From: Bilabrum cf. latius
Taxonomy: Eukaryota
Assembly: GCA_965178125.1 (NCBI GenBank)
Contig: OZ237751.1
Coordinates: 930,001 to 994,000 of the forward strand
Direction of reading: 5' to 3'
Length of the DNA: 64,000 bases
Shown: positions 1-64,000 of the stretch, piece after piece
Numbering within the stretch: the first letter of the stretch is position 1
How the letters are laid out: every line of letters starts with the position of its first letter
Translations under genes and position numbers: made by a program
The notes under the pieces: model-generated
What the model was told of the DNA's origin: nothing
Database searches by the model: none
The model's input: the letters and a program-made list of their open reading frames with translations, nothing else

Positions 1-840
1 CAGAATGCACGCGAACTGCTGTTCATGGTGAAATCGTGGTACTTGCACAGCCTGGCTACTCTATGCTCGGAGCGCGGCCGTCATTGTGCCGTCAGAAGCA
101 ACTACGTTGACATCTACGAGAGAGGTATAGCAATGGCCGCAGGGTCCCCAGCCGAGGTACCTGTTCTAGTCAGTACCATGCAAGAGTTGTGTCGCGGACT
201 ATTGCTTGCATACACTGGTTCGTACGGAGATGCAGCTTGGTATTTAGGCGCGGCTTTAGGATCCAATGTTTTGGGCGACTCTGAGCCCAATTTGCAAATG
301 GATGCGCTGCACGCTAGAGCCGAGTGCTTGTTTCGGCTGGGCCTGCACAGCGATGCAATCCAAGCGTACCACGATACCGACCAGCGTGCTGTCTATCTGC
401 ACGGATCGCAATCCCCCGAGCGAATTCGAGTTCGGCTCTGGCTGTCAGCGTGCCATCGAAGAATGGGTAACATTCTCGCGGTTGTCGCAGAAGTCCAGGA
501 CTTCCGAAGTAAGGTCTCATCACGCATGATAGACGGGCGTTTGGACATTCTGGAGCTTCTTCGGGAAGAGTGGCTAGCGCAAGCAGCCTTGGGCGATTTC
601 GAATAGGCGTACCTTGCGGTCGATCATGTACTCTGTGGGGTTCGAAAACTCTATGGCGAAGATAGCCGGGTGTTTGCCGTCGTATCACTGGATCGGTTTT
701 TGTATGCGGGCAAGACAGACAGAGAGGATGACGCTGAGAAGTCGCTTGAAGCTGGATTGCCGTGGCTCACAATATGCATGGAAGACTTGGGACTATTGGA
801 CAGCAGCGACCGCAAGCGGTAGTACTGGATTCCGGATTGA
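1..840 (+). CDS. 3' part of a TPR-like helical repeat protein (5'-truncated by the window edge)
   Basis: Frame is open from base 1. It has TPR-like helices (ARAECLFRLGLHSDAIQAY), reads through TAG at 604-606 and one later TAG, and ends at TGA 838-840. Confidence 0.55.
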
Positions 841-2185
841 GCATAAGCAGTGCTAGTGAGTGATAGATAATCCACCGCGGCACGGCGTTGCACTTCTGTT
901 ATATTGCCCGCATTATCCGGACATGAAGATGTGTGTTGCAGTGAGGTGGCGTGGCACCATGGCCTGTTCGCGTGTACGATCAATCCGGATTCCGGGTGAG
1001 CGACACACGATGGTGCAGATGGAGTGAGGGGCTCTGAACGGCAGGATCTTTGGTGCCAACGGAGTGGAGCAACGATTCAGAAAGGAGGCGTGGTAGGTCT
1101 TGTCCTCGCACTGCCGTCTGCTTGTTAGTGAGGCCAATGAGGCCTCTGAGATTGAGGCTGCATTTTAGGCGCAGAACCCGCTCGAGGTGCAGGGGCAGAG
1201 ACAGGGCGAAGCAGAGGAGTGCGCGGGGTGGACCAGAAGGACGAGGGCGGCGGAAGGGGGGAGGGGTGATGGCACATCCGGCGGGTAGAGGAGGGTGCGT
1301 GGAGGAGAGATAGCTTGCAAGGGAATCACGGTGGTTGGAGCTCGTGAGAGCGTCAAATTCAAGTATCAAATGTGTGGTCATCTAAAGTGGCAAACTAGAA
1401 CTGCTTCCGTAGCTTACTGGTGCGATAAATCGGGCACTCAGTACACCGCAGGACAAGCGAAATGACCGCGCTTCGTCCAGTCCAGCCTCCCAGGTTGTCA
1501 GCCCGTCTTTGGCCCATCAGGATGATAGATCACTCAGTGGATCGAACCAAGACTCGAGTACTTGCGGTCCTCTGCGTCACGCATGCACCGCGCGGCAGCC
1601 GCCAGCTCTGCATCACGCAGGCCGTCCAAAACAGGGCCCTGATCGCGACGAGCCCGTGCACCGCACTGCAAGCCTGCAGATCCGAGCAAACAACGTGCGA
1701 TGGAGACCGAGAGGACCGAAAGGCTGTGAGGGTGCATGCTAGCGTGATGCACGCCCTCACAACCCCTCGTGCTCCGTACCGAAGTCCAAGCCAAGTAGGC
1801 TAATTCGACTTGATGTAGTCTAGGCAGCTGCTGTACCGTCTCCCGCGCGATTCAGAGAGATGAGACAAGGTTGCAACAGACAGCCGCACCCGTCATGCCT
1901 TGCCGCATTGCCCTAGAAAGTTACATGACAGCAGTATGCACGTTACTCCCTACAGCGCCGCACCAACGACGCAAGCTGTCATTGTCATTGCGAGCAAACC
2001 ACCGGCGGGTCGGGTCAATTCCAGCCTGGGCACGTGAGCAGAGCTGTTCAAGTGCACACTAACAGTGCGCGTGAAGCGGCACTCAGCGATAGACGCTCAG
2101 AGCAACCTCTGCTGCGACTGGCCGCTGGCTAGCCAGACCCTAGCGAGGACCCCGGCTCTTGCCTCATGCCCCACACGAGCGATCG

Positions 2186-2292
2186 CTTGCCGCCCGTGCT
2201 CGTCCATAGATCATACCATGATCTTAGAGATCACTTGCCGCCCGTGCTCGCCCATAGATCATACCATGATCTTAGAGATCACTTGCCGCCCG
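2186..2292. repeat. 48-bp tandem repeat (~2.2 copies) with an internal inverted repeat
   Basis: cttgccgcccgtgctcgYccatagatcataccatgatcttagagatca starts at 2186 and 2234, with a partial copy at 2282. Each unit contains agatcat-acc-atgatct. Confidence 0.9.
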
Positions 2293-2887
2293 CGGACGAT
2301 GACGAGGATGACGAGGAGGGCCTGCCGCGCTTCTGGCCCAGCATGCCGGACGCAGACCCGCCCGCTGCAGCACCGTGCGATCGAGACGCGGCTTCAACGC
2401 TGGAAGCAGCTGCTGCTGCTGCGGCAGCAGCGGCGGCGGCCGCGCTCGCCTGCACGGCAGATGATGGCCCGCTGCTGGCCGACGACGCGGCCGCGCCTGA
2501 GGACGCTGCGCTTGACAGCGTTTTTCCAGTTGATGGGATGACAACTTCGGGCGTTGCTTGGTCCACGATCCTGACCCAGCCCCTCCTGTGCCCCTCTCGG
2601 ACAACCGTAGCGGCGATGGAGCCTGGCTGCATTAGGAAGCGCGAGTCCACGACAATTGTCTGATACTTATTCGCGCCGTTGATCCTGTCCTTCTCGTCGT
2701 CACCTGCAATCAGCAAATGAGCAGACTTCGATACCTTGGACTGAATACGGACGGGAGCAATCGCATCAAGCTCAAGCTGAAGTTCGCGGACGGCTTGATC
2801 GGTCGTCCAGGTACCGGGCAGCTGCTTCGGTAAAATAGTGACGATTTCTACACCGTAAATCCACTCGAATAGCTTCGGTGTATCCAT
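2279..2887 (-). CDS. Small protein with a BRCT-like segment and an Ala/Ser-rich tail (5' structure uncertain)
   Basis: SKVSKSAHLLIAGD..KDRINGANKYQTIVVDSRFL resembles the BRCT consensus, and the ORF ends at TGA. An in-frame TAA just upstream leaves the true start or upstream exons unresolved. Confidence 0.4.
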   Translation of the reverse strand: MDTPKLFEWIYGVEIVTILPKQLPGTWTTDQAVRELQLELDAIAPVRIQSKVSKSAHLLIAGDDEKDRINGANKYQTIVVDSRFLMQPGSIAATVVREGHRRGWVRIVDQATPEVVIPSTGKTLSSAASSGAAASSASSGPSSAVQASAAAAAAAAAAAAASSVEAASRSHGAAAGGSASGMLGQKRGRPSSSSSSSSAGGK

Positions 2888-3615
2888 TCTAAGCGCTTAT
2901 TTGTGCTGCAGGATGATTTTCAGGACGATTCGTCGGTTGGCGATGGCGCCGCGCAATAGAATCGGAAGTTCCGCACTAGGTCTCGAGTCTCGAGTCTCGA
3001 GATGCAACTTTGACGCCACAGCGCAACGTGAGCCGTTGCAGCGAGGCATAGTTCGAGCGCGTGTTCATTTCCAGGAACAGTTGCTTGAATTGGGCACTGG
3101 GGGCAGCCTCTGGGTCTGCGACCGATGCTGTTCTTCGGAGCAAGCCATACAAGCTGGCACTCAGACAGGGCGGGGGCTGTGGGGTGGACTTCAGCCAGCT
3201 AGGAGCGCCTGATTGCGAAATAGCAGACGCACCTTCCGGCCACGGCGTCTCACTATGGGGTGTGATGTGGGGCCCCGGCGACGAGAAGGGCCGCTCGAAA
3301 CTTCTGCCGCTTTGGTCTGCAGACGCTGTGCTGTACGTCCTTCGCAAAGCCAGCAGCAAGAGGTGCACGAGCGCGGGCTTCAAGGAAAAGGTCTACTGCA
3401 CATGGCAGTGCCTCTGTCGCTGGCGGAGGCAACTTACGAGGATGATCTCCAGCACAAAAAATAAATAAAAAATGCCTGCCCTCTGGGGAGATCCAGATGG
3501 GGTGCTGGACATGTCACCATTGAGAGGCCAACGGATGCCCAGACGTGAGGGAGCAGCAACTGGGAGTGTAGATCTGCGCACTATCCCACCGCGCTCCTGC
3601 TCACTCATAATCATC

Positions 3616-6600
3616 TCACCCGTCCACCTCCAGCACACGGTATCCCACCGCGCTCCTCCTCACCCCAAGCACAACCCTACGCCCGCCACCGCTTGCACCT
3701 CCATGCCCCCCATCCTCTGCCTCTCCCAGTGGACTCCCCATCGCCCTCTCCTGCAGCCCCCGCACTACAGGCCCCACCAGCTGCAGAGACTGCTGCCCTC
3801 CTCCTTCCCCTCCTCCTGCTCCCGCATGGTGACCCCCCTTGCCACCCTTGTTCCCTGGATCTGCCCCACCGGGCCTCGGCACCGACAGCCAACCGCCTTC
3901 GCACCAACCACCACCGCCTGACTTGCCCTTCCTGTGCCCGTGCCCGTGTCCATGTCCAGCCGGCCACCTGCCCACAGCCGTGGCTCGCATTCCCAACCGC
4001 AGCGCAGCGTCCACGTCCGAAGGGGCGTGCGGGTAGTGCAGCGATCCAGCTCCGGCACTGCCAGCCGCACCCGACGGCTGCTGCGCCCCTCCCGCCGCCC
4101 CACCGCCCGCACCGCCCACGCCCGCACTCGTCACACCAGGCAGCCCCGTCTCCGGCCCGCCCTCGGCCACCACCACCCACGGCCCGTCCCCTCGCACAGT
4201 CCCGGGCACGAAGGGAACCTCCAGCGGGTGCTTGTGACCCATCAGATCCGCCCTGCCAGCGGCACTCGCACTCGTCACACCATCCTTGGCGGGACCAGCC
4301 CACGGCTCCACCGCGGCATCAACAGCCTCCCTGATTTCACCCACGGCCAGCAGCCCCACGTGCAGCTGGGCGGGCGTGCCCTCCGGCAGGTCGGGCCCAC
4401 CGGGTGCCTTGCCCGCTGCCTACCGATGTGCCTGCAGCTTCCTCAGGGCCTCGGGGACGTGCACGACCACGGGGGGCTCCACCACGGCCACGTGCCAGCC
4501 GACCGGGGGGGCTGCCTGGGAGGCTTCTCGGGCGCGCCTGGCGAAATCCTCGGCCTCTTTATCTTCGGGTCCCCGCTTGTCGGAGAGGTAGGCCGCCCGC
4601 TTGCCCAGCCTGGCTGCCTCTGACCTGCACACCCAGGGGGCCTGCCCCAGCGGTGAAAACCCAACGGATAGTCCGGGAACGTCGTGCTCGAGCAGGACCC
4701 GCGCACTCGTCACACCACCGGGCGACAGGCCCACAGCGAGGACACGGATCGAGGCCCTGCCCATGGCGGGCCAGGCAACGCCGAGGGGAAGCACGGCCAG
4801 CGCGGACCGTTGTTCCCTGGATCCTGATCCTTGTTCCCCGGTGATAGAAGTGCTCACACCGGAAGTAGAGGCGCCGTCTATGCTCGATTCTGCGGCCCCT
4901 GACTCCTCACCGGCATGGGCGCCAGGTGCTGCTGCGTGAGAGCCTGCTGCTTCTGCTGCTGCCGCTGCTGAACCAGATCGGTCGCTGGATCCTGCCCCGC
5001 TCGATGGGGTGCTTGAGTCTGTTTTCGATTCCGAGTGGGAGGGCGGGCCGGTATGCCCACCTCCTCGCACGGCCACAACCAGCGGGGCGCCCACCTGCAC
5101 CCTTGCCACGTGGGCCCCCATGCAGCTGGTCTCCGCCCTCCCCAGCCCGAACGTGCCGCTCCCGCCGTCAGAGCCGCCGCCAGCGGATCCGCCCCCCGAC
5201 CCTGCCGTGATACCTCGCAGGCCAGGAGGGGTGATGGTGCCTGCCACCGCCACGGGGACGTCGTCTTTGACCACCTCGGATCCAGCCGTCGATCGGCCAG
5301 AGCTCACCAACACCTGCCCAGCGCTCGAGACGCGCACTGCCAGTGCCTGCTCCAGCACCCACTCGGGGAGGGAAGGACCCTCACTCTCCTGGGGAGGACC
5401 GCCGGTTTGACCACCCTCCCCTCCCTCGTCCTACACCTCCGCCGCGTCTGTCAGCAGCCCGGGCGCCGCCCTCGCCCCGCGGCCCATCCACACCGCGGCC
5501 GCTCCCTCCCCCACAGCCCAGTCCACCGTGCAGGGCAATCCGCCGTGGTTGGACCCAGCCAGCAGCCGCCTGGGGTCGCAAGGGTCCCTTGCCAGAGCGT
5601 ACACCTTGGTCTTCTAGGAGAGCCGTCCGGCGCCCGTCCGCCTGCAGTCGGCGAGCAGCATGCACCGCCGGCGGCCGTCCGTCAGGGCGGTTACCCGCCG
5701 CGCCCCGGAGAGTGTTGGTCCGCCGAGCGCCTGCGCCAGCTCGGCGAGCTCTGCGCCCCAGGCCGGCGGGGGACGGGCAGCGCCTCCATTTCGGCTCCGA
5801 ATCGTCGCGGCGGTGGTGATGCCGCTCTGCCTCGGAGCCCACTCCAGGCTGAATCGGCAGGCGGCCGCGGCGCCCGCGCTGGCAGACTCAACGGCTCTCT
5901 GCAGCGCCGCCCCCGCGAAATCGGGCCGGTAGCCCAGCACCCGCGCTGCCGTGGCAGCCGCCCTGCCCTGCTCCTCCGGTGGCAGCGGCAGTGCGATGCA
6001 CCCGCTCAGCAGCCCGGAGTGGTGCGCCGCCACGGCCACCGCCAGCGAACAAAACCCTGGGAGCCCCGCCAGCGGAACCGCCTGGATCGCCTTCGCGGCG
6101 CCGGTCCACTCCGCGGGAGGCTCGATTGTGGCAAGAAGGGGAGGGCAGGCGCTCCACCCGACCCAGTCCCGCGGCTGGCTGTGTTCCCCGGAGCTCCCGA
6201 GGGGCTTGTTCCCTGGATCGACGGAAGGGCCCTGAGAACCGCTGGCGAGCCACGACTCCCGTCCCGCGGGCGAGCCGGCGTCCGCCTTGAGGAGGCACAG
6301 CTCCGTCCGGCCCCGCCGGTGCGCGCTCCAGCCGCCCACCGCCACCGCCATCCCGCTCCGGGCGCACACGGAGAGGCAGGTGCCGGGAGCGGTGCCTCCG
6401 CTCGGGAGCACCACCACGAGGGGGCTGCTGGACGCACTCGTCACACCCAGAAGCGCGCTCCAAGGCTTCCAATCGGTCGGCGAGGGGGACAGCCTGGTCG
6501 TTCTCTCGAGGAGCGACGCAGCCGCCTCTACCCCTTCACTCATCACACCTAACGAATCATTCGTAACACTCCCGCTCGCTAGATCCGTCAGCGGCCCGCT

Positions 6601-8582
6601 CCTCCAGCACAGGACGGCTCCTTTCGTGGTGACGGCCCACAGCACGCGCCTCGTGCTCGTTGCGATGGAGATGGAGGCGCCCGTGCGGCTGCAGATCGTT
6701 GTTCCCTGGGCGACTGCCCGCGCGGCCGCTTCCGGCTCGGACTCCGGGACGAGCCCTCTTGTTCTCTGCTACTCCAAAGTGAAAAAGCTCCGTGGCCCTC
6801 CTTGGGCTACCGGCCCGATGCGGCTTGTGCCTGCAGCTGGTGGGGCTAGGGCTGGCCTGTCGACGGCTGTAGCAGCTGCAGCCCCACCAGCTGCAGCGCC
6901 CTCCGGTTGCCCGACATGAGCACCGCCGTGCAATGCACCCTACCAAGCGATCGCCTCTTTTGCGTCCAGGGCGCGGTCCTCGGGCAGCCGCACCAGCCCC
7001 GCACCCCCTTGGGCCGCGATGGGCCCGCACCGCCGAGCCAGGCGCCTGAGTCTGGCCACCCTCGGGTCGGCCGGGGACCAGGTGGCCAAACTCGCGATGG
7101 GTCCCGTGGAGGACAGGCACTTGGGGTGTGGCCGGAGCCAGGTCTCGATGCGGAACCAGGCGCCCGCAGAGTGCGCGGCGCCCGATTTCAATCGGAGAGC
7201 CAGCTCGGCGGTCGTGAGGCATCCCAGTGCTTCGGCTTGCGGCACCAATGTGACGAGTGCGATGCTACCGTTTGCGCAGCCCAGGGCAAGCAGGTTGGTT
7301 CCACAAGGCGCTGCGCACCGGATCGAAGCGGAAGAGCCGCCGGCCGCCTCCAGCGCGGTGAGCGGCATCGAAGCGGAACAGCCCGCAGTGACGTCAGCGA
7401 TGATGAGTGCTGAGTCAGTCCACACCACGAGACACTCCCCTTTAGGCGCGCACCGGTGTGACGAGAGCACTGAGGCGGCCCTAGCTCCTGGGTCTGTCGC
7501 AATTGGGTGTTCGCCCTGCTCGCCCAGGAGCAAGTGCTCGAAGCCATCTCCGGCCTATGCTTGCTTTTGTAATTGTTCTTGTTCTTCTCTGGCTTTGTTT
7601 ACACCTTCTGGTGTCTTAGATTCTGCTGTTGCTGAGCCTGAGCTGCCAGTCGCTGCGCCCGTCGCTGCGCTGCCGGTTGCCCTTGCCTTCGGGTCCGCAA
7701 CCGGTTGCAACCACCACGAATCCTCGGCGCTGGGCGCGCTCCCAATGCCACCGCTGGCCGACGACGCACCCGGTTGTGACAAATATGAAGATGAGGAAGA
7801 AGGGCGAAGAGAGGCGCCCGGCCAGAAGACCACGCCCAGGGGCTGACCGGCCCTGGCTGGGGCCTCTGCCACGTGCCAGGACCAGCCGGCGCCGGCACCA
7901 CCCGAAGAGGTAGAAGATGATGATGCTGAACCAGAGGTACTTGCTGCCTGTCTAGGTTGTAGGAAGCCCACTGTGCCGGTGGAGGCAGGTGCTCCCTGCT
8001 CGGTTGCCATCGGGTATGCCCCCCTCAGCCTCGGGATGGCGTCCAGCGCCTGTTTCAATCGAGTTGCAGCCTTGCCGGGGCGGGCCCCTAGACTTGCTTC
8101 TGTTGTTGGATCGGCTACAGGAGGCCTGCCGTCGAGCATTCCATCTCCGTCGAGTGGGGACGCAATTATTGGTTTCTCAGCTGCGTCTACACGCTGCTTA
8201 CGGTGGGCGGTCAAGGCATCTGATGCCAGATGCACTGCGTCCATGTGCGCTTGTCGCCTTGATTCTGCATCTTTTGCCCCGTCCAATACTGACTGGAGCG
8301 AGAAAGAGCCTATCGTCCGTCCGCGCTGCAGCTCATCATCAGTCGAAACGATCAGGACGTCTCCCTCCTGCGATGACGGCAGACAAAGGGACGCAGCTCA
8401 AGCTACGGCTTATCGTGCAATCAATGATGAAACACAAGGTCGACATGGAATCGTCTAACCTCGTCACAGGAGGCGATCCAGTTTTCGTACGGATGCACAG
8501 CAACTGCCTTCGTCTTCGGGACCTGTTCCAACGATGCTCGATATCCCGAGTGAATAGGAGCGCCAATATAGCATCTTTCCAT
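3616..8582 (-). CDS. Large WD40-repeat protein with low-complexity insertions (~1620 aa; intron 8368-8459; 6 in-frame TAG)
   Basis: The spliced junction gives the WD-like AVAVHPYENWIASCDE|EGDVLIVS. ORFs 7555-8286, 6940-7533, 5614-6645, 4420-5358 and 3616-4359 share one frame, separated only by TAG. Further WD-like blades include TNLLALGCANGSIALV and KVYALARDPCDPRRLLAGS. A further 3' exon is possible (GTGAGA near 3619). Confidence 0.6.
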
Positions 8583-8756
8583 TAGGTACGGCAAGCTTCG
8601 GTAAGACTAACTAGCTCCACAGCTCGTGTACTTGGAAAAAATCAAGAAATCGCTAATTCACAAAGTGTGACGAGGGACATCGGAGCAAAGCGCGGCCATG
8701 ACCGTGCCGCTCAGTACAACCCTCTGCTTGATCGATAGCTGCCGATTCGGGACCAG

Positions 8757-11700
8757 TCAGCCCACCACAGACCTATTCCGCCCTCGTCCCCCGTGCCTAC
8801 GCCTCCCAGCCCCCCGCCCACCCCCACGTGACCCACCTCCACCGCTGTCCCCAGCACCGGCCCCCTCGTCCCCTGCTCCCCGGCCCCCAGTTGTACCCCC
8901 AACGCGACGCACATGGTACCCGCTTTTATTGAGGAAGTACACGTGCTGCCCCTCAAGCGCCTGCATGCGCTGCATCTCACTGCGCCCCATGCCGGCTGTG
9001 GAGCTCTGGATGCTCTTCTCGGCCTGCTTCAGCGCTGCCTCCATCGGACTCGTCACACCCCTGCGCAATGCATCCCTCAGCCCTTGCCTCTCGAATGCCA
9101 CCAGCCGCTCCACCACCGCCGCGATCTTCCCCTTGGCCTGATGCAGGGCCCCCCTCGCCCTCCTGACGGCCTCGGCTCTCTCCTAGATCCTTGCCACAGA
9201 GGCCCGCCTCAGCTCCGCCATGCGATCGCGGAGGGCGCCAAGCATCTGTTGCCTTTCTTGCTGGATCCTCTGCTTGAACTTCTCCCTCGTCCTCGTCCTC
9301 GACTCGCTGAATCCCTTGTTGATGGACTGCAGCAGTGCCGCGGCACCAGGCAGCAGCACGCCCGTGTCAAGCGGGCCAAACGCACCGCCATCCCCGCCGT
9401 CTCCGTCCTCGTCCTCCTCCTGCAGATCATCAAAGTGCCCCGAGGGAAGCTTGAAGGTCGAAAGCGAGCTCGCGGCGGTGCTTGTGTCTGCTCCAGAGCC
9501 GACAGCGCCCAGTGCCCCGAGCTCCTCGCTGCCTACTCCATCGCCGCCAAAGGCGAAGCGGAAGCTGGGGTCCTTTGGCTCCCTAGCCGGTGCACTGCTG
9601 TCGCTCACAAAACTCGACCATGCACGACGATGGGAGTGGCTTGCCTCTTCGTCTCCGTCTTCCTCGCCTGCACCAGTGCCGCTGCCACCTGCAGCGATCC
9701 CTCTGCGGTCCTCGGCCAGCAATCCACCGGTGTACCCCTTGAGATCCGCAGGCATCCGGAGCTAGAATCCAACCGACCCTTCCTAGCCCTTACCGTCCTC
9801 GTCCTCGTCCTCATCTTCCTTGCCAAAGCTCAGGTGGCGGGCCGTGGACTCGCGCTGGGCGCTGAACGTGGGCATGCCATTGCCATTGCCATTGCTCTTA
9901 CCCTTGCCTGCCCCAGCCTCAGGCGACGTATCGAAGCTAAAATCGAAGCTGCTGCTGTCCCCGAAGCTGAAACCGGATGGGTTCTCCCCTGCCGCTGCCT
10001 TAGTTTCTCCTTCTCCCCCCCATTCGGCCTGCATTGGCACCTGTCCAGGACTCGCTGTAGCCGCGCGGCTCACCTTTTTGACTCGACCTGCGCTGTCACC
10101 AGCAGCACGAGCACCACCCATCCAAGGGAACTTTTGGTCAGCACCTGCACTGTGAGCACCACCAAAGCTGTTCGTGCTGCTCTTGGTCCCGCCAAAGGCC
10201 CCCATTTGCATGGAGAAGTTGAACTCGGACCCGTCTGCAGCGACGGAGGCCCGCTGCCTCGAAGCAGGCTCTCGTGACGAGCTCCTGCCGGCATGTTTGC
10301 CAGTACCGTGCTTTAATGGGCGCAGTGCTGACGCTAGGCCCTTGTCAGTGCTTGCGTGGGTTGCGCTCTCTGCCGCGTCTGCATTGCTCGGCGCACGACC
10401 GTCATCTCGCGAGTCCGTGCTCTCCACCCTCCTCTTCTTCTTCCTGCCCCCGAGCGCGGCGTCCTTTGCAGGCTTAGTCGTGCTCTTGCCTGCCTTGGGT
10501 TGCTTGTTCTCTCCATCAGCATCTGCCTCGAACTCGAAGGCGCATGAGTCAGAGTTGCTGCTCGAGTGGTTGCCGCTCTGCCGCTCATCGATCGTGTCGC
10601 CGCTTCCTGAGCTCGGTCCTCCTTGTTGCCCACTGCCGCTGTCCTGTGCATCGTCTTCTTCTTCGTCCTCCTGCGTGCCGACTTCAACGTAGCTGACCCT
10701 CGATCGTTTCCTGCTGGACCTCCGCCTGCCAGCCGCGTCGCCTGGTCCAGTTGAATCGAATGCACGACTCGCTGGATCTTGCTTCTCGCCGGGAGAGGCA
10801 TCACTAGCATCACCTGCAGCTGTGTTGCTGGTCGCGGCAGCTGCATCAGCAATGGCCTTGGCTCTGATGGCTCTGCTCTTGTCAGCATCTCCAGCGGCAG
10901 CCGAGTCGCGACTGTCTGCAGATTGGCCGACGCTGGGCTTGCTCCTGGGAGCCGGAGCACCCGTAGGCTTGCCGGCATGTCTGCGTTTCCGCTGCTGCGT
11001 CCTCTCCTTTCTCGTGGTGCTGCGGCCCCTAGGCTAGGGCCTGCCTCCACTTTCTTCCTTTTCCTCTTCGCTGTCATTGTCCTCCTCTTCCTTGTCCTGC
11101 ACCATTGACCGGGCTTTGGCTGGGGGTGCGCGTGCGAGTGCTCTGGCCTTGGCCTTCGAGGCCCCATCTGTATCGCCTGCCCCATTGCCCTCCAGCGCAT
11201 CGTCAAACTCGTCGAAGTCATCGGCAGCTGCCTTGATCTCCTTGCGCGATGCTGCCGAGGGCCTCCTTTGCCTGCTTGGAGGCCTGCTTGGAGGTCGCCT
11301 CTTTTGACTGGTCTGCTTCTTCGACTTGGCACCTGCTGCGGAGCGGCCAGCAGAGCGCGAGGACGGCTTCTCGCGATATGCTTGCTTCGTCTCTGTATCC
11401 CTTTCGCTTGCATTGCCGTCACTGGCGTCCTCGGCAGAGGATGGGTCCGACGACTCTGGATCAGCTGCGGCACCCGAGGATGTCCGAACTGTGGCTTTGC
11501 TGCTGCGTCTGCGTCCACTGGAATTCGAACCGGCGGTCTCGTCCATTTCATCATCCTTAGAATCAAACTTGCCACCCTTGCCTTCTTGTCCATCGTTGTT
11601 GACGTCTGCAGCGTCACCGCCAGTCCCCGGCTCCGACTCGGGCTCAGCAGTGATGGCATCCGAAGTGTCTGCTGACCCGCGACGCCGATGGCGCCCACGA

Positions 11701-14700
11701 CTAGGTGCCCTGCCCTTGCCCTTGCCCTTGCCCTTGCTCTTCCTGCTGATTGAGCATTTTGCATTGGTCTTGGCACCGGTGCCACCCTTTGCACTGGCTG
11801 ATGCCTTCGCGCGTGGACCAGCGGCTGCTGCGGCGGATTCCTTCTGTGCCCGTGCCAGCTGCACCGCTTCTCGACTGGCCCTCCTCGAGCTACTCGCGCG
11901 CCGTGTGGCGTGCCTCTTGGAGCTGCCAGCTGGAGCGCTGCCCTCTTTTTCTTCTTTGTCTTCCTTTCCACTGTCATCATCACCTTCATCGTCCTCATCG
12001 CCGTGCGCACCAACATCGTCATCTGCCTTGTCTGCACCACTCTCTGCTGCCCCCTTCGAGCCCCGTGACTTGCGAGCGCTTGCACGGCCTCGCTTGACTG
12101 ACTTGGCTAGTGATGCTGCAGCTGCCCTCGCGTCCTCCTCTTCGTTGTTCCTCTCCTCCTGCTCGCCGGAGGTGTCATCGTCTGCATCTGTCATCGGTGC
12201 CGAGGCTGAGCTTGTGGCCTTGTCCTTGCCCTTGCCCTTAGCCTTTCTTTTGCTCTTGCCCTTAGCCTTTCCTTTGCTCTTGCTCTCGCTCTCGCTCTTG
12301 CTCTTGCTCGTGTTCTTGCCCTTGCCCTTTGCCTTCGCTCCACCCGATACGTTGGAAGCTGGAGCATCGACGCGATCGTCTTCTCCGTCCGGTTGCTGAT
12401 CCAAGTCCTCCTCTGTTGCGTCGTTGCCGTCCGCGTCACCGTCATCCATTGCCGGCTGAGCGTCCACGACAGCAGGAGATGTGTCCGGCTCGTCAGCCTA
12501 GTCTGGCTTGGCGGCATCGCTCTTGGCGGAGGCTTCAACCACTGCTTCTTCCTGCTCTTCCTCTTCATCCTCCATAGCTGCTGCCGTGTCTTTGTCGCCT
12601 GCACCCAGGAGTGCAGCCACCGATGCAGCCGACTCCAAGTTCCTCTTCGTCCTGCGGCTCAGGGGGACCAGTTGCATGGCCGCGACAGAGCTGCGGGTAC
12701 GACCTCTTGCCAGTGAAGAGGCGCCCACGGAGCCGCCTGACACGGACGAAACATCGTCGGCGATGGATCCCGCGCCAAGCCTCCCTCTAGGGACCGGGTC
12801 AGCGATCCCAGCATCCGCCGCATCGCTCGGCCGCAGCATGAGCGCCTGCACGCTGCTCTTGCTGCGGGGTGGGGCGCCTGCCGCAGAATCCGCTGAAGTT
12901 CCTCCTTGCTGAAGGCCGCTGGGGAACTCGTCCAAGCCGGATGCCATGGACGCCGAAGCGCTTTCTTGCGAAAGGCCGAGTGACACTTGGAAATGTGCGG
13001 CTCCGCCTGGCCCCCCCCTGTGTGCTGCCATGGCTTCTGCACGGACTCGGTGCATCTGTGCCAGTGCCTCGCTTGAGTTGTCCACCGTCTGTCTGACTGG
13101 AGGAGCAGAGGAGGAGGCGGAGGCGGAGGAGGAGGATGAGCCCGCGCTCGCGGCACCGCCTGTTGCTGCCCCGCTGGCAGATGCAGCAGCAGATGCAGCC
13201 GCCTGCTCCTCGCCGCCATCTTCCTCTCCTTGGTAGTGCTTCGCTCCCGTGATGGCATCGTACAATGCCCTGCAGCTGTCCTTGGTCGCCATGGTGAGCA
13301 CGATGGCGTCGGTGCTCCTGGCGGGGTCATAACCCAGCCCCTCGATGCTGGGCTGGATGACCACGTGCGTGGGCTGCACCCGGATCCCGATTGAGCCGTG
13401 GGTGAGGTCGCTCGTCAGCATGCGGATAATGAGCGAGCGCGTATCCTCGCTGATCTTGATCTCCCGGATGGAGGGCACGTGGATCCACGGCTGGACGTTC
13501 TGGACATCCACAGCGTCCGGGTCATCCACGCACAGCAGCACGCATGTCCCGCCCGCTGACATCCTCGCGGCGGGTGGCGGCTTCCCTTCGGCTCCGAATC
13601 CTCGCTGGGTCGCGCTGGGCGAGAAAATCTCGCGCTGCACCTGGTTGGGTCCTCCCGCCGCCCGAGTCTCCGGGCTCGAGTCGACGAGGACGGCGGCGTG
13701 CTATGCCGCGAACGCCCTGATGCCCAGGTCGTGCATGAGGTGGTGCACCTGCTGCATAGCCTCATTCTTGCTTTCCCTGAAGTCAGGCACGGAGCTAGAG
13801 TGCAGGAATGCATCTCGAACTGCCTCTCGCACCGCATCGATGGATCGCTCCAGGGTGGACTGAGAGGCACCCACAGCCGCCCCACCTGCTCCTGCTCCTG
13901 CTCCTGATGATGGGCCACTCCTTGCCGATGCTCCCCTGCGGATGCCCTCCACCATCGCGGCCTCCAGAGCCTCTACGCACGCTTCCTTGCCTGGAGACTT
14001 ATCCTTGACCGATGGTATCTTGAACAAGGCCGCAAAGGCGGCGTTGCAGACGAAATCGGCCATGCTCACATCTCCGCAGGCGATGAAGGACCCGAGGCAG
14101 CCGCCGAGTGCGCCGTGGAACTGCGGCTGGCAGGAAGGAGCCCGCAGCTTCTTCCTGGCTCTCTTCCAAAGCTTGGATTCCTTTGGCGTCCAGCAGGTTC
14201 CTGCCATCTTGTTGGTCGATAGGAAGACGAGGCTCACCATGTGAGCAGCAAGGACCGAGCCGAGAGTTTCGTTCGACATCGATGCGGCAATGCAAAGAAC
14301 CTGCTCGAGAATATTCTGCTGCTTAGCACTAGATCCATTGGAAGACGTAAACATGTCGTCCCTTGGCTTGTAAAAGGAGTGAAGATTGACTGTGCAAGCG
14401 CCGAGCAACTCCAACTTTTTGGCGCCCCATTCCTCGCTTCCCTCCTCAATCATCGACGTGAATCCTTGCGGGGCACACACGTCATTGATAAGACTAAGTA
14501 TAGTTGCAGCGAATGTAGGGTCCCATCGGTTCCCTCCGAGTCCATTCGATTGTATGGACTGGACTACTGGAACGACGAAGCTCTCCACGATCTGAATCTC
14601 CTTGGACACAGCCAAATAGCTGTCGGGACCCTTCTTCATAACAGACCGTACACAATTAACCAGTAAAGAAGCGTCCTAAAACCGATGCCTCCCTAAAAGG

Positions 14701-14864
14701 GAAACAAATACCCTGGAGAGCGGCTGCACGTCGGATGGGAGCAAATGCTCATCTCCTTCTGCCGCTGCAACAAGCGCAGACACGTAGTCAGCATGCGAGG
14801 AATCCTTCTGATGCAGTGCCTCTACTTGCTATACCCAGCTGGAAAGTTCACTTGTCTTCGCCAT
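8757..14864 (-). CDS. ~2035-aa protein: N-terminal helical domain, PH-like domain, long acidic/basic disordered region, C-terminal coiled coil
   Basis: Six listed ORFs (13701-14639, 12498-13640, 11034-12467, 9783-10427, 9183-9755, 8757-9116) are in one frame joined by TAGs. The frame extends up to ATG 14864 and ends at TGA 8757-8759. Confidence 0.7.
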
Positions 14865-14992
14865 TCTTGGAAAAATCGAGTGAGAGTTGCTCCACGATGG
14901 GCGAGCATCACGCGCGGTCGCAACCGAATGATCGGATCACTGGTCGCAGGTCGCGCGAAAGGCCAGCCCTCACAAAGCTACAGACTGTAGGC

Positions 14993-17008
14993 TTATACAA
15001 GCATCTCATCATCATCAGCTTCAGGATCTCTCGCGCAAATGTTCCTCATGATGTCCTCATCCTCACCTTCAGGCGGCGGAGGCAGCCGCCGCGTCCCGTC
15101 CGCCGGAACCACCCACACGACAGGCGAGCACATCTCGTCCCGAAGCCCCAGCCCGGATGTCGTTTCCTTGCCGTCTCCAAGTGTGCTGAACTCGCATTTT
15201 CCAACGAATTCGTCCCCTCTTTTGAATGGGATCGGCCGCACACGGACCACGGGGGTTGGCCTATCCATATCAATGCTCGCCCATGCCCCGTCGCCCTCGT
15301 CCACGCTCGCCCGCTCCGGCACCGGGCGAACATGCAGCAGAGGAGGCGAACATCCCCCAGAGCTCTGTATATGTTCCTCAATATTACCTCCCGGCGCGCT
15401 GCTCAAGCTGCAGGACGATCCCTCCCCGTCCCCATCCCCGCCCCGAAGCATCCCACCGCCACCGCGACCGCTGCTTGGCCGCATCCCAGCCGAAAGGACC
15501 GTGGCAGTGCTGGTAAGCGGACCCAGGCTCCCACCCGCCTCTAGGGCGCCCTGCCTGAGATCAGATCCCTCTACATCGCCCCATGACCCCGCTACCCCAG
15601 GAAAGTCAAATTCTGCCCGATGTCCTTTTTCTCCATCCTCCTCTTTCTCCTCCTTGGGGTGCTCGCTGCCTCCTCCACTATGCTGCAGCGAGGGGTACAG
15701 GAACGATTGTGCCCTCCCGTACCCCGGGAACCCCTCTATCCTGCCGATGCTGCCCACCGTCTGCCCGCCCCTCTGCACCTCCAGGGACACGTTCCTTCCC
15801 TTTAAATGGGCATGCAAGTGGAAGGCAAAGACCCAGGCGGTGCCGTGACCCAGTTGGAAGGCCTTGTCCAGCACGCGGTCCGTGCGCTCGCTCGGGCAGC
15901 GAAACCCACCGGTTGCGCGGCTTGATGACCCGGGCAGCCGGAAGCTCTCGTCCGACATGCCGAGCATCATGGCGTCGTGCTCTCGCAGCTGCTCGGTCGC
16001 GACCAGGTCTATACCGGAAGTGTCCAGGTAGCCCTGCCCCGGCATTTGCCCTGGAGGCAGGAGGGCAGGGAGGTAGTGAGTCTCCAGCGTGATGAACCGG
16101 AACGGGCTGCTCCTAGCATTGGATGGTTTAGCCTAGCTACCATATGCATGATGTCTTTGGTTTGTATCCCCGGCGGCGGCAGTTCCGTCGAGCTGTTCTA
16201 CACCCGATCCCCCGATGAGCACTCCCGCTTCGTCCGGCAGCACGAATGCCCTTGCTCCCCTGTCGTGGGTGAGCAGCAGCTAGGTGCACCAGCGGTCCGG
16301 TCCTACCTGGTCGCAAGAGAAGGGAGTCCCCACTGGGTGTTTTGGGTGCTTGGACTCGCACAGCTGCAGCGTCATGTGGTGCACCGCCCCGAGCACTGGG
16401 TCCAGGGGGATGCTGGACTGACCAACGCGTACTGAGCTGGGCCCTCGTGCATTCCCAGACGAGTTTAAATTTGGAAGCCTGGTGATTCTGGGCTCCATCC
16501 GCGTGATGTGCATGGGAGGCAGGCTGCCCAAATCGTACTGCGTGCACACCACGGCGTACTCGCTGGTTCGAGGCAGCGTGCGCACGATTCCGTCCAAAAC
16601 TCTGCGTCCATCGTCCGATGTAGTGTATGTATAGCTTCCGTTTCTTTCGTCTCCTTTCTTTGGCCAGATGTCCACGCCTCCCGTGGATAGCCGCAGCCGA
16701 ACCAGGCGCTCAAGCTAGCCGTCCGAGGCCCGCCGCGAGAACCCGCCTTCACTTACAGATATGCCAAAACCATGAGACATTTGCTGGATAAACTTATTCG
16801 TATTATACGTTACATTGTGGATATACTTGGGCGTTGGTGGGCGATAAGGGGCCTGCCAAAAGACGTGCTCAGTTCCGATGGTGCGAACTGGCTGTGTAGC
16901 TGACGAGCTCTCCACCATCCATAACGAGACCATTCCGAGAGACACGAGCCCTATTACCATAGTCAGTACCAAACGAACCCGGATTCTCTTCAGCGCATCC
17001 CCATTCAT
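14993..17008 (-). CDS. Copper type II ascorbate-dependent monooxygenase (DBH/PHM/MOXD1-like) with an N-terminal membrane anchor, 671 aa
   Basis: Motifs AVHHM and LETHY (CuH ligands), FHLHAH and DEMC (CuM ligands). Three in-frame TAG (16715, 16280, 16133); ends at TAA 14993-14995. Confidence 0.85.
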
Positions 17009-17143
17009 CGCGGGGGGTCTGCAGGGCGTTCGACCTCATCAACTACTAGCCAGGCTCAGAGTGCAGTGCAACCGAGACGCGCGGCTCAAAACTCGGCCAG
17101 TCACACTGTCGCCATTCCAATCGAATTCTTAAAGCATTCCAGC

Positions 17144-19346
17144 ATGCACAAATACACTGTCCTAGCGGTGGTCGCGGTTAGCGCAGTTCTAGGAGAGGTT
17201 CGGCTGCCAAAAATTTACGCCAATCACATGGTTCTTCAGTACGAGTGAGCTAAGCAGTTTACTGCCTTTGCCGCAGCCATCCCTCCTAATACTAATGATG
17301 TGATTTTTTTTATTGCATTGCCGCAGCTCTCCAACCGTATTTGGCTGGGCGGATCCCGGTTCAACAGTTGATGTTGCGTATCACTGTTCGTATCGAGGGC
17401 TGAATACTACCGTATCTGCGACAGCAGCTGCCGGTTCTGGGCGGTTTTCAGCTTCAATCTCTCCACAGGGGGAATCCTAGTCTGCTGAGGACTCGTGCAC
17501 TGTCACTGTGAGCCAGGTGGGCAGCAGTCTGAACGCAGTTCTGGCCGACGTCCTGTTTGGCACCGTCATTGTCGCCAGCGGACAATCCAACATGGAGTTC
17601 ACCGTGCCAACAATATTTGGAGGACAAGACATAGTGCACAACGCCTCGCTGTCGTCGATCCCCACTCTCCGTCTGCTAACAGTCGCCAAGATCCCGAGCA
17701 GCACCCCTTTGGACGACGTGCAGGGGCTCGAGCACTCGTGGGCGGCCTCCAGCCCGGCCACCATATGCGGGTTCAACGAGAGCGATCCGCAGCAGGACTC
17801 CTACTGTGTGCCCCACTGCGGCCCCTCCAGCGTTGTTCCCTCGTTCAAGCGACCGACCTGGGGGTATTTCAGCGCGATGGGGTGGCTCACCGGCCGCCAG
17901 CTCATGCTCGCCCACGGGCTCAAGACCGTCGGGGTGGTTGCAACCTCCTGGGGGGGCACCAAGATCGAGCTGTGGTCTGACCCGGAGTCCCTGGCTCAAT
18001 GCGCTGGCTCTGGCATCTCGGGGGACGCAACTCACGAGGACAGCACCTCCTCACCGCTCACCTCTTACGAATAGGAGCAGGCAGAGTCTCGGTCACCCGG
18101 AGCCACGGTCGTGGGGTACGGAACCTCGGATCGCGCGGCGCCGGAGGCCCTCGCCGGCGTTGGCCCTAGCGAGCTGTACAACGGGATGCTGCACCCACTG
18201 CTCGGCATGCCAGTCCGGGGGTTCCTCTGGTACCAGGGCGAGGCGAACTCAGGGAACACAGGGGAGGCCACCAAGTACGCCTGCCAGCTGCCCGCCATGG
18301 TGACGAGCTGGAGGCAGGGGTGGGTTTCGAACCCAGGGAACAGGAGGGAAACGGAGGGGACGCCCTTCGTGGCGGTGCAGCTGGCGCCGTGGGTGACGGG
18401 CGTGTCGGTGGCCGACCTGAGGCTGTCCCAGTACAATGTGACGAGTGCGGGGCCGGGGGCCTCCTGGATCCCGGCCATCGACCGCAGGGACCCGGAGTCT
18501 CCCTGCGGCGACGTGCACGTCCGCGGCAAGCTGCAGCTCGGGTAGAGGGTAGCCGCTCGCCTGGCCGCCTCCTGGGGGCTGGGGAACAACGACCCCAAGG
18601 TGGGGTGGGGGATGGGGCCTCTGCCCTCCGGTGCCGCCGTGGTGGACGCATCCCGAGCCGGTAGGGAGCAAGGAAACCAAGGCGTGGCGAGTGCGGCAAC
18701 CGTGGAGGTGTCGCTGTCGATTCACGTGCCCGACCAGCTGCCCCTGCGTCTCGTCGCCGTGCAGAACCAGACCGTGCCCGCGCCCAACACGCCCCCCATG
18801 ACCGAGATCCTGGTCGCAAGCAATACGCATGCAATTTCGTCTCCGTCTTCGTCATCTTCGCGGATGGGGGGATTGCGCGGGGAAGCGGCTGCCGGTGCGG
18901 GCGATAGCTCTAGTTCAACCGAAGGCTCCACCGGGCCAACCTACGCGTGGCAGGAGGCCGATGCAACGCTTGTGCAGGCCTCGCATGGCGGTGTGACGAG
19001 TGATGGCTCACCGGCCGGCAAGCTCGTGGTGTAGGTGCCTGCCGGCGTGGACGCGCAGAGCGTGGTCGGAGTGAGGTACGCCTGGTCGTGCGTGCCCCAG
19101 GGCGAGCAGGTGATGGACGCGGGGCTGGTGCCCATGGGCCCGTGGGCGTTTCTGGCGCCTGGGGTGTCATCGTCGTCGTTCTCGTCCTCGCCATGGTTTA
19201 GTCCCAGCTCTTCTGCGGTTGAGAGTGGCGGTTCTTAGGTTGCTGCAGGGGAGGAGACTGCGGGCGGCAGATTGGAGCTGGTGGCGGCAGTGCCCGGCGT
19301 GGCGCTGCCTGGGACCAACAGCGACCTCCAGAAAATCTGCAAGTGA
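17144..19346 (+). CDS. SIAE: Secreted sialate O-acetylesterase (SASA/SGNH family), ~706 aa; intron 17245-17326
   Basis: Signal peptide, then LPKIYANHMVLQ, FGWADPG, ASGQSNM, WGGTKIELW, LYNGMLHPL, WYQGEAN, DVH and VRYAW. Five in-frame TAG; ends at TGA 19344-19346. Confidence 0.88.
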
Positions 19347-19593
19347 CAGAGAATGAAAGCGCTGCTATCTGGAGGGGCAGGCCAGTCTAGCTCTTTCTCG
19401 GTGTCCGTTGGACACTGCATGCTCGACCCGCTGGCGAAATAGCACTGCTCTGCACGTCAATTCCTAATTTCTAACCATCGCACATCCAGGATCGCATCAC
19501 ATTTTCCTGGGCTACAAACGTGACGACCTGAACAACAGAAATCGAAAGCCGTGACTAATAACTAGTCCCTCGAGCGCCTGAATCGAGGCAGCA

Positions 19594-21990
19594 ATGGCTG
19601 ACAGACCCGGGCCGCCAACCAAAGATGCTGGATCGCGTGGATGCTGCGGGAAGCAGTGCGTTATCGAGTACGCATTGTTCACCAGCGTGTTTATATTTGG
19701 GTCTATACTAACAGTATCATTGTCATCGCTGGTAAGTTTGCGCATCGAAGCGTCGGGAGACCTGTGCGAAACTGCCAAGGCTGGAGTGTCCAAATGCACG
19801 CGTGCCTTGGCTGTGCCAATTACTACCCTTACGCTGCTTTTTGTTGGAATGTCAGCTTCAGCACCACTAGGAATCATCTGGTGGGCAGTATTTGGTCCAG
19901 CTAGCGAGACAGCAGCAGAATCGAGAACGAAGTCGGGGGTCCGGCTCGCTCAGCCAAGCGCGAGGTCGGGCGGTGGCGTTCCACCTCTCATTAATTCTGC
20001 AATCAACGAGAGAGAGAGCAGCGGAATACTTTCTACTGCCACACCTCCAGTAGTGGTTCCAGTGTCTGTTGACCAGAGATCGGAGGGTGGGCCAGTCAAC
20101 AAGGCCGCTGATGTCATCACTGAGGTACCGAGCGGCACGTGCTGCACTTGCCTGCCAGAGTGCATCGCGCCACCTGAGGGCCCCCTGTGGACCTGGCCCA
20201 GCGGGTGCATCGCACTGCAGAGCCTTGTGCTCGCTTCGTTCTTCGACATGGCCGCTAGTCTCCTCTTCGTGATCGCGTACGTCTGGCTGCCCGCCTCCGT
20301 GGTGAGCGCCACTCGAGGGCTCCGGATGCCGTTCACGGCCATCCTAGGGGTGGCGGCGGCCACTGGATGCGGGTGCATGCCCTGCTGTGGCGGCACATAG
20401 CAGACGAATGCAATTAGGGGGCAGAGGGCCGCGGACGGTCCCGCCCCGGGTGCCGATCCATCACAAGCAACACCCGCCGGGATCGGACCCAGGCACGAGG
20501 GAACATCCCACCGGGGGGCCAGGCCAGGGGAACAAGACGCATACTTGCCTCTCCTAGCTGTCGATGATGTCGCTCGTCACACAATTGGGACAGGCGGTGG
20601 AGACAGGAGGCTAGACCCACGACAACAGCCGGTCGCTGCGGATCCAATGTCCCCGACCAACGAGGGGTATCAGGCCAGGAGGTCAGGTGGACGTTAGCTC
20701 ACAGATGGCGTGACGAGTGCAATGTACAGCTCACGCAAAGCAGAATCTGAAGGCCGCTGCTGTTGTCCTCGGGGCGGCTCAGCCGACGTGTGCTGGCGCA
20801 GCATGGTGCGGGTGCTTGCTCAGAGCGCCGACAGCAGCGGCATGACATCGACGGAGTGGTGGTTCCAAGGACTGGGCGTGCTTGGGATTGTAATGGTGAT
20901 GACGAGTGCAACCATTGCGGCTGCTGCTACGGGTGACACAAAGGGCGGGGCCAGTGGGGGTGGAGGGGGCAACGATTCGGTGACGGAGACTGCAACCAGT
21001 GCAAGCGGCTGGCAGTGGCCCGGTCTGGAAGTACAAGAGCATCACGGTGCTCATTGGTTTACTGGCGTAGATGGTCACGGCGAGCGCTAGACATTGAATG
21101 TATTGCTGACTGATACAGGCAGCGACAATGCGGATGCAGACCCATATGCGCTGGCTGTGCCACCTGCGGCACTGGCTGCGCTGGGGCTGCTGCTGGTGCT
21201 GGGCGGCGTGGTGGTGGCAAGTCTGCAGGGCGTGCTGGAGCAGGGTCTTATGGAGGCATCCACCGGTGGATTGGACGAGGGTGATCAGGACATTGGCGGT
21301 GATTGGTCGAACGGAGATAGAATACAAGAGGGGATGGACCCAAGTAAACCGGTAGAGGCCGCCCTTGACTCGAGTCAGCTGGGGGGCGCAGGGGCCGCGC
21401 ACCTGCTCGACTCATGCGGTGACTCGAGTGACGTCAGTGTGCGGCGGGTCGCCATCGACCGTCGTGCGCTCGACCACACCCTCGGGTCCTACTCCACCCT
21501 GTTCTCTCTGGTGGTCGAGGGGCTCTCGGGGTCCATCATGTGCGCGGTGCTGCTGGCGGTGGCAAACAACGTGAGGACCAGCAGCGGGGACAAGTGGGAG
21601 GACCTGGATCTAGTGACGTATGCTTGGAAGCACGATCCGAGGGTTGTCAAACTGGCGCTCATCATCGCGCTGGTGCTGGTGCCCGGATTCAGCGCCTCCA
21701 TCTTCGCCATGGCCCGGTTTGGGGGCCACAACTTCAGGTCATTCGCGCTGTTTGCCAGGACAGCAGCCACGCTGGCAATCGAGAAGACGGCCTGGGCCGT
21801 GGAGCACGCAGAGGGCCACACAGGCGGGTCCGGCGCTGGGCGGCCCAGCGGTGGATGGCTGTTCCCTGGGACCCCGTGGAATCGGTGGACCTGGCTGGAG
21901 GTGGGCGGGCTGGTGCTGGTGCTGTGCGCTGGGTTCGGGGGTCAGTGGGCGAGAGGGCGGCGGATGGAGCGGGGTGGCGAGGCGTAGTGA
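19594..21990 (+). CDS. SLC35/DMT-like multi-pass membrane transporter with long hydrophilic insertions, 798 aa
   Basis: Multiple TM helices, including SFFDMAASLLFVIAYVWLPASVVSATRGLRMPFTAIL and LVVEGLSG. ORFs are joined in frame by TAG (20398, 20695, 21088); the gene ends TAG-TGA at 21985-21990. Confidence 0.7.
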
Positions 21991-22373
21991 GCGGACATGG
22001 CTTAAGGTCGGTGTCGAATGATTGCTCGGCTGCTGCGGAGCATTTGGATGTGTTTGCAAGTCCCTGTTTGAGAGCTTGGCCTCAGTTGGAGCGGATCTGG
22101 TGATCTGAGTGCACCTGCCACTGGTGTTCTGCAAGCCTGATAAGGACTGGATATCTAGATCGGCCTAATACTTTGCAAGGAATCGCTGAACCGTAGAGGT
22201 GGGCGCGTTCTCGACAAATTGACCATTTTGGAATTTTGGAATTGTTGGGTGCTATTCAAACGAAGCCAGATCAACACTGTCAATCCATCGTCTAAATTCA
22301 AATCGAGCATTATTGTGAAATTGGTGTTCCAGCTTTCTATCAGCCTTCTATAACCAATTAAAGTTGATAATCC

Positions 22374-25300
22374 ATGGCGACTTCAGGCGCAGATAGCGGC
22401 GCCGGTCGAAGCGATTCGACCCCACGGCAGAACTTGGAATCAAACGCGCCGGACCTTCCAGCAGGCGTGATCGAGGTCTACCACATGACCAAGACTGGGA
22501 CTAGTGCATAGCGTCATTCATTTGCGATGCTCTTGCTGGATCGGTGCGTAAAACCATCCAGTGGTAGAGGCGTGCACATGCAACACGGACACAGAGCTGT
22601 GTTTCGCGTGGCGATTCCCGCGAGCAAAACCGGTGCTGGTGGTGGCAGTGCCTCTGCTGCTCCTGTTCACATTGCAATTAGGACTGTTTTCAACGTGGCA
22701 CTGTCCACATCCAAGGTCGCAGCTTTGGAATTGAAGAAAGAAGTCGATAGTCTTGTCCCGTTACCAGAGCATCGCAACCTGGCACGCGTTATATTCGAGT
22801 GCGTGTGCAAACCCCCCCTTTGGATGGTGGAGATGCTGCCTGATCCGAGTGCAGTGTGCTTTGACGCTGGTAACGAGGATGGCGATGCCGGGGCGGAGGG
22901 TTTGCGACCAGCTGGTGCCGCTCCCCGGCGGCCCCGCGAGGCCCGGATGGTGGGTATGGAGCTGTTCGAGAGAACGCTGCGTGACCACCTGGAGATCATG
23001 GAGGGGGATGAGCCGGGGTCCATGCCTGATGATGTGCTGGTGCAGCTGTCCAGCGACATCACGGAGGGCGTGCACCACCTCCTGCAGCACGGGGTGGTGC
23101 ACCGTGACCTGAATCTGGACAACGTGATGTGGGACTCGAAGGGGGGTCCAAAGGGCGTGGGTCGGGCGGTACTGACCAGTCTCGGGAGCTCGCTGCGTGT
23201 GTATGTGGTCGATGCTACGTCACCATCAGCCGTAATTGCTGGTGCTGCTGCCGCTGAAAGTGTCGGCATTGCCCCTTCGTCCAGCGTGGAGGAGGCACTT
23301 GAGTAGGTCACGTACCGGTAGTTGAAGGATGGAGGTGGCGGCCTGGGCGGCAATCCGGCCCATCTGGCTCCTGAGGTGCTGGACGGGTGGTACAGGGGGT
23401 CCAAACCAGGAGGGGAAGACGAGGAGGTGCCATTCGGAAAGCAGGCCTCATGGGAGCTTGGCGTGCTGCTGTACGAGCTGGCCACGGGAGGGCAGCACCC
23501 GTTCGGGGACTCGTATCCTGGTGAGCTGCAGGACGGGAGCGAGACTAGGCCTGGCGAGCTGGCAGCTGGATTGCATGCATGTGAAGCTCCAATGGCAGGT
23601 CATGATGTGCTGTCGAAGCGTCCTCCTTCGTATGCACGTACCTTGCGTGGCCTGCTGTGTGTCGATCCTGGGGATCGGGTGAGCGTGGTAGAGGCTTAGC
23701 GCGAGCTGCAATCTCTGTATATTGGAACACTGCTGCCAGCCTTGCTTGCTGGTGGGTCCGAGTGCGAGTCAGCGGTGGTCAGCGTGAGGGAAGTGGTGGA
23801 CGGGCTGGTGGGCAAGGGGGACTGGGATGGGGTGTATCGTGTGCTGTGGCAGCTGCGGATGGAATATGGCGTACATCTAGTGGACGATATGGTGGATTCG
23901 ACCCGACAGCTGCTCGATTATATCCATGATACCATCACTGAGCACGTGATGTCCGACTCGGGCGAGCTGGTCAGGATCGTGACAAGACTCGGATCAGAAG
24001 GGGGGATGGATGCCGAGTTGGCGGCATTCTTGGTTTCTCGTATATGTTTAGAACATGACTCATATCGATGCCATGTGGTGGATGCGGGTGCATTGTGCGG
24101 ACTGGTGGCATTGCTTGGATCGGGCAAAGGCAGCGAGGCGGAGGAAGCGGCTGGAGCGCTTTGGAATATCGCTGCGGGATCGGGTGATCAGAAGCAGGCC
24201 GTGGTGGATGCGGGCGCACTGGGCGGACTGGTGGCATTGCTTGAATCGGACAAGGGCGAAGAGGCGGAGAACGCGGCTGGAGCGCTTTGGAATATTGCCG
24301 ATGGATCGGATGATCAGAAGCAGGCCGTGGTGGATGCAGGTGCACTGGGCGGGCTGGTAGCATTGCTTGGGTCCGGCAAAGGCAGGGAGGAGGCGGAAGC
24401 GGCTGGAGCGCTGGGGAATATCGCTGCGGGATCGGGTGATCAGAAGCAGGCCGTGGTGGATGCGGGCGCATTGGGCGGACTGGTGGCATTGCTTGAATCG
24501 GACAAGGGCGAAGAGGCGGAGAACGCGGCTGGAGCGCTTAGAAATATCGCTGCGGGATCGGGTGATCAGAAGCAGGCCCTTGTGGATGCAGGTGCACTGG
24601 GCGGGCTGGTGGCATTGCTTGAATCGGACGAGGGCAGCGAGGCGGAGGAAGCGGCTGGAGTGCTTGGGAATATCGCTGCGGGATCAGAGGATCAGAAGCA
24701 GGCCGTGGTGGATGCAGGTGCACTGGGCGGGCTGGTAGCATTGCTTGGATCGGACGAGGGCGAGGAGGCTGAGCTTGCTGCTTGGGCGCTTAGGAATATC
24801 GCTGCGGGATCGGATGATCAGAAGCAGGCCGTGGTGGATGCGGGCGCATTGGGCGGGCTGGTAGCATTGCTTGAATCGGACAAGGGCGAGGAGGCGGAGA
24901 ACGCGGCTGGAGCGCTTAGGAATATCGCTGCGGGATCGGATGATCTGACGCAGGCCGTGGTGGATGCGGGCGCACTTGGCGGACTGGTGGCATTGCTTGG
25001 ATCGGGCAAGGGCGAGGAGGCGGAGAACGCGGCTGGAGCGCTTAGGAATATCGCTGCTGTATCGGATGATCAGCGGCAGGCCGTGGTGGATGCAGGTGCA
25101 CTGGGCGGGCTGGTTGCATTGCTGGGATCGGGCAAGGGCGAAAAGGCGGAGCGCGCTGCTGGGGCGCTTTGGAATATCGCTGCGGGATCGAATGATCAGA
25201 AGCAGGCCGTGGTAGATGCGGGCGTGCTGGGCGGACTGGTGGCATTGCTTGGATCGGACAAGGGCAGCGAGGCGGAGGAAGCGGCTGGAGTGCTTGGGAA

Positions 25301-25940
25301 TATCGCTGCGGGATCGGATGATCAGAAGCAGGCCGTGGTGGATGCGGGCGCACTTGGCGGACTGGTGGCATTGCTTGGATCGGGCAAGGGTGAAAAGGCG
25401 GAGCGCGCTGCTGGGGCGCTTTGGAATATCGCTGCGGGATCGAATGATCAGAAGCAGGCCGTGGTGGATGCGGGCGCATTGGGCGGACTGGTGGCATTGC
25501 TTGGATCGGGCAAGGGCGAAGAGGCGGAGAACGCGGCTGGAGCGCTTTGGAATATTGCCGATGGATCGGATGATCAGAAGCAGGCCGTGGTGGATGCAGG
25601 TGCACTGGGCGGACTGGTGGCATTGCTGGGATCGGACATGTGCAGCGAGGTGGAGGAAGCGGCTGGAGCGCTGGGGAATATCGCTGCGGGATCGGATGAT
25701 CAGAAGCAGGCAGTGGTGGATGCGGGCGCATTGTGCGGACTGGTGGCATTGCTTGGATCGGGCAAGGGCAAGGAGACGGAGCTTGCTGCTGGGGCGCTTA
25801 TGAATATCGCTGCGGGAACCTCACGTCAACAACAGGCACTAATCAATGCTGGTGCAATTTATCCCCTGAGGCGGTTGCGAGACTCGGGACACCCAGCGTC
25901 ACAAAGGGCCTCAAGGACACTGGAAGTGCTCAGCCGCTGA
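22374..25940 (+). CDS. PINK1-like (pseudo)kinase fused to 14 armadillo repeats, 1188 aa
   Basis: Kinase motifs HRNLARV, VVHRDLNLDNVM, GGNPAHLAPEVL and WELGVLLYEL..HPF. Four in-frame TAG (22509, 23304, 23319, 23697) join the kinase to the ARM array; ends at TGA. Confidence 0.8.
24072..25838 (+). repeat. 14 x 126-bp coding tandem repeat (42-aa armadillo units)
   Basis: Unit AVVDAGALGGLVALLxSxKGxEAExAAGALxNIAAGSxDQKQ recurs with an exact 126-bp period (24075, 24201, 24327 and so on). Confidence 0.95.
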
Positions 25941-25978
25941 GTAGGGCATCCATCGGTCATGGTCTGGTTCGCAGTGAG

Positions 25979-26940
25979 GCCCATCTGGCTCCTGAGGTGC
26001 TGGACGGGTGGAACAGGGGGGCAGCCGCTGTTGTGGCGTTTGGAAAGCAGGCGTCATGGGCGCTAGGCGTGCTGCTGTACGAGCTGGCCACGGGAGGGCA
26101 GCACCCGTTCGGGGACTCGTATCCTGGTGAGCTGCAGGACGGAAGCGAAACTAAGCCTGGCGAGCTGGCAGCTGTACTGCATGCACGTGAAGCTCCAATG
26201 GAAGGTCATGCTGTGCTGTCGAGGCGACTTACTTGGTATGTTGGCATGGTACTTTGCATAGACCCGGGGTCCAGGATGGGGGTACATGTTGTGCTGCTTG
26301 CGCTTCGATCGAAGGTGGTGCCTCGTGCATCGCACACATCTGCCGCTGATATCAGTACCTTACTGCCTGCCTCGGTTGCTGATGGGTCCGAGTGCGAGTC
26401 AGCGGTGGTCAGAGTGAGGGAAGTGGTGGATGGGCTGGTGGGCAAGGGGGACTGGGATGGGGTGTATCGTGCGCTGTGGCAGCTGCGGACGGAGTCATGC
26501 ATTTGACGTCAGCATTCCACACGTGGAGGATCTCGTACAATCGACCCGACAGCTACTTGATGATGTCCGTGGTGCCATCGCTGAGCACATGGTGTCCGAC
26601 TCGAGCGAGCTGGAGAGGATCGTGACAAGACTCGGATCAGAAGGGGGAATCCGGGATTGATGCCGAGATTGCTGTAGTTTTAGTCTGGCAAGTGAGCTGT
26701 GGTACTTGTGCCGGTGCATTGGGCGGTCTCGTAGCACTGCTTGGATCGAGCAAGGGCTTAAAAACGGAGCTTGCGGCTGGGGCGCTACTTTCCATCATCA
26801 TTGGATCTCATGTCTAGAGTCTAGACAGTGGCAGTGGTGCATACCGGTGCAGTTGCCCCCCTGGGGCTGCTGAGAGACTCGGGACACTCAGAGGCATCAC
26901 AAGAAGCCGTACAGGCATTGCGGTTGCTCGGCCATTGATT
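25979..26940 (+). pseudogene. Decayed partial duplicate of the kinase-ARM gene (kinase C-lobe, linker, broken ARM and cap)
   Basis: Near-identical DNA to ~23358-24130 (HLAPEVLDGW, ELATGGQHPFGDSYPGELQDGSET, SECESAVV). It has no N-lobe and carries deletions, frameshifts and TGA stops (~26504, ~26658). Confidence 0.8.
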
Positions 26941-27044
26941 CTTGCAAGGCTGACGGTTCTGCCCGGAAATGCAAATTACAGGACCCCACAGACCTTGCCG
27001 CGGTCCAACACAAACATCAATCCGGATCGCATCAATTCGTCTTG

Positions 27045-28727
27045 TCAGGACTCTTTCCCCCTCGCCCCGCCCGCGGCCTTCAGCAGCCGGCTCTTCACGC
27101 ACCAAGACAGCCCGCAGCAACCCGTGCACCGCATCACCAGAATGCAGCACGCCAGACCTAGGGCAAGCGCAGGCACCACCACCGCCACCACCGGGTACAG
27201 GATGTACGGGTTCAGCAGGCCCTCGTCCTCGTAGGCACCCGTCATTTCAAGGTACGGCTGCCCGTGCAGCTGCGCGCAGAGCCCCGCCACCTCGAGCTCC
27301 ATGCTCCCGGGGTCGGGGCTGTACCCCAGCACGGCCACGCCGGGCTCGCGCAGGGTATTTGTTCCCTGGGGCAGGCCGCCGTGTTCCCCCAGTAGGGAGG
27401 CCTGGTCGGGCTTGGGATCACCGGGCTGCCACGCACCATCAGGCAGTGCACCCTGGAGGAGAGCGGTGAGTGCGTGTGGCCCGAGCTCAGGTCCCCGCCG
27501 AGCACCTGCCCCGTGCTCGCTCGCTTGTTCCCTGAGCCCCCACCCGTCCCTCTGCAGGTGGGCGACCACCTGGTAGGCCCCCATGGTGGCTGGCTCGAGA
27601 AAGGCGAGCATGGTGGTTAGGTCGCAGAGCGGGATGCCTGACGCCTCGAGCAACTGCTGCACCGAGGGACCCCCGCCGGTGCCCCGGAGAGGGCTGGTCC
27701 CGCCAGCCGAATGCTGCTATTCCTCCAAGATTCCACGCTCTGCTGCTTCCTTTTCTTCCTCCCACTGCCTCTGCCTCTCCAAAAGGTCGTTCAGCAGGTC
27801 AAATCCATTCTTCTCGTCGCCCGCCCACCGCTGCCGCTGCTTCCAAAGAACGCTGCCTAGTAGACCAGGAGACGCTGCCGCTGATATTTCAGCGTGAAGT
27901 CTTTGCATGTACTCGCAGGCGCCGGCGCCGGGGCAGCAGTCGAGCATGCGGAGCAGGTGCTCCCACGTGAAACGAGGAGTGCGGCAGGTGCTTCTCGGAA
28001 TTATGACACGTGGCACACGCGCTCGCATAACAACATCCGTTGCGTTTCCATCTGCCATTGTAAAATCGAGGCCAGCGGGCTCGGGACCAGCAGCTGCGAG
28101 TCTGCCAGATTCAGCTGCAAGCGCCGATGCAAGCTGCGTGTTTGCCGACCAGCCCGGCAGCTTCTCATCCTAGCTAGTCTAAGGCAACGGTAATACTGCA
28201 GGTCCTGATATGTACACAGCTCTCATGCGGCTCGCAGTGTCTGGAGCGCGAGCAAACGCTGCCGCTAAGTTCGTGAGGGGGCCGAGACAAACCACCACAA
28301 CCTATCTAGGATTAGAGTTCGCGACTGTGTCCACAATAAAGTCTGCGGCTGCATTCTTCCCATACAGATCAGTCTTGTGCACGTCAGCACCCTTCACTCG
28401 CGGGACTTCTTTGTTGATGCCACCGATTTTGAGAAGGTTGGCCGCGTTTCGAGAGGTGTGAGTGAGCAGCGAGTTGCCGTACGAGACGGTTACGCCCGCC
28501 AAAATAGCATCCCGCGGCGCTCCAACGTACAGTAAGAATGCAAGGTCGTCGTCCAGATCAAAGCCAGTCTCCACTAGCCCAGCTGGGTCGAAATCAATGA
28601 TCAGCAACGCGCGATCCGGCCACAGAGGCTTCTGTGCCTCCTTATCAGACGAGTTTTGAGCGGTATCTGCCAACAACGAATGTATCATACAACATAATGC
28701 AAGGAACTACCAAGCAATGGTACGCAT
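27045..28727 (-). CDS. Nucleoside hydrolase (IU-NH family) with a signal peptide and C-terminal TM helix, 560 aa
   Basis: IIDFDP...DLDDDLA Asp cluster, GVTVSYGN, VVCLGPLTNLA and PLCDL. Five in-frame TAG; starts MRTIAW*FLALCC and ends at TGA 27045-27047. Confidence 0.8.
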
Positions 28728-28851
28728 ACAGCTCCTGGAGTGCTGCAATGTGGGCACTACAGACCTTGGCCTTCTGCGAGTCCGGAGCCACAGCGGCCGT
28801 GCCAACTACCGCATTGAGCTCCTTGCGACAACTATGCACCTGTTCAGGCCT

Positions 28852-31602
28852 TCACTTGGCCTCGTACCAAGTCTGCGCCACCTGCGAGTCCACGACGAGG
28901 TCGACGAGCAGCGGCTTCTCGAAGGGCCGCTCCATGTCCTCCACGAGGCACCTCTGGGCCTCCTGCGAGGACTCCGAGGGCCCCTCCAGGATGACCTCGT
29001 CGTGGATCTAAAGGAGCATCTTCCACCCTATCTTCTTGAGGCGCTCGTCCCTCGCGATGTTCAGCATCGCCATCATCACCACGTCGGCAGCCCCCCCTTG
29101 AATGGGTGTGTTGATGGCGGCCCGCTCCGCGTGCCCCCTCAGTCCCCGGTTAGAGCTGTTGATGTGCGGCAGGTCGCGGTACCTGCCCATGAGTGTGCGG
29201 GTGGCGCCCTCTCTCCTGGCGATCTCCAGCACCCGGCTCTGCCAATCCCTCACCTCTGGCCTGCCGTCGTACCACCTTTGTAGCGTGTCCTTTGCCTCCT
29301 CGATCGACACGCCCCAGTCCTTCGAGAGACCCACAGCCGTCTTGCCGTACGCGATGGAGAAGTTAAGCACCTTCGCTTTCCTTCTCTCCGATGCGTACAC
29401 GTTCTTGATGAGCGGCTTGGGCGGGCCCCCGTCAGGCCCCGGCTCCCCCTTCCCGTCCCACTCGAGCAGCACCTCCCCCTTGTCCACGGCCTCCCTGATG
29501 TGCTCGTACATGTCCAAGGCGGTCCTAGAGTGGAAATCGCCCCCCAGCTCAAACGCCTCAATCATGCTGCTGCACCGTGCCATGTGGGCGAGCACCCGGA
29601 GCTCCAATTGCCCGTAGTCCGCCACCAGCAGGGAACAACCGGGCTTGGCGTGGAAAGCCTTGCGGATGCCGTACCTGTCTTTCTCCAGCGCCGGCTGGTT
29701 CTGTAGGTTGGGTCTGCGGGCGGAGAGCCTGCCCGTCTCGGTGTTGAGGTTGAGACTGCAGTGCACTCTGCTGTCCTTGTCCGCCATCTGCTGCAGGGGC
29801 AGGATGAACGACGCCAGCATGGTCTGCACCGCCCCGGCGTTGTGCGCTGCCGCGATGGCGCGGCACGCTCGCTCGCCCTCCTCCCCCCCCCCGAAGTGAT
29901 CGTAGGCCCTCCCCCAGCGGGGAGGTTCCGATTCCGGATCCCCCGCCAGTTCCCTGAGAACGGCCGCCGACACGGCGGGCCAGCCCTTGTCCGTCCTGGT
30001 CACGGGTTCGATTCCCTGCCCTACTAGCACCATGTCCCTCATTTTTTTCGCTTTTTTCTTGCCTTCCTCGATGAACCCCTCCGTGTTCTCCACCTTGAAG
30101 GCCCGGTGACGCGGCCACACGTCGGGGTCACCTGCCTCTGCCGCCGCCTCGAGCTCAGCGATAGTCTCGTCGTCGAAAGCGGCGGCGCCTTTGCCTTTGC
30201 CCTTGCGCTTGGCCTTGGCCTGATCCGCATGCATGCTGCCGTACGTGCTGCTGTCCAGAGCTGCCTGCCCCCCCGCAAACATGCCCTCCTAGGCGGGCTT
30301 CTAGTCCCCGGCCTTGTTCTTCAATGCCGCCCTCTTGCGCCTATCCCTCGCCGCCTGCTGGCTCTTGGTGAGCCTGCGGCACGGTGCAAACAGCAGGTGG
30401 GCCTTCTGGGGGTCGGACCCGGGGTTCATGCGGCTGGCCTCGGGGCACAGCGACGCGGCCCACTCCATGAATAACCGCTCCGAGTCCTCTTGTTCCCTGC
30501 GGGCTAGCTCCTCTGCCCTAGGGAGATGCTCGTCCACGTCCACCCGTATGCCCTCCCTCTCCATGTCTGTGAGCACCACGGCGAACGGCACCACGTACTT
30601 GGTGTAGAACTCCCAAAGGGACTACCCGCCCGCCCAAGGCCTCTGCCTCAGCCTAGCCTCCAGGTCCTCTCTCAGCCACCAGGTGGCCTCTGCGTCGTAG
30701 GTCGCGTAATCGATCCATGCGGATCTCCAGTGGGGCAGCCTCTGCAGCATGTGCACCGGCGGGACGAACGAGTCCTTCCCCTCGGTCCCGTCCCTCTTGA
30801 TCCTCCTCACCGCGAACCTCTCCTTCATGGGCACCTTCCTGTGCCCGAGCAGGTCCTGGGACAGTGCCTCGAGGGAGTAGCCACCTTGCTTGGATCGGGC
30901 GGAGGACCACGTCCGGGCCATGTGCATGGTGTCGCCGCACAGGCCCAGGACGTCGATCCCGTGGTTGTAGAGGACGTGCCGGTCGAATCCAAAGTTGTGG
31001 AAGGCCTTCCCGCGGGAGCTGTCTTCGAAGTAGGCCTTGAATAGGTCTATCACGCCCTCCGCCGGCCCGTCGTTGTCGATCCACAGGCGGGGACCACTAC
31101 CAAAATCCACAGAGTCGCCGGCGAACGCAGTGGCGCAAATCACCCTACCGTTGCCGACGGGAGACTGCGCGGTCACGTCGATGTCTGCGACTTCCGTGTC
31201 CCACGCAACTGGAGCCTCCGGGGATAGCGAGAGCAAAACTTCCAGCGCGCGGTTGGCTGATTTCTCGTCGTTGACGACCGTGAGGCCTTCGGGCAGGCGC
31301 TCCATCGGGCCTTGGTGCGGGACGTAGGCGGCCGCCGACGCCGCGGCGCTTCTTGGTGCGAGGGGTTCTGGTTCCGAAGTCTTGGCCGAATCTGCGCGCG
31401 TTGCCGACGAGCACAGCCTTCGAGTTGCATACCTACCTACGCTGGAAGTTTCTATCGCAGACCTTGGCCGAAATTGCTGCAGTTTCAATTTCAGGGCCCT
31501 TGTGGTGCGACTCCTGATAGTCCTACTGCGACAGCTAGATGAGAGCATCTAGGCCAGAGCTTGACGCAAAGTGACAACTAATGGCGCCTTGACAGCGTTC
31601 AT
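28852..31602 (-). CDS. POP: Organellar family A DNA polymerase (plant/protist POP type) with 3'-5' exonuclease, 916 aa
   Basis: Exonuclease motifs AWDTEVADID, FHNFGFDRHV and YATYDA. Polymerase motifs TETGRLS, ADYGQLELR, RRKAKVLNFSIAYG and LL*IHDE, with C-terminal WYEAK. Arg/Ser-rich presequence. TAG at 31549, 30622, 30301, 30289 and 29008; ends at TGA. Confidence 0.92.
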
Positions 31603-31898
31603 ATCAGCAAAGTGAACCAGTATTCTTCTAATAAGTCATGTTGAAGGGTTCGCTGCGATCCAACTCGGAGCCACCGCCGGCGCACGAACACAACTTGTTT
31701 TGCGGTCCGTATACCACAACTGAAAAACTGCTACGGATATTGGTTTCTTTCAATTGAGCGCGCTACTTGATGTTGCCCCGAGGCGTGCGATTGGCCAAGC
31801 ATTTCGGCCCGCTTCGCGGCTCCTCTCGCCTGCACCGGGCCAGAACCTGTCCTCATGCAACTTTCAGCCATAACAATGTATCATTCAGATCATAGTTA

Positions 31899-33152
31899 AT
31901 GTCAGTGTTAAGCAGGGGCCTGACGGCTCTTGCTGGTGGCTGCGCCTGCATCAGCATGTCTTCCTCCGGAACAGTCATTGCTTCCGAGCCACGCAACGGA
32001 CAGGGGACAAGCAAACGAAAGATATCGTCAGGGCGGATGCATGGATAGAATGCATACAGAGAGGGCTGCGGCGAATTTTCCTCCCCAGAGGCGTTGCCGG
32101 ATCCACCCGTGTACCTGTCCGCATCCACTGCCGCCGAGATCGACAAGCGGCTGATGGCCCAGCCCGGCTTTTCCATCGACTAGCTCATGGAACTTGCTGG
32201 CCTCGCATGCGCTGTTGCCACGGATGATTTTGCTCGGCAGGCGTGTGCCGCTGGAAGCGAACGCGGGGGACCTGGAGGCGAGAACGGAGCAAGTGCTCCT
32301 GAGCGAGCACCCGCCCCCGCCAGAACAGTCACCGCGAGCGGCCCCGGCGCTCGCAAGTCCATCCTGGTCCTCGCCGGCCCAGGGAACAACGGAGGCGACG
32401 CTCTCGTGGCGGCCCGCCACCTGAAACACTTCGGACATGCCCCGGTTGTGGTATACCCAAAGGTGCCTAACAAGCCGCTCTTTTTGGTAAGATTACAGGC
32501 CATCCAGCCGTATCGACCCGTGTGTTCGCACGCCATCCGATCAATTTAGCACATACCATTGATTGCTGCCGCAACTAAGCGCAAAGCCGTGCCTGGGCCA
32601 CCCGCTTGCCCAGTCCGTGATATCCGTTGCTCCGATCGCCATTTGATCCGATCTTATCGATCGCAGGGTCTGTTGCAGCAGCTGGAGGACGCCGACATCC
32701 CTGTGAGCGCCGGCCGAACCCCCGACGGAGCACTCGTCACACAGGAATCCCAGATCCCGAGCGCCCACGCGATCCGGGCACAGTTCGACCTAGTCCTTGA
32801 CGGCCTGTTCGGGTTCAGCTTCAAGGGAAGCCCGCGCCCGCCCTTCGACGGCTTGCTCAAGAACGTGCAGGACTCCGGCGTGCCTGTGCTGAGCATCGAC
32901 GTGCCCTCTGGATGGGACGTGGACAGGGACACTATGGCCAAAGGCGCGCCCGAGGAGGCGGTGCTGCGGCCTTCTGGGCTCATTTCGCTGACAGCCCCCA
33001 AGCAGTGCGCCAGGGGGTTCGCCGGGGTGCACTACCTGGGGGGAAGGTTCGTCCCGGGGAACATTCAGCGAGAGTTCGGTCTGGAGGGGTGCATGGGGCT
33101 GTACCAGGGAACGAGCCCCATCGCTCGGCTTGCGCCCGCCCGAAACGACTGA
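31899..33152 (+). CDS. NAXE: NAD(P)HX epimerase (YjeF_N family); intron 32487-32666
   Basis: [72 protein letters not shown] and HYLGGRF. GTAAG...CGCAG intron. Start codon is tentative (alternative in-frame ATGs at 31956 and 32037). Confidence 0.92.
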
Positions 33153-33528
33153 GCTGGGCTACTAGAGACTAGCGATTGCTACGCGTCACGTTGAACTGTG
33201 CGATAAAATAGGCATGCTTTGCGGGTGGACCGCCTGTAGTGTTGGTCTGAACCTGTCAATCTGAGACGCCAATATCCATTGTTGGATTCAAGCAAAGCAA
33301 GCTAGTCACACGCAAGCATGTTCGGCGCAGAGCAGCACACAGCCTCTCGAGCACTTCTTCCGTAGAATCGATCAAACGAGGCAAATGCCCCACCAAGTCG
33401 CTGCGCATGCGACTGAGGAAACAAGTCCTAGCAGTACCGCATAGCAGCATGGCGACGGGCATCAGATATGGCAACTCCATCCCCAGGCACCCCCGCGCGC
33501 CCTTCCCGCAAGCAAGCACCCAGAGCGA

Positions 33529-36500
33529 TCAGCTGGAGCCGCCCCCAGTCGCCTGCACCACCGCGCTCGGGTCGTACCCGTCCAGAGGGTTGCGCGTGGT
33601 GGCGCTGGGCCCGGTGGCCCCCGAAGCTCCCATCAGGTTCTTGCCCGACTGGCCCCTCGTCATGGCCCCCCCCTCGGCAGGGGCAAACCCAGGGGCTGCC
33701 TTGCTGCCGCCCGATGATGACCCGCCCGATGATGACCCGCCCACGGGGATGCGCACCACCCTGTCCACGCCGTCCTCCCCGCGCCTGACCTCGGTGCGGT
33801 ACTGCTGGCCCGTGGTCTCGGCCGCCTGCCTCTCGGCGAGTCTCTGCGAGTCGGACTTCTGCCTGCAGAACATGACGAGCGCGCCCGCTGCCACGCCGAT
33901 CACCAGAGCCGCGGCCACGAGGCCCAGGGCCACCTCCAGCCCGAGCTTGCCCTTGTCGTCGCCCTTGCCGCCGCCGCCAGAGGCGCCCGGGGAGGCACTC
34001 ACACCGGGCCCCTCCGTGGGCACGGGCAGCCCGCTCACGGAGGGCCTCGCCGTGGGCGCACCGGTGGGGTTGCCGGGCAGAGAGGACGGCTGCGCGGGGG
34101 CAGCGGACACCTGCGGCGAGCTCGATCCATCTCCGGGGTCCGCCAGGGAGCTGACGGGGAAGCCCGAGAGGTCCGTCCGCAGGTCGCCCAGCAGCTGCCC
34201 GCTGGCCCGCACGGACCGCATGACGGACCGGACCGTGCCTTCGTCCGCGGCGGTCTTGATGTTGACCTGCACCGTGACGGCCACGCCAGAGGCGCCGGCC
34301 GCCTGTGCCCTCCTTCCGGCAGACCTGAGGAGCTGCCTGCGGAGGGAGCTCCCTTCCTACTCCTGTCGCTATTCTTCTTCTTCTTGTCCTTGTCCTTGTC
34401 CTTGTCCTTCCTGTTGCTGCAGGGGGCTGGCAGGGGAGGTGGAGGGGGTCGGGTTGGCCGAGGGCGAGGGAGCCGCCCAGTCGGCCACTTTGACCACCAG
34501 CACGTCGTCCTTGGCGTAAGGGGCAGAGGGGGCGGGGGCACCGCCCTCGCCCGCGGAGATGTAGCCCGCCACGCGCGTGCGCAGCGCGCTCGTCACACCG
34601 GTGTCGAACTGCCCGCGGCTCACGCCCTCCATGACCCACGTGGTGGTGACCACGGCGCCCGCGCCCGCGCCGGCAATCGAGGAGCTCTGGCACACGCCGG
34701 TGCCCATGCCCAGAGAGAGCAGAAGCGCCCTCCCCGTCCACTCCACCGGCCCCATGCCCTCCTACTGGCTCGGCATGGCAAAGCACTGCGCGCCCGACTC
34801 GCAGTCTGAGCTGCTGCTGCAGGCGAACCCAGTGGTGCATCGGCGAGTGCACGGCCCGCCGCAGTCGACGTCCGTCTCACCCGAGTCCTTCCGACCGTCG
34901 AAGCAGCTGGCGCCGCCGTCCGGCACCACAGTTCCGCAGTTGTACCCGGAGTAGTCCGGCTGGCAGTTGCACTCCGCCACCGGCGTGTCAGACCCGGGCA
35001 GAGTCACCGCTCGGCACTGCCCGTGCCCCGAGCACGTGACCTGCTGGCAGGGGGGCGCGGGGGAGGGCAAGGGTGTGGGAGCGGGCCCGAACTGGTCCCA
35101 CTTGACCATCGTCCACGCGGGCGTGCTGCCCCCAGTCACCGCGCCCGCCGCCACTGAGACGTTCAGCGCCACCTGGGCGTCGACGGTCTGCGGCTTGTTG
35201 AAGAAGAAGGTCACTTCAAAGATCTGAGACCCGGTGCTGGCGTCCGCCCCTCCCACGCTCACGATCCCCTCAGGCTGCACCGAGATGCTGTCCGCCGTGA
35301 ACCCAGAGACCCGCTTGTTGAAGCTGAAGGTGGCCTTGAACGGCTCGGACCCGTCGTGCAGCCGGGGCGCGATGATGGACAGGGTCGCGGGGGCACCCGC
35401 AGGAGGCGGGCGGGTGTATGGCAGCTGCAGCGCCTTGGAGGCGTAGTTCTGGATGCCCTCCTCGCCCACGGAGTTCACGCAGCCCTGCAGGATCTGCAGG
35501 GTCATGGTGCCCAGCGCCGCGGGGCTCACGGTGAAGCTGTAGTCCCTGCCCTCCGTGTCCTCCTGCTCGACGCCGGACACGAACGCGCGCGTGCCCGTGA
35601 CCTGCAGGCACGTCGCGGCCATGCCGGTCACGGGTCGGTCGAACGAGGCCACGACCTTGACGGTGGATCCCCTGCCCTGGTGGGAGGACGGGCCCGTGAG
35701 GATCACCGTGGCGGGAGGGGCTTGGTAGGTGACTGTCCTCGTAGCCTGCACGTTCTGCTGGCCCGAGGAGCCCAGCACGTTGGCTGGGACCGTGATGACG
35801 ATGTCCGTGGGGTCCGTGGGGATGAGCTGGAGCCTGGCGAGGGTCGTATCCGATGCCGAGAACGGCTGCGAGAACCGGTTGTTGAGGATGGTGGCGCCCT
35901 CCACCTGCACCACGCTGCTGAGCGGGCGGTTCTAAATGCCCGGCATCTCCTTGGAGAACTAAATCGTCACCTGGATGCCGTCGAACTCGCTGCCCCGGCC
36001 TGTGGGCCCCTGGTGCACGGTGGTGGTGAAGATGCTCGGAAGGGCGGGGCCCGGGGCGTCGGGAGCGTACGTCACCCTCAGCGAGGCGAACTCGTTGCCC
36101 GGCAGCGCGAATGAGTTCGAGGGCAGGAAGAGGGAGATGTCGGCCTCGGCCGTGGGGTTGATCTGGAACTGCAGCACCGTGGTGGGGAACGACACGCTCA
36201 CGTCGCCGAAGAGGTTGTCGAAGCCGTTGAGGGCTACCAGCTGGCCGACCAGCCAGGTGCGGATGGCCTGGTCGTTGCTCTGGTCGATCGTGGAAGGGGG
36301 CCGCACGGGGCTGCTGAGCGTGGCAGTGACCAGGAACGGGTCCACTCCGTTGTGGGTGGCGGGTGCCTCAAGCGTCGCGTTGGGTCTCTGCACCCCCGCG
36401 GCTCCCTCGGTGAAGGGGGTCAGCTTCCTCGCGAAGAAGTTGCCCTGGCTGAAGCCCAGGTCGTTCCCTGGGACTGTCACGGAGATGGACGAGAACTGCC

Positions 36501-38394
36501 CGGCGCGGTTGGCCACCGGCAGGATGGCAGCCACGAAGAGGGTGCCCCCACTGGTTACGTTCCACTGGTTGTTGGGGTTGGGTCCCACCAGCCGCCCCCC
36601 GGTGATGGTAAGCTTGGACGGAGGGAACAAATCGGGGCGGCTGATGGGCGCGTTGAGGCGAATCGTGACGTAGAGTGGTCTCGGCACCGGGTTGTTGGCC
36701 GAGTCGTTGCCCACCGTGTAGAAGGCCGGGCCCTCGATGCCCACCTGCACGGTGGGGCTCTCGCTCGTGTAGCGGATGAACTCGAGGGGGCCCCGCTGGA
36801 AGGTGGCGTTGGGGAAGGATTCCAGCTGCACCTGCACCGACGGGAATCTGCCGCCGTCACCCGCCTGCGCGGACACGTTGAAGAAGTACGTGTTGGATGC
36901 GTCGTCGTAGTCCTCCGCGGGCCACGTGTTCCTCAGCCATTTGCTGCTGATGAACCCGCCCGTCACGCGGAAGTTGTTGCCGTTCAGCGCGGTGAGCGGG
37001 TTGCCGATGTTCTGCTTCTGCTGGGCCGACAGGAATACCTGCAGGGTCAGGGGGATGTCGAGAGAGTTGCTCTCCGAGTACGAGTCTGGTCCCTGGAGCG
37101 CGAAGCGGATGGGACGGTCCCCGCCGCCACCGGGGGTGCCCCCGCCCCCCGCGTTGGGGTCAAATCGGATCAGCTGGGTGAAGTTCTTGTTCCCCGGAGG
37201 CGCGAAGACGTTCTCTGCCACGGAGATGGTGAAGTTCTCGTCCGTCGTGGGGAACAGGGTGAAGCGCACGAGCGTGCCCGGGGTGCCGAAGCTGGATTCG
37301 AAGGCCTGGAAGGAGCCGAGCTTGAACCCCGAGGAGCTGAGCTACAGGATCGACTCGGACACGTTGTTGGCGTCAACGGGGGGCGTGATCCTGATGTTGC
37401 CGAAGATCTGAGTCGTGGTGGGTCCGTAGGACGTGGCTCCCGTGTACTCCAGCGTAGCCCTATCGATGTTCGTCCCGCTGCCGTCGAACTGAATGGCGTC
37501 GCTCCTCGTGGCTGCGTTCGAGGCGGCGCCCAGCGCGTCCTGCTGCACAGTCAGGCGCATGGTGCCGGTGGCCCGCGGGGTCAGCTCGACGTCGTAGTTG
37601 AGGCACTGCCCAAAGGTGCAGCGAGGGGTGACGTCCGTGACGGTGCCGCCCGACAGGCCGAGGCTGGAGGTGGAGAGGGGCTTGTAGTCGGCGGAGTTGA
37701 TCGGCCCCCGCTCAAACACCACGTTGGCGGTGACGGTCTTCTGGCTGGCTATGTAGTAGCTGGGAGCCGAGATGCTCGCCTGCACCCGTGCGTCCGCGTT
37801 GGGTGAATACTGGCTGGAGAAGAACGCGGCGTTGTTCCCCTGGTCCACGGAATCAGTCGGAAGGAACAGACGCACGAAGTTGCTCAGGCCGCCGCTGCCG
37901 GACGAATCAGCGTTTGGCTGTACGCTCAGCACGAAGACAGTCTTGGGCTGTTCCATGTAGACGGCTTGAATCGTGCAGGCCGTCGTTTGGAAAATTGAGG
38001 CCGTCACGCCATCCACCGGCTAAGTGAACCCGACACTAATATTGAACGGAGCAGTGCGCTCATTGTAGTACCTGCGCGCTTGATGGGGCAAGGAAGTGGC
38101 TGAAGGAATTGCCATGCGCCTGCTTGGGTCTGCGCCGTGGACATTTCTCTTGCACGGAGGAACACCGCGGCAGATTCCAATCAATACAGAAACGCTCATC
38201 GAATTAGAATAATTTTAACCAAGGATAGGGCGAAAGTCCTTGCAACAAACGATCTGGACGGATCGCGGGCTCATGAATCCACGGATAGGCTTGCAGCTTC
38301 TGTTGGCTCACGATGGTCCTCTGAACGAAGCAGATACCTTTCCCAGAGATTGTGAGATCCCACATAGCACAAGTGCCAGCGCTAGCGCGCGCAT
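33529..38394 (-). CDS. Type I surface receptor/adhesin A: signal peptide, tandem Ig-like beta domains, EGF-like and ETDVDCGG Cys-rich module, TM, cytoplasmic tail (~1540 aa); intron 38072-38311
   Basis: Exon 1 is MRALALALVLCGISQSLG. Five ORFs lie in one frame joined by TAG (7 in total). Contains CSGHGQC..CNC..YSGYNC, CFDGRKDSGETDVDCGGPC and a TM (VALGLVAAALVIGVAAGALVMFC); ends at TGA. Confidence 0.82.
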
Positions 38395-38641
38395 TGTGTT
38401 GCTCCACCGATATCTCGCGTGGAAGACTCTCGGGAAATCGAATCGAATAGGAGAGGATGAATTAAACTTGTGTGGTTGCAACCGGCCGTCGCCGCAGCAG
38501 ACGTGCAGGGCACTGTAGCACGAACGACGAGGACACCGAACACGTCGCCAGATACGCGAAATTGCAGAGGTGGCAGTAGAAAACTTACGATTTTAGAACC
38601 AAATACTGAAATATTGCAAATTTGTGGACGTACAGGCTTGC

Positions 38642-40822
38642 ATGGGTTGCGGTATCTCTACGGCAGAGGAGCAAAATTCGTCGGCCTAGGTGAGCGGAAA
38701 TGGTGACATTAGAAGTATTATTCGACCATTGTCAGAAGTATCAGCGGTACTTGCATTGTCTCAGCGGCTCGTCGATTCCATTGACATCCATTGCATCCAA
38801 TTCTACGCGTCGCAGTCACAGCTGCCACGAACGCAGCAAGCTCTAGCGCTGACTGGCAAGCCACGTGGTCTAGCCGGCTTACACGACCAAGCAAAGAAGG
38901 GCTTGGACTATGCCACAGCTCAAGATCTTTCGAATTCCTGCCCCTATCCGATGCATTCTGCTGGCGCGAAGCCACGGCTCGCTGTCTCAACTGTTGGTAC
39001 CGCGGTGCACCTGGAACAGTCGAGCTACAGGCCCGGGGCACAGGCGCAGCTCATCCTGGATAATGCATCGCTGAGGCAATGCCTCTCATTGCTACCAGAT
39101 ACTAGCACTCAGTTCTGGTGCGTTGCAGTCCAGCGCTCGTCCCGGTCCAGGGTCTTCTTCGAGCCGGGACAGGCGGAAGCGACCGTTCTGTCGTAGTGGA
39201 TGGGAACAACCACTGAAGCCATTGAAGGCGCGATATCGCAGCACGCTGGGCTCGTCGGCTTGGATACGTATACGAATATATGTACCGATGTGCTGCCTGA
39301 TCGAACAAGCGAGAGTTGCAGCGAAACACAGCGACCATTCGCTTGGTCGCTATCGAGCATGTGTGACAACGCTGACGTGGTCGCACCGAGGCATTTGCAC
39401 GTGCGCATCTCAGACAAAGCAGCGCGGCGCCAGGGCAGAAAGAGCAGCATTGCTTCAACCGGTATCCAGCCGGCTCCGCCCGCAGATGCCCTGAGAGTCA
39501 CGAGACCGACGGAGGAATCGTGTGGCAGCGGAAGCAGCAGCGGCAGCGGCGGCGCTGATGCTGCATGCACCATCGCTTGCAGCAGAAGCAGAAGCAGAAG
39601 CAGAGGCAGCCCCTCGCCGACGGACAGTGCATCATTTGAGCGGGAGGTGCTACGAGCAGCGGGGGTCAGGAAGCGATCGAAGAGGCGCGGGCGCGGGCAC
39701 CCCGACGACGTCGGTCTCGATGGGCCTGCTGTGCTGCCCGTCGGCTCATGCAGGCAGGTTGTTTCAGTCGCTCCATCCCTGCTCCCTTACCCTCCCCCAG
39801 GAGATTTATCGCAGCAGCTGCAGCAGCTGCCAGTCCCATGCGAACAGCCGGTGCTGGTGCCTCGCCGCCCCGAGGGAACAAGCGAGAGGGGTAGCTCCAC
39901 GGTGAGCGTGCTCGACGTTGAGGACGAGAGATCGTGGAGCAGGTTGCAGGGAGCCGGGGAGCAGCGGAAGGGGGACGCATCAACATCAAAGGGCTCCGAG
40001 TTGGCGAAGGAAGGAAGCACTGGCACGCTCAGCTTGGCGGGCGGCTCGATGGTCAGCGTGTCCCGGTCACCGGGTGCAGGCCGCTGCCGGGTCGTGGTCG
40101 ACCAGGCGAGCACCCGCTCCTCGAGCAAGTGCTCTGCCGTGTCACCGGAGAGCACGCGGGGCGATGCCTGGCACAGGGTGCCAGGCAGCACGAAATGGGG
40201 CAGATGCGGAGGCACGGGCAAAGGCAAGGGCAGGGGTATGGACGATCGCGAGGCGGGCGGCGGTGGCTTGGTGATGGAGGCTGCTGCGAGTGCAGCGGCT
40301 GCCACGAGAGCGAGAGAGCCGGGTTCCCCTGATCCTGCGGCGGGCTGGTGCGGGCATGAAGGGGAGCAGGCCGGGGTTGACCAGCACGACTGGCAGATGG
40401 GTCGTGTGCAACTGCGCGTCAGCGAGGTGATTGTGCCTGATTGGGAGCAGTTGTGCAATTCTGGCGGCAGATCGGAGGCTGGGGAACAATAGCGTGGGGA
40501 TAACGCAAGAAGGAATGGGGTTGACAGTGCTGGTGCTGGGGCTGGGGCTGGGGCTGGTGATAGTGCTGGCCTTCGGGGCGTCCTGAAAAGGGGTTCGACA
40601 GCGGGATGGAGAGTGGCCGATGGTGCGATAAGCTCTGGCTGCAGGGACAAGGGGTTTGACAATATCATCCGACTCAAGCCCGTGTTCCTGCTCCGGACCC
40701 GAGGGGCGGCTTGGACATGGCTCATGCGTCAAGGGGCCTTTTTGGCTCAGTTCAAGCGCATCCTCGGGCTGCACTCGATGGTGGTAGTTGGGATGGAATA
40801 TGCAGTAGGAACTTCCACTTGA
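38642..40822 (+). CDS. Uncharacterised MGCxxS family, copy 1 (possible in-frame intron 38690-38815)
   Basis: Starts MGCGIS. Shared blocks FWCVAVQRSSRSRVFFEPG, AWSLS and RLKPVFLLRTRGAAW. One frame via 3 TAG; ends at TGA. Confidence 0.7.
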
Positions 40823-41037
40823 TATGAATGCCTTCATGCTCGATTTCTCGTCGTCGAGGGCCGGAATGCCGGCATCATCGTGCGGTGCAGCCGCCTCGGG
40901 CTGGTTCGTTGATTGGATCGCCGTAGGTGGCATTCGAAGCTGCGTCGTGCGCTAGACAGGACAACTCGCGGTGAAAATACGGCTAAATTCTTGAGCTTTT
41001 TATTTAGTTGTTCACATTGTTCACATAAGCGTACACA

Positions 41038-43271
41038 ATGGGGTGCATGATGTCGACATCAACCGCAGCACTAATCGTGAGCTTGCGACACCATCGCTCT
41101 GATTCAATGACGGCGATATCTTCGGCCCATCCAGTTGCGCATCTGTTAAATAGTCCCTTGTCGCTTGATTTCATAACAATGAATCGTAATATGCTTGCAA
41201 ACTATATTATTCACCGCAGGGCATGGAAGGGGGCACTGTTTCTACACCTTCGAAAGAGACACGTACCTCGCCACAGGGGACACCACAGGCTCAAATGATA
41301 AATTCGCCTCGTGCGGGGCAACATGAGACTGCCATTATGGGCGGGAAAGGTACTTTCGGCACCGTTTATTCGTATACTGCGGGCGGATCAACAGGCGCCG
41401 AGAAATGTCGAGCTACTGCCGACCAAAGTGGTGCAATCGGTGCTTGCTGCACACACAATCACACTCAAGGTGCTGTGAACAACTGCCATTGCATAGATCA
41501 CAGCGTGGATGTGTGGATCATTGCTGTCCAGCGCACCGACCAGCCCAGGGTATTCTTCGCGCCTGGCAGGGTAGAGTAGCAGGCTGTCACTCGGTGGCTT
41601 AGCGGGGCGACCACCGTGCTTGACCGGGTGCTGCGAGAGCACAAGAGCAGCAGCGGCAATGAAATTCAAGAAGAAGCCTATCAACTCCATTCAGCTCGCG
41701 CGGGAAGCAATGCGGCCGAGTGGGCGACGGCACGGGCCTGGTCGCTCCCGGGCGAGTGCAAGCACGATGGCGTCTAGATGCCGGGGCAGCTACTTATCGT
41801 GGAAGCCGAGCAATTTGCAGTCGCAAGAGGACTTGCCGGCGATATGTGCTCCTCTCAATCGACTGGCTCGGCGAAGAATTCCACAGCTCCGCAGGCCACA
41901 CGCATGGAAGCATTTGGTCGCTCGAGCGCACCGTACGTGTACTCAGTTTCTGACCAGCTTCAGGCCAGTGCTCCGATGCAGCTACCACGGGAGCAACTCC
42001 AGACAGATAATGCAATGCATACTAATGGATCGAGGCGGCGCAACGGCTTCCTTCCTCTCTGTAGGCCGCCAGCAAGCAGCGAGCGCATTTTATCCTGCGA
42101 CCCCGTCCTCGGAGGCAAGCTACTCGCTGCGATGGGCGTGCGCGCACCCGCTGCAGCATCAAGGCGTAGGGCCCTCCGAACATCAGCCCACCTCACCGTG
42201 ACAGCATCACCGCAAAGCATCGTGCGGATTGGAGCCTCCCTACTGCCCCCGAACTGGCAGCAATCAACGTAGCAGCCAGCCGGTGCCGGCGCGAAACCAT
42301 CACGCAGATTGGCCCAGCGGGCGGCGGACACGCTCTACTTCTAGGAGCAAGTGGCCTGCCTCACGAACCCGAGGTTCAGAGAGACACTTGGATCCACCAC
42401 CAGTCTCGTCGCGGCCACAGCAGAGCAGGCATCGGTGAAGCAGGCGGCGGCATGTGCAGGGCACGAGGCCCCGAGCGCAACGCTGAGCGTGTCTCGCGGG
42501 GCCGATGAATCATGCGCAGCGTCCTCCGAGCCTCACAGCCCTGCCAGGCATAGCAGCTCTACCACCACAGTGGGCCTGCAGGGTGACCGTGCGGCGTGCG
42601 ATGCAGGCGCGCCCACTGGAACCGTTCCGTCCCATGGTTGCGCCAACTGGCCGGTGCAACCGCAATACGTGAGATCCGTCAGGAGCATCATCGGCATCGG
42701 CATCGGCATCGGCATCGGCATCGGCGCGCAGCAGCCTAGCCCGGCACTAAAAGGCGAAAACCGAGCCGGCCTGCCCGCCACAGCCAGTCCCGCGCATTCG
42801 CACTGCGTGAAAGCAGCTGGACTGGCTGGGACTGGCAGTGGAAGCCAGGCAGCCCGAGGCCTCCCTCGCCACGTGAAGGTGGCCGGTCCCCCGGCAGCTG
42901 CCTGCATCTCCCATTCCCGAATACAGGCTGTTCCAGGTCTGTCCGGCCCTCTGCAGCAGCGCCAGCAGAAGCCCCCCCAAGGCCAAGTGCAGCTCCGTCC
43001 CGCGGAGGTCATGCTGCCACCGGGCCACCGACTGCACCCACCACAGCCTGCCGCCGATGGAGCCATCCCCAGAGGGTGCATGGCCGGGAATGGTTCCCCT
43101 AGTACGACAGAGGTTGCCCGACTCAAGCCCGTGTTCCTGCTCCGGACCCGGGGTACCGCCTGGGCCTGGCTCATGCGGCAGGGGGCCTTTTCGGCTCACC
43201 TGCGGGCTGTGCTGGGGCTGCACTCGATGGTGGTGGTGCGAATGGAAAGGATCGCGGGAGAGACAATGTGA
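41038..43271 (+). CDS. Uncharacterised MGCxxS family, copy 2; intron 41077-41219
   Basis: 13-codon exon 1 (MGCMMSTSTAALI), GTGAG...CGCAG intron, the same conserved blocks, 4 TAG; ends at TGA. Confidence 0.72.
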
Positions 43272-43513
43272 CTGGGCGTGATATAACAAAACCATACCGT
43301 TATATGCTGTATTGCTCAAGCGTTTCTATGTCACATGTTTCTGCTCAAGGTCTATCGCCGGCGGGCGCGCATCAGGATGGTGCAGTCGTCTGCTCGAGCG
43401 CGAGGTGGTCGCAGGAGCAGACTGCGCCATTTACGCCCGCATTCGTCTACAAACTGCACTCTCCTTTATTCCAGGTTTGAAAAGTACACGGCTTGGACTT
43501 GAAGTCGTGCCAT

Positions 43514-45751
43514 ATGGGGTGTGCAGCCTCAGAAGTACCCGCAAACCACGATGTATGTCCTGTTCGCGTGTATGCGACGTGCACAGGGTACTCCCTTAGC
43601 CCTTCAGCACACAATGGATAGCATCACACGCGTCTAAAGATCCCATTTTAGACATATCAAAATGAAAATGCTCGCGACTGCTCTTTGCTATCGCAGGGTG
43701 AGGCAGAAATCATCGATTTTACGAAGAAAGCTGGGGTACGTACGTCGCACACACAGACGCCTGGGTCGATAATTCAGGACCCTACGAGAATCAGGCAAAG
43801 CGTTGGTGCAAACCGGCAGTCGAATCATACATCAAGCAACAAAGATTCGTATTCCGGTGGTAGGTCACCTGATGCCGACAACCGTCGAGCTACGGCCGGA
43901 CGTCATAGCGCAATCGCCGGCGGCTCCCGACGCACAATCTGCGGCTGTAGTCAGCTTGCCGGGCTGATTGATCGACAGACGAGCAACGACGTAAATGTAT
44001 GGATCATTGCAGTCCAGCGCACCGACCAGCCCAGGGTATTCTTCGTGCCCGGCAGGGTTGAGGAGAAGGCTGTCACCCGGTGGTTTAGCGAGGCGACCGC
44101 CGTGATTGACCGGGTTCTGCGAGAGCACAATGGCAACAGCGAAGGGAAAATACCGAACGGTGCCAATCACAACCATGCAGCGCCTGTGGGAGGCAATGCG
44201 GCCGAGTAGACGGCGGCCCGGGCCTGGTCGCTCCCGGGCTCCGAGCACGATGGCATCGAGGTGCCGGGGCAGCTGCTTCTCGTGGAAGCCAAACCGAGCA
44301 GCACTACGCAGACGAGTGCGCGTGATTGTATTTTATTCCGATCGCCGAGGGGCCTCCTGCTGCAAGCAGACGACGCCTGCACTGCCGGGACCGCCAGCCC
44401 AATGATCACGCCCGCACCTCACTGCTCAACTCAGCCGGCAGGTGCAGCGCCGGAGGGGTGCACCAGCCAGCCTGGCTTTATTGCGCGCCCGGCATGGGGA
44501 AATGACCAAGGGCTCGCCATCTTGCGGGATCGAGGCGATGCCACGGGCGATGCCGGAGACAAGCTGCTGGCAGCAATTGGCGTGCGCACCCATTCGAAGA
44601 GAGCGGCGAGGGCGATGGGACGGCGAGGAAATCTACCCAAGGTGGCGCGGCCGGTCAGGCAAGCATTCTGTGTTCCAGTCCTCGATCTAGATACTAAAAG
44701 CAGCGTGCGACTAGATGCATAGCTGCTTCCTCTGGGCTGGCAGTGCACCCCCAAACCGACGCCGGCACGCCGCGCCGCTTTTCCCCCTCGATTGCGTTCA
44801 GCAGAAGCTGCGATGGCTTCCAAAACGGGTTGCCAAGCCACATTTAGAGCTGGGGCTATTAGTTCCACGCTGAGTCTGGCCGCACCCCCAGAGGACTCGA
44901 ATCATGGATCCACACGGACAATGCGTTCACACCATGCCAGCGGGCGAGACACGCAGCCTTCATCCTCGGGGAGTCATATGAGCACCACTGCACCAGCCAG
45001 AGTGAAACCGGCACACCAGACTCGCTACCAGGCCGCGACCATAGCGAGCGCGGGCACCGGGGCAGACCAAGGTCCGCGGAGTCCCCTGCGGCGTCGATCC
45101 AGCGACACGAACGCTGCTAGTACTGCCAGCTCACTTGGATCTCGATTTCAGGAGGCAACTGCCGTGCCGAGCGAGTCCCGAATCTTGGCAGCAATCGCTC
45201 AGGTCACACTTGGGGATGGGGTGCCGGCAGACGCTGTACTAGTGCATGAGAGTTAGCCTGCCAACAGGAGGGCGACTGCATCGAGAGAGCGCCGCCTTCG
45301 CTCTCCCATAGGAACAGGGGCATGTACTCGAACAGGTCGGTCTACCAGTTTTGCATCGCTTGGCGTGGTTGACGGCGATCCTGTACCACCGCTACCGCAG
45401 TTGCAACTGTAGCAGCAGTTGCAACTGGAGCAGCAGGAGCAGCATGAGCAGCAGGATCCAGTGCCCAGTGCGCTGCACCTTCGCCCCACAGTGGTCATGC
45501 TGCCACCGGGCCACAGGCTGCACCGATCCGAGCCCGCTGCTGATCCATCACATCCCATGAAGCCCGAAGCTGATAACAACGCTAGTGTTGTATCCACGGC
45601 TGCTGCCCGACTCAAGCCCGTGTTCCTGCTCCGGACCCGTGGTGCCGCCTGGGCCTGGCTCATGCGGCAGGGGGCCTTCTTGGCTCACCTGCGGGCGGTG
45701 CTGGGGCTGCACTCGATGGTGGTGGTGCGAATGGAACGATTCGATCAGTAA
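43514..45751 (+). CDS. Uncharacterised MGCxxS family, copy 3; intron 43553-43696
   Basis: 13-codon exon 1 (MGCAASEVPANHD), GTATG...CGCAG intron, the same blocks, 4 TAG (one within QLQL*QQLQL); ends at TAA. Confidence 0.72.
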
Positions 45752-45825
45752 TGCAGCGTGGCTGGGCCACCTTGAGAGCTTGTCAGAACGAGTCATCCGG
45801 TGATCTAAACATGTAGGAGGTCAAG

Positions 45826-48090
45826 TCATGCAACTTTACGCATTCCTGTAATACAGTCGCTCGCCCGCTCCAACCTCACAACCGCCATGGAGCTCAGCCC
45901 CAGCAAACGCTTCAGTCGGGCCAGAAACACCCCTTGCTTCATGAGCCAGACCCATGCCGCTCCCTGGGTCCTGAGCAGGAACACGGGCTTCAGTCTGCGC
46001 AGGTCTCCTCTCCATGATTGACTCTGCCATCAATGCTGCTGCTGCTGCCATCCTACGAGGCAGTTTCCTTGTTGCTGTGCCGCAGTGCAGCCTTGAGCGC
46101 TGCTCGAGGTGCACGGCTTGCCTCTGCACCTATGAGCGATTCGCCCACTGGCAGCATCACCTCAGCTGGAGAGAGTGCTGTGAAGGCCGCGGTAGCAGGC
46201 CTCTGATTTTCGGTCTCGAGCGGTGCCTGCGACGCATTTGGGGGCACTTTGGTGCTACCAGTTTCAGGATGCGACTACTTTGGATCCCGTTGGCAAGTAG
46301 GCACAGCGGAATCCTTCTTTGTCTTTCCTACACCTCCAACTCCAGCCCACTATGCGCTTGCCTGTCGTGGTGATAGCTTACAAGCCTGTGAGCTGCCCAT
46401 GGGTCCCAATGGTGACTACAACTCTGATTCGCACTATCCTGAGACTCTATGGCTATCCGTACCGAGCGGATGCACCGAGTGGGCCTGTGCTTGTAGCCTG
46501 TACCTGGCTGCAGCTGTCTCGCTGCTACCAGTACCGGGAGCAACCTGGGCAGAGTGGGCATGGCTCGACCAGTCGAACAGCGAGGACCACTGCGCCCACC
46601 TGCTCTGATTGTCTTTCGGGGTAGTACCTTGAAACTGGGAGCTCGATGCGCTCTTTGCTTGATGCGAGTGCCCCTCGGGCTCGAATCCAACTACGCTGCC
46701 GGAGCGGTCACTTGCCGCACCAGATTCCCGCAGCCTGCTCCAGGACCTCTCGTCCTCTATATCTAGCACGCTCAGGGTGGAGCTGTGCGGATCATGACCG
46801 CTCTCTGGGCTCTCTATCATATGCTGCGAGCTTTCGGTGCCGTTGAGAGTTGGAAGGCAGTGTAGGTAGGGGAGCAGGCCTGGTGCCACCGAGATGCACT
46901 GCTCGCACGAAGACACGGGGAATCCGTTGGAACCACCCATCCGTCGGCACTGGTGTGGGTCTAGTTTTCCTTCTGATGGACCGCCGTCCTCGTCTCGGTC
47001 TCGATGCTTCACACCTGCCGCTCGCAGCACCAGGTTGGCGAGTGATCCAGCCTATGGGTGCAAACCCTAGCAGACGGGGGGCGGCGAGTCGATCCCTCCT
47101 GGTCTGCCTTTGCGTCCATCTGGACTGAAATATCGAGTCTCTCTGGGTTCACAGGCGCTGGAGCACCATAATCCTCCCCTGCTGCGGTCCACGCCACATC
47201 CTGTGGAGTGGTCCTGCAGCCGCTCGTTGACTTCAAGTTGCGGCTCGTGGCATCCGACCGAAGGCGAGCTCGCAGTGGAGTCCACTACGCCTCCACACGT
47301 TTCTACTTTTGCTGCCGGCGATGCCGGTATGATATCAATTGCAGCATCCTCACTTCCGTGCCCTGTGGTCGGGCTGCCAGGTGCACACGTGGTCACGAGG
47401 AGGTGGTCCGGCGACGCCACCGTGACGTCAGCAAGCGCGCCCGTCAGCGACCAGGCTTGCGGTCCGAAATCCGGCGTAGTACCCACGTTTGGCTGCCCAT
47501 AGCTCGCAAGCGATCGTTTGTTGTTGTTTCCTGGGCCGGAATCCCTGCCTGCATCCGTCTAATCGGTGCTTTCGGCTTTTGCGTCCGGCTAGACGGCACC
47601 ACGTACGGCCTTGTTCGTCCTTTGAAGCCAGTCCGAGACGATGCTAGCCTCCACAATACCAGGAGCAAAGAATACGCGCGAGCTTGGAGTGCGCTTTACT
47701 GACACGATCCACATCTGTACGTGATCTGGCTCTAAACTGGCCAAGCACGACTGCAGGGACTGCCGACGACGGGCCCGTGCTGGCGGTGTCTTTCCGACTG
47801 CTTTGTGGCGTAAAACCCGCCGAGTCTTGCACTGCAAAACTAGATTTGTCCCGTTGCTGTGGCCCGTAGCCTGAGGAAGCCGACAGCCCGACATGTTGGC
47901 ACTTGCAGGCCTGCTTGATTCTTGTATCGAACGTACTACAGAAGTCCACGTGTATACCTGTGGGGCAAATCAATTCCAAGCATTCTGCAGGAGTACCAAT
48001 TTTTTTTACTTGTTAAACAAGCACTTCTTCTTTGCAACCGTCGTGACAGCATTTGAATGCCACCTAGCGTCGATTGTGCCACCTCACCCT
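45826..48090 (-). pseudogene. Inverted, probably disrupted copy 4 of the same family
   Basis: WIVSVKRTPSSRVFFAPG, AWSLTG, VLRAAGV and SVLDIEDERSWSRL are in one frame via TAGs. That frame hits TGA just before the C-terminal RLKPVFLLRTQGAAW block, which lies in another frame. No MGC start found. Confidence 0.55.
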
Positions 48091-48421
48091 GACAACCAAG
48101 GAAGTTTCTCGCTGAATTCAAAGAGTTTTGGATTTACCACCACGCAATACGCGAATAAAATGTACGTCCCAAAGTGGTGCGCCGTAAACTTCAAATCCAA
48201 TTTTGAGCAGGAGCAGTAGAAGTGCCGAATGGATAGGCTCATGATTGGCGCCGCATGGACTGCGGAACCAACTACCATGACGTGGAGTGATCCGATCTAC
48301 AAAAATCCTGAAGTTTTGACCGATTCTAAAACGAATAGAGTACGTCATCGTAACAACACGCAAAATGAAATTTCTGGGCTATCCGGCCGATCAGGAACAG
48401 ACGGCTGGCGACACGCACCAT

Positions 48422-49083
48422 TTACTCACTCCCCCGATGGCAGGCCCGATCGGCGATCCCATCAAACCCGTCCCCGCCCAGCTGCCCGCGCCCCTCTGCC
48501 GGGGCGATGCTGGGCCCGGAGGACCCCGAGGAGTCGGAGTCGTGTGACGAGTGCGATCCCCTGCCGCCGCCGCTGCTGCCGTAGGCCGGATTGACGGCGC
48601 CGAGGGGGTGGTACATCACGCTGGCGCCGCGACCGGCGCCGCGCATCGCCTTGGTTCCGCTGCGCACGGAGCTGGACTGCATGACAGTATCCCCGCGACC
48701 TTTCGCATTGGAAGCCGCGCTGGACCCGCCGATGCCCCTGCCAGGGGCCTGCACCCCACTGGCACGGTACACCAGGTAGCCCAGCGCCATGACGGCCACC
48801 GCCAACACGGCAGCAAGGATGCCAAGCCCGGCCGCCAGGCCCGTCGAGGCTCGTCCTCTGGAGCCGCCGTCCGAATTGCCGGCGTCCTTGCCATCGGGGA
48901 GGCCTGCATGCGGCTCGGAGCCGGGTCCGGGGTGTGTGGATCCGCCGCTTTGACCACCCCCTCGCCGCCATCGGTTTGGCCACCACCATCGCCACCCGCA
49001 GCGGGAGCCGGGGTGCTGCTGGGCACAAGTGCATCGTCCGCACTGCTTGTTCCCCAGAGCAGCTCTAGACGATCCAACCTCAC
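48422..49083 (-). CDS. Possible small single-pass membrane protein or fragment
   Basis: TM-like GLGILAAVLAVAVMALGYLVY followed by a Gly/Ser-rich tail with NPAY, ending at TAA. The apparent stalk lies in a different frame, so the 5' structure is unresolved. Confidence 0.3.
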
Positions 49084-49465
49084 CCTCGCGGTCCTGCTAG
49101 GTCGCCGCGGATGGTGCCGATCAAGGCGTCGATGCTTGCCGCATCACCGAGGCCCAGCCCCAACGTGCCCAACCAAACAAACTCAACGCGTTCCGAGTCG
49201 TGCTCTAAATCACGTCATCTACCTCGCCCAGAGTGAGCGTCCTGGCAGTATCGATCTTGTCCTGCAGCTCGTCATAGTCATCAGAGAGCAGAGAGCAGCT
49301 CCACCGGGTCGCCCTTCCTGTCGCTCGCTACCTATTGTTTGTTTTGAAAGCACACCAAGCCATTTTCAAACAGATTATGAAGGTGGCACTGATCGATGAG
49401 CCCGAGGGTAACTGGCCTGGTGCAGACCTTTGCTTTTCACCCCAACGAGCAAAAGCAAGCAGGTC

Positions 49466-52400
49466 TCATCCTGTGCCGTCCTCGACGGCTCCTCCCAGCC
49501 GGAACGTGGTCGTGAACTGCGGAAACAGTCCACCGGGAGGCTTCCTCCTTCCCCTAGCCCTGCCAACGAGGTGCTCGTCCGTGTCATGACTCCTGGCCTG
49601 CGCCAGGTGCGCCTCCCTCAGCCGGCGCCGCGCAATCGCTCCAAGTTCCGTAGTGGCGGCCCGCCGCGCGGCCTCCTCGGCGCACGCCCGCACCACCCGA
49701 TCCTCGGCCGCCTCCAGCCGCGCCCCCCTGGCCCTCCTCTTCGCCCTGGCAGAGGCAACCCTCCTCTCCGCCTCGTTGGACCGGAGCCCGGACTCCATCG
49801 CCGCCCGCGCGCTGCTCACCATCACCGCCTCCCGCTCACCGGGGCCCACCGCCGATGGCACAAGGCCCAGCCGGAGGGATGGGACGCGAAGAGTATGCGA
49901 AGTGGAAGGTGCTGACGGTGCGTTGCCTCCCCGCTTGGCTGCCTCGGGCGGCGGGCTCACCTGCGGCTGCACGACGTGCCTCGAATCCACGGCGATCTCC
50001 CTCTGCAGCTTGGCTCCCCTTCTGGTGGGGCGCCGCAGGGGTGACCCCCTCAGGGGGTCCTTCTGGTTCCGCTGCTCCAGGGCCTCGAAGGCGCCGCGGG
50101 CCCGCGGGTCGAAACCGCCCAGACGCCTAGGGGCCTTCTCACCTGCCCCCTTTGCCGGCACCTGGTTCTGTGCGCCCTACAACGACGACGCCGATCCCTC
50201 CGATCCGATCCCTGATCCGATCCTGGGAGACCTGTGGCCCATCAGGCAGGACTCCCCTCCCGCGCTCGTCTCGGGGTCCTGCCGCAGGAACCCCGCCCCT
50301 TGTTCCACCCTCGGCGAACGTTCCGCGATTGCGCGGCGCCGGTGCTCGTACGCAGCGAGTCGGTCGGGTGCTACGGGGTGCCTCGGCGCGGCCCGAGGTG
50401 ACAACTTTGATGGGCCAGCTGCGGCCATCGTATCGGACTGCTCCTGGGCCCGCTGTCCGTGCGGCCTTGTTCCCTGGCCATCATGAGTTTCCTGATCCAC
50501 GAGCTGCATGGCTGCTCGGATGGTTGCTTCCCGAGCGGGCGGGTCCCCCCGGATCCCTTGTTCCCTGGCCCTTAGTCGCTCCTCTCCGCTAACGAGTGCC
50601 AGATCCTGCGCGTGGCCCAGTCGGTCCCTGGCCTCCTCAGCGCGCTGTGCGGCTCCCAGCAACGAGGGGTGCACCAGGCGGCGGCCAGGCCGGTGGCTGG
50701 GGGCGCGGCGGGATGAGCTGCCGGTGGCTGGGGGCTTGGTGCTGTCGCTGGCTCCAGATGGAGATGTTGAGGATGGTACCTCGGCTCCATTCCTGTTCCC
50801 CACAGGGTCCTCCATTGAGACCTGTATAGCGGGCCGGTCGTCCCTCTGTGCAGGAGGCTTGGGATGGCCCATCCTGACTCGGAGCTGCTCGTCGTAGTAC
50901 GCCTGGGCTTGGACCTGGGCATGGGCCTGCTGGATCTGGGCCTCTGCTTGCGCTGGCTGTGCCCCGGCGTGGTTGCCTCCAGGCTGAATCGCCTCACCCG
51001 CAGCAGAGGCACGCGCCACCACCTCGCGGGCCAGACGAATCACCCGCTGCTGCGCCGTCTCACTCGTCACACCACCAACCTACACGCTCGTCACACCTCC
51101 CAGGGCCCCGCCCTCCTCATGCGCCTCGGCTCCCATCCTCGGCCCCCTGCCCCCGGCCTCCGTGCGCCCCTGCAGCGCCCTGCTCACCGCCAGCGCGTCA
51201 CCTAACTGCACGTAACCGTCCTAATTCGGATCCAGGAGCGCCGTCATGGCGTCCACTGCGGCCCTGCTGGCGGGTGGAAGACCTACACTCTCCTCGTCCC
51301 CCACGGCCTGCCCTGCCCTGCGCGGCGAGCTGGCCCCCGCTGATGCCCCTGCTGATGCCCCTTCACCTTCCCCCTGCTTCCTTGTTCCCTAAAGATCCAC
51401 GTGCACGCCCGCCTTGAGGCAGCGCTTGGCCCGCCGGATCAGCTGCGCCCGCACGTCGCGAACGTTCACGAACCCGCAATCCCGCTCGTCAAGCTGCCGG
51501 AACCACGCAGACACCCCCCGGTCCGTCGCGGGCAGCACGCTCACCACCTCGTCCGCCCCGTGTGCCGCCGCCTGCAGGAACCGCAGTGCAGTGCCCCCCT
51601 GTTTGTCCACCTCCAGCCTGGCGCTGTTCCCCCCGGCCCGCGCCCCCGGCGGCACTCTCCTGCCCCTGGCAGCCGCCTCCGCCGCCCGCCTCGCATCCCT
51701 GCCCTCGTCGTCCAGGGCCCTGCACAGCTCCGAGTACTGGATGACCCCGTCGCTGTTCCGGTCTACCAGCCGCACCAGCCTGTCGGCCTCCTCCCGGTTC
51801 AGCTCCATGCCCAGGTGCCGCAGCCCAGACCGGAACTCCTCCCGGGTCACCACCCCGTCCCTGTCGGTGTCCAGCCGGCGGAAGGTGCCCACGGCGTGAT
51901 GGTTCACCGCCCGCTGCTGCAGCACCAGGAGGGCCTGCTCCGCTGTGGTGGGTTTCGGCCGCACGAGCTCGTGCTCCAGCCGCTCCAGCACGTCGGCCTT
52001 GCTCTATGCGAGCGCGGCGCGCTGCCGATCCAGGGCTGCGCGGGCCGACTGCACCTGCCCCCGCATCTGCTTCGAGGTCTTTCTGCCTTCTCCTTCTCCT
52101 GCTCCTCCTCGTGACTTGCCCTCAATCTCGTCGATGTCCTCCCCCGCCTGCACGCCCCCACCCACAGATGCGCGGCGCCCCTTCTAATTCCGCAGCGCGC
52201 CCTCGATTGCGGAACTTCCTTTGCGCGGCGCCAGACGGTCGAACAGCGCCATGTAGGGCACCCTGGGCCCCTGCGTCTAGCCGGCGCCCGCGCTGTCACC
52301 CGCCATCAGGCGTCCCCCAACCCCACCCCCAGCAGCGCGCTGCCTGGCAGACGAAGGCACCGCGCCCGCCCCTGCGCCCCTCCCCCTTCGACCTCTGACC

Positions 52401-53473
52401 GGCACGCCCAGCTGCCTCGCCAGCCGCACTACGTTGTTCCCCGAGAGCATCGCACCCTCCCGTGGCAGCAGCCGCTGCAGCGTGCCCGCCAGCGCCTCCG
52501 CGGTAACTGTTCCGGTGCTCATCGGGTCTAGCTGCTGCAGCCGCTGCTGCACCGCCTCGAAGGAGCGCGCGTTGAGGGCGCCGCGCAATCTAGATTCAAG
52601 TTCCGCAGCCGTCTGCACCTGGGACGGTGTCCCTGAAGATGCCTACTTTCCTTCTTCCGATGTCGATTTCGACTCCGAATCCTGCTTGGTCTCCGGGCCC
52701 TTGGAGGGTTCCGCGACAGCGAACCTTAGAGAAGCCTGCCTCGGGTCGACACCCATTTCCTCCCCTTCGGGCGCCTGGCCCATGGACACCCCCCGCATCC
52801 CGCCCCTGAGCTGCCTCTGCCTGGCCTTGCGGAGGGCAGAGGCGGCGCGCTGTCCGGGGGTCAGGAGCATGCGTGGGGGTCCGGGGCCCAGGGGGTGCTC
52901 GGTGGGGTTGTGCTCGCCCGCTGGCAGTGCCAGTGGGGCGGCTTCCGATTTGCTCTCCCACTCGTCATAGTCATCTTGTTGGGAAACGGGATCAGCGCCT
53001 AGTGTTGCCCTGTTGGAGGCATCTGTAGCGGCGTCTCGCTATCGCTTCTACCTGGCACCGTTCTCTGGGTATCCTTTGGTTCGGAACCGGCTGGGTTCCT
53101 GTGTCGAGAGACGGTTGGCAGCCGCTGCGTGCGGAAACTTTGCCACCTCTTGGCGCCGTCCGTCCATTCTAGCGATTGCCACTGTCGGAGCATGCTCTCC
53201 ACGGATGGCTGCAGCAGTGTAACCCTATTGCAGGCTTGCTCCTTGCGGTTCTTGCGCACTATACCTAAACTTTAACCGAGCAGCGTCACCCGACCGCCCA
53301 GCAGACTTCTTTGCTGGGGCAGCACCACCGGGCGCAAGCCTTTGGGTAACGGAGGCTATGATGTCTGAATGCTTGCTATTACTTTTTGGTCGTGGCGATC
53401 CACCTCGTTTCCCCTTGCCTTCCACCTTGGCGAGAGTTGCAGCGGCCAGTTTGCTGGTCCTGGGCGACGCCAT
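49466..53473 (-). CDS. EF-hand calcium-binding protein, ~1335 aa
   Basis: EF-hand loops DTDRDGVVTREEF, DRNSDGVIQYSEL, DERDCGFV and DPN*DGYV. Six ORFs lie in one frame joined by about 11 TAG; ends at TGA 49466-49468. Confidence 0.75.
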
Positions 53474-53717
53474 TCTGGCTGTTTGCAGCGCTTGGCCCCT
53501 CTATCTTTGGGACAAATTCGTAGACCCAGTGGTCACATTACGAACACGTCTTCGCATTCTGCCACAATAGCGTGAAATGCCTCGTCCTAGGCCTCGCTGA
53601 ACGGAAACCAAATTGCGCGGCGACGGCGGTCGCCACGAGGTTCCGCTGTGTGGTACCTTGGTCGCTGTTGACTCCACCTGGATCATTTCTAGGGTCCTGG
53701 CTTCGCAGGAATCCAAA

Positions 53718-56700
53718 ATGAAGGCCGTATCAATGGCTGCACTTGCACTTATTTCTATTTCTTCTGCAGTGGCGCAGACCACCAGTGTTTCGGCGCAGAT
53801 GAAAGGCCCCTCGTGAGCCTTGTTGTGACAGTGCTGTGTCTGCCCCATATTTGGCCGCTTGTTTGGGATTCTGATGTTATTGAGCGCGTTTTTTGTGGTT
53901 TATTGTTGAATCAAGCGAGTATAAGGAAGTCTTTGGGGCATTAAGCTGCCAAGCGATGCCACGGGTGCCCGCTGCCACGGTGCGAATCTTCAGAATTGCC
54001 GATGTACTCCCCATGATCTTCTCTTTCCTCCACTCAGGTACTTCAATGAGCGCACGACACCTTTCAATGTCACTTTGGGCTTCAGCGCGCCGGTGTCTGG
54101 GATCGACCAGTCCTCCTTCCGCGTGTTCGGCGCAAACTTGGTGCAGCTGATCACCCTTTCCAAGCAGATCTACAAGCTGACGGTGACGCCTGGCACCAAC
54201 CGAGACGGCAGCATCTCGACCTACATGCAGGTCAGCCTGCTGCAGAACTCCGCGGACCAGGGCAACAGCCCTGCCTTCTACACGTCGCAGTACAGCGAGG
54301 ACGCCGACAAGCCGGGCTCGGCCAACCTGGGCGCCCCGTCCTACTACACCACCGGACAGACGAGGCTGCTGGTCCAGACCACCTTTTCGAGGGGTCCCTT
54401 GAAGCTGGAGAACTACCGCTTCCTGCAAGAGGACCAGGTCACCGTGTCGGGTGGGGCGACCCTGGACGCGGTGCAGGCCACCTGCCCACGGTTCTAGGGG
54501 GGGCCGCTGGGGGGGGAAGAGCCCGCCGTGCTGCCCGCCAGCGATGGGGACGTGCCCATGGCGGCAGATGCAGAGGCCGAGGGCGGCGCCCGCCGCGCGC
54601 AGATCTTGCCAGGGTTCGGCCCTTGCCTGCTCTACACCCTGGTGCTCAAAGTGGCGGGGGGGCCCAACCGGCAGGACATCTCCATCGCGGTCAACAAGGA
54701 CGCGCTGGGGAAGGACTCCAACGCGGCGGCCCAGGCCACGATCCAGTTTGACCAGGGGGGCCGCATCGATGAGGCCAACCTGACGTACAACGGGCGCACC
54801 ACGTACGGCCCCAACGACCAGGCAGTGTTCGGCTCCGTGACCATCACTCCCTACGTGGACCCGGAGAACATCACGAGCGACATCCTCACCATCGAGAGCC
54901 CCGACGTCATCCTGGCCAACTTTCAGGCGTTCGGGGGAGGCGGCTTCGGCAGCCAGACGCCCTCCACCTCTCTTCGGTTCACGCTGTACCCCACCGTGGA
55001 AGAGAACTTCACCATCTCCATCCCCGAGGACAAGCTCCCCCAGCCGGGGAACAAGCCGCTCTCCCAGACGATCCGGTTCACGGGCAGCTCGAGCGGAGGG
55101 GGGACCCGCCCAGCGCGGCCCATCCGCTTCACCATGTCGGGGCAGACCCAGTTCGACGAGGAGACCGCGGCGAACGTTCCTTTCTCGCTGCAGGTGTTCA
55201 TCTCTGACTCTCTCAAGCAGAGCATCGGGGACCTCACCCAGCTCGTGTCGGCCAGCAACTTCCAGGTGACCGGCGGCGGCTTCATCAAGCGCGAGTGGGC
55301 AGACTCGTGGCCCGCAGCCTACTACGACGACCGCACAACCACCTTCTTCTTCAACGTCACCGTGCCGGCCGACCGCAGCGGCGTCTACCCGTCCCCCATC
55401 CGCGTGTCTCTGCTGTCCTTCCCCAACGCGACCATCGACTCGAGGAGGCCTCCGCAGAGGAGCGCCTTCTTCACCTCTGTGCTGCCCCGCGTGCAGGTGG
55501 GCATCGAGGCCCCCGCCTACTACACCGTAGCCAACGACTCGAAGAACGTGCCCCAGCCGCAGCCCCTGTACATCAACGTGCACCTGGACACGCCACTGGA
55601 CAGGCCCACGCAGTTCACCCCCGGCATGCTGCTGCTCACCGGGTGCGCTCTCACCGGCAACACAACCAAGACCGACTGGAGCTTCACCAACAATGCCCAG
55701 GAGTTCCTGGCTCTCGTGCTGCCGCAGGTGGACGAGGACGGCAGCTTCCAGGACATCTCCATCCGCGTGAACTTCAACTCCCTCGGGTTCACACAGGGGA
55801 ACAACGGCGCCACGGCGCAGCTCTCGTACGAGCCCGGGGTCGCCAACGCCGAGCCCGCCAGCACCACCCTCGAGGTGCCCTCGGTGCACAACGGGCAGGA
55901 CCCGTTCGTCGTCACCGTGTCGTTCGACCAGAGGGTCCGGGCGCCGCGCAGCGCCGGCGGAACCAACCTGGGGTACTGGCTGTCCAACCGCCTCACGGTG
56001 CTCAACGGCTTTGCCCAGGTGTTCCCCGACCCCAGCTACGTGCAGTTCCCCACCACCGAGATTTAGTTCCGGGTGACCCCCCGCTCGGAGGCGAGCGTGT
56101 TCCTCTACTTCCCCTCCAACGTGGTGGCCCTCCCGGGGAACACGTTCAACCGGGTGAGGATCCCCTACGGGGCCGGCACCAGCGCGCCCGCGCTCGCCAG
56201 CATCTACGGCGACGTGGTGCACCAGGGCCCCACGGGCCGGGGCAGCGAGTTCGACGGCATCCTGGTGACGATCCAGTTCTCGCAGGAGATGCCCGGGATC
56301 GAGAACCTGAGGTACTGGCAGGTGGTGCGCGTGTACGGCGGCACAGTGCAGAACTCGCAGTACTCGACCCCTTTCAGCTCCTCATCCACGACCTACGCCC
56401 AGCTGCAGGTGGTCCCGGACGGGCAGGAGGACGTGGTCATCCAGATCCCCGAGAATATCCTGGGCGACGACGGCGTGCAGAACCTGGCCAGCACCAAGAC
56501 CATCACCTACACCCCCGCCCCCGCACTCGTCATCCTCAGCGGGCCCCAGACGCACCAGGGCCCCAGCAGCCTCGTCCGAGTGGTGGCTTCCTTCGACCGC
56601 CCCGTGACGGGCGTGAGCGAGTCGTGCCTGGGCGACCTAAACGAGCGGGCCACGGTCAGCTCGGTCAACAAGGAGGACGACGAGGGCCGCGAGTGGTCCT

Positions 56701-58406
56701 TCGACCTGTCGGTTGCAACCGAGGAGGAGCTCGACCTCCAGGTGGGCGGCACGTGCGTGTCTTCTGCCGCGGGCAACTACGCCTCGAGGGTGCTCACCGT
56801 GGGGTACACGCCCGCCGCGCCCCCGGGTGCCCCGGCCACCGTGTCGATCGTGGCCCCCGTGCTGCACGACGCCAGCGAGTCAATCGAGGTGGTCTTCCAG
56901 TGGAACAAGAACGTGAAGGGATTCTCCGCGCAGGACGTGGTGGTGTCCCCCGCGGGGGTCATGAAGATCGGCGGGCTCACGCCTGACGCGTCGGGGGCCG
57001 TGTACAACCTGCGCATGTGGTTCGCCAAGCCCATGGATGCAAGCTCCCAGGTGACCCTCAACGTGACCGTCAAGCCGTCGGCGGTGGAGACCGGCAACGA
57101 GGCGAGGAGCACCTTAATCGTGTGGGACCAGTACGGGCCCGCTCCCTCTCCCGCGCCGTCCCCGGCCCCTGCCTGCCAGGAGGTCACGTGCTCGGGACAT
57201 GGGCAGTGCGAGGCTGTGGCGCGTGAGGGCCCCGGCATGGGCTCTGGCATGGCACCGCGGTGCGACTGCGAGACGGGGTACGGTGGCTTCGCGTGCTCGT
57301 ACGTGATCCAGACCCCTGCGTGCGCCAACCGCATCAAGGACGATGGGGAGTCCGACGTCGATTGCGGCGGGCCCTGCCGGCCCTGTGCCGAGGGGCTCAT
57401 GTGCATGCAGCCCTCGGACTGCGACTTCGGGTCGGACTGCTACACCGTGCCAGCGGACAGCAGCCGCGCCCGCAGCGAGTGGGAGACGTACTCCGTGGGT
57501 CGGGCCCCGGCCGCGCGCAAGCTCAGGTCTGCTTCGTCCTCCTCCCTGGGCATGGACACGGGTACGGGGGTGTGCCAGAGCTTCGCCATCGGCAACGTCA
57601 CCAAGGAGGTGGTCAAAGTGACCTGGGCCTTCAGGGGCCTTAGGCTGGCAGACGTGTCCTCCCGAGTGACGGCAGCGCTGCGGCATCGCATCCAGCGGTA
57701 CGTCAACAAGGGCACGGGCGGGTCTCTTGTTCCCCCGGTGCTGCTGCGGCTCAGCGAGATCCTCGTGACGCGCGTCTCTGGCTGGATGGCGCCAGCCTCG
57801 AACCAGCTCGATTAGCAGCAGCAGCGCGAGAGGTCTCTGATGGCCACCAACCAGTCGGACGGCGTGACCATCGCCCTGCAGATCGGCATCAACTCCACCG
57901 CTGACGCCCCATCCGTCATCGGCGCGCTCAGGAACGCCCTTGCCAGCGGCGTGGTGGCCACCAACCTCATGGGGGACCTGCCCGGGGTGCCCCTGGCGTC
58001 CGTTGAGGACCCGGGGGACGGCAGCGGTGCCCCCTCGGTGGGGGCACCGGTCCCCGCCCCGTCCTCTCTCCCCCCCATCCCCTCCCCCGGGCCTAGTGGG
58101 GGCAAGAAGAAGAACGACGTGGGTATCGAGGTCGCCGCGGGGGTGGCAGCGGGCGCGCTCGTCCTCGGTCTCGTGGCCGGCGCGCTGGTCATGTACTGCC
58201 GCCAGAGGTCCGACTCGGAGCGACTCGCCGAGAGGCAGGCGGCCGAGACCACGGGCCAGCAGTACCGCACCGCCATCCACGTGGGCGAGGACGGCCGCGG
58301 GAGGGTGGTGCGCGAGCCGGTGGCCGGCGGGGACTCGACGAGGAACCCGCTGGACATGAAGGCGGACACAGGGGCCTACGACACGGGCGCCGTGGCGGCC
58401 CAGTGA
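53718..58406 (+). CDS. Type I surface receptor/adhesin B, paralogue of A (~1487 aa); intron 53813-54037
   Basis: Signal peptide MKAVSMAALALISISSAVAQ. The intron is at the same GP(S) phase-2 site as in paralogue A, and the domains are colinear. TAG at 54495, 56064 and 57813; ends at TGA. Confidence 0.85.
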
Positions 58407-59238
58407 GGAATCCGATCCTCGCGTGGGTGTGTGGCAAGTGCAGTGCAGTGGCGGGAAGGGTGATGGTGAGGGTGAGGGTGGTAGCGAGCAGCGAAGCGAG
58501 GTGATCGATGGAGCGTACGCGCTTCTTGTCGACCTCGCTTGCTGCGCGCTCCTCCCTTTTCTCTTCTCTTCCTGTGCCTCTGCACTGCCGGTGCTGGCAC
58601 CGCCGCTAGACTTTTGCTTGTGTGTTCAACGTGATAGGCAAGTGCCGGTGCCATTGCCGCGATCGGCGGGTGTGATGAGGGCGCCCTCAAGTCGCGGCAT
58701 ATTTGCGTGTGACGACTTTCTTTGACTTTTTGACGGTTGGTTTGATTGATTGCTGCGTCAGTGTGCGTGCATTTTGAAGCGACATGCCTGGCTGATTGCC
58801 TTGTTACCGCGCGTATTGCGTGAGGGCGAGGCAGGCGAGCGAGCGGCCCTGAGGGAGAGATCAGGTGAGGAAGAGAGGCTAGCATGCTGGACAGCAAGTT
58901 GCGAGGCAGTGGTGGGGGGTTGAGATGTCTCGCTGTCCCGCTTGCTGGGTTGTTCCTCCCTCCCTTTCCTGTTTGCGCTCACTCGCCGGCGGCATCGTCG
59001 CGCACTCAAACACGTTCTCTGATTTCGTCTCGTGTGCATGCGACTGCATAAGACCGCTCATTCTGGGACCACACCCACTTGTATGCACCAGGTATGCACT
59101 CTGTAAACGAGCAAGATCGAAGCTGGATCTTCCTGCATAGTTTTGCCACCTGCTTGCAAAACAGGAAGTAGGTTGAAAACGGGCCAGAATCGCTCACGCG
59201 CTCATTCTTAGGCTCAAGGTAAACAAGCATCCGCGAAT

Positions 59239-59928
59239 ATGTCTGTAGTACCCGACCTTAGTCGCTTTCCAGACTCGCGCGAGCGAGACGTGGTGGGAAA
59301 CAAGCTGCATTTCTACGTGCACAGGCCCGCCGTTTCCGGCGAACTCAGCGCGGCTGGCGATGGTAATTCTCACGAGAAATACAAAATATTCGACCGATCC
59401 ATCCGACTTATGGAACTGACCGATGATGAAAGAAAAGTTGTGCATGATCTCAAGAAGAACATCTCGTTCGTGGCCATGGCGCGGACGAATGTCCTGTTCG
59501 ACTGGTTGCAGCGTTTCGGCTCCAAGTTCCTGCAGAATCACGGGCTGGTCAAATACCAGGGCGGAGCATACCACACCCATTTGATGGATGGAAGCAAGTG
59601 CTATACAATGTACTGGTTCGAGGATTCTGAGCGCGGCCTGATCGCCCCCTTCTGCTGGGGACCGCACGAGAAGGACCCGTCCTAGCTTGGTGACAAGGCC
59701 AGGAGCAAGTGCATGAAGAGCAGCGCTGAATGTCTGGAAGCAGCGTCCCGTATGTTCGCTGCGCTTAAGATGAGGAGGGGCAAAGAGTACGAGGAGAGGT
59801 TTGGGGCCATGGGGCACGAGCCAGTCCACGAGGCTCTCAGCCGACGAGCACGGGAGCTGGCGGCCAAGGCTTCCTCGGAGCGAGGTAGTGCTGCCGCCGG
59901 GGGATCTGGAGGAGGATCCAGCTCGTGA
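59239..59928 (+). CDS. Hypothetical protein, 229 aa
   Basis: Two ORFs in frame joined by TAG 59683-59685, with globular-looking composition; ends at TGA. Confidence 0.5.
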
Positions 59929-60313
59929 ATGTAACGTGAAAGGCTCGCACCGTGGTTTCCAGTGGCAGGGCGGTCGCCTCCTCGGCCAGCGATCGACTCG
60001 AAATTGCCTTAGAATCCCCGGGATACGAAGTTAAAATTCTTGATGGAACTTCTCTCAGCAAATCTCCTGCAGACCTAGAATGCAATGCACCTAGCTTGGC
60101 AAGTGTTCCAATTTCAGATCCGACCGGTTCGTCAGCCCCTCCCATGCTCAACCAGCCGTCCTCCTCCCGCGAGTCCAGCTCCAGCCAGGGTTCTTCTATT
60201 TCGTATCCACTGTCGGTGCCGGAAAGGAAGGTGCGCGAAGAGCACCGAATCTGGGGGATACGCCCACTCGCTCTCTCACACAGCCGCCGTGAACAACTCC
60301 CAGGCAAGTTGCC

Positions 60314-63300
60314 TTAGGGGTACGGCGTGGCGACCGAAAACATCGTGCGGATGTCCAGGCTGTTGCGAAAATCAGTTGCGCTAAATCCCACCCCCCAATC
60401 TGCCGGGGGCCTCGCAGCCTCTGGTACGCTGTAGTCGCTCCAAGATATAAACGTTACGGTTTTTGGCACCCCAGGCAAGAGGTGAACCATGTTTTCATCG
60501 AAAAATCCGGGCAGATACGTCTGCAGGTAGGTGTACGGGGCGACGGCTGTGGACGTCATCGTGACCGAGGCGTACGTTGCGTTTTGTGGCGAAGGGGCCG
60601 GCGGCTTCTGCTCCCAGAATGCATCCGTTCGAGAGCCTCGGAAGGACAGCGTCCCGGTAGAGGTGCGCGTGCGAACAACGACATCAATCTGCGGGATGAC
60701 CAGCCGTGCTTCGGACAAAGAAGCGGGAAATAGCGTGTAGTACGCAGCGGCTACAGCGCTGGATGCCGTCCCCGACACACTGCCTGTGTCATTGCTTGGC
60801 CTGCGCTGATTCTGCTCTCGAAGCGCATTAAGACCGGCAGTCGCACGGGAGTTCTGGATCCGATAATCCTGAGTGCCTGTGGCTTCAGCCTCGACTACTG
60901 CCGCGTCATGATCATGCGGGGCATCAGTCGCGCTACTCGTTCGATACAGCTGCATGCGAACCATCACGTCTTCGGCCTGGAAGCCCGACAGCACGCTGGC
61001 CATTGGTCTGGCGACGACAATCCCGGCGCTCGCGGGTGGCATGGACACGGTGACGTTGAAGCGTCCCGCGATGTTGCCGTTGCTGTACTCGATCAGGGCA
61101 ACCTCCAGCCTGCCGGTCCAATGTTCCGTGCCGTCCCACGCCACCCATGCCTGCAAGTACGGCTCCGAATAGTTGGCCGCACCCGGCGGGATAATGCGCC
61201 GACTGGACACGGCAGCGCCTACCATCAGGTCAGCCATGGCGGCCTTGGCCTCGTAGTGCATGGCCTTGAGCCGGGGCAGCTCTCCGTACTCCACGGAGCT
61301 CCACGACGGCGCGACCCAGTTGTTGTTCCACTGCCAGTAGCACGCACCGCCATTGTAAGATGGTGTGCTGGTGCGCAGCAGGCGGTAGAACCGAGTCTGC
61401 AGCCCGGTGCACCGGGCCTGCTCCACTTGGGTGAGGTACACGAAGTTGGCGAAGGAGATCTGCTGCTTGAGCGGCATGACCGTGCCGTTGTCCTGGGCAA
61501 AGTACGGGGGCAGGGGGAAGTTGGCGCCCGCTTCCTGCCTCAATTCAAGCTGACCCCCGCCGTGGTGCTGCCTGTGCTCCTGAATCGTCGAGTTCCAGGC
61601 CCAATCGGAGGACGGAGTGGTGTAGGCGAACTGGGAGTAGGGGCTGTCCATCGACTGCACCCCGTACTCTGACACGAATCGGCCCTGCGGCAGCCGGGTG
61701 ACGTCATCGCACGTCTGCGAGAGGGGATGAGGTGGGACACAACCAGCAACAGAGAAACCTTCATTTAGCAGCGAGGCAAGCACGGGCAGGATCGTTCATG
61801 CACCAATCGAATCGAATCCATCGACTCACAGGCGAGTAGTCGTAATGTCTGACGTCCCCATAATCGGGTGAGAAGGCATCCCCGTACCTGTGAATGAACA
61901 ACCCCTTGTCTGGACGGTCGTAGATGGCTCCGTTCGAAGGAGAAGACGCGAAGAAGAACGTGTACGGGTCCTCGCTGTACATGGCGCGGCGGAGACCGTT
62001 GTCGAAGAGGATACCGAGGTCTGTCGTCAGCAGCTGCACCTCGGTCTGGTTGCCGTTGGTGCTGCGGACGGTGTCAATCACTGCTTCGTTGGACCCGCAG
62101 TACATGGCGATGGAAGGATGGTGAGCCAGCCTTCGCATCTGCACGCGCGTCTCTTCTTCCACCAGCCTGACGAAGTCGTCGTCCCTCGGGTACAGGGATG
62201 AAGCGAAGGAGAAATCCACCCATAGCAAGATGCCCGACTCGTCAGCTGCCTCGAGCAGGTCGTCCCGTCCCATGTCGCCGCCCCCCCACACCCTTGCAAA
62301 GTTGAAATTGCCCAGCTTGCCGGTGTACATGAGGCGGCGCTGCCTGCCCGGTGACACCCTACCGTCATACGCATCCTGGGGAACAATAGAGGCCCCCTTG
62401 GCGAAGATGGGCACCCCGTTGATTCGGAAGTAGAATGTGAGGCCGGTCGCATTGGAGCCTGCAGGCGGAGGCTCCTGGACGAGCTCAACGTAACGGAACC
62501 CCGTCCTCTTTGTGACCGAGTCAGCATCTGCCGCCACCGATTCCTATCGTGCCTGTCTATTCGGCAAAGCCGACCCTTTGCGCAGGCCCCCGGCCCCGCT
62601 CTGATCGTTCCTGCCTGGAGTGAATGTGATCATGACGTCATACAGCGGGCTAGACCCCAGGTCTCTCGTCCACCACCAGTCCACGAGCGAGGCAGGCACG
62701 GTTACATTCACCGTCACTGGCACAAGAAGGGGAGAAGCTATGTCATCGTCTGCGTCATCGCCGGGACCCGCGCCTTGCCCGCACCCGGGTGCAGCGGGGA
62801 GCACGACGTGCGTCTGGTTGTATGCGTCCGTGCCCTTGATGATGGCCGTCAGAATGCCCTCCACCTGGGAGCAGTCGTTGGCTCTCGCCAGCTTTGCCTT
62901 GCAGCGCACCACGAACGCGTCGCCCGGGATGGGAGACGCGTCGGTGGGGGCAGCAGGAGGGACCGAGGACGCTGCCGCATGGGCGGGCGAGCCGGGCTCT
63001 GCGGGATCGTCGGCCGGCCTGACGAACACAGCCGGCTGCCAGATGCGAGCAGAGCCCGCAGGCACGTGTACGAGACGCATGCCTCTCCAGATGCCGGTGG
63101 CCCCAGCGCTAATGCCCCAGTCCCAGCCGCCGTTGGCTGGCCAGGTTCGAACCTGGTTGAGGTTCGGGAAATTGTCGGAGAACTGAGCACCGGGGACGGT
63201 GTACGGGTACTAAGCAGCCCGGTTGATTGCGTATTTGGGGGTTGAATGGATCTGCACCTTGACTTTGGCGCTCTGGCTACCCCTGAGAGCGCTCGTGACA

Positions 63301-63707
63301 TCTACAGTATTTGATACGAACGCGTTCTCGGAATGCAAGACAGCCTTTCCGTTCACGAACACCGTGCTGATGGCATCGATACCATCCACTTCTAAATACA
63401 CTCTTTCGTTCGCACTGACCACGACGTCTATCGTTTTGGTGTAGGTCCACTCGTCGTATGCGATCCACGCCGATGTGACATCGTTGTTACTAACCATGGG
63501 CTCTGGGATTGTGCCGCTGCGCAGTAAATCTAACTGCACCTAGCCAGGCGTACTACCGTTGATGGATATGGATCCATTGGAGTTGACTACAGCCCAGCCA
63601 TCACCGTCGAGGGAATCCACTACCAATTGTGCAAGTGTGACGCCCGGCATCGTTGCGGCACCGAACAATACCACAGAGATCCCCCACAAAGATCCGGTTG
63701 CTCTCAT
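60314..63707 (-). CDS. MANBA: Secreted GH2 beta-mannosidase, ~1092 aa; intron 61715-61829
   Basis: Signal peptide, WDWG, FYFRINGVPIFAKG, RVWGGG, HHPSI..CGSNE (acid/base), RFVSEYG (nucleophile) and YWQ.N..W.APSWSSVEY. TAG at 63540, 63210 and 62544; ends at TAA. Confidence 0.9.
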
Positions 63708-64000
63708 ATTTAACGGTTGTATTCGCTCCGGTGCGCCCCTCACTGGCACTAGCGCGTCGCTAGCGCGAGCAAACGGCAATGAGCCACCAGGGAATCTCGT
63801 TGATGAACCTTCCCTCAGGCTCTCCCCCAGTCTAGCTGGAGCTGCGCAGCTACCGGCACCAATGCAGTTGGCTGGTGGATGTGGTGGCGCGTAGGATGTG
63901 GACGTGGCCGACGTGCCAGCCGTGGTCGCAGCTCTTGCTGCCGTAGGAGCTAGAGGCGCTCCGCCAGTCTACTCTGCTGATCCGAAAGCAAACGAACACG

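Follow-up and report, generated by a model that had tools for sequence, protein, structure and literature searches.

The 64-kb stretch of DNA analysed here, which we call the window, most probably (about 0.93 by our estimate) comes from the nucleus of a heterotrophic stramenopile of the Cafeteria clade, whose genome is compact, rich in GC and poor in introns, and in which UAG encodes glutamine and only UGA, in most genes, and UAA serve as stops. This code is NCBI translation table 15, labelled 'Blepharisma nuclei; some phages', under which the TAG in motif C of the DNA polymerase gene reads as Q. An earlier note on this DNA had already read UAG as glutamine, and that reading was supported by our analysis.

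In-frame TAG codons in the window

ORFs were drawn from stop to stop with TAG read as sense, and codons were counted from the first ATG. The 20 long non-overlapping ORFs obtained in this way contained 17,746 codons, with 98 TAG, 0 TAA and 0 TGA, the last two values following from the fact that the ORFs were drawn between such stops. The two off-frames of the same 20 stretches had 214 TAG, 84 TAA and 509 TGA per 35,492 triplets. At least one in-frame TAG was found in 19 of the 20 ORFs, but the total of 98 is an upper bound because some TAGs are intronic and some are probably upstream of the true start, so the true total is approximately 90-98. Between positions 27001 and 47000, spliced contigs placed 3 of 47 in-frame TAGs (32547, 43619 and 43649) in introns, and likely start codons suggested that the TAGs at 29028, 28806, 38516 and 38594 probably precede the true start. 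The earlier estimate of more than 70 in-frame TAGs in about 18 genes was thus a fair one, and the observation itself is confirmed. UAG made up about 12% of glutamine codons in genes, and the CAA:CAG ratio was 150:589.

The longest frame free of TAA and TGA extended over 2059 codons, and we considered ORF length as proof that TAG is a sense codon. This argument was dropped, because reading TGA as sense lengthened the ORFs still more (94 ORFs of at least 300 aa with TGA as sense vs 56 with TAG as sense), which is explained by TGA being the commonest stop triplet in DNA of 59-70% G+C, the base composition of the window. What places the reassignment beyond chance is that homology continues across the TAGs and that TAGs stand in invariant glutamine columns. 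Of the 9 ORFs in the first scan, 8 had Pfam domains, and such domains span in-frame TAGs. A scan of small ORFs (59107..59928, 2279..2896 and others) for conserved families with further invariant sites gave none.

On the forward strand, a protein kinase with armadillo repeats (22371..25940; Pfam Arm 4.9e-113 in 12 stretches, Pkinase 1.4e-8) had 4 TAGs and a TGA end, and a sialate O-acetylesterase-like gene (17304..19346; Pfam SASA 2.4e-8; PDB 8f9o_A 5.7e-28) had 5 TAGs and a TGA end. On the reverse strand, an EF-hand protein (49466..53899; Pfam EF-hand_7 1.8e-14) had 12 in-frame TAGs and a TGA end, a copper type II monooxygenase-like gene (14993..17035; Pfam Cu2_monoox_C 2.4e-10, Cu2_monooxygen 2.8e-7) had 3 TAGs, and two long genes of low sequence complexity, at 3616..8397 and at 8757..14936, had 6 and 8 TAGs, respectively, both ending in TGA. 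A beta-mannosidase of family GH2 (60314..63998, reverse strand; Pfam Glyco_hydro_2_N2 3.3e-40, Ig_mannosidase 1.1e-10) was found in two frames, which a short intron near 61715-61830 probably joins; 4 TAGs lay in its N-terminal frame, and PDB 6ddt_A was matched at 1e-61 by the N-terminal frame and at 1.3e-23 by the C-terminal frame.

TAG at conserved glutamine positions

One such site was found in a family-A DNA polymerase gene (organellar, POP-type; 28852..31635, reverse strand), which had 5 in-frame TAGs and ended with TGA after the canonical WYEAK C-terminus. It matched Pfam DNA_pol_A at 1.9e-79 and a 3'-5' exonuclease at 2.5e-11, and its best match, with 62% identity across 98% of the query length, was the polymerase of Cafeteria roenbergensis. 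The TAG at 29008..29010 (reverse strand) occupies the invariant glutamine of motif C (LLQIHDE), a column with Q in all 120 of 120 homologues, and it was covered unchanged by run X5, record 9. L001 is a metagenome contig that is syntenic with the window and belongs to a sister species, its polymerase being 89% identical to that of the window. The ortholog there has CAG at this position, and the L001 polymerase itself carries TAGs on two further columns with Q in 120 of 120 homologues.

A second conserved site came from the NAD(P)HX epimerase gene (YjeF_N, NAXE; 31758..33152, forward strand; Pfam YjeF_N 4.5e-28), which had 3 exonic TAGs, 1 intronic TAG (32547) and a TGA end. Its GT..AG intron spans 32487-32666, and a spliced X5 contig skips these 180 bases. 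When the spliced protein was aligned with 150 homologues, the TAG at 32181..32183 (forward strand) fell on the conserved glutamine of the DQLMELAG motif, which was Q in 133 of the 150 representatives, the other rows being 5 gaps and 12 other residues. The column was also Q in both aligned solved structures (mouse AIBP, 2dg2_A, and yeast, 1jzt_A). L001 has TAG there too, and the codon was kept in the spliced X5 contig. Pyrrolysine at UAG was rejected, since the codon occupies glutamine columns.

In the other solved-structure alignments, the TAG columns were mostly variable (mannosidase, Y/C/A and H/N/K; nucleoside hydrolase, E/D; esterase, Y; monooxygenase, H), so these four alignments were uninformative either way. 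The residues surrounding TAG were most like those surrounding glutamine, but weakly, at 3.2 ln units above glutamate.

The L001 copies of the window genes have in-frame TAGs of their own, which allowed orthologous codons to be compared. A column was kept if one of its two codons was TAG and if no fewer than 8 of the 16 flanking positions were identical, and 25 columns passed. The partner of TAG was CAG in 10, CAA in 3, TAG in 1 and a codon for another residue in 11. A glutamine codon therefore stood opposite TAG in 13 of 24 columns, and under the same filter the ordinary self-conservation of glutamine was 0.61 and the pairing of any other residue with glutamine was at most 0.054. The observed fraction was compatible with the former (binomial p = 0.53) and not with the latter (p = 4.7e-11), and glutamine was 31.8 ln units ahead of the next residue. 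Together with the invariant columns, this bears out glutamine as the meaning of UAG. The 11 non-glutamine partners (two K, two N and one each of L, E, S, D, A, G and R) match the ordinary turnover of glutamine at such divergence, but they mean that single sites prove little.

Several genes contributed such pairs. In an inosine-uridine nucleoside hydrolase-like gene (27045..29060, reverse strand; Pfam IU_nuc_hydro 4.5e-24; TGA end), 7 TAGs were counted from stop to stop, about 5 of which fall within the probable coding region; the TAG at 28302-04 lay opposite CAA in L001, and an L001 TAG lay opposite CAG in the window. In the esterase-like gene, the TAG at 18543-45 lay opposite CAG, and that at 19032-34 lay opposite CAA but below the local-identity filter. 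A large lineage-specific surface-type protein (family A; 33529..38214, reverse strand), with 7 TAGs, a 5' intron at 38070-38309 and a TGA end, formed TAG/CAG pairs with its L001 ortholog at 35959-61 and 35932-34. For the N-terminal part of the low-complexity gene 8757..14936, the L001 ortholog, with 16 TAGs, was 33% identical over 799 residues.

Comparison within the window was less useful. The family A gene has a paralog (53925..58406, forward strand) with 3 in-frame TAGs and a TGA end, and the two copies share 640 identical residues among 1419 aligned and show two TAG/CAG pairs. These pairs were rejected as proof of glutamine, because the columns are variable and the third member, P0121, has T and D there; a homologue search with the family A protein gave 2 proteins, one of them useful. 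The family B paralogs were too diverged for TAG codon pairs.

Gene ends, transcripts and alternative readings

The 20 long ORFs ended with TGA in 17 cases and with TAA in 3 (14993-14995, 45749-45751 and 60314-60316), and the three TAA stops lay exactly where the earlier note had put them. The lack of TAG terminators in 15 of the 20 ORFs is a consequence of how the ORFs were drawn, so we relied on ends fixed by homology. Five ortholog pairs between the window and L001 had C-termini within 4 residues of each other, and their 10 stops were 7 TGA, 3 TAA and 0 TAG, with TGA and TAA exchanged in 3 of the 5 pairs and two of the TAA ends in L001. For example, the L001 ortholog of the nucleoside hydrolase-like gene stops at the same residue with TAA, and that of the monooxygenase-like gene, whose window copy has TAA, ends within 4 residues with TGA. 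Three family B paralogs also stop at the same C-terminal motif: the genes at 38219..40822 and 41190..43271 end with TGA after the conserved motif that they have in common with gene 3 (43481..45751, forward strand), which ends with TAA and has 6 TAGs, 2 of them inside an intron at 43553-43696 defined by an X5 joint. TAG was thus found at 0 of 13 checked gene ends (10 orthologous stops and 3 paralog ends), and UAA and UGA are still used as stops, as had been claimed.

Some known codes are ambiguous between stop and sense, as in Condylostoma, karyorelict ciliates and the Blastocrithidia type. A context-dependent code of this kind, with UAG read as glutamine inside genes and as a stop near some mRNA 3' ends, would suit three features of the window. 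TAG occurred within 7 codons of the stop in two of the 20 ORFs (1..840 and 19582..21990), vs 0.77 expected from the overall rate; in the latter, a multi-pass membrane protein on the forward strand with 4 TAGs and no Pfam family, the last TAG (21985-87) directly precedes TGA, and this tandem at 21985-21990 can be read with TAG as the last glutamine or as the first stop; and the C-terminus of 15 of the 20 ORFs is set by the ORF drawing alone. However, the 3'-end excess was insignificant (about p = 0.18), the homology-fixed orthologous and family B ends had no TAG, and UGA and UAA serve as dedicated stops, a point on which the known ambiguous codes differ. We therefore regard a context-dependent code as improbable, although UAG may occasionally terminate a gene.

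Much less credit still is due to a code of the table 6 type, in which both UAR codons would mean glutamine and UAA would be a sense codon made rare by GC-richness. TAA was indeed the rarest stop triplet (331 vs 785 TAG on both strands), and beyond the TAA at 60314 the frame continues for another 158 codons. But with CAA and CAG at the above ratio, about 25 in-frame TAAs would be expected beside 98 TAGs, and none was seen in any homology-supported frame. TAA also stands at three window ends and two L001 ends that match TGA ends of orthologs or paralogs. As for the mannosidase, its alignment is nearly at the end of the solved chain when TAA is reached (the last, weak 6ddt_A alignment reaches residue 852 of the 868-residue chain with residue 457 of the 493-residue query), and the 158 additional codons overlap an opposite-strand gene.

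Transcript evidence was available for 27001-47000 in the form of assembled contigs rather than raw reads, so that rare variants could be hidden. The RNA status of runs X5, X7 and X8 was guessed by the run annotation, in which X5 was marked 'probably DNA', and we took all three as RNA because their contigs contain spliced joints. They carry four GT..AG joints, and DNA run X2 bridges the same places unspliced. Among the contig pieces listed for these three runs, at least 30 of the 47 TAGs were covered unchanged, and at least 13 of the 47 were in contigs that bear a splice joint themselves. In the family A gene 33529..38214, spliced X5, X7 and X8 contigs covered at least 5, at least 5 and 7 TAGs unchanged, respectively. 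Fourteen exonic TAGs had no cover among the pieces listed, namely all 9 of the gene at 45990..47969 and those at 31549, 30622, 38516, 38687 and 44207. No differing letters were reported for X5, X7 and X8 anywhere in 27001-47000, and the same TAG letters were present in runs of four studies. In the transcript contigs the TAGs thus escape editing and, apart from the 3 intronic ones, are not removed by splicing. They are not assembly errors, as both the four studies and the sister species show TAGs. The idea that the TAGs are untranslated, being intronic, RNA-edited, in pseudogenes or errors of assembly, would account for the 3 intronic TAGs and probably a few more in 5' leaders, but it can be dismissed for practical purposes in view of this transcript cover, the TAGs in invariant catalytic columns, the agreement of the four studies, the separate TAGs of L001 in the same genes and the frames open for up to 2059 codons.

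Placement, related codes and significance

The organism was placed by a single-gene tree of the polymerase, so the clade placement rests on one gene. The window and L001 were joined with support of 100, and they fell in an eight-row clade (SH-aLRT 93) with the pair formed by Cafeteria and L024, another metagenome locus (support 99). The window organism is therefore probably a bicosoecid-like stramenopile of the Cafeteria-containing clade, with the rank left wide, and not a ciliate; both the best match and the tree agree with the earlier view that it does not look like an AT-rich ciliate. L001 was the only one of 30 metagenome polymerase loci in which TAGs lay, without a break in the frame, inside the coding stretch that was matched, and 5 of the 30, including L024, which is the sister of Cafeteria on the tree, stop with TAG at the canonical C-terminus. 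Of the 5 long sense ORFs in L002, 3 contain a single TAG that lies 3 to 44 codons short of the next stop, which is the pattern that a TAG stop would leave there. The recorded polymerase of Cafeteria roenbergensis is a protein of 787 aa without interruption, which, with the TAG stop of L024, fits a standard code in that species. The nearest sampled relatives terminate with TAG, so the origin of the new code looks recent and independent, and the independent origin proposed in the earlier note fits this pattern. The Cafeteria roenbergensis genome is also GC-rich and compact. A value of 47-48% G+C is given for the Halocafeteria genome, with no word on the genetic code beside it (10.64898/2026.07.28.741278).

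Nuclear stop reassignments are few outside the ciliates, and still fewer of them separate UAG from UAA. A close parallel is the fornicate Iotanema spirale, in which UAG alone was reassigned to glutamine and UAA and UGA are stops (Panek et al. 2017; PMC5304391, PMC11687900). Both are non-ciliate flagellates with the same code and with UAG uncoupled from UAA, but Iotanema belongs to Metamonada and the window organism to the stramenopiles, a different supergroup, which argues for an independent origin here; the window also has 59-70% G+C, and a sister species and standard-code relatives are in hand. Among ciliates, UAG means glutamine through two origins in Phyllopharyngea and in Protocruzia tuzeti, and elsewhere UAG alone has been reassigned to leucine in a rhizarian and to serine in Scotinosphaera (PMC11687900). 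These ciliates, members of the classical hotspot of stop reassignment, share the codon table of the window, whereas the window comes from a compact stramenopile nuclear genome with ordinary spliceosomal introns. UAR codes with glutamine (table 6) occur in many ciliates, Ulvophyceae, Hexamita, Streblomastix and Amoeboaphelidium (PMC11687900); they likewise turn stop into glutamine, probably via a mutated tRNA-Gln anticodon, but UAA is reassigned there and terminates genes here. Some phages, crAss-like and others, also recode TAG to glutamine with table 15 (PMC9523058), but the window is cellular eukaryotic DNA, in which the genes are of nuclear type and have spliceosomal introns and phage genes are absent. 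A search of the full-text literature, with subscription journals and supplements outside its scope, returned no report of a stramenopile nuclear UAG reassignment.

We consider it rather probable, though well short of certain, that this is the first nuclear code change in stramenopiles, a recent and independent change of UAG to glutamine in a small clade (the window organism and the L001 species) beside standard-code relatives. At about 60-70% G+C, AT pressure would be no explanation, and the preference for UGA may have cleared the way: with UGA ending 17 of 20 genes in a GC-rich lineage, few genes would have been damaged by the change. A copy of a tRNA-Gln gene could have gained a CUA anticodon, one base from CUG, eRF1 would have lost recognition of UAG and kept that of UAA and UGA, and new UAG codons would have arisen mainly from CAG by C-to-T change. 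The earlier note held a tRNA-Gln(CUA) and an eRF1 blind to UAG to be required. Scans of the window, L001, L002 and L024 for tRNA genes gave none of any kind, Rfam gave no match in the window or in L001, and neither the window nor the metagenome loci contain eRF1.

In practical terms, standard-code gene callers truncate at every TAG, so table 15 is needed if public annotations and metagenome bins of this lineage are not to be fragmented. A GC-rich stramenopile case would add one more independent origin, in a major group new to such changes, and the lineage tests models of reassignment, as codon loss driven by AT content does not apply. A sister species with the code and relatives with UAG as a stop provide a comparison for finding and dating the changes in tRNA and eRF1. 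Cafeteria is a cultivable model flagellate and a host of giant viruses and virophages. If the reading is true, recoding may, as pure speculation, shield the host from standard-code viruses, and biologists would have a tractable species pair beside Cafeteria in which to study the capture of a stop codon.

Coding frames and in-frame TAG codons

The analysis was based on the window, public homologues and public reads. G+C content was 59–70% in each 4-kb bin of the 64-kb window, and once TAG was read as sense there was a dense array of long frames on both strands. Eukaryote-type Pfam domains were found in 8 of the 9 frames of the first scan, and Pfam assigned a family-A DNA polymerase with its 3'-5' exonuclease (28852..31635, minus strand), a GH2 beta-mannosidase (60314-63998), a sialate O-acetylesterase, an inosine-uridine nucleoside hydrolase, YjeF_N (NAD(P)HX epimerase; 31758..33152, plus strand), a kinase with 12 armadillo repeats and a copper type II monooxygenase. 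The remaining frames were lineage-specific (an EF-hand protein, two paralog families and low-complexity giants). Among 5.8 billion proteins, the polymerase was best matched by Cafeteria roenbergensis (62% identity, 98% query coverage), followed by Logan and JGI proteins and other stramenopiles.

Some genes had peculiarities of their own. The kinase-armadillo gene (22371-26900 region) carried at least 12 near-identical Arm repeats and was followed, at about 25950-26900, by a degenerate partial second copy that spans the kinase C-lobe, the linker and a single Arm unit and is possibly a pseudogene or truncated paralog. The four paralogous lineage-specific genes at 38219-47969 (family B; three on the plus strand, one on the minus strand) had a conserved C-terminal motif in common and matched no Pfam family; at least two probably share an MGC(G/A) N-terminus, a hint of N-terminal acylation, and one contained an in-frame (GI)n microsatellite. 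The beta-mannosidase was split across two frames, and because its solved-structure alignment ran from chain residue 527 to 529 over the break, a short intron near 61715-61830 is likely, at a site beyond the 27001-47000 stretch compared with sequencing runs.

For codon counts, 20 non-overlapping ORFs were delimited by successive stops, TAG being read as sense, and counting started after the first ATG. The 17,746 codons included 589 CAG, 150 CAA and 98 TAG, the last being an upper bound, since three were intronic and a few probably lay in 5' leaders. The earlier note had described in-frame TAGs through many genes without frameshift and TAA terminators at 14993, 45749 and 60314; both were found as claimed, and the other 17 ORFs ended in TGA. 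The two off-frames of the same DNA had 509 TGA and 84 TAA in 35,492 triplets, so the frames of up to 2059 codons without either are under selection. TAG was equally frequent in frame (98/17,746) and off frame (214/35,492). ORF length was ruled out as proof that TAG is sense, because reading TGA as sense lengthens ORFs even more in GC-rich DNA (ORFs of at least 300 aa: 94 with TGA as sense, 56 with TAG as sense and 36 with the standard code), so the case was built on homology.

The amino acid at UAG

In the polymerase, the TAG at 29008-29010 took the place of the Gln of motif C (LLQIHDE), a column that was Q in 120 of 120 homologues. The TAG at 32181-32183 corresponded to the Gln of the YjeF_N motif DQLMELAG, which was Q in the mouse and yeast structures and in 133 of the best 150 representatives from 1.84 billion proteins, the remaining rows being 5 gaps and 12 non-Gln residues. 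Neighbours up to two positions from TAG were also most like those around Gln, 3.2 ln units above Glu, but this is a weak line. When aligned with solved structures, the TAG sites of mannosidase, hydrolase, esterase and monooxygenase fell on variable, and so uninformative, columns, and the same held for the family A paralogs (surface-type protein genes at 33529..38214, minus strand, and 53925..58406, plus strand) after a third member was added.

When metagenome contigs were scanned with the C-terminal half of the polymerase, 45 loci were obtained, including a contig of a sister species (L001), whose polymerase protein was 89% identical, with 65–79% identity in DNA, and which was syntenic with the window for seven genes. 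L001 had its own in-frame TAGs: its polymerase had 6, its family A gene 11, and its counterpart of 8757..14936 had 16. Two of the polymerase TAGs fell on further columns with Q in all 120 homologues, the window having CAA and CAG there. Positions 8600-12400 of L001 were syntenic with 17304-29060 of the window but without the membrane-protein and kinase-armadillo genes, which in the window sit between the nucleoside hydrolase and the esterase.

Eight orthologous segments were aligned, and a column was kept if 8 or more of its 16 flanking positions were identical. TAG stood on one side in 25 of them, and its partner was CAG in 10, CAA in 3, TAG in 1 (the YjeF_N site) and another residue in 11 (K2, N2, L, E, S, D, A, G, R). 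Ordinary Gln, filtered likewise, was self-conserved at 0.61, and any other residue paired with Gln at no more than 0.054. The 13 Gln partners out of 24 thus fit Gln (p = 0.53) and exclude other residues (p = 4.7e-11), and by an empirical substitution table Gln was 31.8 ln units above the next candidate, Thr. The invariant columns and the ortholog codon pairs both uphold the proposal that UAG encodes Gln.

Stop codons and transcripts

There was no TAA or TGA inside any homology-supported frame. C-termini coincided to within 4 residues in five ortholog pairs, with the stops (window and L001, respectively) TGA and TGA for polymerase and for esterase, TGA and TAA for nucleoside hydrolase and for YjeF_N, and TAA and TGA for monooxygenase; at their shared motif, three family B paralogs stopped twice with TGA and once with TAA. 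TAG was at none of these ends, in agreement with the earlier statement that recognisable C-termini end in TGA or TAA, which stay stops, and never in TAG alone. With low probability, UAG may occasionally still terminate: a TAG directly precedes a TGA at 21985-21990, and in ORF 1..840 one lies seven codons ahead of the stop.

Whether the TAGs are edited, spliced out or assembly errors was checked on sequencing runs. The stretch 22001-32000 was matched by 8 run rows from 4 studies, none filed as RNA; the automatic label was a guess ('RNA?'), and run X5 was flagged 'probably DNA'. These runs stood under four different coded organism labels; the flagellate could coexist with other sequenced organisms or be a contaminant of them. 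Four runs were compared with 27001-47000. Contigs of X5, X7 and X8 showed four GT..AG joints, each in the orientation of its gene. They skip 180 bases in YjeF_N, 240 (in all three runs) at the 5' end of 33529..38214, 126 within 38219..40822 and 144 within 43481..45751 (43553-43696). Contigs of the fourth run, X2, crossed the first three unspliced and, among the pieces listed, did not cover the fourth. Because of these joints and the unspliced passage, the spliced contigs were taken as transcripts and X2 as DNA. A second X2 contig (depth 39), on parts of gene 33529..38214 (33843-35972), had many differing letters, a 27-base insertion and several skips, and is probably a further family A paralog or allele.

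No changed letter was listed for X5, X7 and X8 over the whole 20 kb. Of the 47 in-frame TAGs there, 30 were within the listed pieces of these runs, 13 of the 47 being in contigs that bear their own splice joint, including the YjeF_N site and all 7 of gene 33529..38214; 3 were intronic, and 14 had no cover among the pieces listed. So editing, splicing-out and assembly error were set aside for most TAG sites, as far as contigs can show, since rare variants are lost in them.

Lineage and place among known codes

A quick IQ-TREE polymerase tree (37 rows, LG+C20) paired the window with L001 (support 100) inside an 8-row clade (SH-aLRT 93), together with Cafeteria roenbergensis and metagenome locus L024 (support 99), locus L002 with the homologous proteins P0003 and P0008 (support 100), and protein P0002. 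This single-gene tree places the window in the Cafeteria clade. The polymerase frame was walked back from the C-terminus in 30 loci. No TAG was found in 24 of them; L008, L015 and L018 had one each, at least 711 codons upstream and outside the matched part, and only in L001 were TAGs spread over an unbroken coding frame. The distant loci L027 (39% G+C) and L031 (62% G+C) had 1 and 2 in-frame TAGs, and their frames broke off after 139 and 115 codons; these could be introns, or other organisms with an altered code. TAG ended the gene right after canonical C-terminal residues in L006, L008, L019, L021 and L024, and in three of five long sense ORFs of L002 the sole TAG was followed by the next TGA or TAA after 3, 20 and 44 codons, a pattern expected if TAG were their stop. 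From sense UAG in L001 only and TAG stops in relatives, judged by one gene and metagenome contigs, the reassignment appears confined to the lineage of the window and L001 and appears to postdate the separation of that lineage from the Cafeteria line.

UAG made up about 12% of Gln codons and swapped mostly with CAG between the two species. Its share tended to fall with GC3 (Spearman -0.43, p = 0.06), as did that of CAA (Spearman -0.56, p = 0.01); a minor synonymous codon behaves in this way. Were UAA also sense, and as frequent relative to UAG as CAA is to CAG, about 25 in-frame TAA should accompany the 98 TAG, and none was seen. By analogy with other UAG or UAR-to-Gln lineages, the change would involve a duplicated tRNA-Gln with a CUA anticodon and an eRF1 without UAG recognition; a tRNA scan found no tRNA gene in the window, L001, L002 or L024, and an Rfam scan no family in the window or L001.

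The codon table corresponds to NCBI table 15. UAG-only reassignment to Gln is described in two phyllopharyngean ciliate lineages, Protocruzia tuzeti and the fornicate Iotanema spirale, and UAG to Leu in a rhizarian and to Ser in Scotinosphaera; the discussion of that paper does not have stramenopiles in its list of UAG reassignments (PMC11687900). The full-text literature searched, a scope outside which most subscription journals and supplements lie, held no nuclear code change in stramenopiles, and a published report may exist, because the underlying reads date from 2025. The overall interpretation of the earlier note is supported and the finding is real: with a probability of about 0.93, UAG is Gln in this organism and UGA and UAA are its stops. 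The code itself is known; the lineage that has it is new and independent.

Follow-up and report, generated by a model that had tools for sequence, protein, structure and literature searches.

UAG as a probable glutamine codon in GC-rich nuclear DNA of a stramenopile related to Cafeteria

A family A DNA polymerase gene in the 64-kb stretch of DNA analysed here (the window) carries a TAG codon in place of the conserved glutamine of motif C, and the question is whether this codon ends translation, betrays a defect in the gene or in the sequence, or is read as an amino acid. The analysis covered the window and one syntenic metagenome relative of 18.6 kb (L001), whose polymerase is 82% identical. 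The window very probably represents nuclear DNA of a GC-rich flagellate of the stramenopiles, with a polymerase nearest to that of Cafeteria, in which UAG serves as a regular glutamine codon and translation stops at UAA and UGA, a code of the NCBI table 15 type. In two related organisms, several genes contain TAG within conserved coding sequence under selection, and a lineage-wide UAG-to-glutamine code is the best reading of this pattern. The polymerase gene and its in-frame TAGs are located as follows.

28852..31602, minus strand: gene for a POP-type family A DNA polymerase with a 3'-5' exonuclease domain (reading frame and Pfam)
29010..29008, minus strand: TAG at the conserved Gln of motif C, K-M-L-L-TAG-I-H-D-E (sequence and homologues)
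30301-03 and 30289-91, minus strand: two in-frame TAGs in a lineage-specific insertion of the polymerase (homologue alignment; L001 partners Ala and Asp)
30622..30624, minus strand: in-frame TAG in a variable polymerase column, W-A-G-G-TAG-S-L-W (homologue alignment)
31549..31551, minus strand: in-frame TAG within the frame's N-terminal extension, part of the protein only with the inferred start ATG at 31602

The polymerase frame is continuous from 31635, the last upstream TGA being at 31636-31638, down to 28852, and the stops within it are five TAGs (31549-51, 30622-24, 30301-03, 30289-91 and 29008-10), with no TAA and no TGA. It closes with tgg tac gag gcc aag TGA (WYEAK-TGA; stop at 28854..28852, minus strand), while the codons around motif C read aag atg ctc ctt TAG atc cac gac gag gtc atc ctg gag ggg. 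The first ATG is found at 31602..31600 and the second at 31305..31303, and the former was taken as the presumptive start. The resulting N-terminal extension is rich in Arg, Ser and Ala, lies upstream of the conserved part and is possibly an organellar presequence; the alignment with the L001 polymerase begins at frame residue 72. Both expected domains were identified by Pfam (DNA_pol_A, PF00476, E 1.9e-79; DNA_pol_A_exo1, PF01612, E 2.5e-11), and in the alignment with homologues all catalytic columns were present in the otherwise intact frame of 916 codons, which confirms the initial annotation in its claim of a polymerase intact up to WYEAK-TGA.

The same annotation had placed the TAG at 29008-29010 on the motif-C glutamine, and this was borne out by the alignments: the column holds Gln in 15/15 aligned homologues, the TAG stands opposite the Gln of 'mllQvhde' in Taq polymerase (chain 4bwj_A), with which the window polymerase aligns over residues 641-817, and the L001 orthologue has CAG at the site. 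The invariant columns of the polymerase include D563 and Y564 (A-D-Y-G-Q-L-E-L-R) as well as H768, D769 and E770, which follow directly after the TAG. Since the TAG occupies the motif-C glutamine of an intact polymerase, termination there would make no sense. Under the glutamine reading, translation would yield the complete polymerase, motif-C Gln included. The TAG at 30622-24 falls in a column in which the 15 homologues have R (5), L (3), Q (3), G (2), K (1) and T (1), and L001 has Leu.

The best match to the window polymerase was a Cafeteria roenbergensis protein (P0001; 62% identity, 99% of the query), which was also its sister in a quick tree with SH-aLRT support only. The two share the same exonuclease and polymerase architecture; they differ in that the Cafeteria roenbergensis enzyme is listed at full length in the database and has Gln at motif C. 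The top matches were eukaryotic and included organellar polymerases; those named in their source were mitochondrial DNA polymerase A (Heterostelium, Plasmopara) and a plastid-targeted DNA polymerase (Bigelowiella), and both the matches and the quick tree group the window polymerase with eukaryotic organellar polymerases. The window furthermore contains spliceosomal introns and eukaryotic domain families. For Cafeteria itself, the available passages of the genome paper name a non-standard code for the mitochondrion only (PMC6972860).

The length of open reading frames was rejected as evidence on the code, because TGA and TAG perform alike in this respect: the window has 20 frames of at least 600 codons whichever of the two is translated, against 4 when TAA is translated and 2 under the standard code. 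Long open frames prove nothing in GC-rich DNA, and therefore frames backed by homology alone were used. Besides the polymerase, these included the following.

31758-33152, plus strand: NAD(P)HX epimerase (YjeF_N) gene (Pfam YjeF_N, E 4.5e-28)
32181..32183, plus strand: in-frame TAG at a conserved Gln of the epimerase, F-S-I-D-TAG-L-M-E-L-A-G (structure-homologue alignment)
27045..28703, minus strand: nucleoside hydrolase gene (IU_nuc_hydro) adjoining the polymerase (Pfam E 2.1e-24; L001 orthologue 65% identical)
17304..19346, plus strand: SASA-type carbohydrate esterase gene (Pfam; five in-frame TAGs)
33529..38214, minus strand: gene for a large surface-type protein (seven in-frame TAGs)

The epimerase TAG was found opposite Gln in both mouse AIBP (2dg2_A) and the yeast protein (1jzt_A). 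Two of the five TAGs in the SASA esterase face CAG or CAA in L001, and two of the seven in the large surface-type protein face CAG, one of which is also opposite Gln in a paralogue within the window (53925-58406, plus strand). The nucleoside hydrolase has four in-frame TAGs within the part aligned to L001. Two further sets of sites were discarded as uninformative, namely the first TAG of the nucleoside hydrolase, which is opposite Glu in plant enzymes, and those of a beta-mannosidase, which are opposite variable residues in PDB homologues (Y/C/A and T/N/K). The exchange also runs in the other direction: the L001 polymerase has three in-frame TAGs, all opposite Gln in the window (residues 316, 537 and 566), and two of these, 537 and 566, do not vary across the 16-sequence polymerase alignment. 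In every homology-backed gene that could be tested, in the window and in the relative, TAG behaves as a glutamine codon.

The other two stop codons are distributed differently. When three orthologous pairs with at least 56% identity (2,061 columns) were aligned without regard to stops, 12 TAGs were found in the window and 8 in L001 with no internal TGA and no internal TAA, where off-frame frequencies predict about 29 TGA, 13 TAG and 4.5 TAA. Three weaker stop-blind alignments (26-46% identity) do contain TGA and TAA, which we attribute to alignments running past gene ends, a general attribution across cases not checked singly. At the ends of genes, the small sample of 11 orthologous ends comprised seven TGA, four TAA and no TAG, and TGA is the commonest stop in the window. 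The polymerase ends in WYEAK-TGA in both the window and L001, at the C-terminus common to its homologues, and the nucleoside hydrolase stops after the same residue in both, at TGA in the window versus TAA in L001. Two TAA ends in the window are placed by comparison.

14993..14995, minus strand: TAA ending a copper monooxygenase-like gene (14993-17035, minus strand), whose L001 orthologue ends four residues later in TGA
45749..45751, plus strand: TAA ending one of four tandem paralogues, two sister copies of which end at about the same place in TGA

UGA is thereby retained as a terminator and, in this small sample, so is UAA. Codes exist in which one stop codon has two meanings, and the strongest competitor of a plain glutamine codon is an ambiguous or context-dependent code, with UAG read as Gln inside genes and still terminating some of them. 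The gene ends compared were only 11, so that other genes could possibly stop at TAG, and no decoding machinery was seen, as the tRNA scan found no tRNA genes in the window and L001-L003; Rfam matches were likewise absent from the window and L001, and the sequence analysed contains no eRF1 gene. Against this stands the complete lack of TAG among the 11 orthologous ends. In addition, the density of in-frame TAG in the long frames of the window (85/16,181 codons, 0.53%) is close to that off-frame (198/32,362, 0.61%) and gives no sign of avoidance, and no base is strongly favoured directly after the 85 in-frame TAGs (G 30, C 25, A 18, T 12). We therefore consider a dual meaning of UAG unlikely.

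A second possibility is that TAG is sense but specifies another residue, e.g. Glu or Leu, or a mixture. Across the six orthologous pairs, 32 TAG sites have a residue opposite, which is encoded by CAG or CAA at 13 of them; the other 19 face E (3), G (3), A (2), D (2), S (2), N (2), K (2), L, H and M. These non-Gln partners fit variable positions, yet leave room for some ambiguity; Glu is the second most likely assignment, and at the polymerase TAG in the variable column both L001 and three homologues have Leu. In the same six pairs Gln faces Gln in 54% of cases and any other residue faces Gln in 0-7%. The log-likelihood of the TAG partners was -78.3 for Gln and -102.3 for Glu, the next best, so that Gln is ahead by 24 natural-log units, and TAG occupies four invariant or deeply conserved Gln columns. 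A residue other than glutamine is consequently quite improbable. None of 15 TAGs was conserved as TAG between the window and L001, although synonymous sites are saturated.

Restoration of CAG in the transcript by U-to-C RNA editing would leave the code standard. Ten sequencing runs contain the stretch, of which none is recorded as RNA, and those guessed to be RNA are probably DNA, so transcripts do not speak against it. Such editing would however need a site-specific change of about one codon in 200, in all genes and at sites shifting between close relatives, and we know of no nuclear system that does this; it is given very little credence.

Even less can be said, from the comparison of the window with L001, for a pseudogene or a fresh nonsense mutation backed by an intact copy elsewhere. 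The 916-codon frame has every catalytic column, as described above, and between the window and L001 the polymerase has a pN of 0.12 and a pS of 0.74; pN and pS are given instead of dN/dS because synonymous sites are saturated (pS 0.67-0.79). In the 51 codons after the motif-C TAG, pN is 0.05 against a pS of 0.90, indicating strong purifying selection, which refutes neutral evolution downstream of the TAG. Against an intact paralogue standing in for this copy, the L001 orthologue itself has TAGs at other Gln sites, and unrelated neighbouring genes show the same TAG/Gln pattern. With the downstream codons under selection and the TAG column invariant for Gln, the view of the initial annotation that termination at this codon is implausible is supported.

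As for the letters themselves, contigs from three runs of three studies (X1, X5 and X6) span 29008-29010 with no differing letter and show T, not C; X1 may be the window's own source, and a fourth run examined (X8) has no coverage of the motif-C TAG. Contigs drop rare variants, but a sequencing or assembly error hiding a true C is scarcely believable when contigs of three studies are identical across the site and the 85 in-frame TAGs in long frames cannot all be errors. The motif-C TAG is neither a lesion nor an error.

If UAG is an ordinary glutamine codon, it would presumably be decoded by a tRNA-Gln with the anticodon CUA, which is to be expected because UAA still terminates. This anticodon is one base from the CUG of normal tRNA-Gln, an argument made for Iotanema in its description (PMC5304391). 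The release factor eRF1 would in turn no longer recognise UAG well; for Iotanema, a change in the GTS motif of the eRF1 N-domain has been reported (PMC5304391). A plausible route is that UAG was lost as a stop in a GC-rich genome with TGA as the usual stop, and that it was then captured by a mutated tRNA-Gln.

Changes of the nuclear genetic code are rare, and ciliates are the group best known for them. Reassignment of UAG alone with UAA as stop is rarer, the available text naming Iotanema, a rhizarian, Scotinosphaera and a few ciliates (PMC11687900). According to Panek et al. (2017, PMC5304391), the nuclear code of Iotanema spirale (Fornicata) assigns UAG to Gln and terminates at UAA and UGA. 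As in the window, only UAG is reassigned, to Gln, UAA stays a terminator, and the same logic predicts tRNA-Gln(CUA) and an altered eRF1. Iotanema spirale, however, belongs to Metamonada, an unrelated supergroup, and is known from a transcriptome, whereas the evidence here is genomic, comes from a GC-rich stramenopile and includes a second related organism with the same code. The ciliates Hartmannula sinica, Trochilia petrani and Protocruzia tuzeti are reported to have a table 15-type code (PMC11687900), in which UAG is likewise Gln and UAA a stop, and which was likewise derived from internal UAGs at conserved Gln columns. As given in the same passages, the share at such columns was 58-70% in that work, compared with 41% here, where 32 sites were set against one relative, and UAA is the stop at 93.5-100% of aligned protein ends in those species, unlike the window with TGA as the commonest.

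Codes with UAR as Gln (table 6 type) are listed for many ciliates, hexamitin diplomonads, ulvophyte algae, oxymonads and Amoeboaphelidium in the Iotanema paper (PMC5304391). These resemble the present case in the reassignment of a stop to Gln, described there as proceeding through tRNA-Gln variants, but UAA was reassigned together with UAG, whereas TAA ends genes in the window. The same codon and amino acid are also involved in the TAG-to-Gln recoding ('code 15') of crAss-like and other gut phages (PMC9523058), which is described as viral and often stage-specific, in contrast to a cellular eukaryotic nuclear genome. Full-text searches of the literature outside subscription-only papers found no nuclear stop-codon reassignment reported in a bicosoecid or any stramenopile. 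To judge from their titles, the papers in which 'bicosoecid' and 'UAG' occur together deal with mitochondrial genomes.

On the whole, it appears reasonably likely that the window documents the first nuclear code change in stramenopiles, a change shared by two or more related organisms in which UAG alone was reassigned to Gln once the lineage had parted from Cafeteria, against the background of a GC-rich genome that mostly stops at TGA. With Cafeteria as a close standard-code relative, a stramenopile case would mean a further independent origin, and tRNA-Gln, glutaminyl-tRNA synthetase and eRF1 could be compared directly before and after the change. If true, it would be a young and possibly culturable case, with a standard-code sister, for the uncoupling of UAG from UAA, and would test codon capture under GC pressure instead of the usual AT pressure.

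Standard gene callers would fragment almost every gene of the window organism; called with the standard code, the polymerase would be split five times and its active site lost. The window's sequence occurs in sequencing runs from several unrelated projects, the organism's DNA being found in runs filed under several other organisms, and such fragments may for that reason be mis-annotated there.

The polymerase gene of the window occupies a minus-strand frame from 31635 down to 28852, without any TGA or TAA inside, and frame translation gives five in-frame TAG codons:

31549-51, minus strand, in-frame TAG
30622-24, minus strand, in-frame TAG
30301-03, minus strand, in-frame TAG
30289-91, minus strand, in-frame TAG
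29008-10, minus strand, in-frame TAG at motif C

The read-through product contains a 3'-5' exonuclease domain (PF01612, Pfam E 2.5e-11) and a family A polymerase domain (PF00476, Pfam E 1.9e-79). Scoring of 8,000 candidates gave 433 homologous proteins at E <= 0.001, the top match being a Cafeteria roenbergensis protein (62% identity, 99% of the query), followed by oomycetes, diatoms and other protists. Source annotations call some homologues mitochondrial DNA polymerase A or plastid-targeted DNA polymerase, and the gene therefore encodes the eukaryotic organellar (POP-type) polymerase.

Around motif C the codons read aag atg ctc ctt TAG atc cac gac gag gtc atc ctg gag ggg (TAG at 29010..29008, minus strand). 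The initial annotation had placed this TAG at the conserved Gln of the motif, and the alignment agrees: Gln is found in 15/15 homologues, the column immediately precedes the invariant H768, D769 and E770, and in Taq polymerase (4bwj_A) the TAG lies opposite the Gln of 'mllQvhdelvle'. The frame also continues past the TAG as described there, to tgg tac gag gcc aag TGA (stop at 28854..28852). Another polymerase TAG occupies a variable column (R 5, L 3, Q 3, G 2, K 1, T 1 in the 15 homologues), and two further ones fall within a lineage-specific insertion of the same alignment.

The letters of the motif-C TAG are real and not a sequencing error. Contigs, as opposed to raw reads, of four sequencing runs (none recorded as RNA) were compared with window positions 28600-31700, and the T is supported by agreeing contigs of three runs from three studies. 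A single X1 contig, possibly the window's own source, spans the whole region, and the X5 (28600-29295) and X6 (28600-30121) contigs likewise span the TAG, each with 0 differing letters there; the TAG is outside the coverage of X8. The region is letter-for-letter identical in runs under at least three organism labels from three studies, and small shares of it also occur in protist and algae metagenomes; the organism behind the window may be one that frequently accompanies others in cultures or samples.

Metagenome contigs were also scanned and gave 31 loci, among them L001 (18.6 kb, GC 0.57), whose polymerase is 82% identical to that of the window and which has several neighbouring genes in common with it, with rearrangements. 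Its polymerase is one open frame with the same WYEAK-TGA end, and its motif-C codon is CAG. Three TAGs occur at other sites of this frame, all opposite a window Gln (residues 316, 537 and 566); two of these sites, residue 537 (second Gln of N-L-Q-N-Q-P) and residue 566 (Gln of A-D-Y-G-Q-L-E-L-R), are invariant in a 16-sequence alignment. Between the two polymerases pN is 0.12 and pS 0.74 (846 codons). The 51 codons downstream of the motif-C TAG, where the initial annotation called for a test of constraint, gave pN 0.05 vs pS 0.90, and thus the segment lost on termination is among the best conserved. The other five orthologous pairs had pN 0.20-0.35 and pS 0.67-0.79.

The six window/L001 pairs comprise the polymerase, nucleoside hydrolase, SASA, large surface protein, epimerase and monooxygenase. 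CAG or CAA stood opposite 6 of the 15 window TAGs with a residue opposite (17 TAGs in all) and 7 of the 17 such TAGs of L001 (20 in all), or 13/32 when pooled; the non-Gln partners were E 3, G 3, A 2, D 2, S 2, N 2, K 2, L 1, H 1 and M 1. Across these alignments a Gln is matched by Gln at 54% of sites, and any other residue by Gln at 0-7%. With an empirical substitution table, the log-likelihood of TAG was -78.3 as Gln and -102.3 as Glu, the next best. No TAG was retained as TAG in both sequences (0/15), as expected because the synonymous codon is at saturation (pS ~0.7) and TAG makes up only ~11% of Gln codons (85/762 in 15 long frames).

TAG also occupies conserved Gln sites elsewhere. The epimerase TAG at 32181-32183 (plus strand; F-S-I-D-TAG-L-M-E-L-A-G) corresponds to Gln in mouse AIBP (2dg2_A) and yeast 1jzt_A, and in two large paralogues of the window two TAG sites, one per copy, lie opposite Gln in the other copy, the remaining ones facing non-Gln residues or gaps. 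Residues 244-337 of the epimerase frame are without counterpart in the mouse or yeast homologues and are probably an intron that happens to remain open; one of the four TAGs of the frame (residue 264) lies inside this segment.

The other stop codons were assessed in stop-blind alignments, in which all three stops were treated as unknown residues. In the three pairs of at least 56% identity (2,061 columns), the window has 12 TAGs and L001 has 8, the sole other stop being the terminal TGA of the polymerase, common to both, vs an off-frame expectation of ~29 TGA, ~13 TAG and ~4.5 TAA. The three alignments of lower identity (46%, 40% and 26%), taken to overrun gene borders and to cross low-complexity sequence, contained TGA (window 11, L001 7) and TAA (window 1, L001 3). 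Orthologous genes end in TGA seven times, in TAA four times and never in TAG (n=11). The nucleoside hydrolase ends at the same residue in both, the stop being TGA in the window but TAA in the L001 orthologue, and among four tandem paralogues one has a TAA stop close to the TGA ends of two sisters. The pattern in the 64 kb of the window and the one relative contig is therefore very probably TAG as a Gln codon and TAA and TGA as terminators. A dual stop/sense role for TAG, for which the small sample of 11 gene ends leaves some room, appears improbable.

For the reading of UAG as Gln, a tRNA with anticodon CUA, one mutation from tRNA-Gln(CUG), would be expected since UAA still terminates and CUA cannot pair with UAA, along with an eRF1 that would have lost affinity for UAG; the same reasoning is given in the relevant part of the Iotanema paper (PMC5304391). 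A tRNA scan found no tRNA gene in the window or L001-L003, an Rfam search of the window and L001 gave zero matches, and no eRF1 gene is present in the sequence covered. Published cases of UAG-only change to Gln are those of Iotanema spirale (PMC5304391), of Protocruzia, Hartmannula and Trochilia (PMC11687900) and of phages (PMC9523058). A quick single-gene maximum-likelihood tree of 22 polymerases paired the window with L001 (SH-aLRT 100), sister to Cafeteria (SH-aLRT 91), inside a group with two further assemblies (SH-aLRT 100). Stramenopiles are absent from the then known non-canonical nuclear code lineages in one figure legend (PMC5304391, Fig. 4), excerpts of the Cafeteria genome paper name a non-standard code for the mitochondrion only (PMC6972860), and a non-exhaustive full-text literature search returned no report of such a change in bicosoecids or stramenopiles.

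The other 30 loci had zero TAGs aligned to a query residue; L026 and L028 have a TAG within an insertion, L002 one TGA and L017 one TAA. L003, from the same data set as L001 (GC 0.73; polymerase 61% identical over 645 aligned residues), has zero in-frame TAGs, and thus a TAG-free relative occurs alongside L001; its several frame changes are probably introns.

With TAG as sense, the window (GC 0.62) holds 15 frames of 660-2,060 codons with 85 TAGs in 16,181 codons (0.53%, near the off-frame density of 0.61%). Frame length was rejected as evidence, as TGA as sense gives an equal count of frames of at least 600 codons (20 vs 20), and reliance was therefore placed on homology-backed frames only. 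Further genes are:

22371-25940, plus strand, N-terminal protein-kinase domain with 13.8 tandem ARM repeats
31758-33152, plus strand, NAD(P)HX epimerase gene, eukaryotic
60314-63998, minus strand, GH2 beta-mannosidase gene split between frames 61761-63998 and 60314-61795
In the window, EF-hand protein gene, eukaryotic
In the window, copper monooxygenase-like protein gene, eukaryotic
In the window, SASA esterase gene, eukaryotic
In the window, nucleoside hydrolase gene, eukaryotic

The beta-mannosidase frames are linked by a canonical GTGAGT...CAG intron of ~115 bases (~61829 down to ~61715). Near-identical armadillo repeats are encoded at 24075-25817 (plus strand) by a 126-base unit in 13.8 tandem copies (85% matches). 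At 38219-47969 lie four adjacent paralogous genes (three plus, one minus) without Pfam match, with an N-terminal block common to all four; three of them also have in common ~45 highly conserved C-terminal residues (84% identical in two of these). The paralogous ~1,500-residue proteins at 33529-38214 (minus) and 53925-58406 (plus) are 41% identical, with a weak bacterial Ig-like match, a Cys-rich stretch, a conserved tail and likely a transmembrane segment; an orthologue is present in L001. A 48-base tandem repeat (2.3 copies, 96% matches) lies at 2181-2292, in a region without a supported gene.

Follow-up and report, generated by a model that had tools for sequence, protein, structure and literature searches.

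The nuclear genetic code of Bilabrum cf. latius almost certainly reads UAG as a third glutamine codon and terminates only at UAA and UGA, judging from codon alignments within a 64,000-nucleotide stretch of contig OZ237751.1 (the window) and genome-wide. The complete explanation, in which a tRNA with a CUA anticodon and an altered eRF1 serve this code and integrated virophages share it, is very likely as a whole. The retention of TAA as a stop makes the code unusual. The source appears to be a single-celled, bicosoecid-like flagellate related to Cafeteria, which provides the best named matches for PolA and eRF1. A quick tree of one gene with 29 of 120 homologues places it as sister to C. roenbergensis (SH-aLRT 91) within a clade of five (100).

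A sequence-only reading of the window had proposed that TAG and CAG replace each other in both directions between two paralogues that it called receptors, here genes A and B. Both products have a signal peptide, an ectodomain with Ig-like repeats, one transmembrane helix and a cytoplasmic tail. The product of gene A carries tandem Ig-like domains and a Cys-rich EGF-like module, and Pfam finds no signalling domain in either protein. A structure model of gene A is of middling quality (pLDDT 67, pTM 0.31) and names no family; its fold matches are generic Ig-chain proteins at a TM-score of about 0.1. The features of the two genes are as follows.

33529-38394, minus strand: gene A, type I membrane protein; ends in TGA; seven in-frame TAG
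38312-38394, minus strand: signal peptide exon of gene A
38072-38311, minus strand: GT-AG intron of gene A, followed by the long exon 2; joint present in contigs of three of four runs
38020-38022, minus strand: TAG in A; Gln in P0362
37342-37344, minus strand: TAG in A; Gln in P0362, a homologue 91% identical
36169-36171, minus strand: CAG in A, opposite TAG 56064-56066 of B
35959-35961, minus strand: TAG in A, opposite CAG 56274-56276 of B; Gln also in P0363 and P0364
35932-35934, minus strand: TAG in A, opposite GAG (Glu) of B at 56301; Gln in homologue P0363
34357-34764, minus strand: three more TAG in A (34762, 34369, 34357), in unaligned Gln/Glu-rich linkers
33865-33921, minus strand: transmembrane helix of A (Kyte-Doolittle maximum 2.6)
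53718-58406, plus strand: gene B, paralogue of A; ends in TGA; three in-frame TAG (54495, 56064, 57813)
53718-53812, plus strand: signal peptide exon of gene B
53813-54037, plus strand: predicted GT-AG intron of gene B, from its sequence and the same position in A
56064-56066, plus strand: TAG in B, opposite CAG of A; Gln also in P0364 and P0368
56274-56276, plus strand: CAG in B, opposite TAG of A
57813-57824, plus strand: TAG-CAG-CAG-CAG run in B
58137-58193, plus strand: transmembrane helix of B

Genes A and B were codon-aligned with TAG masked as X, and they share 46.6% identity over 1,380 aligned residues. Both reported exchanges are present in this alignment, as are the two TAG codons that had been noted inside Gln-rich runs (57813 and 45410). 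If UAG encodes Gln, the exchanges would be ordinary synonymous C-to-T changes. Tabulating all residues opposite TAG in this pair preserves the two Gln exchanges and yields a majority of other residues: seven of the ten TAG codons are aligned, two of them opposite Gln and five opposite Glu (GAG), Ala, Thr, Thr and Gly. The GAG opposite TAG 35932 is, like CAG, one step from TAG. With a Gln frequency of 5.6%, two or more Gln in seven would occur by chance with p = 0.055. Sense Gln codons of the two genes are matched by Gln about as often (56 of 150 tallies), so the pair fits TAG as Gln without proving it; alone, it is weakly suggestive and too thin to serve as proof.

The claim that TAG behaves as a synonymous Gln codon is borne out instead by conserved columns of dynein heavy chains. 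With TAG left open, 18 of 19 dynein heavy chain loci form a single frame over about 10 kb, and the 61,970 dynein codons include 2,258 CAG, 389 CAA and 270 TAG, with up to 48 TAG in one gene of 3,333 codons. The comparison of TAG with its single-step neighbours that the sequence-only reading had proposed can be made among the 19 paralogues without any database, and its outcome does not refute that reading: TAG stands opposite conserved Gln in 20 of 30 cases, Glu in two, Leu in one, and Tyr, Trp, Lys or Ser in none. CAG meets conserved Gln in 208 of 274 paralogue-conserved columns, and the TAG count is indistinguishable from that of CAG and CAA together (230/304; Fisher p = 0.28). Against 120 homologues, at columns at least 90% conserved, TAG is opposite Gln in 25 of 41 cases (18 of 32 distinct columns when each is counted once) and never opposite Tyr, Trp, Lys or Ser; the Gln controls are 299/465 for CAG and 34/51 for CAA. 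Gln is the best residue for TAG by log-likelihood (-136.6), with Glu second (-212.2). Over the 19 genes, the TAG share of Gln codons follows the CAA share (rho 0.70) and runs against GC3 (rho -0.84), a pattern consistent with a drifting synonymous codon.

Other genes carry TAG at conserved Gln positions as well. The first TAG of the eRF1 gene itself corresponds to Gln in 89 of 95 homologues, and every essential gene sampled contains TAG and is free of frameshifts, TAA and TGA. In the window, further genes bear on both TAG and the remaining stops.

28852-31602, minus strand: organellar family A DNA polymerase, best named match Cafeteria roenbergensis (62%); five in-frame TAG; TGA end where 120 of 120 homologues end
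29008-29010, minus strand: TAG within polymerase motif C, at a position that is Gln in 120 of 120 homologues
31770-33152, plus strand: YjeF_N (NAD(P)HX epimerase-like) gene, GT-AG intron 32487-32666; its three exonic TAG are retained in a spliced contig
45410-45412, plus strand: TAG within a stretch of Gln and Leu codons in gene 43481-45751
45749-45751, plus strand: TAA as the last codon of gene 43481-45751, a few codons past its C-terminal motif

The paralogues of the last gene (38219-40822 and 41190-43271) have the same C-terminal motif followed by TGA, and the TAA at the corresponding position therefore acts as a stop. Among 15 gene ends defined by homology, 13 are TGA, two are TAA and none is TAG, which suggests that UAG is not used as a stop at such ends in this small sample.

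The likely main decoder of UAG is a tRNA-CUA at C23:907607-907679, which forms a perfect cloverleaf (69.8 bits) followed by a downstream T-run. It is a single-copy gene that would pair with UAG and not with UAA. Its acceptor and anticodon stems agree with tRNA-Tyr at 20 of 24 positions and with tRNA-Gln at 12 of 24, and the higher likeness is reached by none of 607 different-isotype tRNA pairs. It also has traits of tRNA-Gln(UUG), namely an identical D stem, A37 and G73. Its T arm is the same as that of tRNA-Ser, which shows that arms of different tRNAs can resemble each other by chance. This tRNA-CUA retains C1-G72, a eukaryotic Tyr determinant, and four elements of the bacterial Gln identity set are absent from it (U1-A72, G3-C70, G36 and U38), the review used here holding no eukaryotic Gln set. 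That review describes amber suppressors in E. coli that GlnRS has taken over, U35 together with G73 shifting amber tRNAs of other isotypes towards Gln (PMC9976931). Descent of the tRNA-CUA from tRNA-Tyr is accordingly a reasonable, though less secure, proposal: tRNA-Tyr(GUA) would have undergone G34C and then been captured by glutaminyl-tRNA synthetase, losing the Tyr determinants A73 and G34 and gaining G73, G2-C71, A37 and the D stem of tRNA-Gln(UUG). The E. coli suppressors are bacterial laboratory mutants, whereas this is a natural eukaryotic gene whose charging we infer. GlnRS looks ordinary against solved structures except for one loop unlike the human enzyme, a comparison made without a lineage control. 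A search with a Gln-type anticodon arm pattern gave nine matches, among them one CUA tRNA, the same gene. The tRNA list is partial (63 of 780 candidates were scored, and intron-bearing tRNAs escape the patterns); it contains no nuclear tRNA-His, and a second CUA tRNA may exist elsewhere in the genome.

The eRF1 protein differs at positions adjoining the GTS and NIKS motifs (human-equivalent G29A, N30D, I35V, S60V, L69Q, L126M, N129S and K130H), and canonical motifs are kept in Cafeteria and Bicosoecida CB-2014. Through these loop changes eRF1 could have lost most UAG recognition while keeping that of UAA and UGA, and we put the chance that the listed changes are causal at about even. The N-domain changes may not be specific, given that about 40 conserved columns are altered along the full length and that T32, E55 and S70 are intact. 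Gln69 is encoded by TAG itself; it is not diagnostic, because 6 of 95 homologues share it. Metagenomic eRF1 loci are mostly distant (79 of 80, at 53-67%), and the close relative L129 (92% identical) has TAG where G000 has CAG.

Four types of integrated virophage are present, of which three use TAG as Gln and the fourth avoids it. Virophages are recognized by a major capsid protein (MCP), ATPase and cysteine protease (PMC9952930). The MCP here matches PF22031 MCP_V20_C (27.1 bits, cut-off 27), the P-loop ATPase has 251 IMG/VR relatives of which 80 were used, and the Peptidase_C57 match is weak. Opening TAG raises coding density from 0.20-0.34 to 0.67-0.90, and close copies exchange TAG with CAG or CAA at six of eight distinct sites. 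Among type-1 capsid copies, the first site with TAG in one and AAG in another was considered as a synonymous change and rejected, as it exchanges Lys and Gln. Most of the AT-rich virophage genes end in TAA, and only with TAA as a stop do they lie tightly one after another. Of the 80 IMG/VR loci retrieved with the ATPase alignment, none looks TAG-recoded, their largest density gain being 0.16 against 0.47-0.56 for the virophages here, and the type-1 capsid has no match in IMG/VR. In this cytoplasm, three types would have adopted TAG as Gln and one would dispense with it.

The same code could operate with a different decoder, if tRNA-Gln(CUG) read UAG through first-position U-G wobble, eRF1 ignored UAG, and the tRNA-CUA were a relic or a minor Tyr-type suppressor. 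There are two tRNA-Gln(CUG) genes, the tRNA-CUA is single-copy and nearest to tRNA-Tyr, and tRNA-Gln is reported to mediate near-cognate readthrough (PMC13192750). We nevertheless consider this arrangement unlikely. The tRNA-CUA is unlike a relic, with intact, compensated stems and the second score among 48 tRNA matches; a Tyr-charged version would leave Tyr opposite TAG, which is seen in 0 of 41 cases and in 0 of 543 Tyr columns; and genes dense in TAG require efficient decoding. An ambiguous UAG, read mostly as Gln and partly as Glu or as a stop near mRNA 3' ends, is less probable still. In Condylostoma and Blastocrithidia stops are context-dependent, the same codon being sense inside a gene and a stop at its end. 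A mild Glu excess opposite TAG (6/41 versus 26/516 for CAR, p = 0.023; 4/32 distinct columns, p = 0.089) and gene 19582-21990, which ends TAG-TGA, would fit this reading, and the ends examined number 15. However, three of the six Glu cases share a single column, in which a further paralogue carries CAG, no TAG ends in 15 would be surprising at a TAG share of 20-30% (p = 0.035 to 0.005), and L235 and L242 read through TAG about 20 codons upstream of their ends, before conserved C-terminal motifs.

A ciliate-type code (table 6), in which UAA and UAG both encode Gln and a high GC content alone keeps TAA scarce, would be the commonest nuclear variant (PMC5304391), yet its probability here is negligible. 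About 47 TAA would be expected among the 61,970 dynein codons given 389 CAA, and there are none; TAA terminates two dyneins and eRF1 besides most virophage genes; and the tRNAs found include none with a UUA anticodon. We give equally little credence to editing of TAG to CAG in mRNA, or to TAGs as errors or pseudogene lesions, even though a single transition separates TAG from CAG. Spliced contigs of gene A from three runs in two studies retain TAG with no other letter, the runs being RNA by presumption (none is recorded as such) and rare variants being lost in contigs, while the undamaged frames of the essential genes and the dedicated tRNA argue against lesions.

To our knowledge, UAA and UAG are nearly always reassigned as a pair, and the few UAG-only cases we know of come from transcriptomes or partial genomes that did not yield the tRNA. 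In the present case a near-complete genome supplies the tRNA, eRF1 and GlnRS, with the standard-looking Cafeteria as a control, and two questions therefore become testable: how eRF1 discriminates UAG from UAA, and how a suppressor tRNA originates. The virophages would be eukaryotic DNA viruses that track their host's code. Standard-code annotation breaks up every gene of this lineage, which is probably under-represented in protein databases for that reason. Our literature search found no stramenopile nuclear code with UAG as Gln and UAA and UGA as stops. We tentatively propose, at somewhat less than even confidence, that this is the first stramenopile nuclear code change, that a Tyr amber suppressor was remodelled into a Gln tRNA (an unreported route) in place of an anticodon mutation in tRNA-Gln, that the virophages and by implication the giant virus they depend on are recoded, and that the code is a barrier to standard-code viruses.

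The code itself is known from Iotanema and ciliates; the Tyr-like tRNA-CUA, the altered eRF1 and the TAG-using virophages are new. Low-GC virophages of about 20 kb, in several types and many copies and with MCP, penton, integrase, ATPase and cysteine protease (the last two putative here), also occur as EMALEs in Cafeteria burkhardae (PMC8547959) and Halocafeteria seosinensis (10.64898/2026.07.28.741278); those papers contain neither 'genetic code' nor 'translation table', whereas three of the four types here need TAG read-through. Some crAss-like phages are reported to use genetic code 15, where TAG is likewise Gln and TAA and TGA are stops (PMC9523058), but those phages deviate from the code of their host, while these eukaryotic viruses follow a recoded host. 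Among ciliates, Hartmannula sinica, Trochilia petrani and Protocruzia tuzeti reassign UAG alone to Gln (McGowan et al. 2024, PMC11687900). Neither H. sinica nor T. petrani yielded a suppressor tRNA, in contrast to the tRNA-CUA found here, and ciliates, unlike bicosoecids, are a known hotspot of code change. The rhizarian exLh, with UAG as Leu and eRF1 L69A, is changed at the same eRF1 position, although the amino acid differs (PMC5304391). Iotanema spirale (Panek et al. 2017, PMC5304391; PMC9161772) also combines UAG as Gln and UAA as a stop with an altered eRF1 GTS loop region, even though it is a fornicate unrelated to stramenopiles. Its eRF1 carries T32G, whereas T32 is intact here and its neighbours are changed, and its decoding tRNA, for which an origin from tRNA-Gln(CUG) was predicted, went unidentified, whereas the one found here resembles tRNA-Tyr.

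The window holds eukaryotic DNA that is densely packed with genes (56-72% GC), and it lies within an assembly of 48.6 Mb in 111 contigs. If TAG is not taken as a stop, the stretch is made up of long genes without overlap, and under table 11 the same genes fragment. The sequence-only reading took TAG to be a synonymous glutamine codon because TAG and CAG exchange reciprocally between two paralogous genes, A and B.

33529-38394, minus strand: gene A
53718-58406, plus strand: gene B

A search with part of A returned A and B as the sole two matches (three candidates scored). When TAG is masked, 1,380 residues of the two align at 46.6% identity. The two swaps (TAG 35959/CAG 56274 and TAG 56064/CAG 36169) lie at exactly the positions claimed. 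The exchange is real, but as first written it under-supports the code: seven of the ten TAGs in the two genes align, two of these face Gln (chance p = 0.055), and one faces GAG. Among metagenomic homologues (14 of 150 hits aligned), all four TAGs of the A ectodomain stand opposite Gln in P0362 or P0363, and the B swap site is Gln in P0364 and P0368.

In both genes a short exon for the signal peptide is set off by a phase-2 intron. The proteins combine an ectodomain built of beta-sandwiches in tandem with a Cys-rich module, a single TM helix and a short tail that is conserved. The ectodomain has a weak Big_12 match under the cut-off; a structure model of A has a pLDDT of 67, and a fold search matched other long Ig-like chains at TM-scores near 0.1. 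For A and B the likeliest role is adhesion or sensing at the surface, 'receptor' being a label that we infer, and for the present question they count solely because they carry the code. Elsewhere in the window, 38219-47969 contains four paralogous genes (three tandem, one inverted) with no Pfam match and two short conserved blocks common to all, and 22371-25940 encodes a fusion of a pseudokinase-like domain with some 15 armadillo repeats that are nearly identical. A beta-mannosidase-like gene (GH2; 60314-63998, minus strand) ends in TAA and occupies two frames, probably due to an intron.

Tabulating the residues opposite each TAG across 19 dynein heavy-chain loci, all the distinct loci among 28 matches, bears the glutamine reading out. 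Eighteen of the 19 form one frame over ~10 kb, and the 61,970 codons of the set include 270 TAG, 0 TAA and 0 TGA; the frames were defined as free of TAA and TGA, and the evidence is their length. In this database-free paralogue comparison a conserved Gln is found opposite TAG at 20/30 sites, CAG at 208/274 and CAA at 22/30, and GAG, TAC, TGG, AAG, TTG and TCG each face their own residue. Against 120 homologues, which cover 163 of the 270 TAGs, TAG in 90% conserved columns is opposite Gln in 25 of 41 cases, Glu in 6 and Tyr, Trp, Lys or Ser in none. As the meaning of TAG, Gln beats Glu by 76 log units; Glu is over-represented to a mild degree (p = 0.023, or 0.089 on distinct columns). The organellar family A DNA polymerase (PolA) in the window has a TAG in motif C where 120/120 homologues have Gln; its remaining four TAGs are at variable or unaligned sites. 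Homology places 15 of the 19 dynein ends (13 TGA, 2 TAA), the eRF1 gene stops at TAA, and on these sequences TAA is a stop codon. The nuclear code almost certainly reads UAG as Gln, with UAA and UGA as stops.

Contigs from three sequencing runs (X1, X2, X3) that are spliced at the introns of A and a YjeF gene keep every TAG, which speaks against wholesale editing, the runs being RNA by guess only; X4 is DNA-like and unspliced. The gene at 19582-21990 ends in TAG-TGA (21985-21990), where the TAG either encodes a final Gln or is left over from a former TAG stop. The mitochondrial genome (C111, 38.4 kb; L081-L083, L101) has a code separate from the nucleus: TGA is Trp, a tRNA-Trp(UCA) is present, and 20/20 long ORFs end in TAA.

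One tRNA with a CUA anticodon was found, on a contig where the genes likewise read through TAG.

C23:907607-907679: tRNA-CUA

Among 46 other tRNA bodies (one Phe tRNA left out), the nearest is tRNA-Tyr(GUA) at 50/73 positions; Gln(CUG) and Glu(CUC) each reach 44/73, and Gln(UUG) 43/73. Its acceptor and anticodon stems are as in Tyr at 20/24 positions, a match reached by 0/607 different-isotype pairs (mean 8.1, maximum 17). It differs from tRNA-Tyr in C34, A37, G2-C71, G73 and a D stem of Gln(UUG). Eukaryotic Tyr determinants are reported as A73, C1-G72, G34 and U35, bacterial Gln determinants include G73, G2-C71, G10, U35 and A37, and amber suppressors of other isotypes can be charged with Gln (PMC9976931). 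Tyr-like stems combined with Gln-type determinants therefore suggest, with reasonable though not high confidence, a Tyr suppressor that turned Gln and would be charged accordingly. The pair of tRNA-Gln isoacceptors (L023 and L072/L073) are unusually dissimilar, sharing 9/24 positions of the acceptor and anticodon stems. Dispersed Met(CAT)-like copies (L030, L067, L071, L078-L080) with variant ends and an acceptor stem common with Pro(TGG) are possibly a tRNA-derived repeat.

In eRF1 the GTS, E55, NIKS, S70 and YxCxxxF features are intact. Altered in it are the residues that precede GTS, the Ser in TASNIKS, L69 and, within YxCxxxF, three positions (numbered by offset against the human positions given in PMC5304391). 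Cafeteria eRF1 is canonical at all of these altered positions except K130 (Arg there). These N-domain changes are candidate causes of UAG blindness in a protein that is divergent throughout. The N domain contains two TAGs and GlnRS (L231, C33) none in 751 codons read, and feedback on read-through is possible.

Two of 27 random 10-kb stretches lay inside one 23-kb element of 30% GC.

C14, ~296,000-319,500: virophage-like element, type 1 (L210, L111, L112)

It carries a virophage capsid, a penton-like gene, ATPase, protease, primase-helicase and chromodomain genes. The 23 matches of a capsid search fall into four groups (14, 3, 3 and 3); integrated virophage-like elements of no fewer than four types are present in the assembly. 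The 14 capsid copies of type 1 are nearly identical, and one of them (C22) has an in-frame TGA. With copies counted repeatedly, the TAG share of Gln codons is 33% in group 1, 27% in group 2 and 30% in group 4; in group 3 it is 1/279, in a doubtful ORF. None of 23 group 3 ORFs has TAG near its end; in this type-3 element (L219-L223 on C21, C36 and C1) TAG is neither sense nor, apparently, stop, and the element thus appears readable under both codes. Group 4 copies swap TAG with CAG or CAA at 5/5 distinct sites, and in group 1 the sites opposite TAG add CAA, AAG and GAC. Such TAG/CAR swaps, as read from these copies, are the A/B argument at much closer range. IMG/VR relatives have Gln opposite element TAGs at 4/5 well-conserved columns, and 0/80 of them look TAG-recoded.

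The best named match is Cafeteria roenbergensis for both PolA (62%) and eRF1 (69%), and a quick PolA tree places the organism as its sister. C. burkhardae, published with a genome of 34-36 Mb and 70% GC (PMC8547959), is a different organism. A metagenome contig with a 92% identical eRF1 (L129) has TAG at one site where this assembly has CAG, and the code is thus probably shared by at least two species. Two 18S rRNA types, 77-83% alike, occur (L088/L099 at C95:6099-7900 and L098 in the C12 array); C95, a small contig packed with simple repeats, may come from another eukaryote or have arisen in assembly.

The literature searched, in which subscription journals are thinly covered, yielded no recoded virophages and no stramenopile or bicosoecid nuclear UAG = Gln case, although either may have been described earlier. 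Neither surfaced in term look-ups of two 2026 Halocafeteria preprints, a stramenopile review, PMC10553269, PMC9952930, PMC2965240 and PMC12152300, or of the Cafileria paper, where the mitochondrial code alone is treated. UAG = Gln with UAA and UGA stops is already known in Iotanema (PMC5304391, PMC9161772), and the same table in three ciliates (PMC11687900) and in phages (PMC9523058). In Iotanema the tRNA is predicted to derive from tRNA-Gln(CUG) (Panek et al., PMC5304391), whereas here its origin appears to be Tyr.
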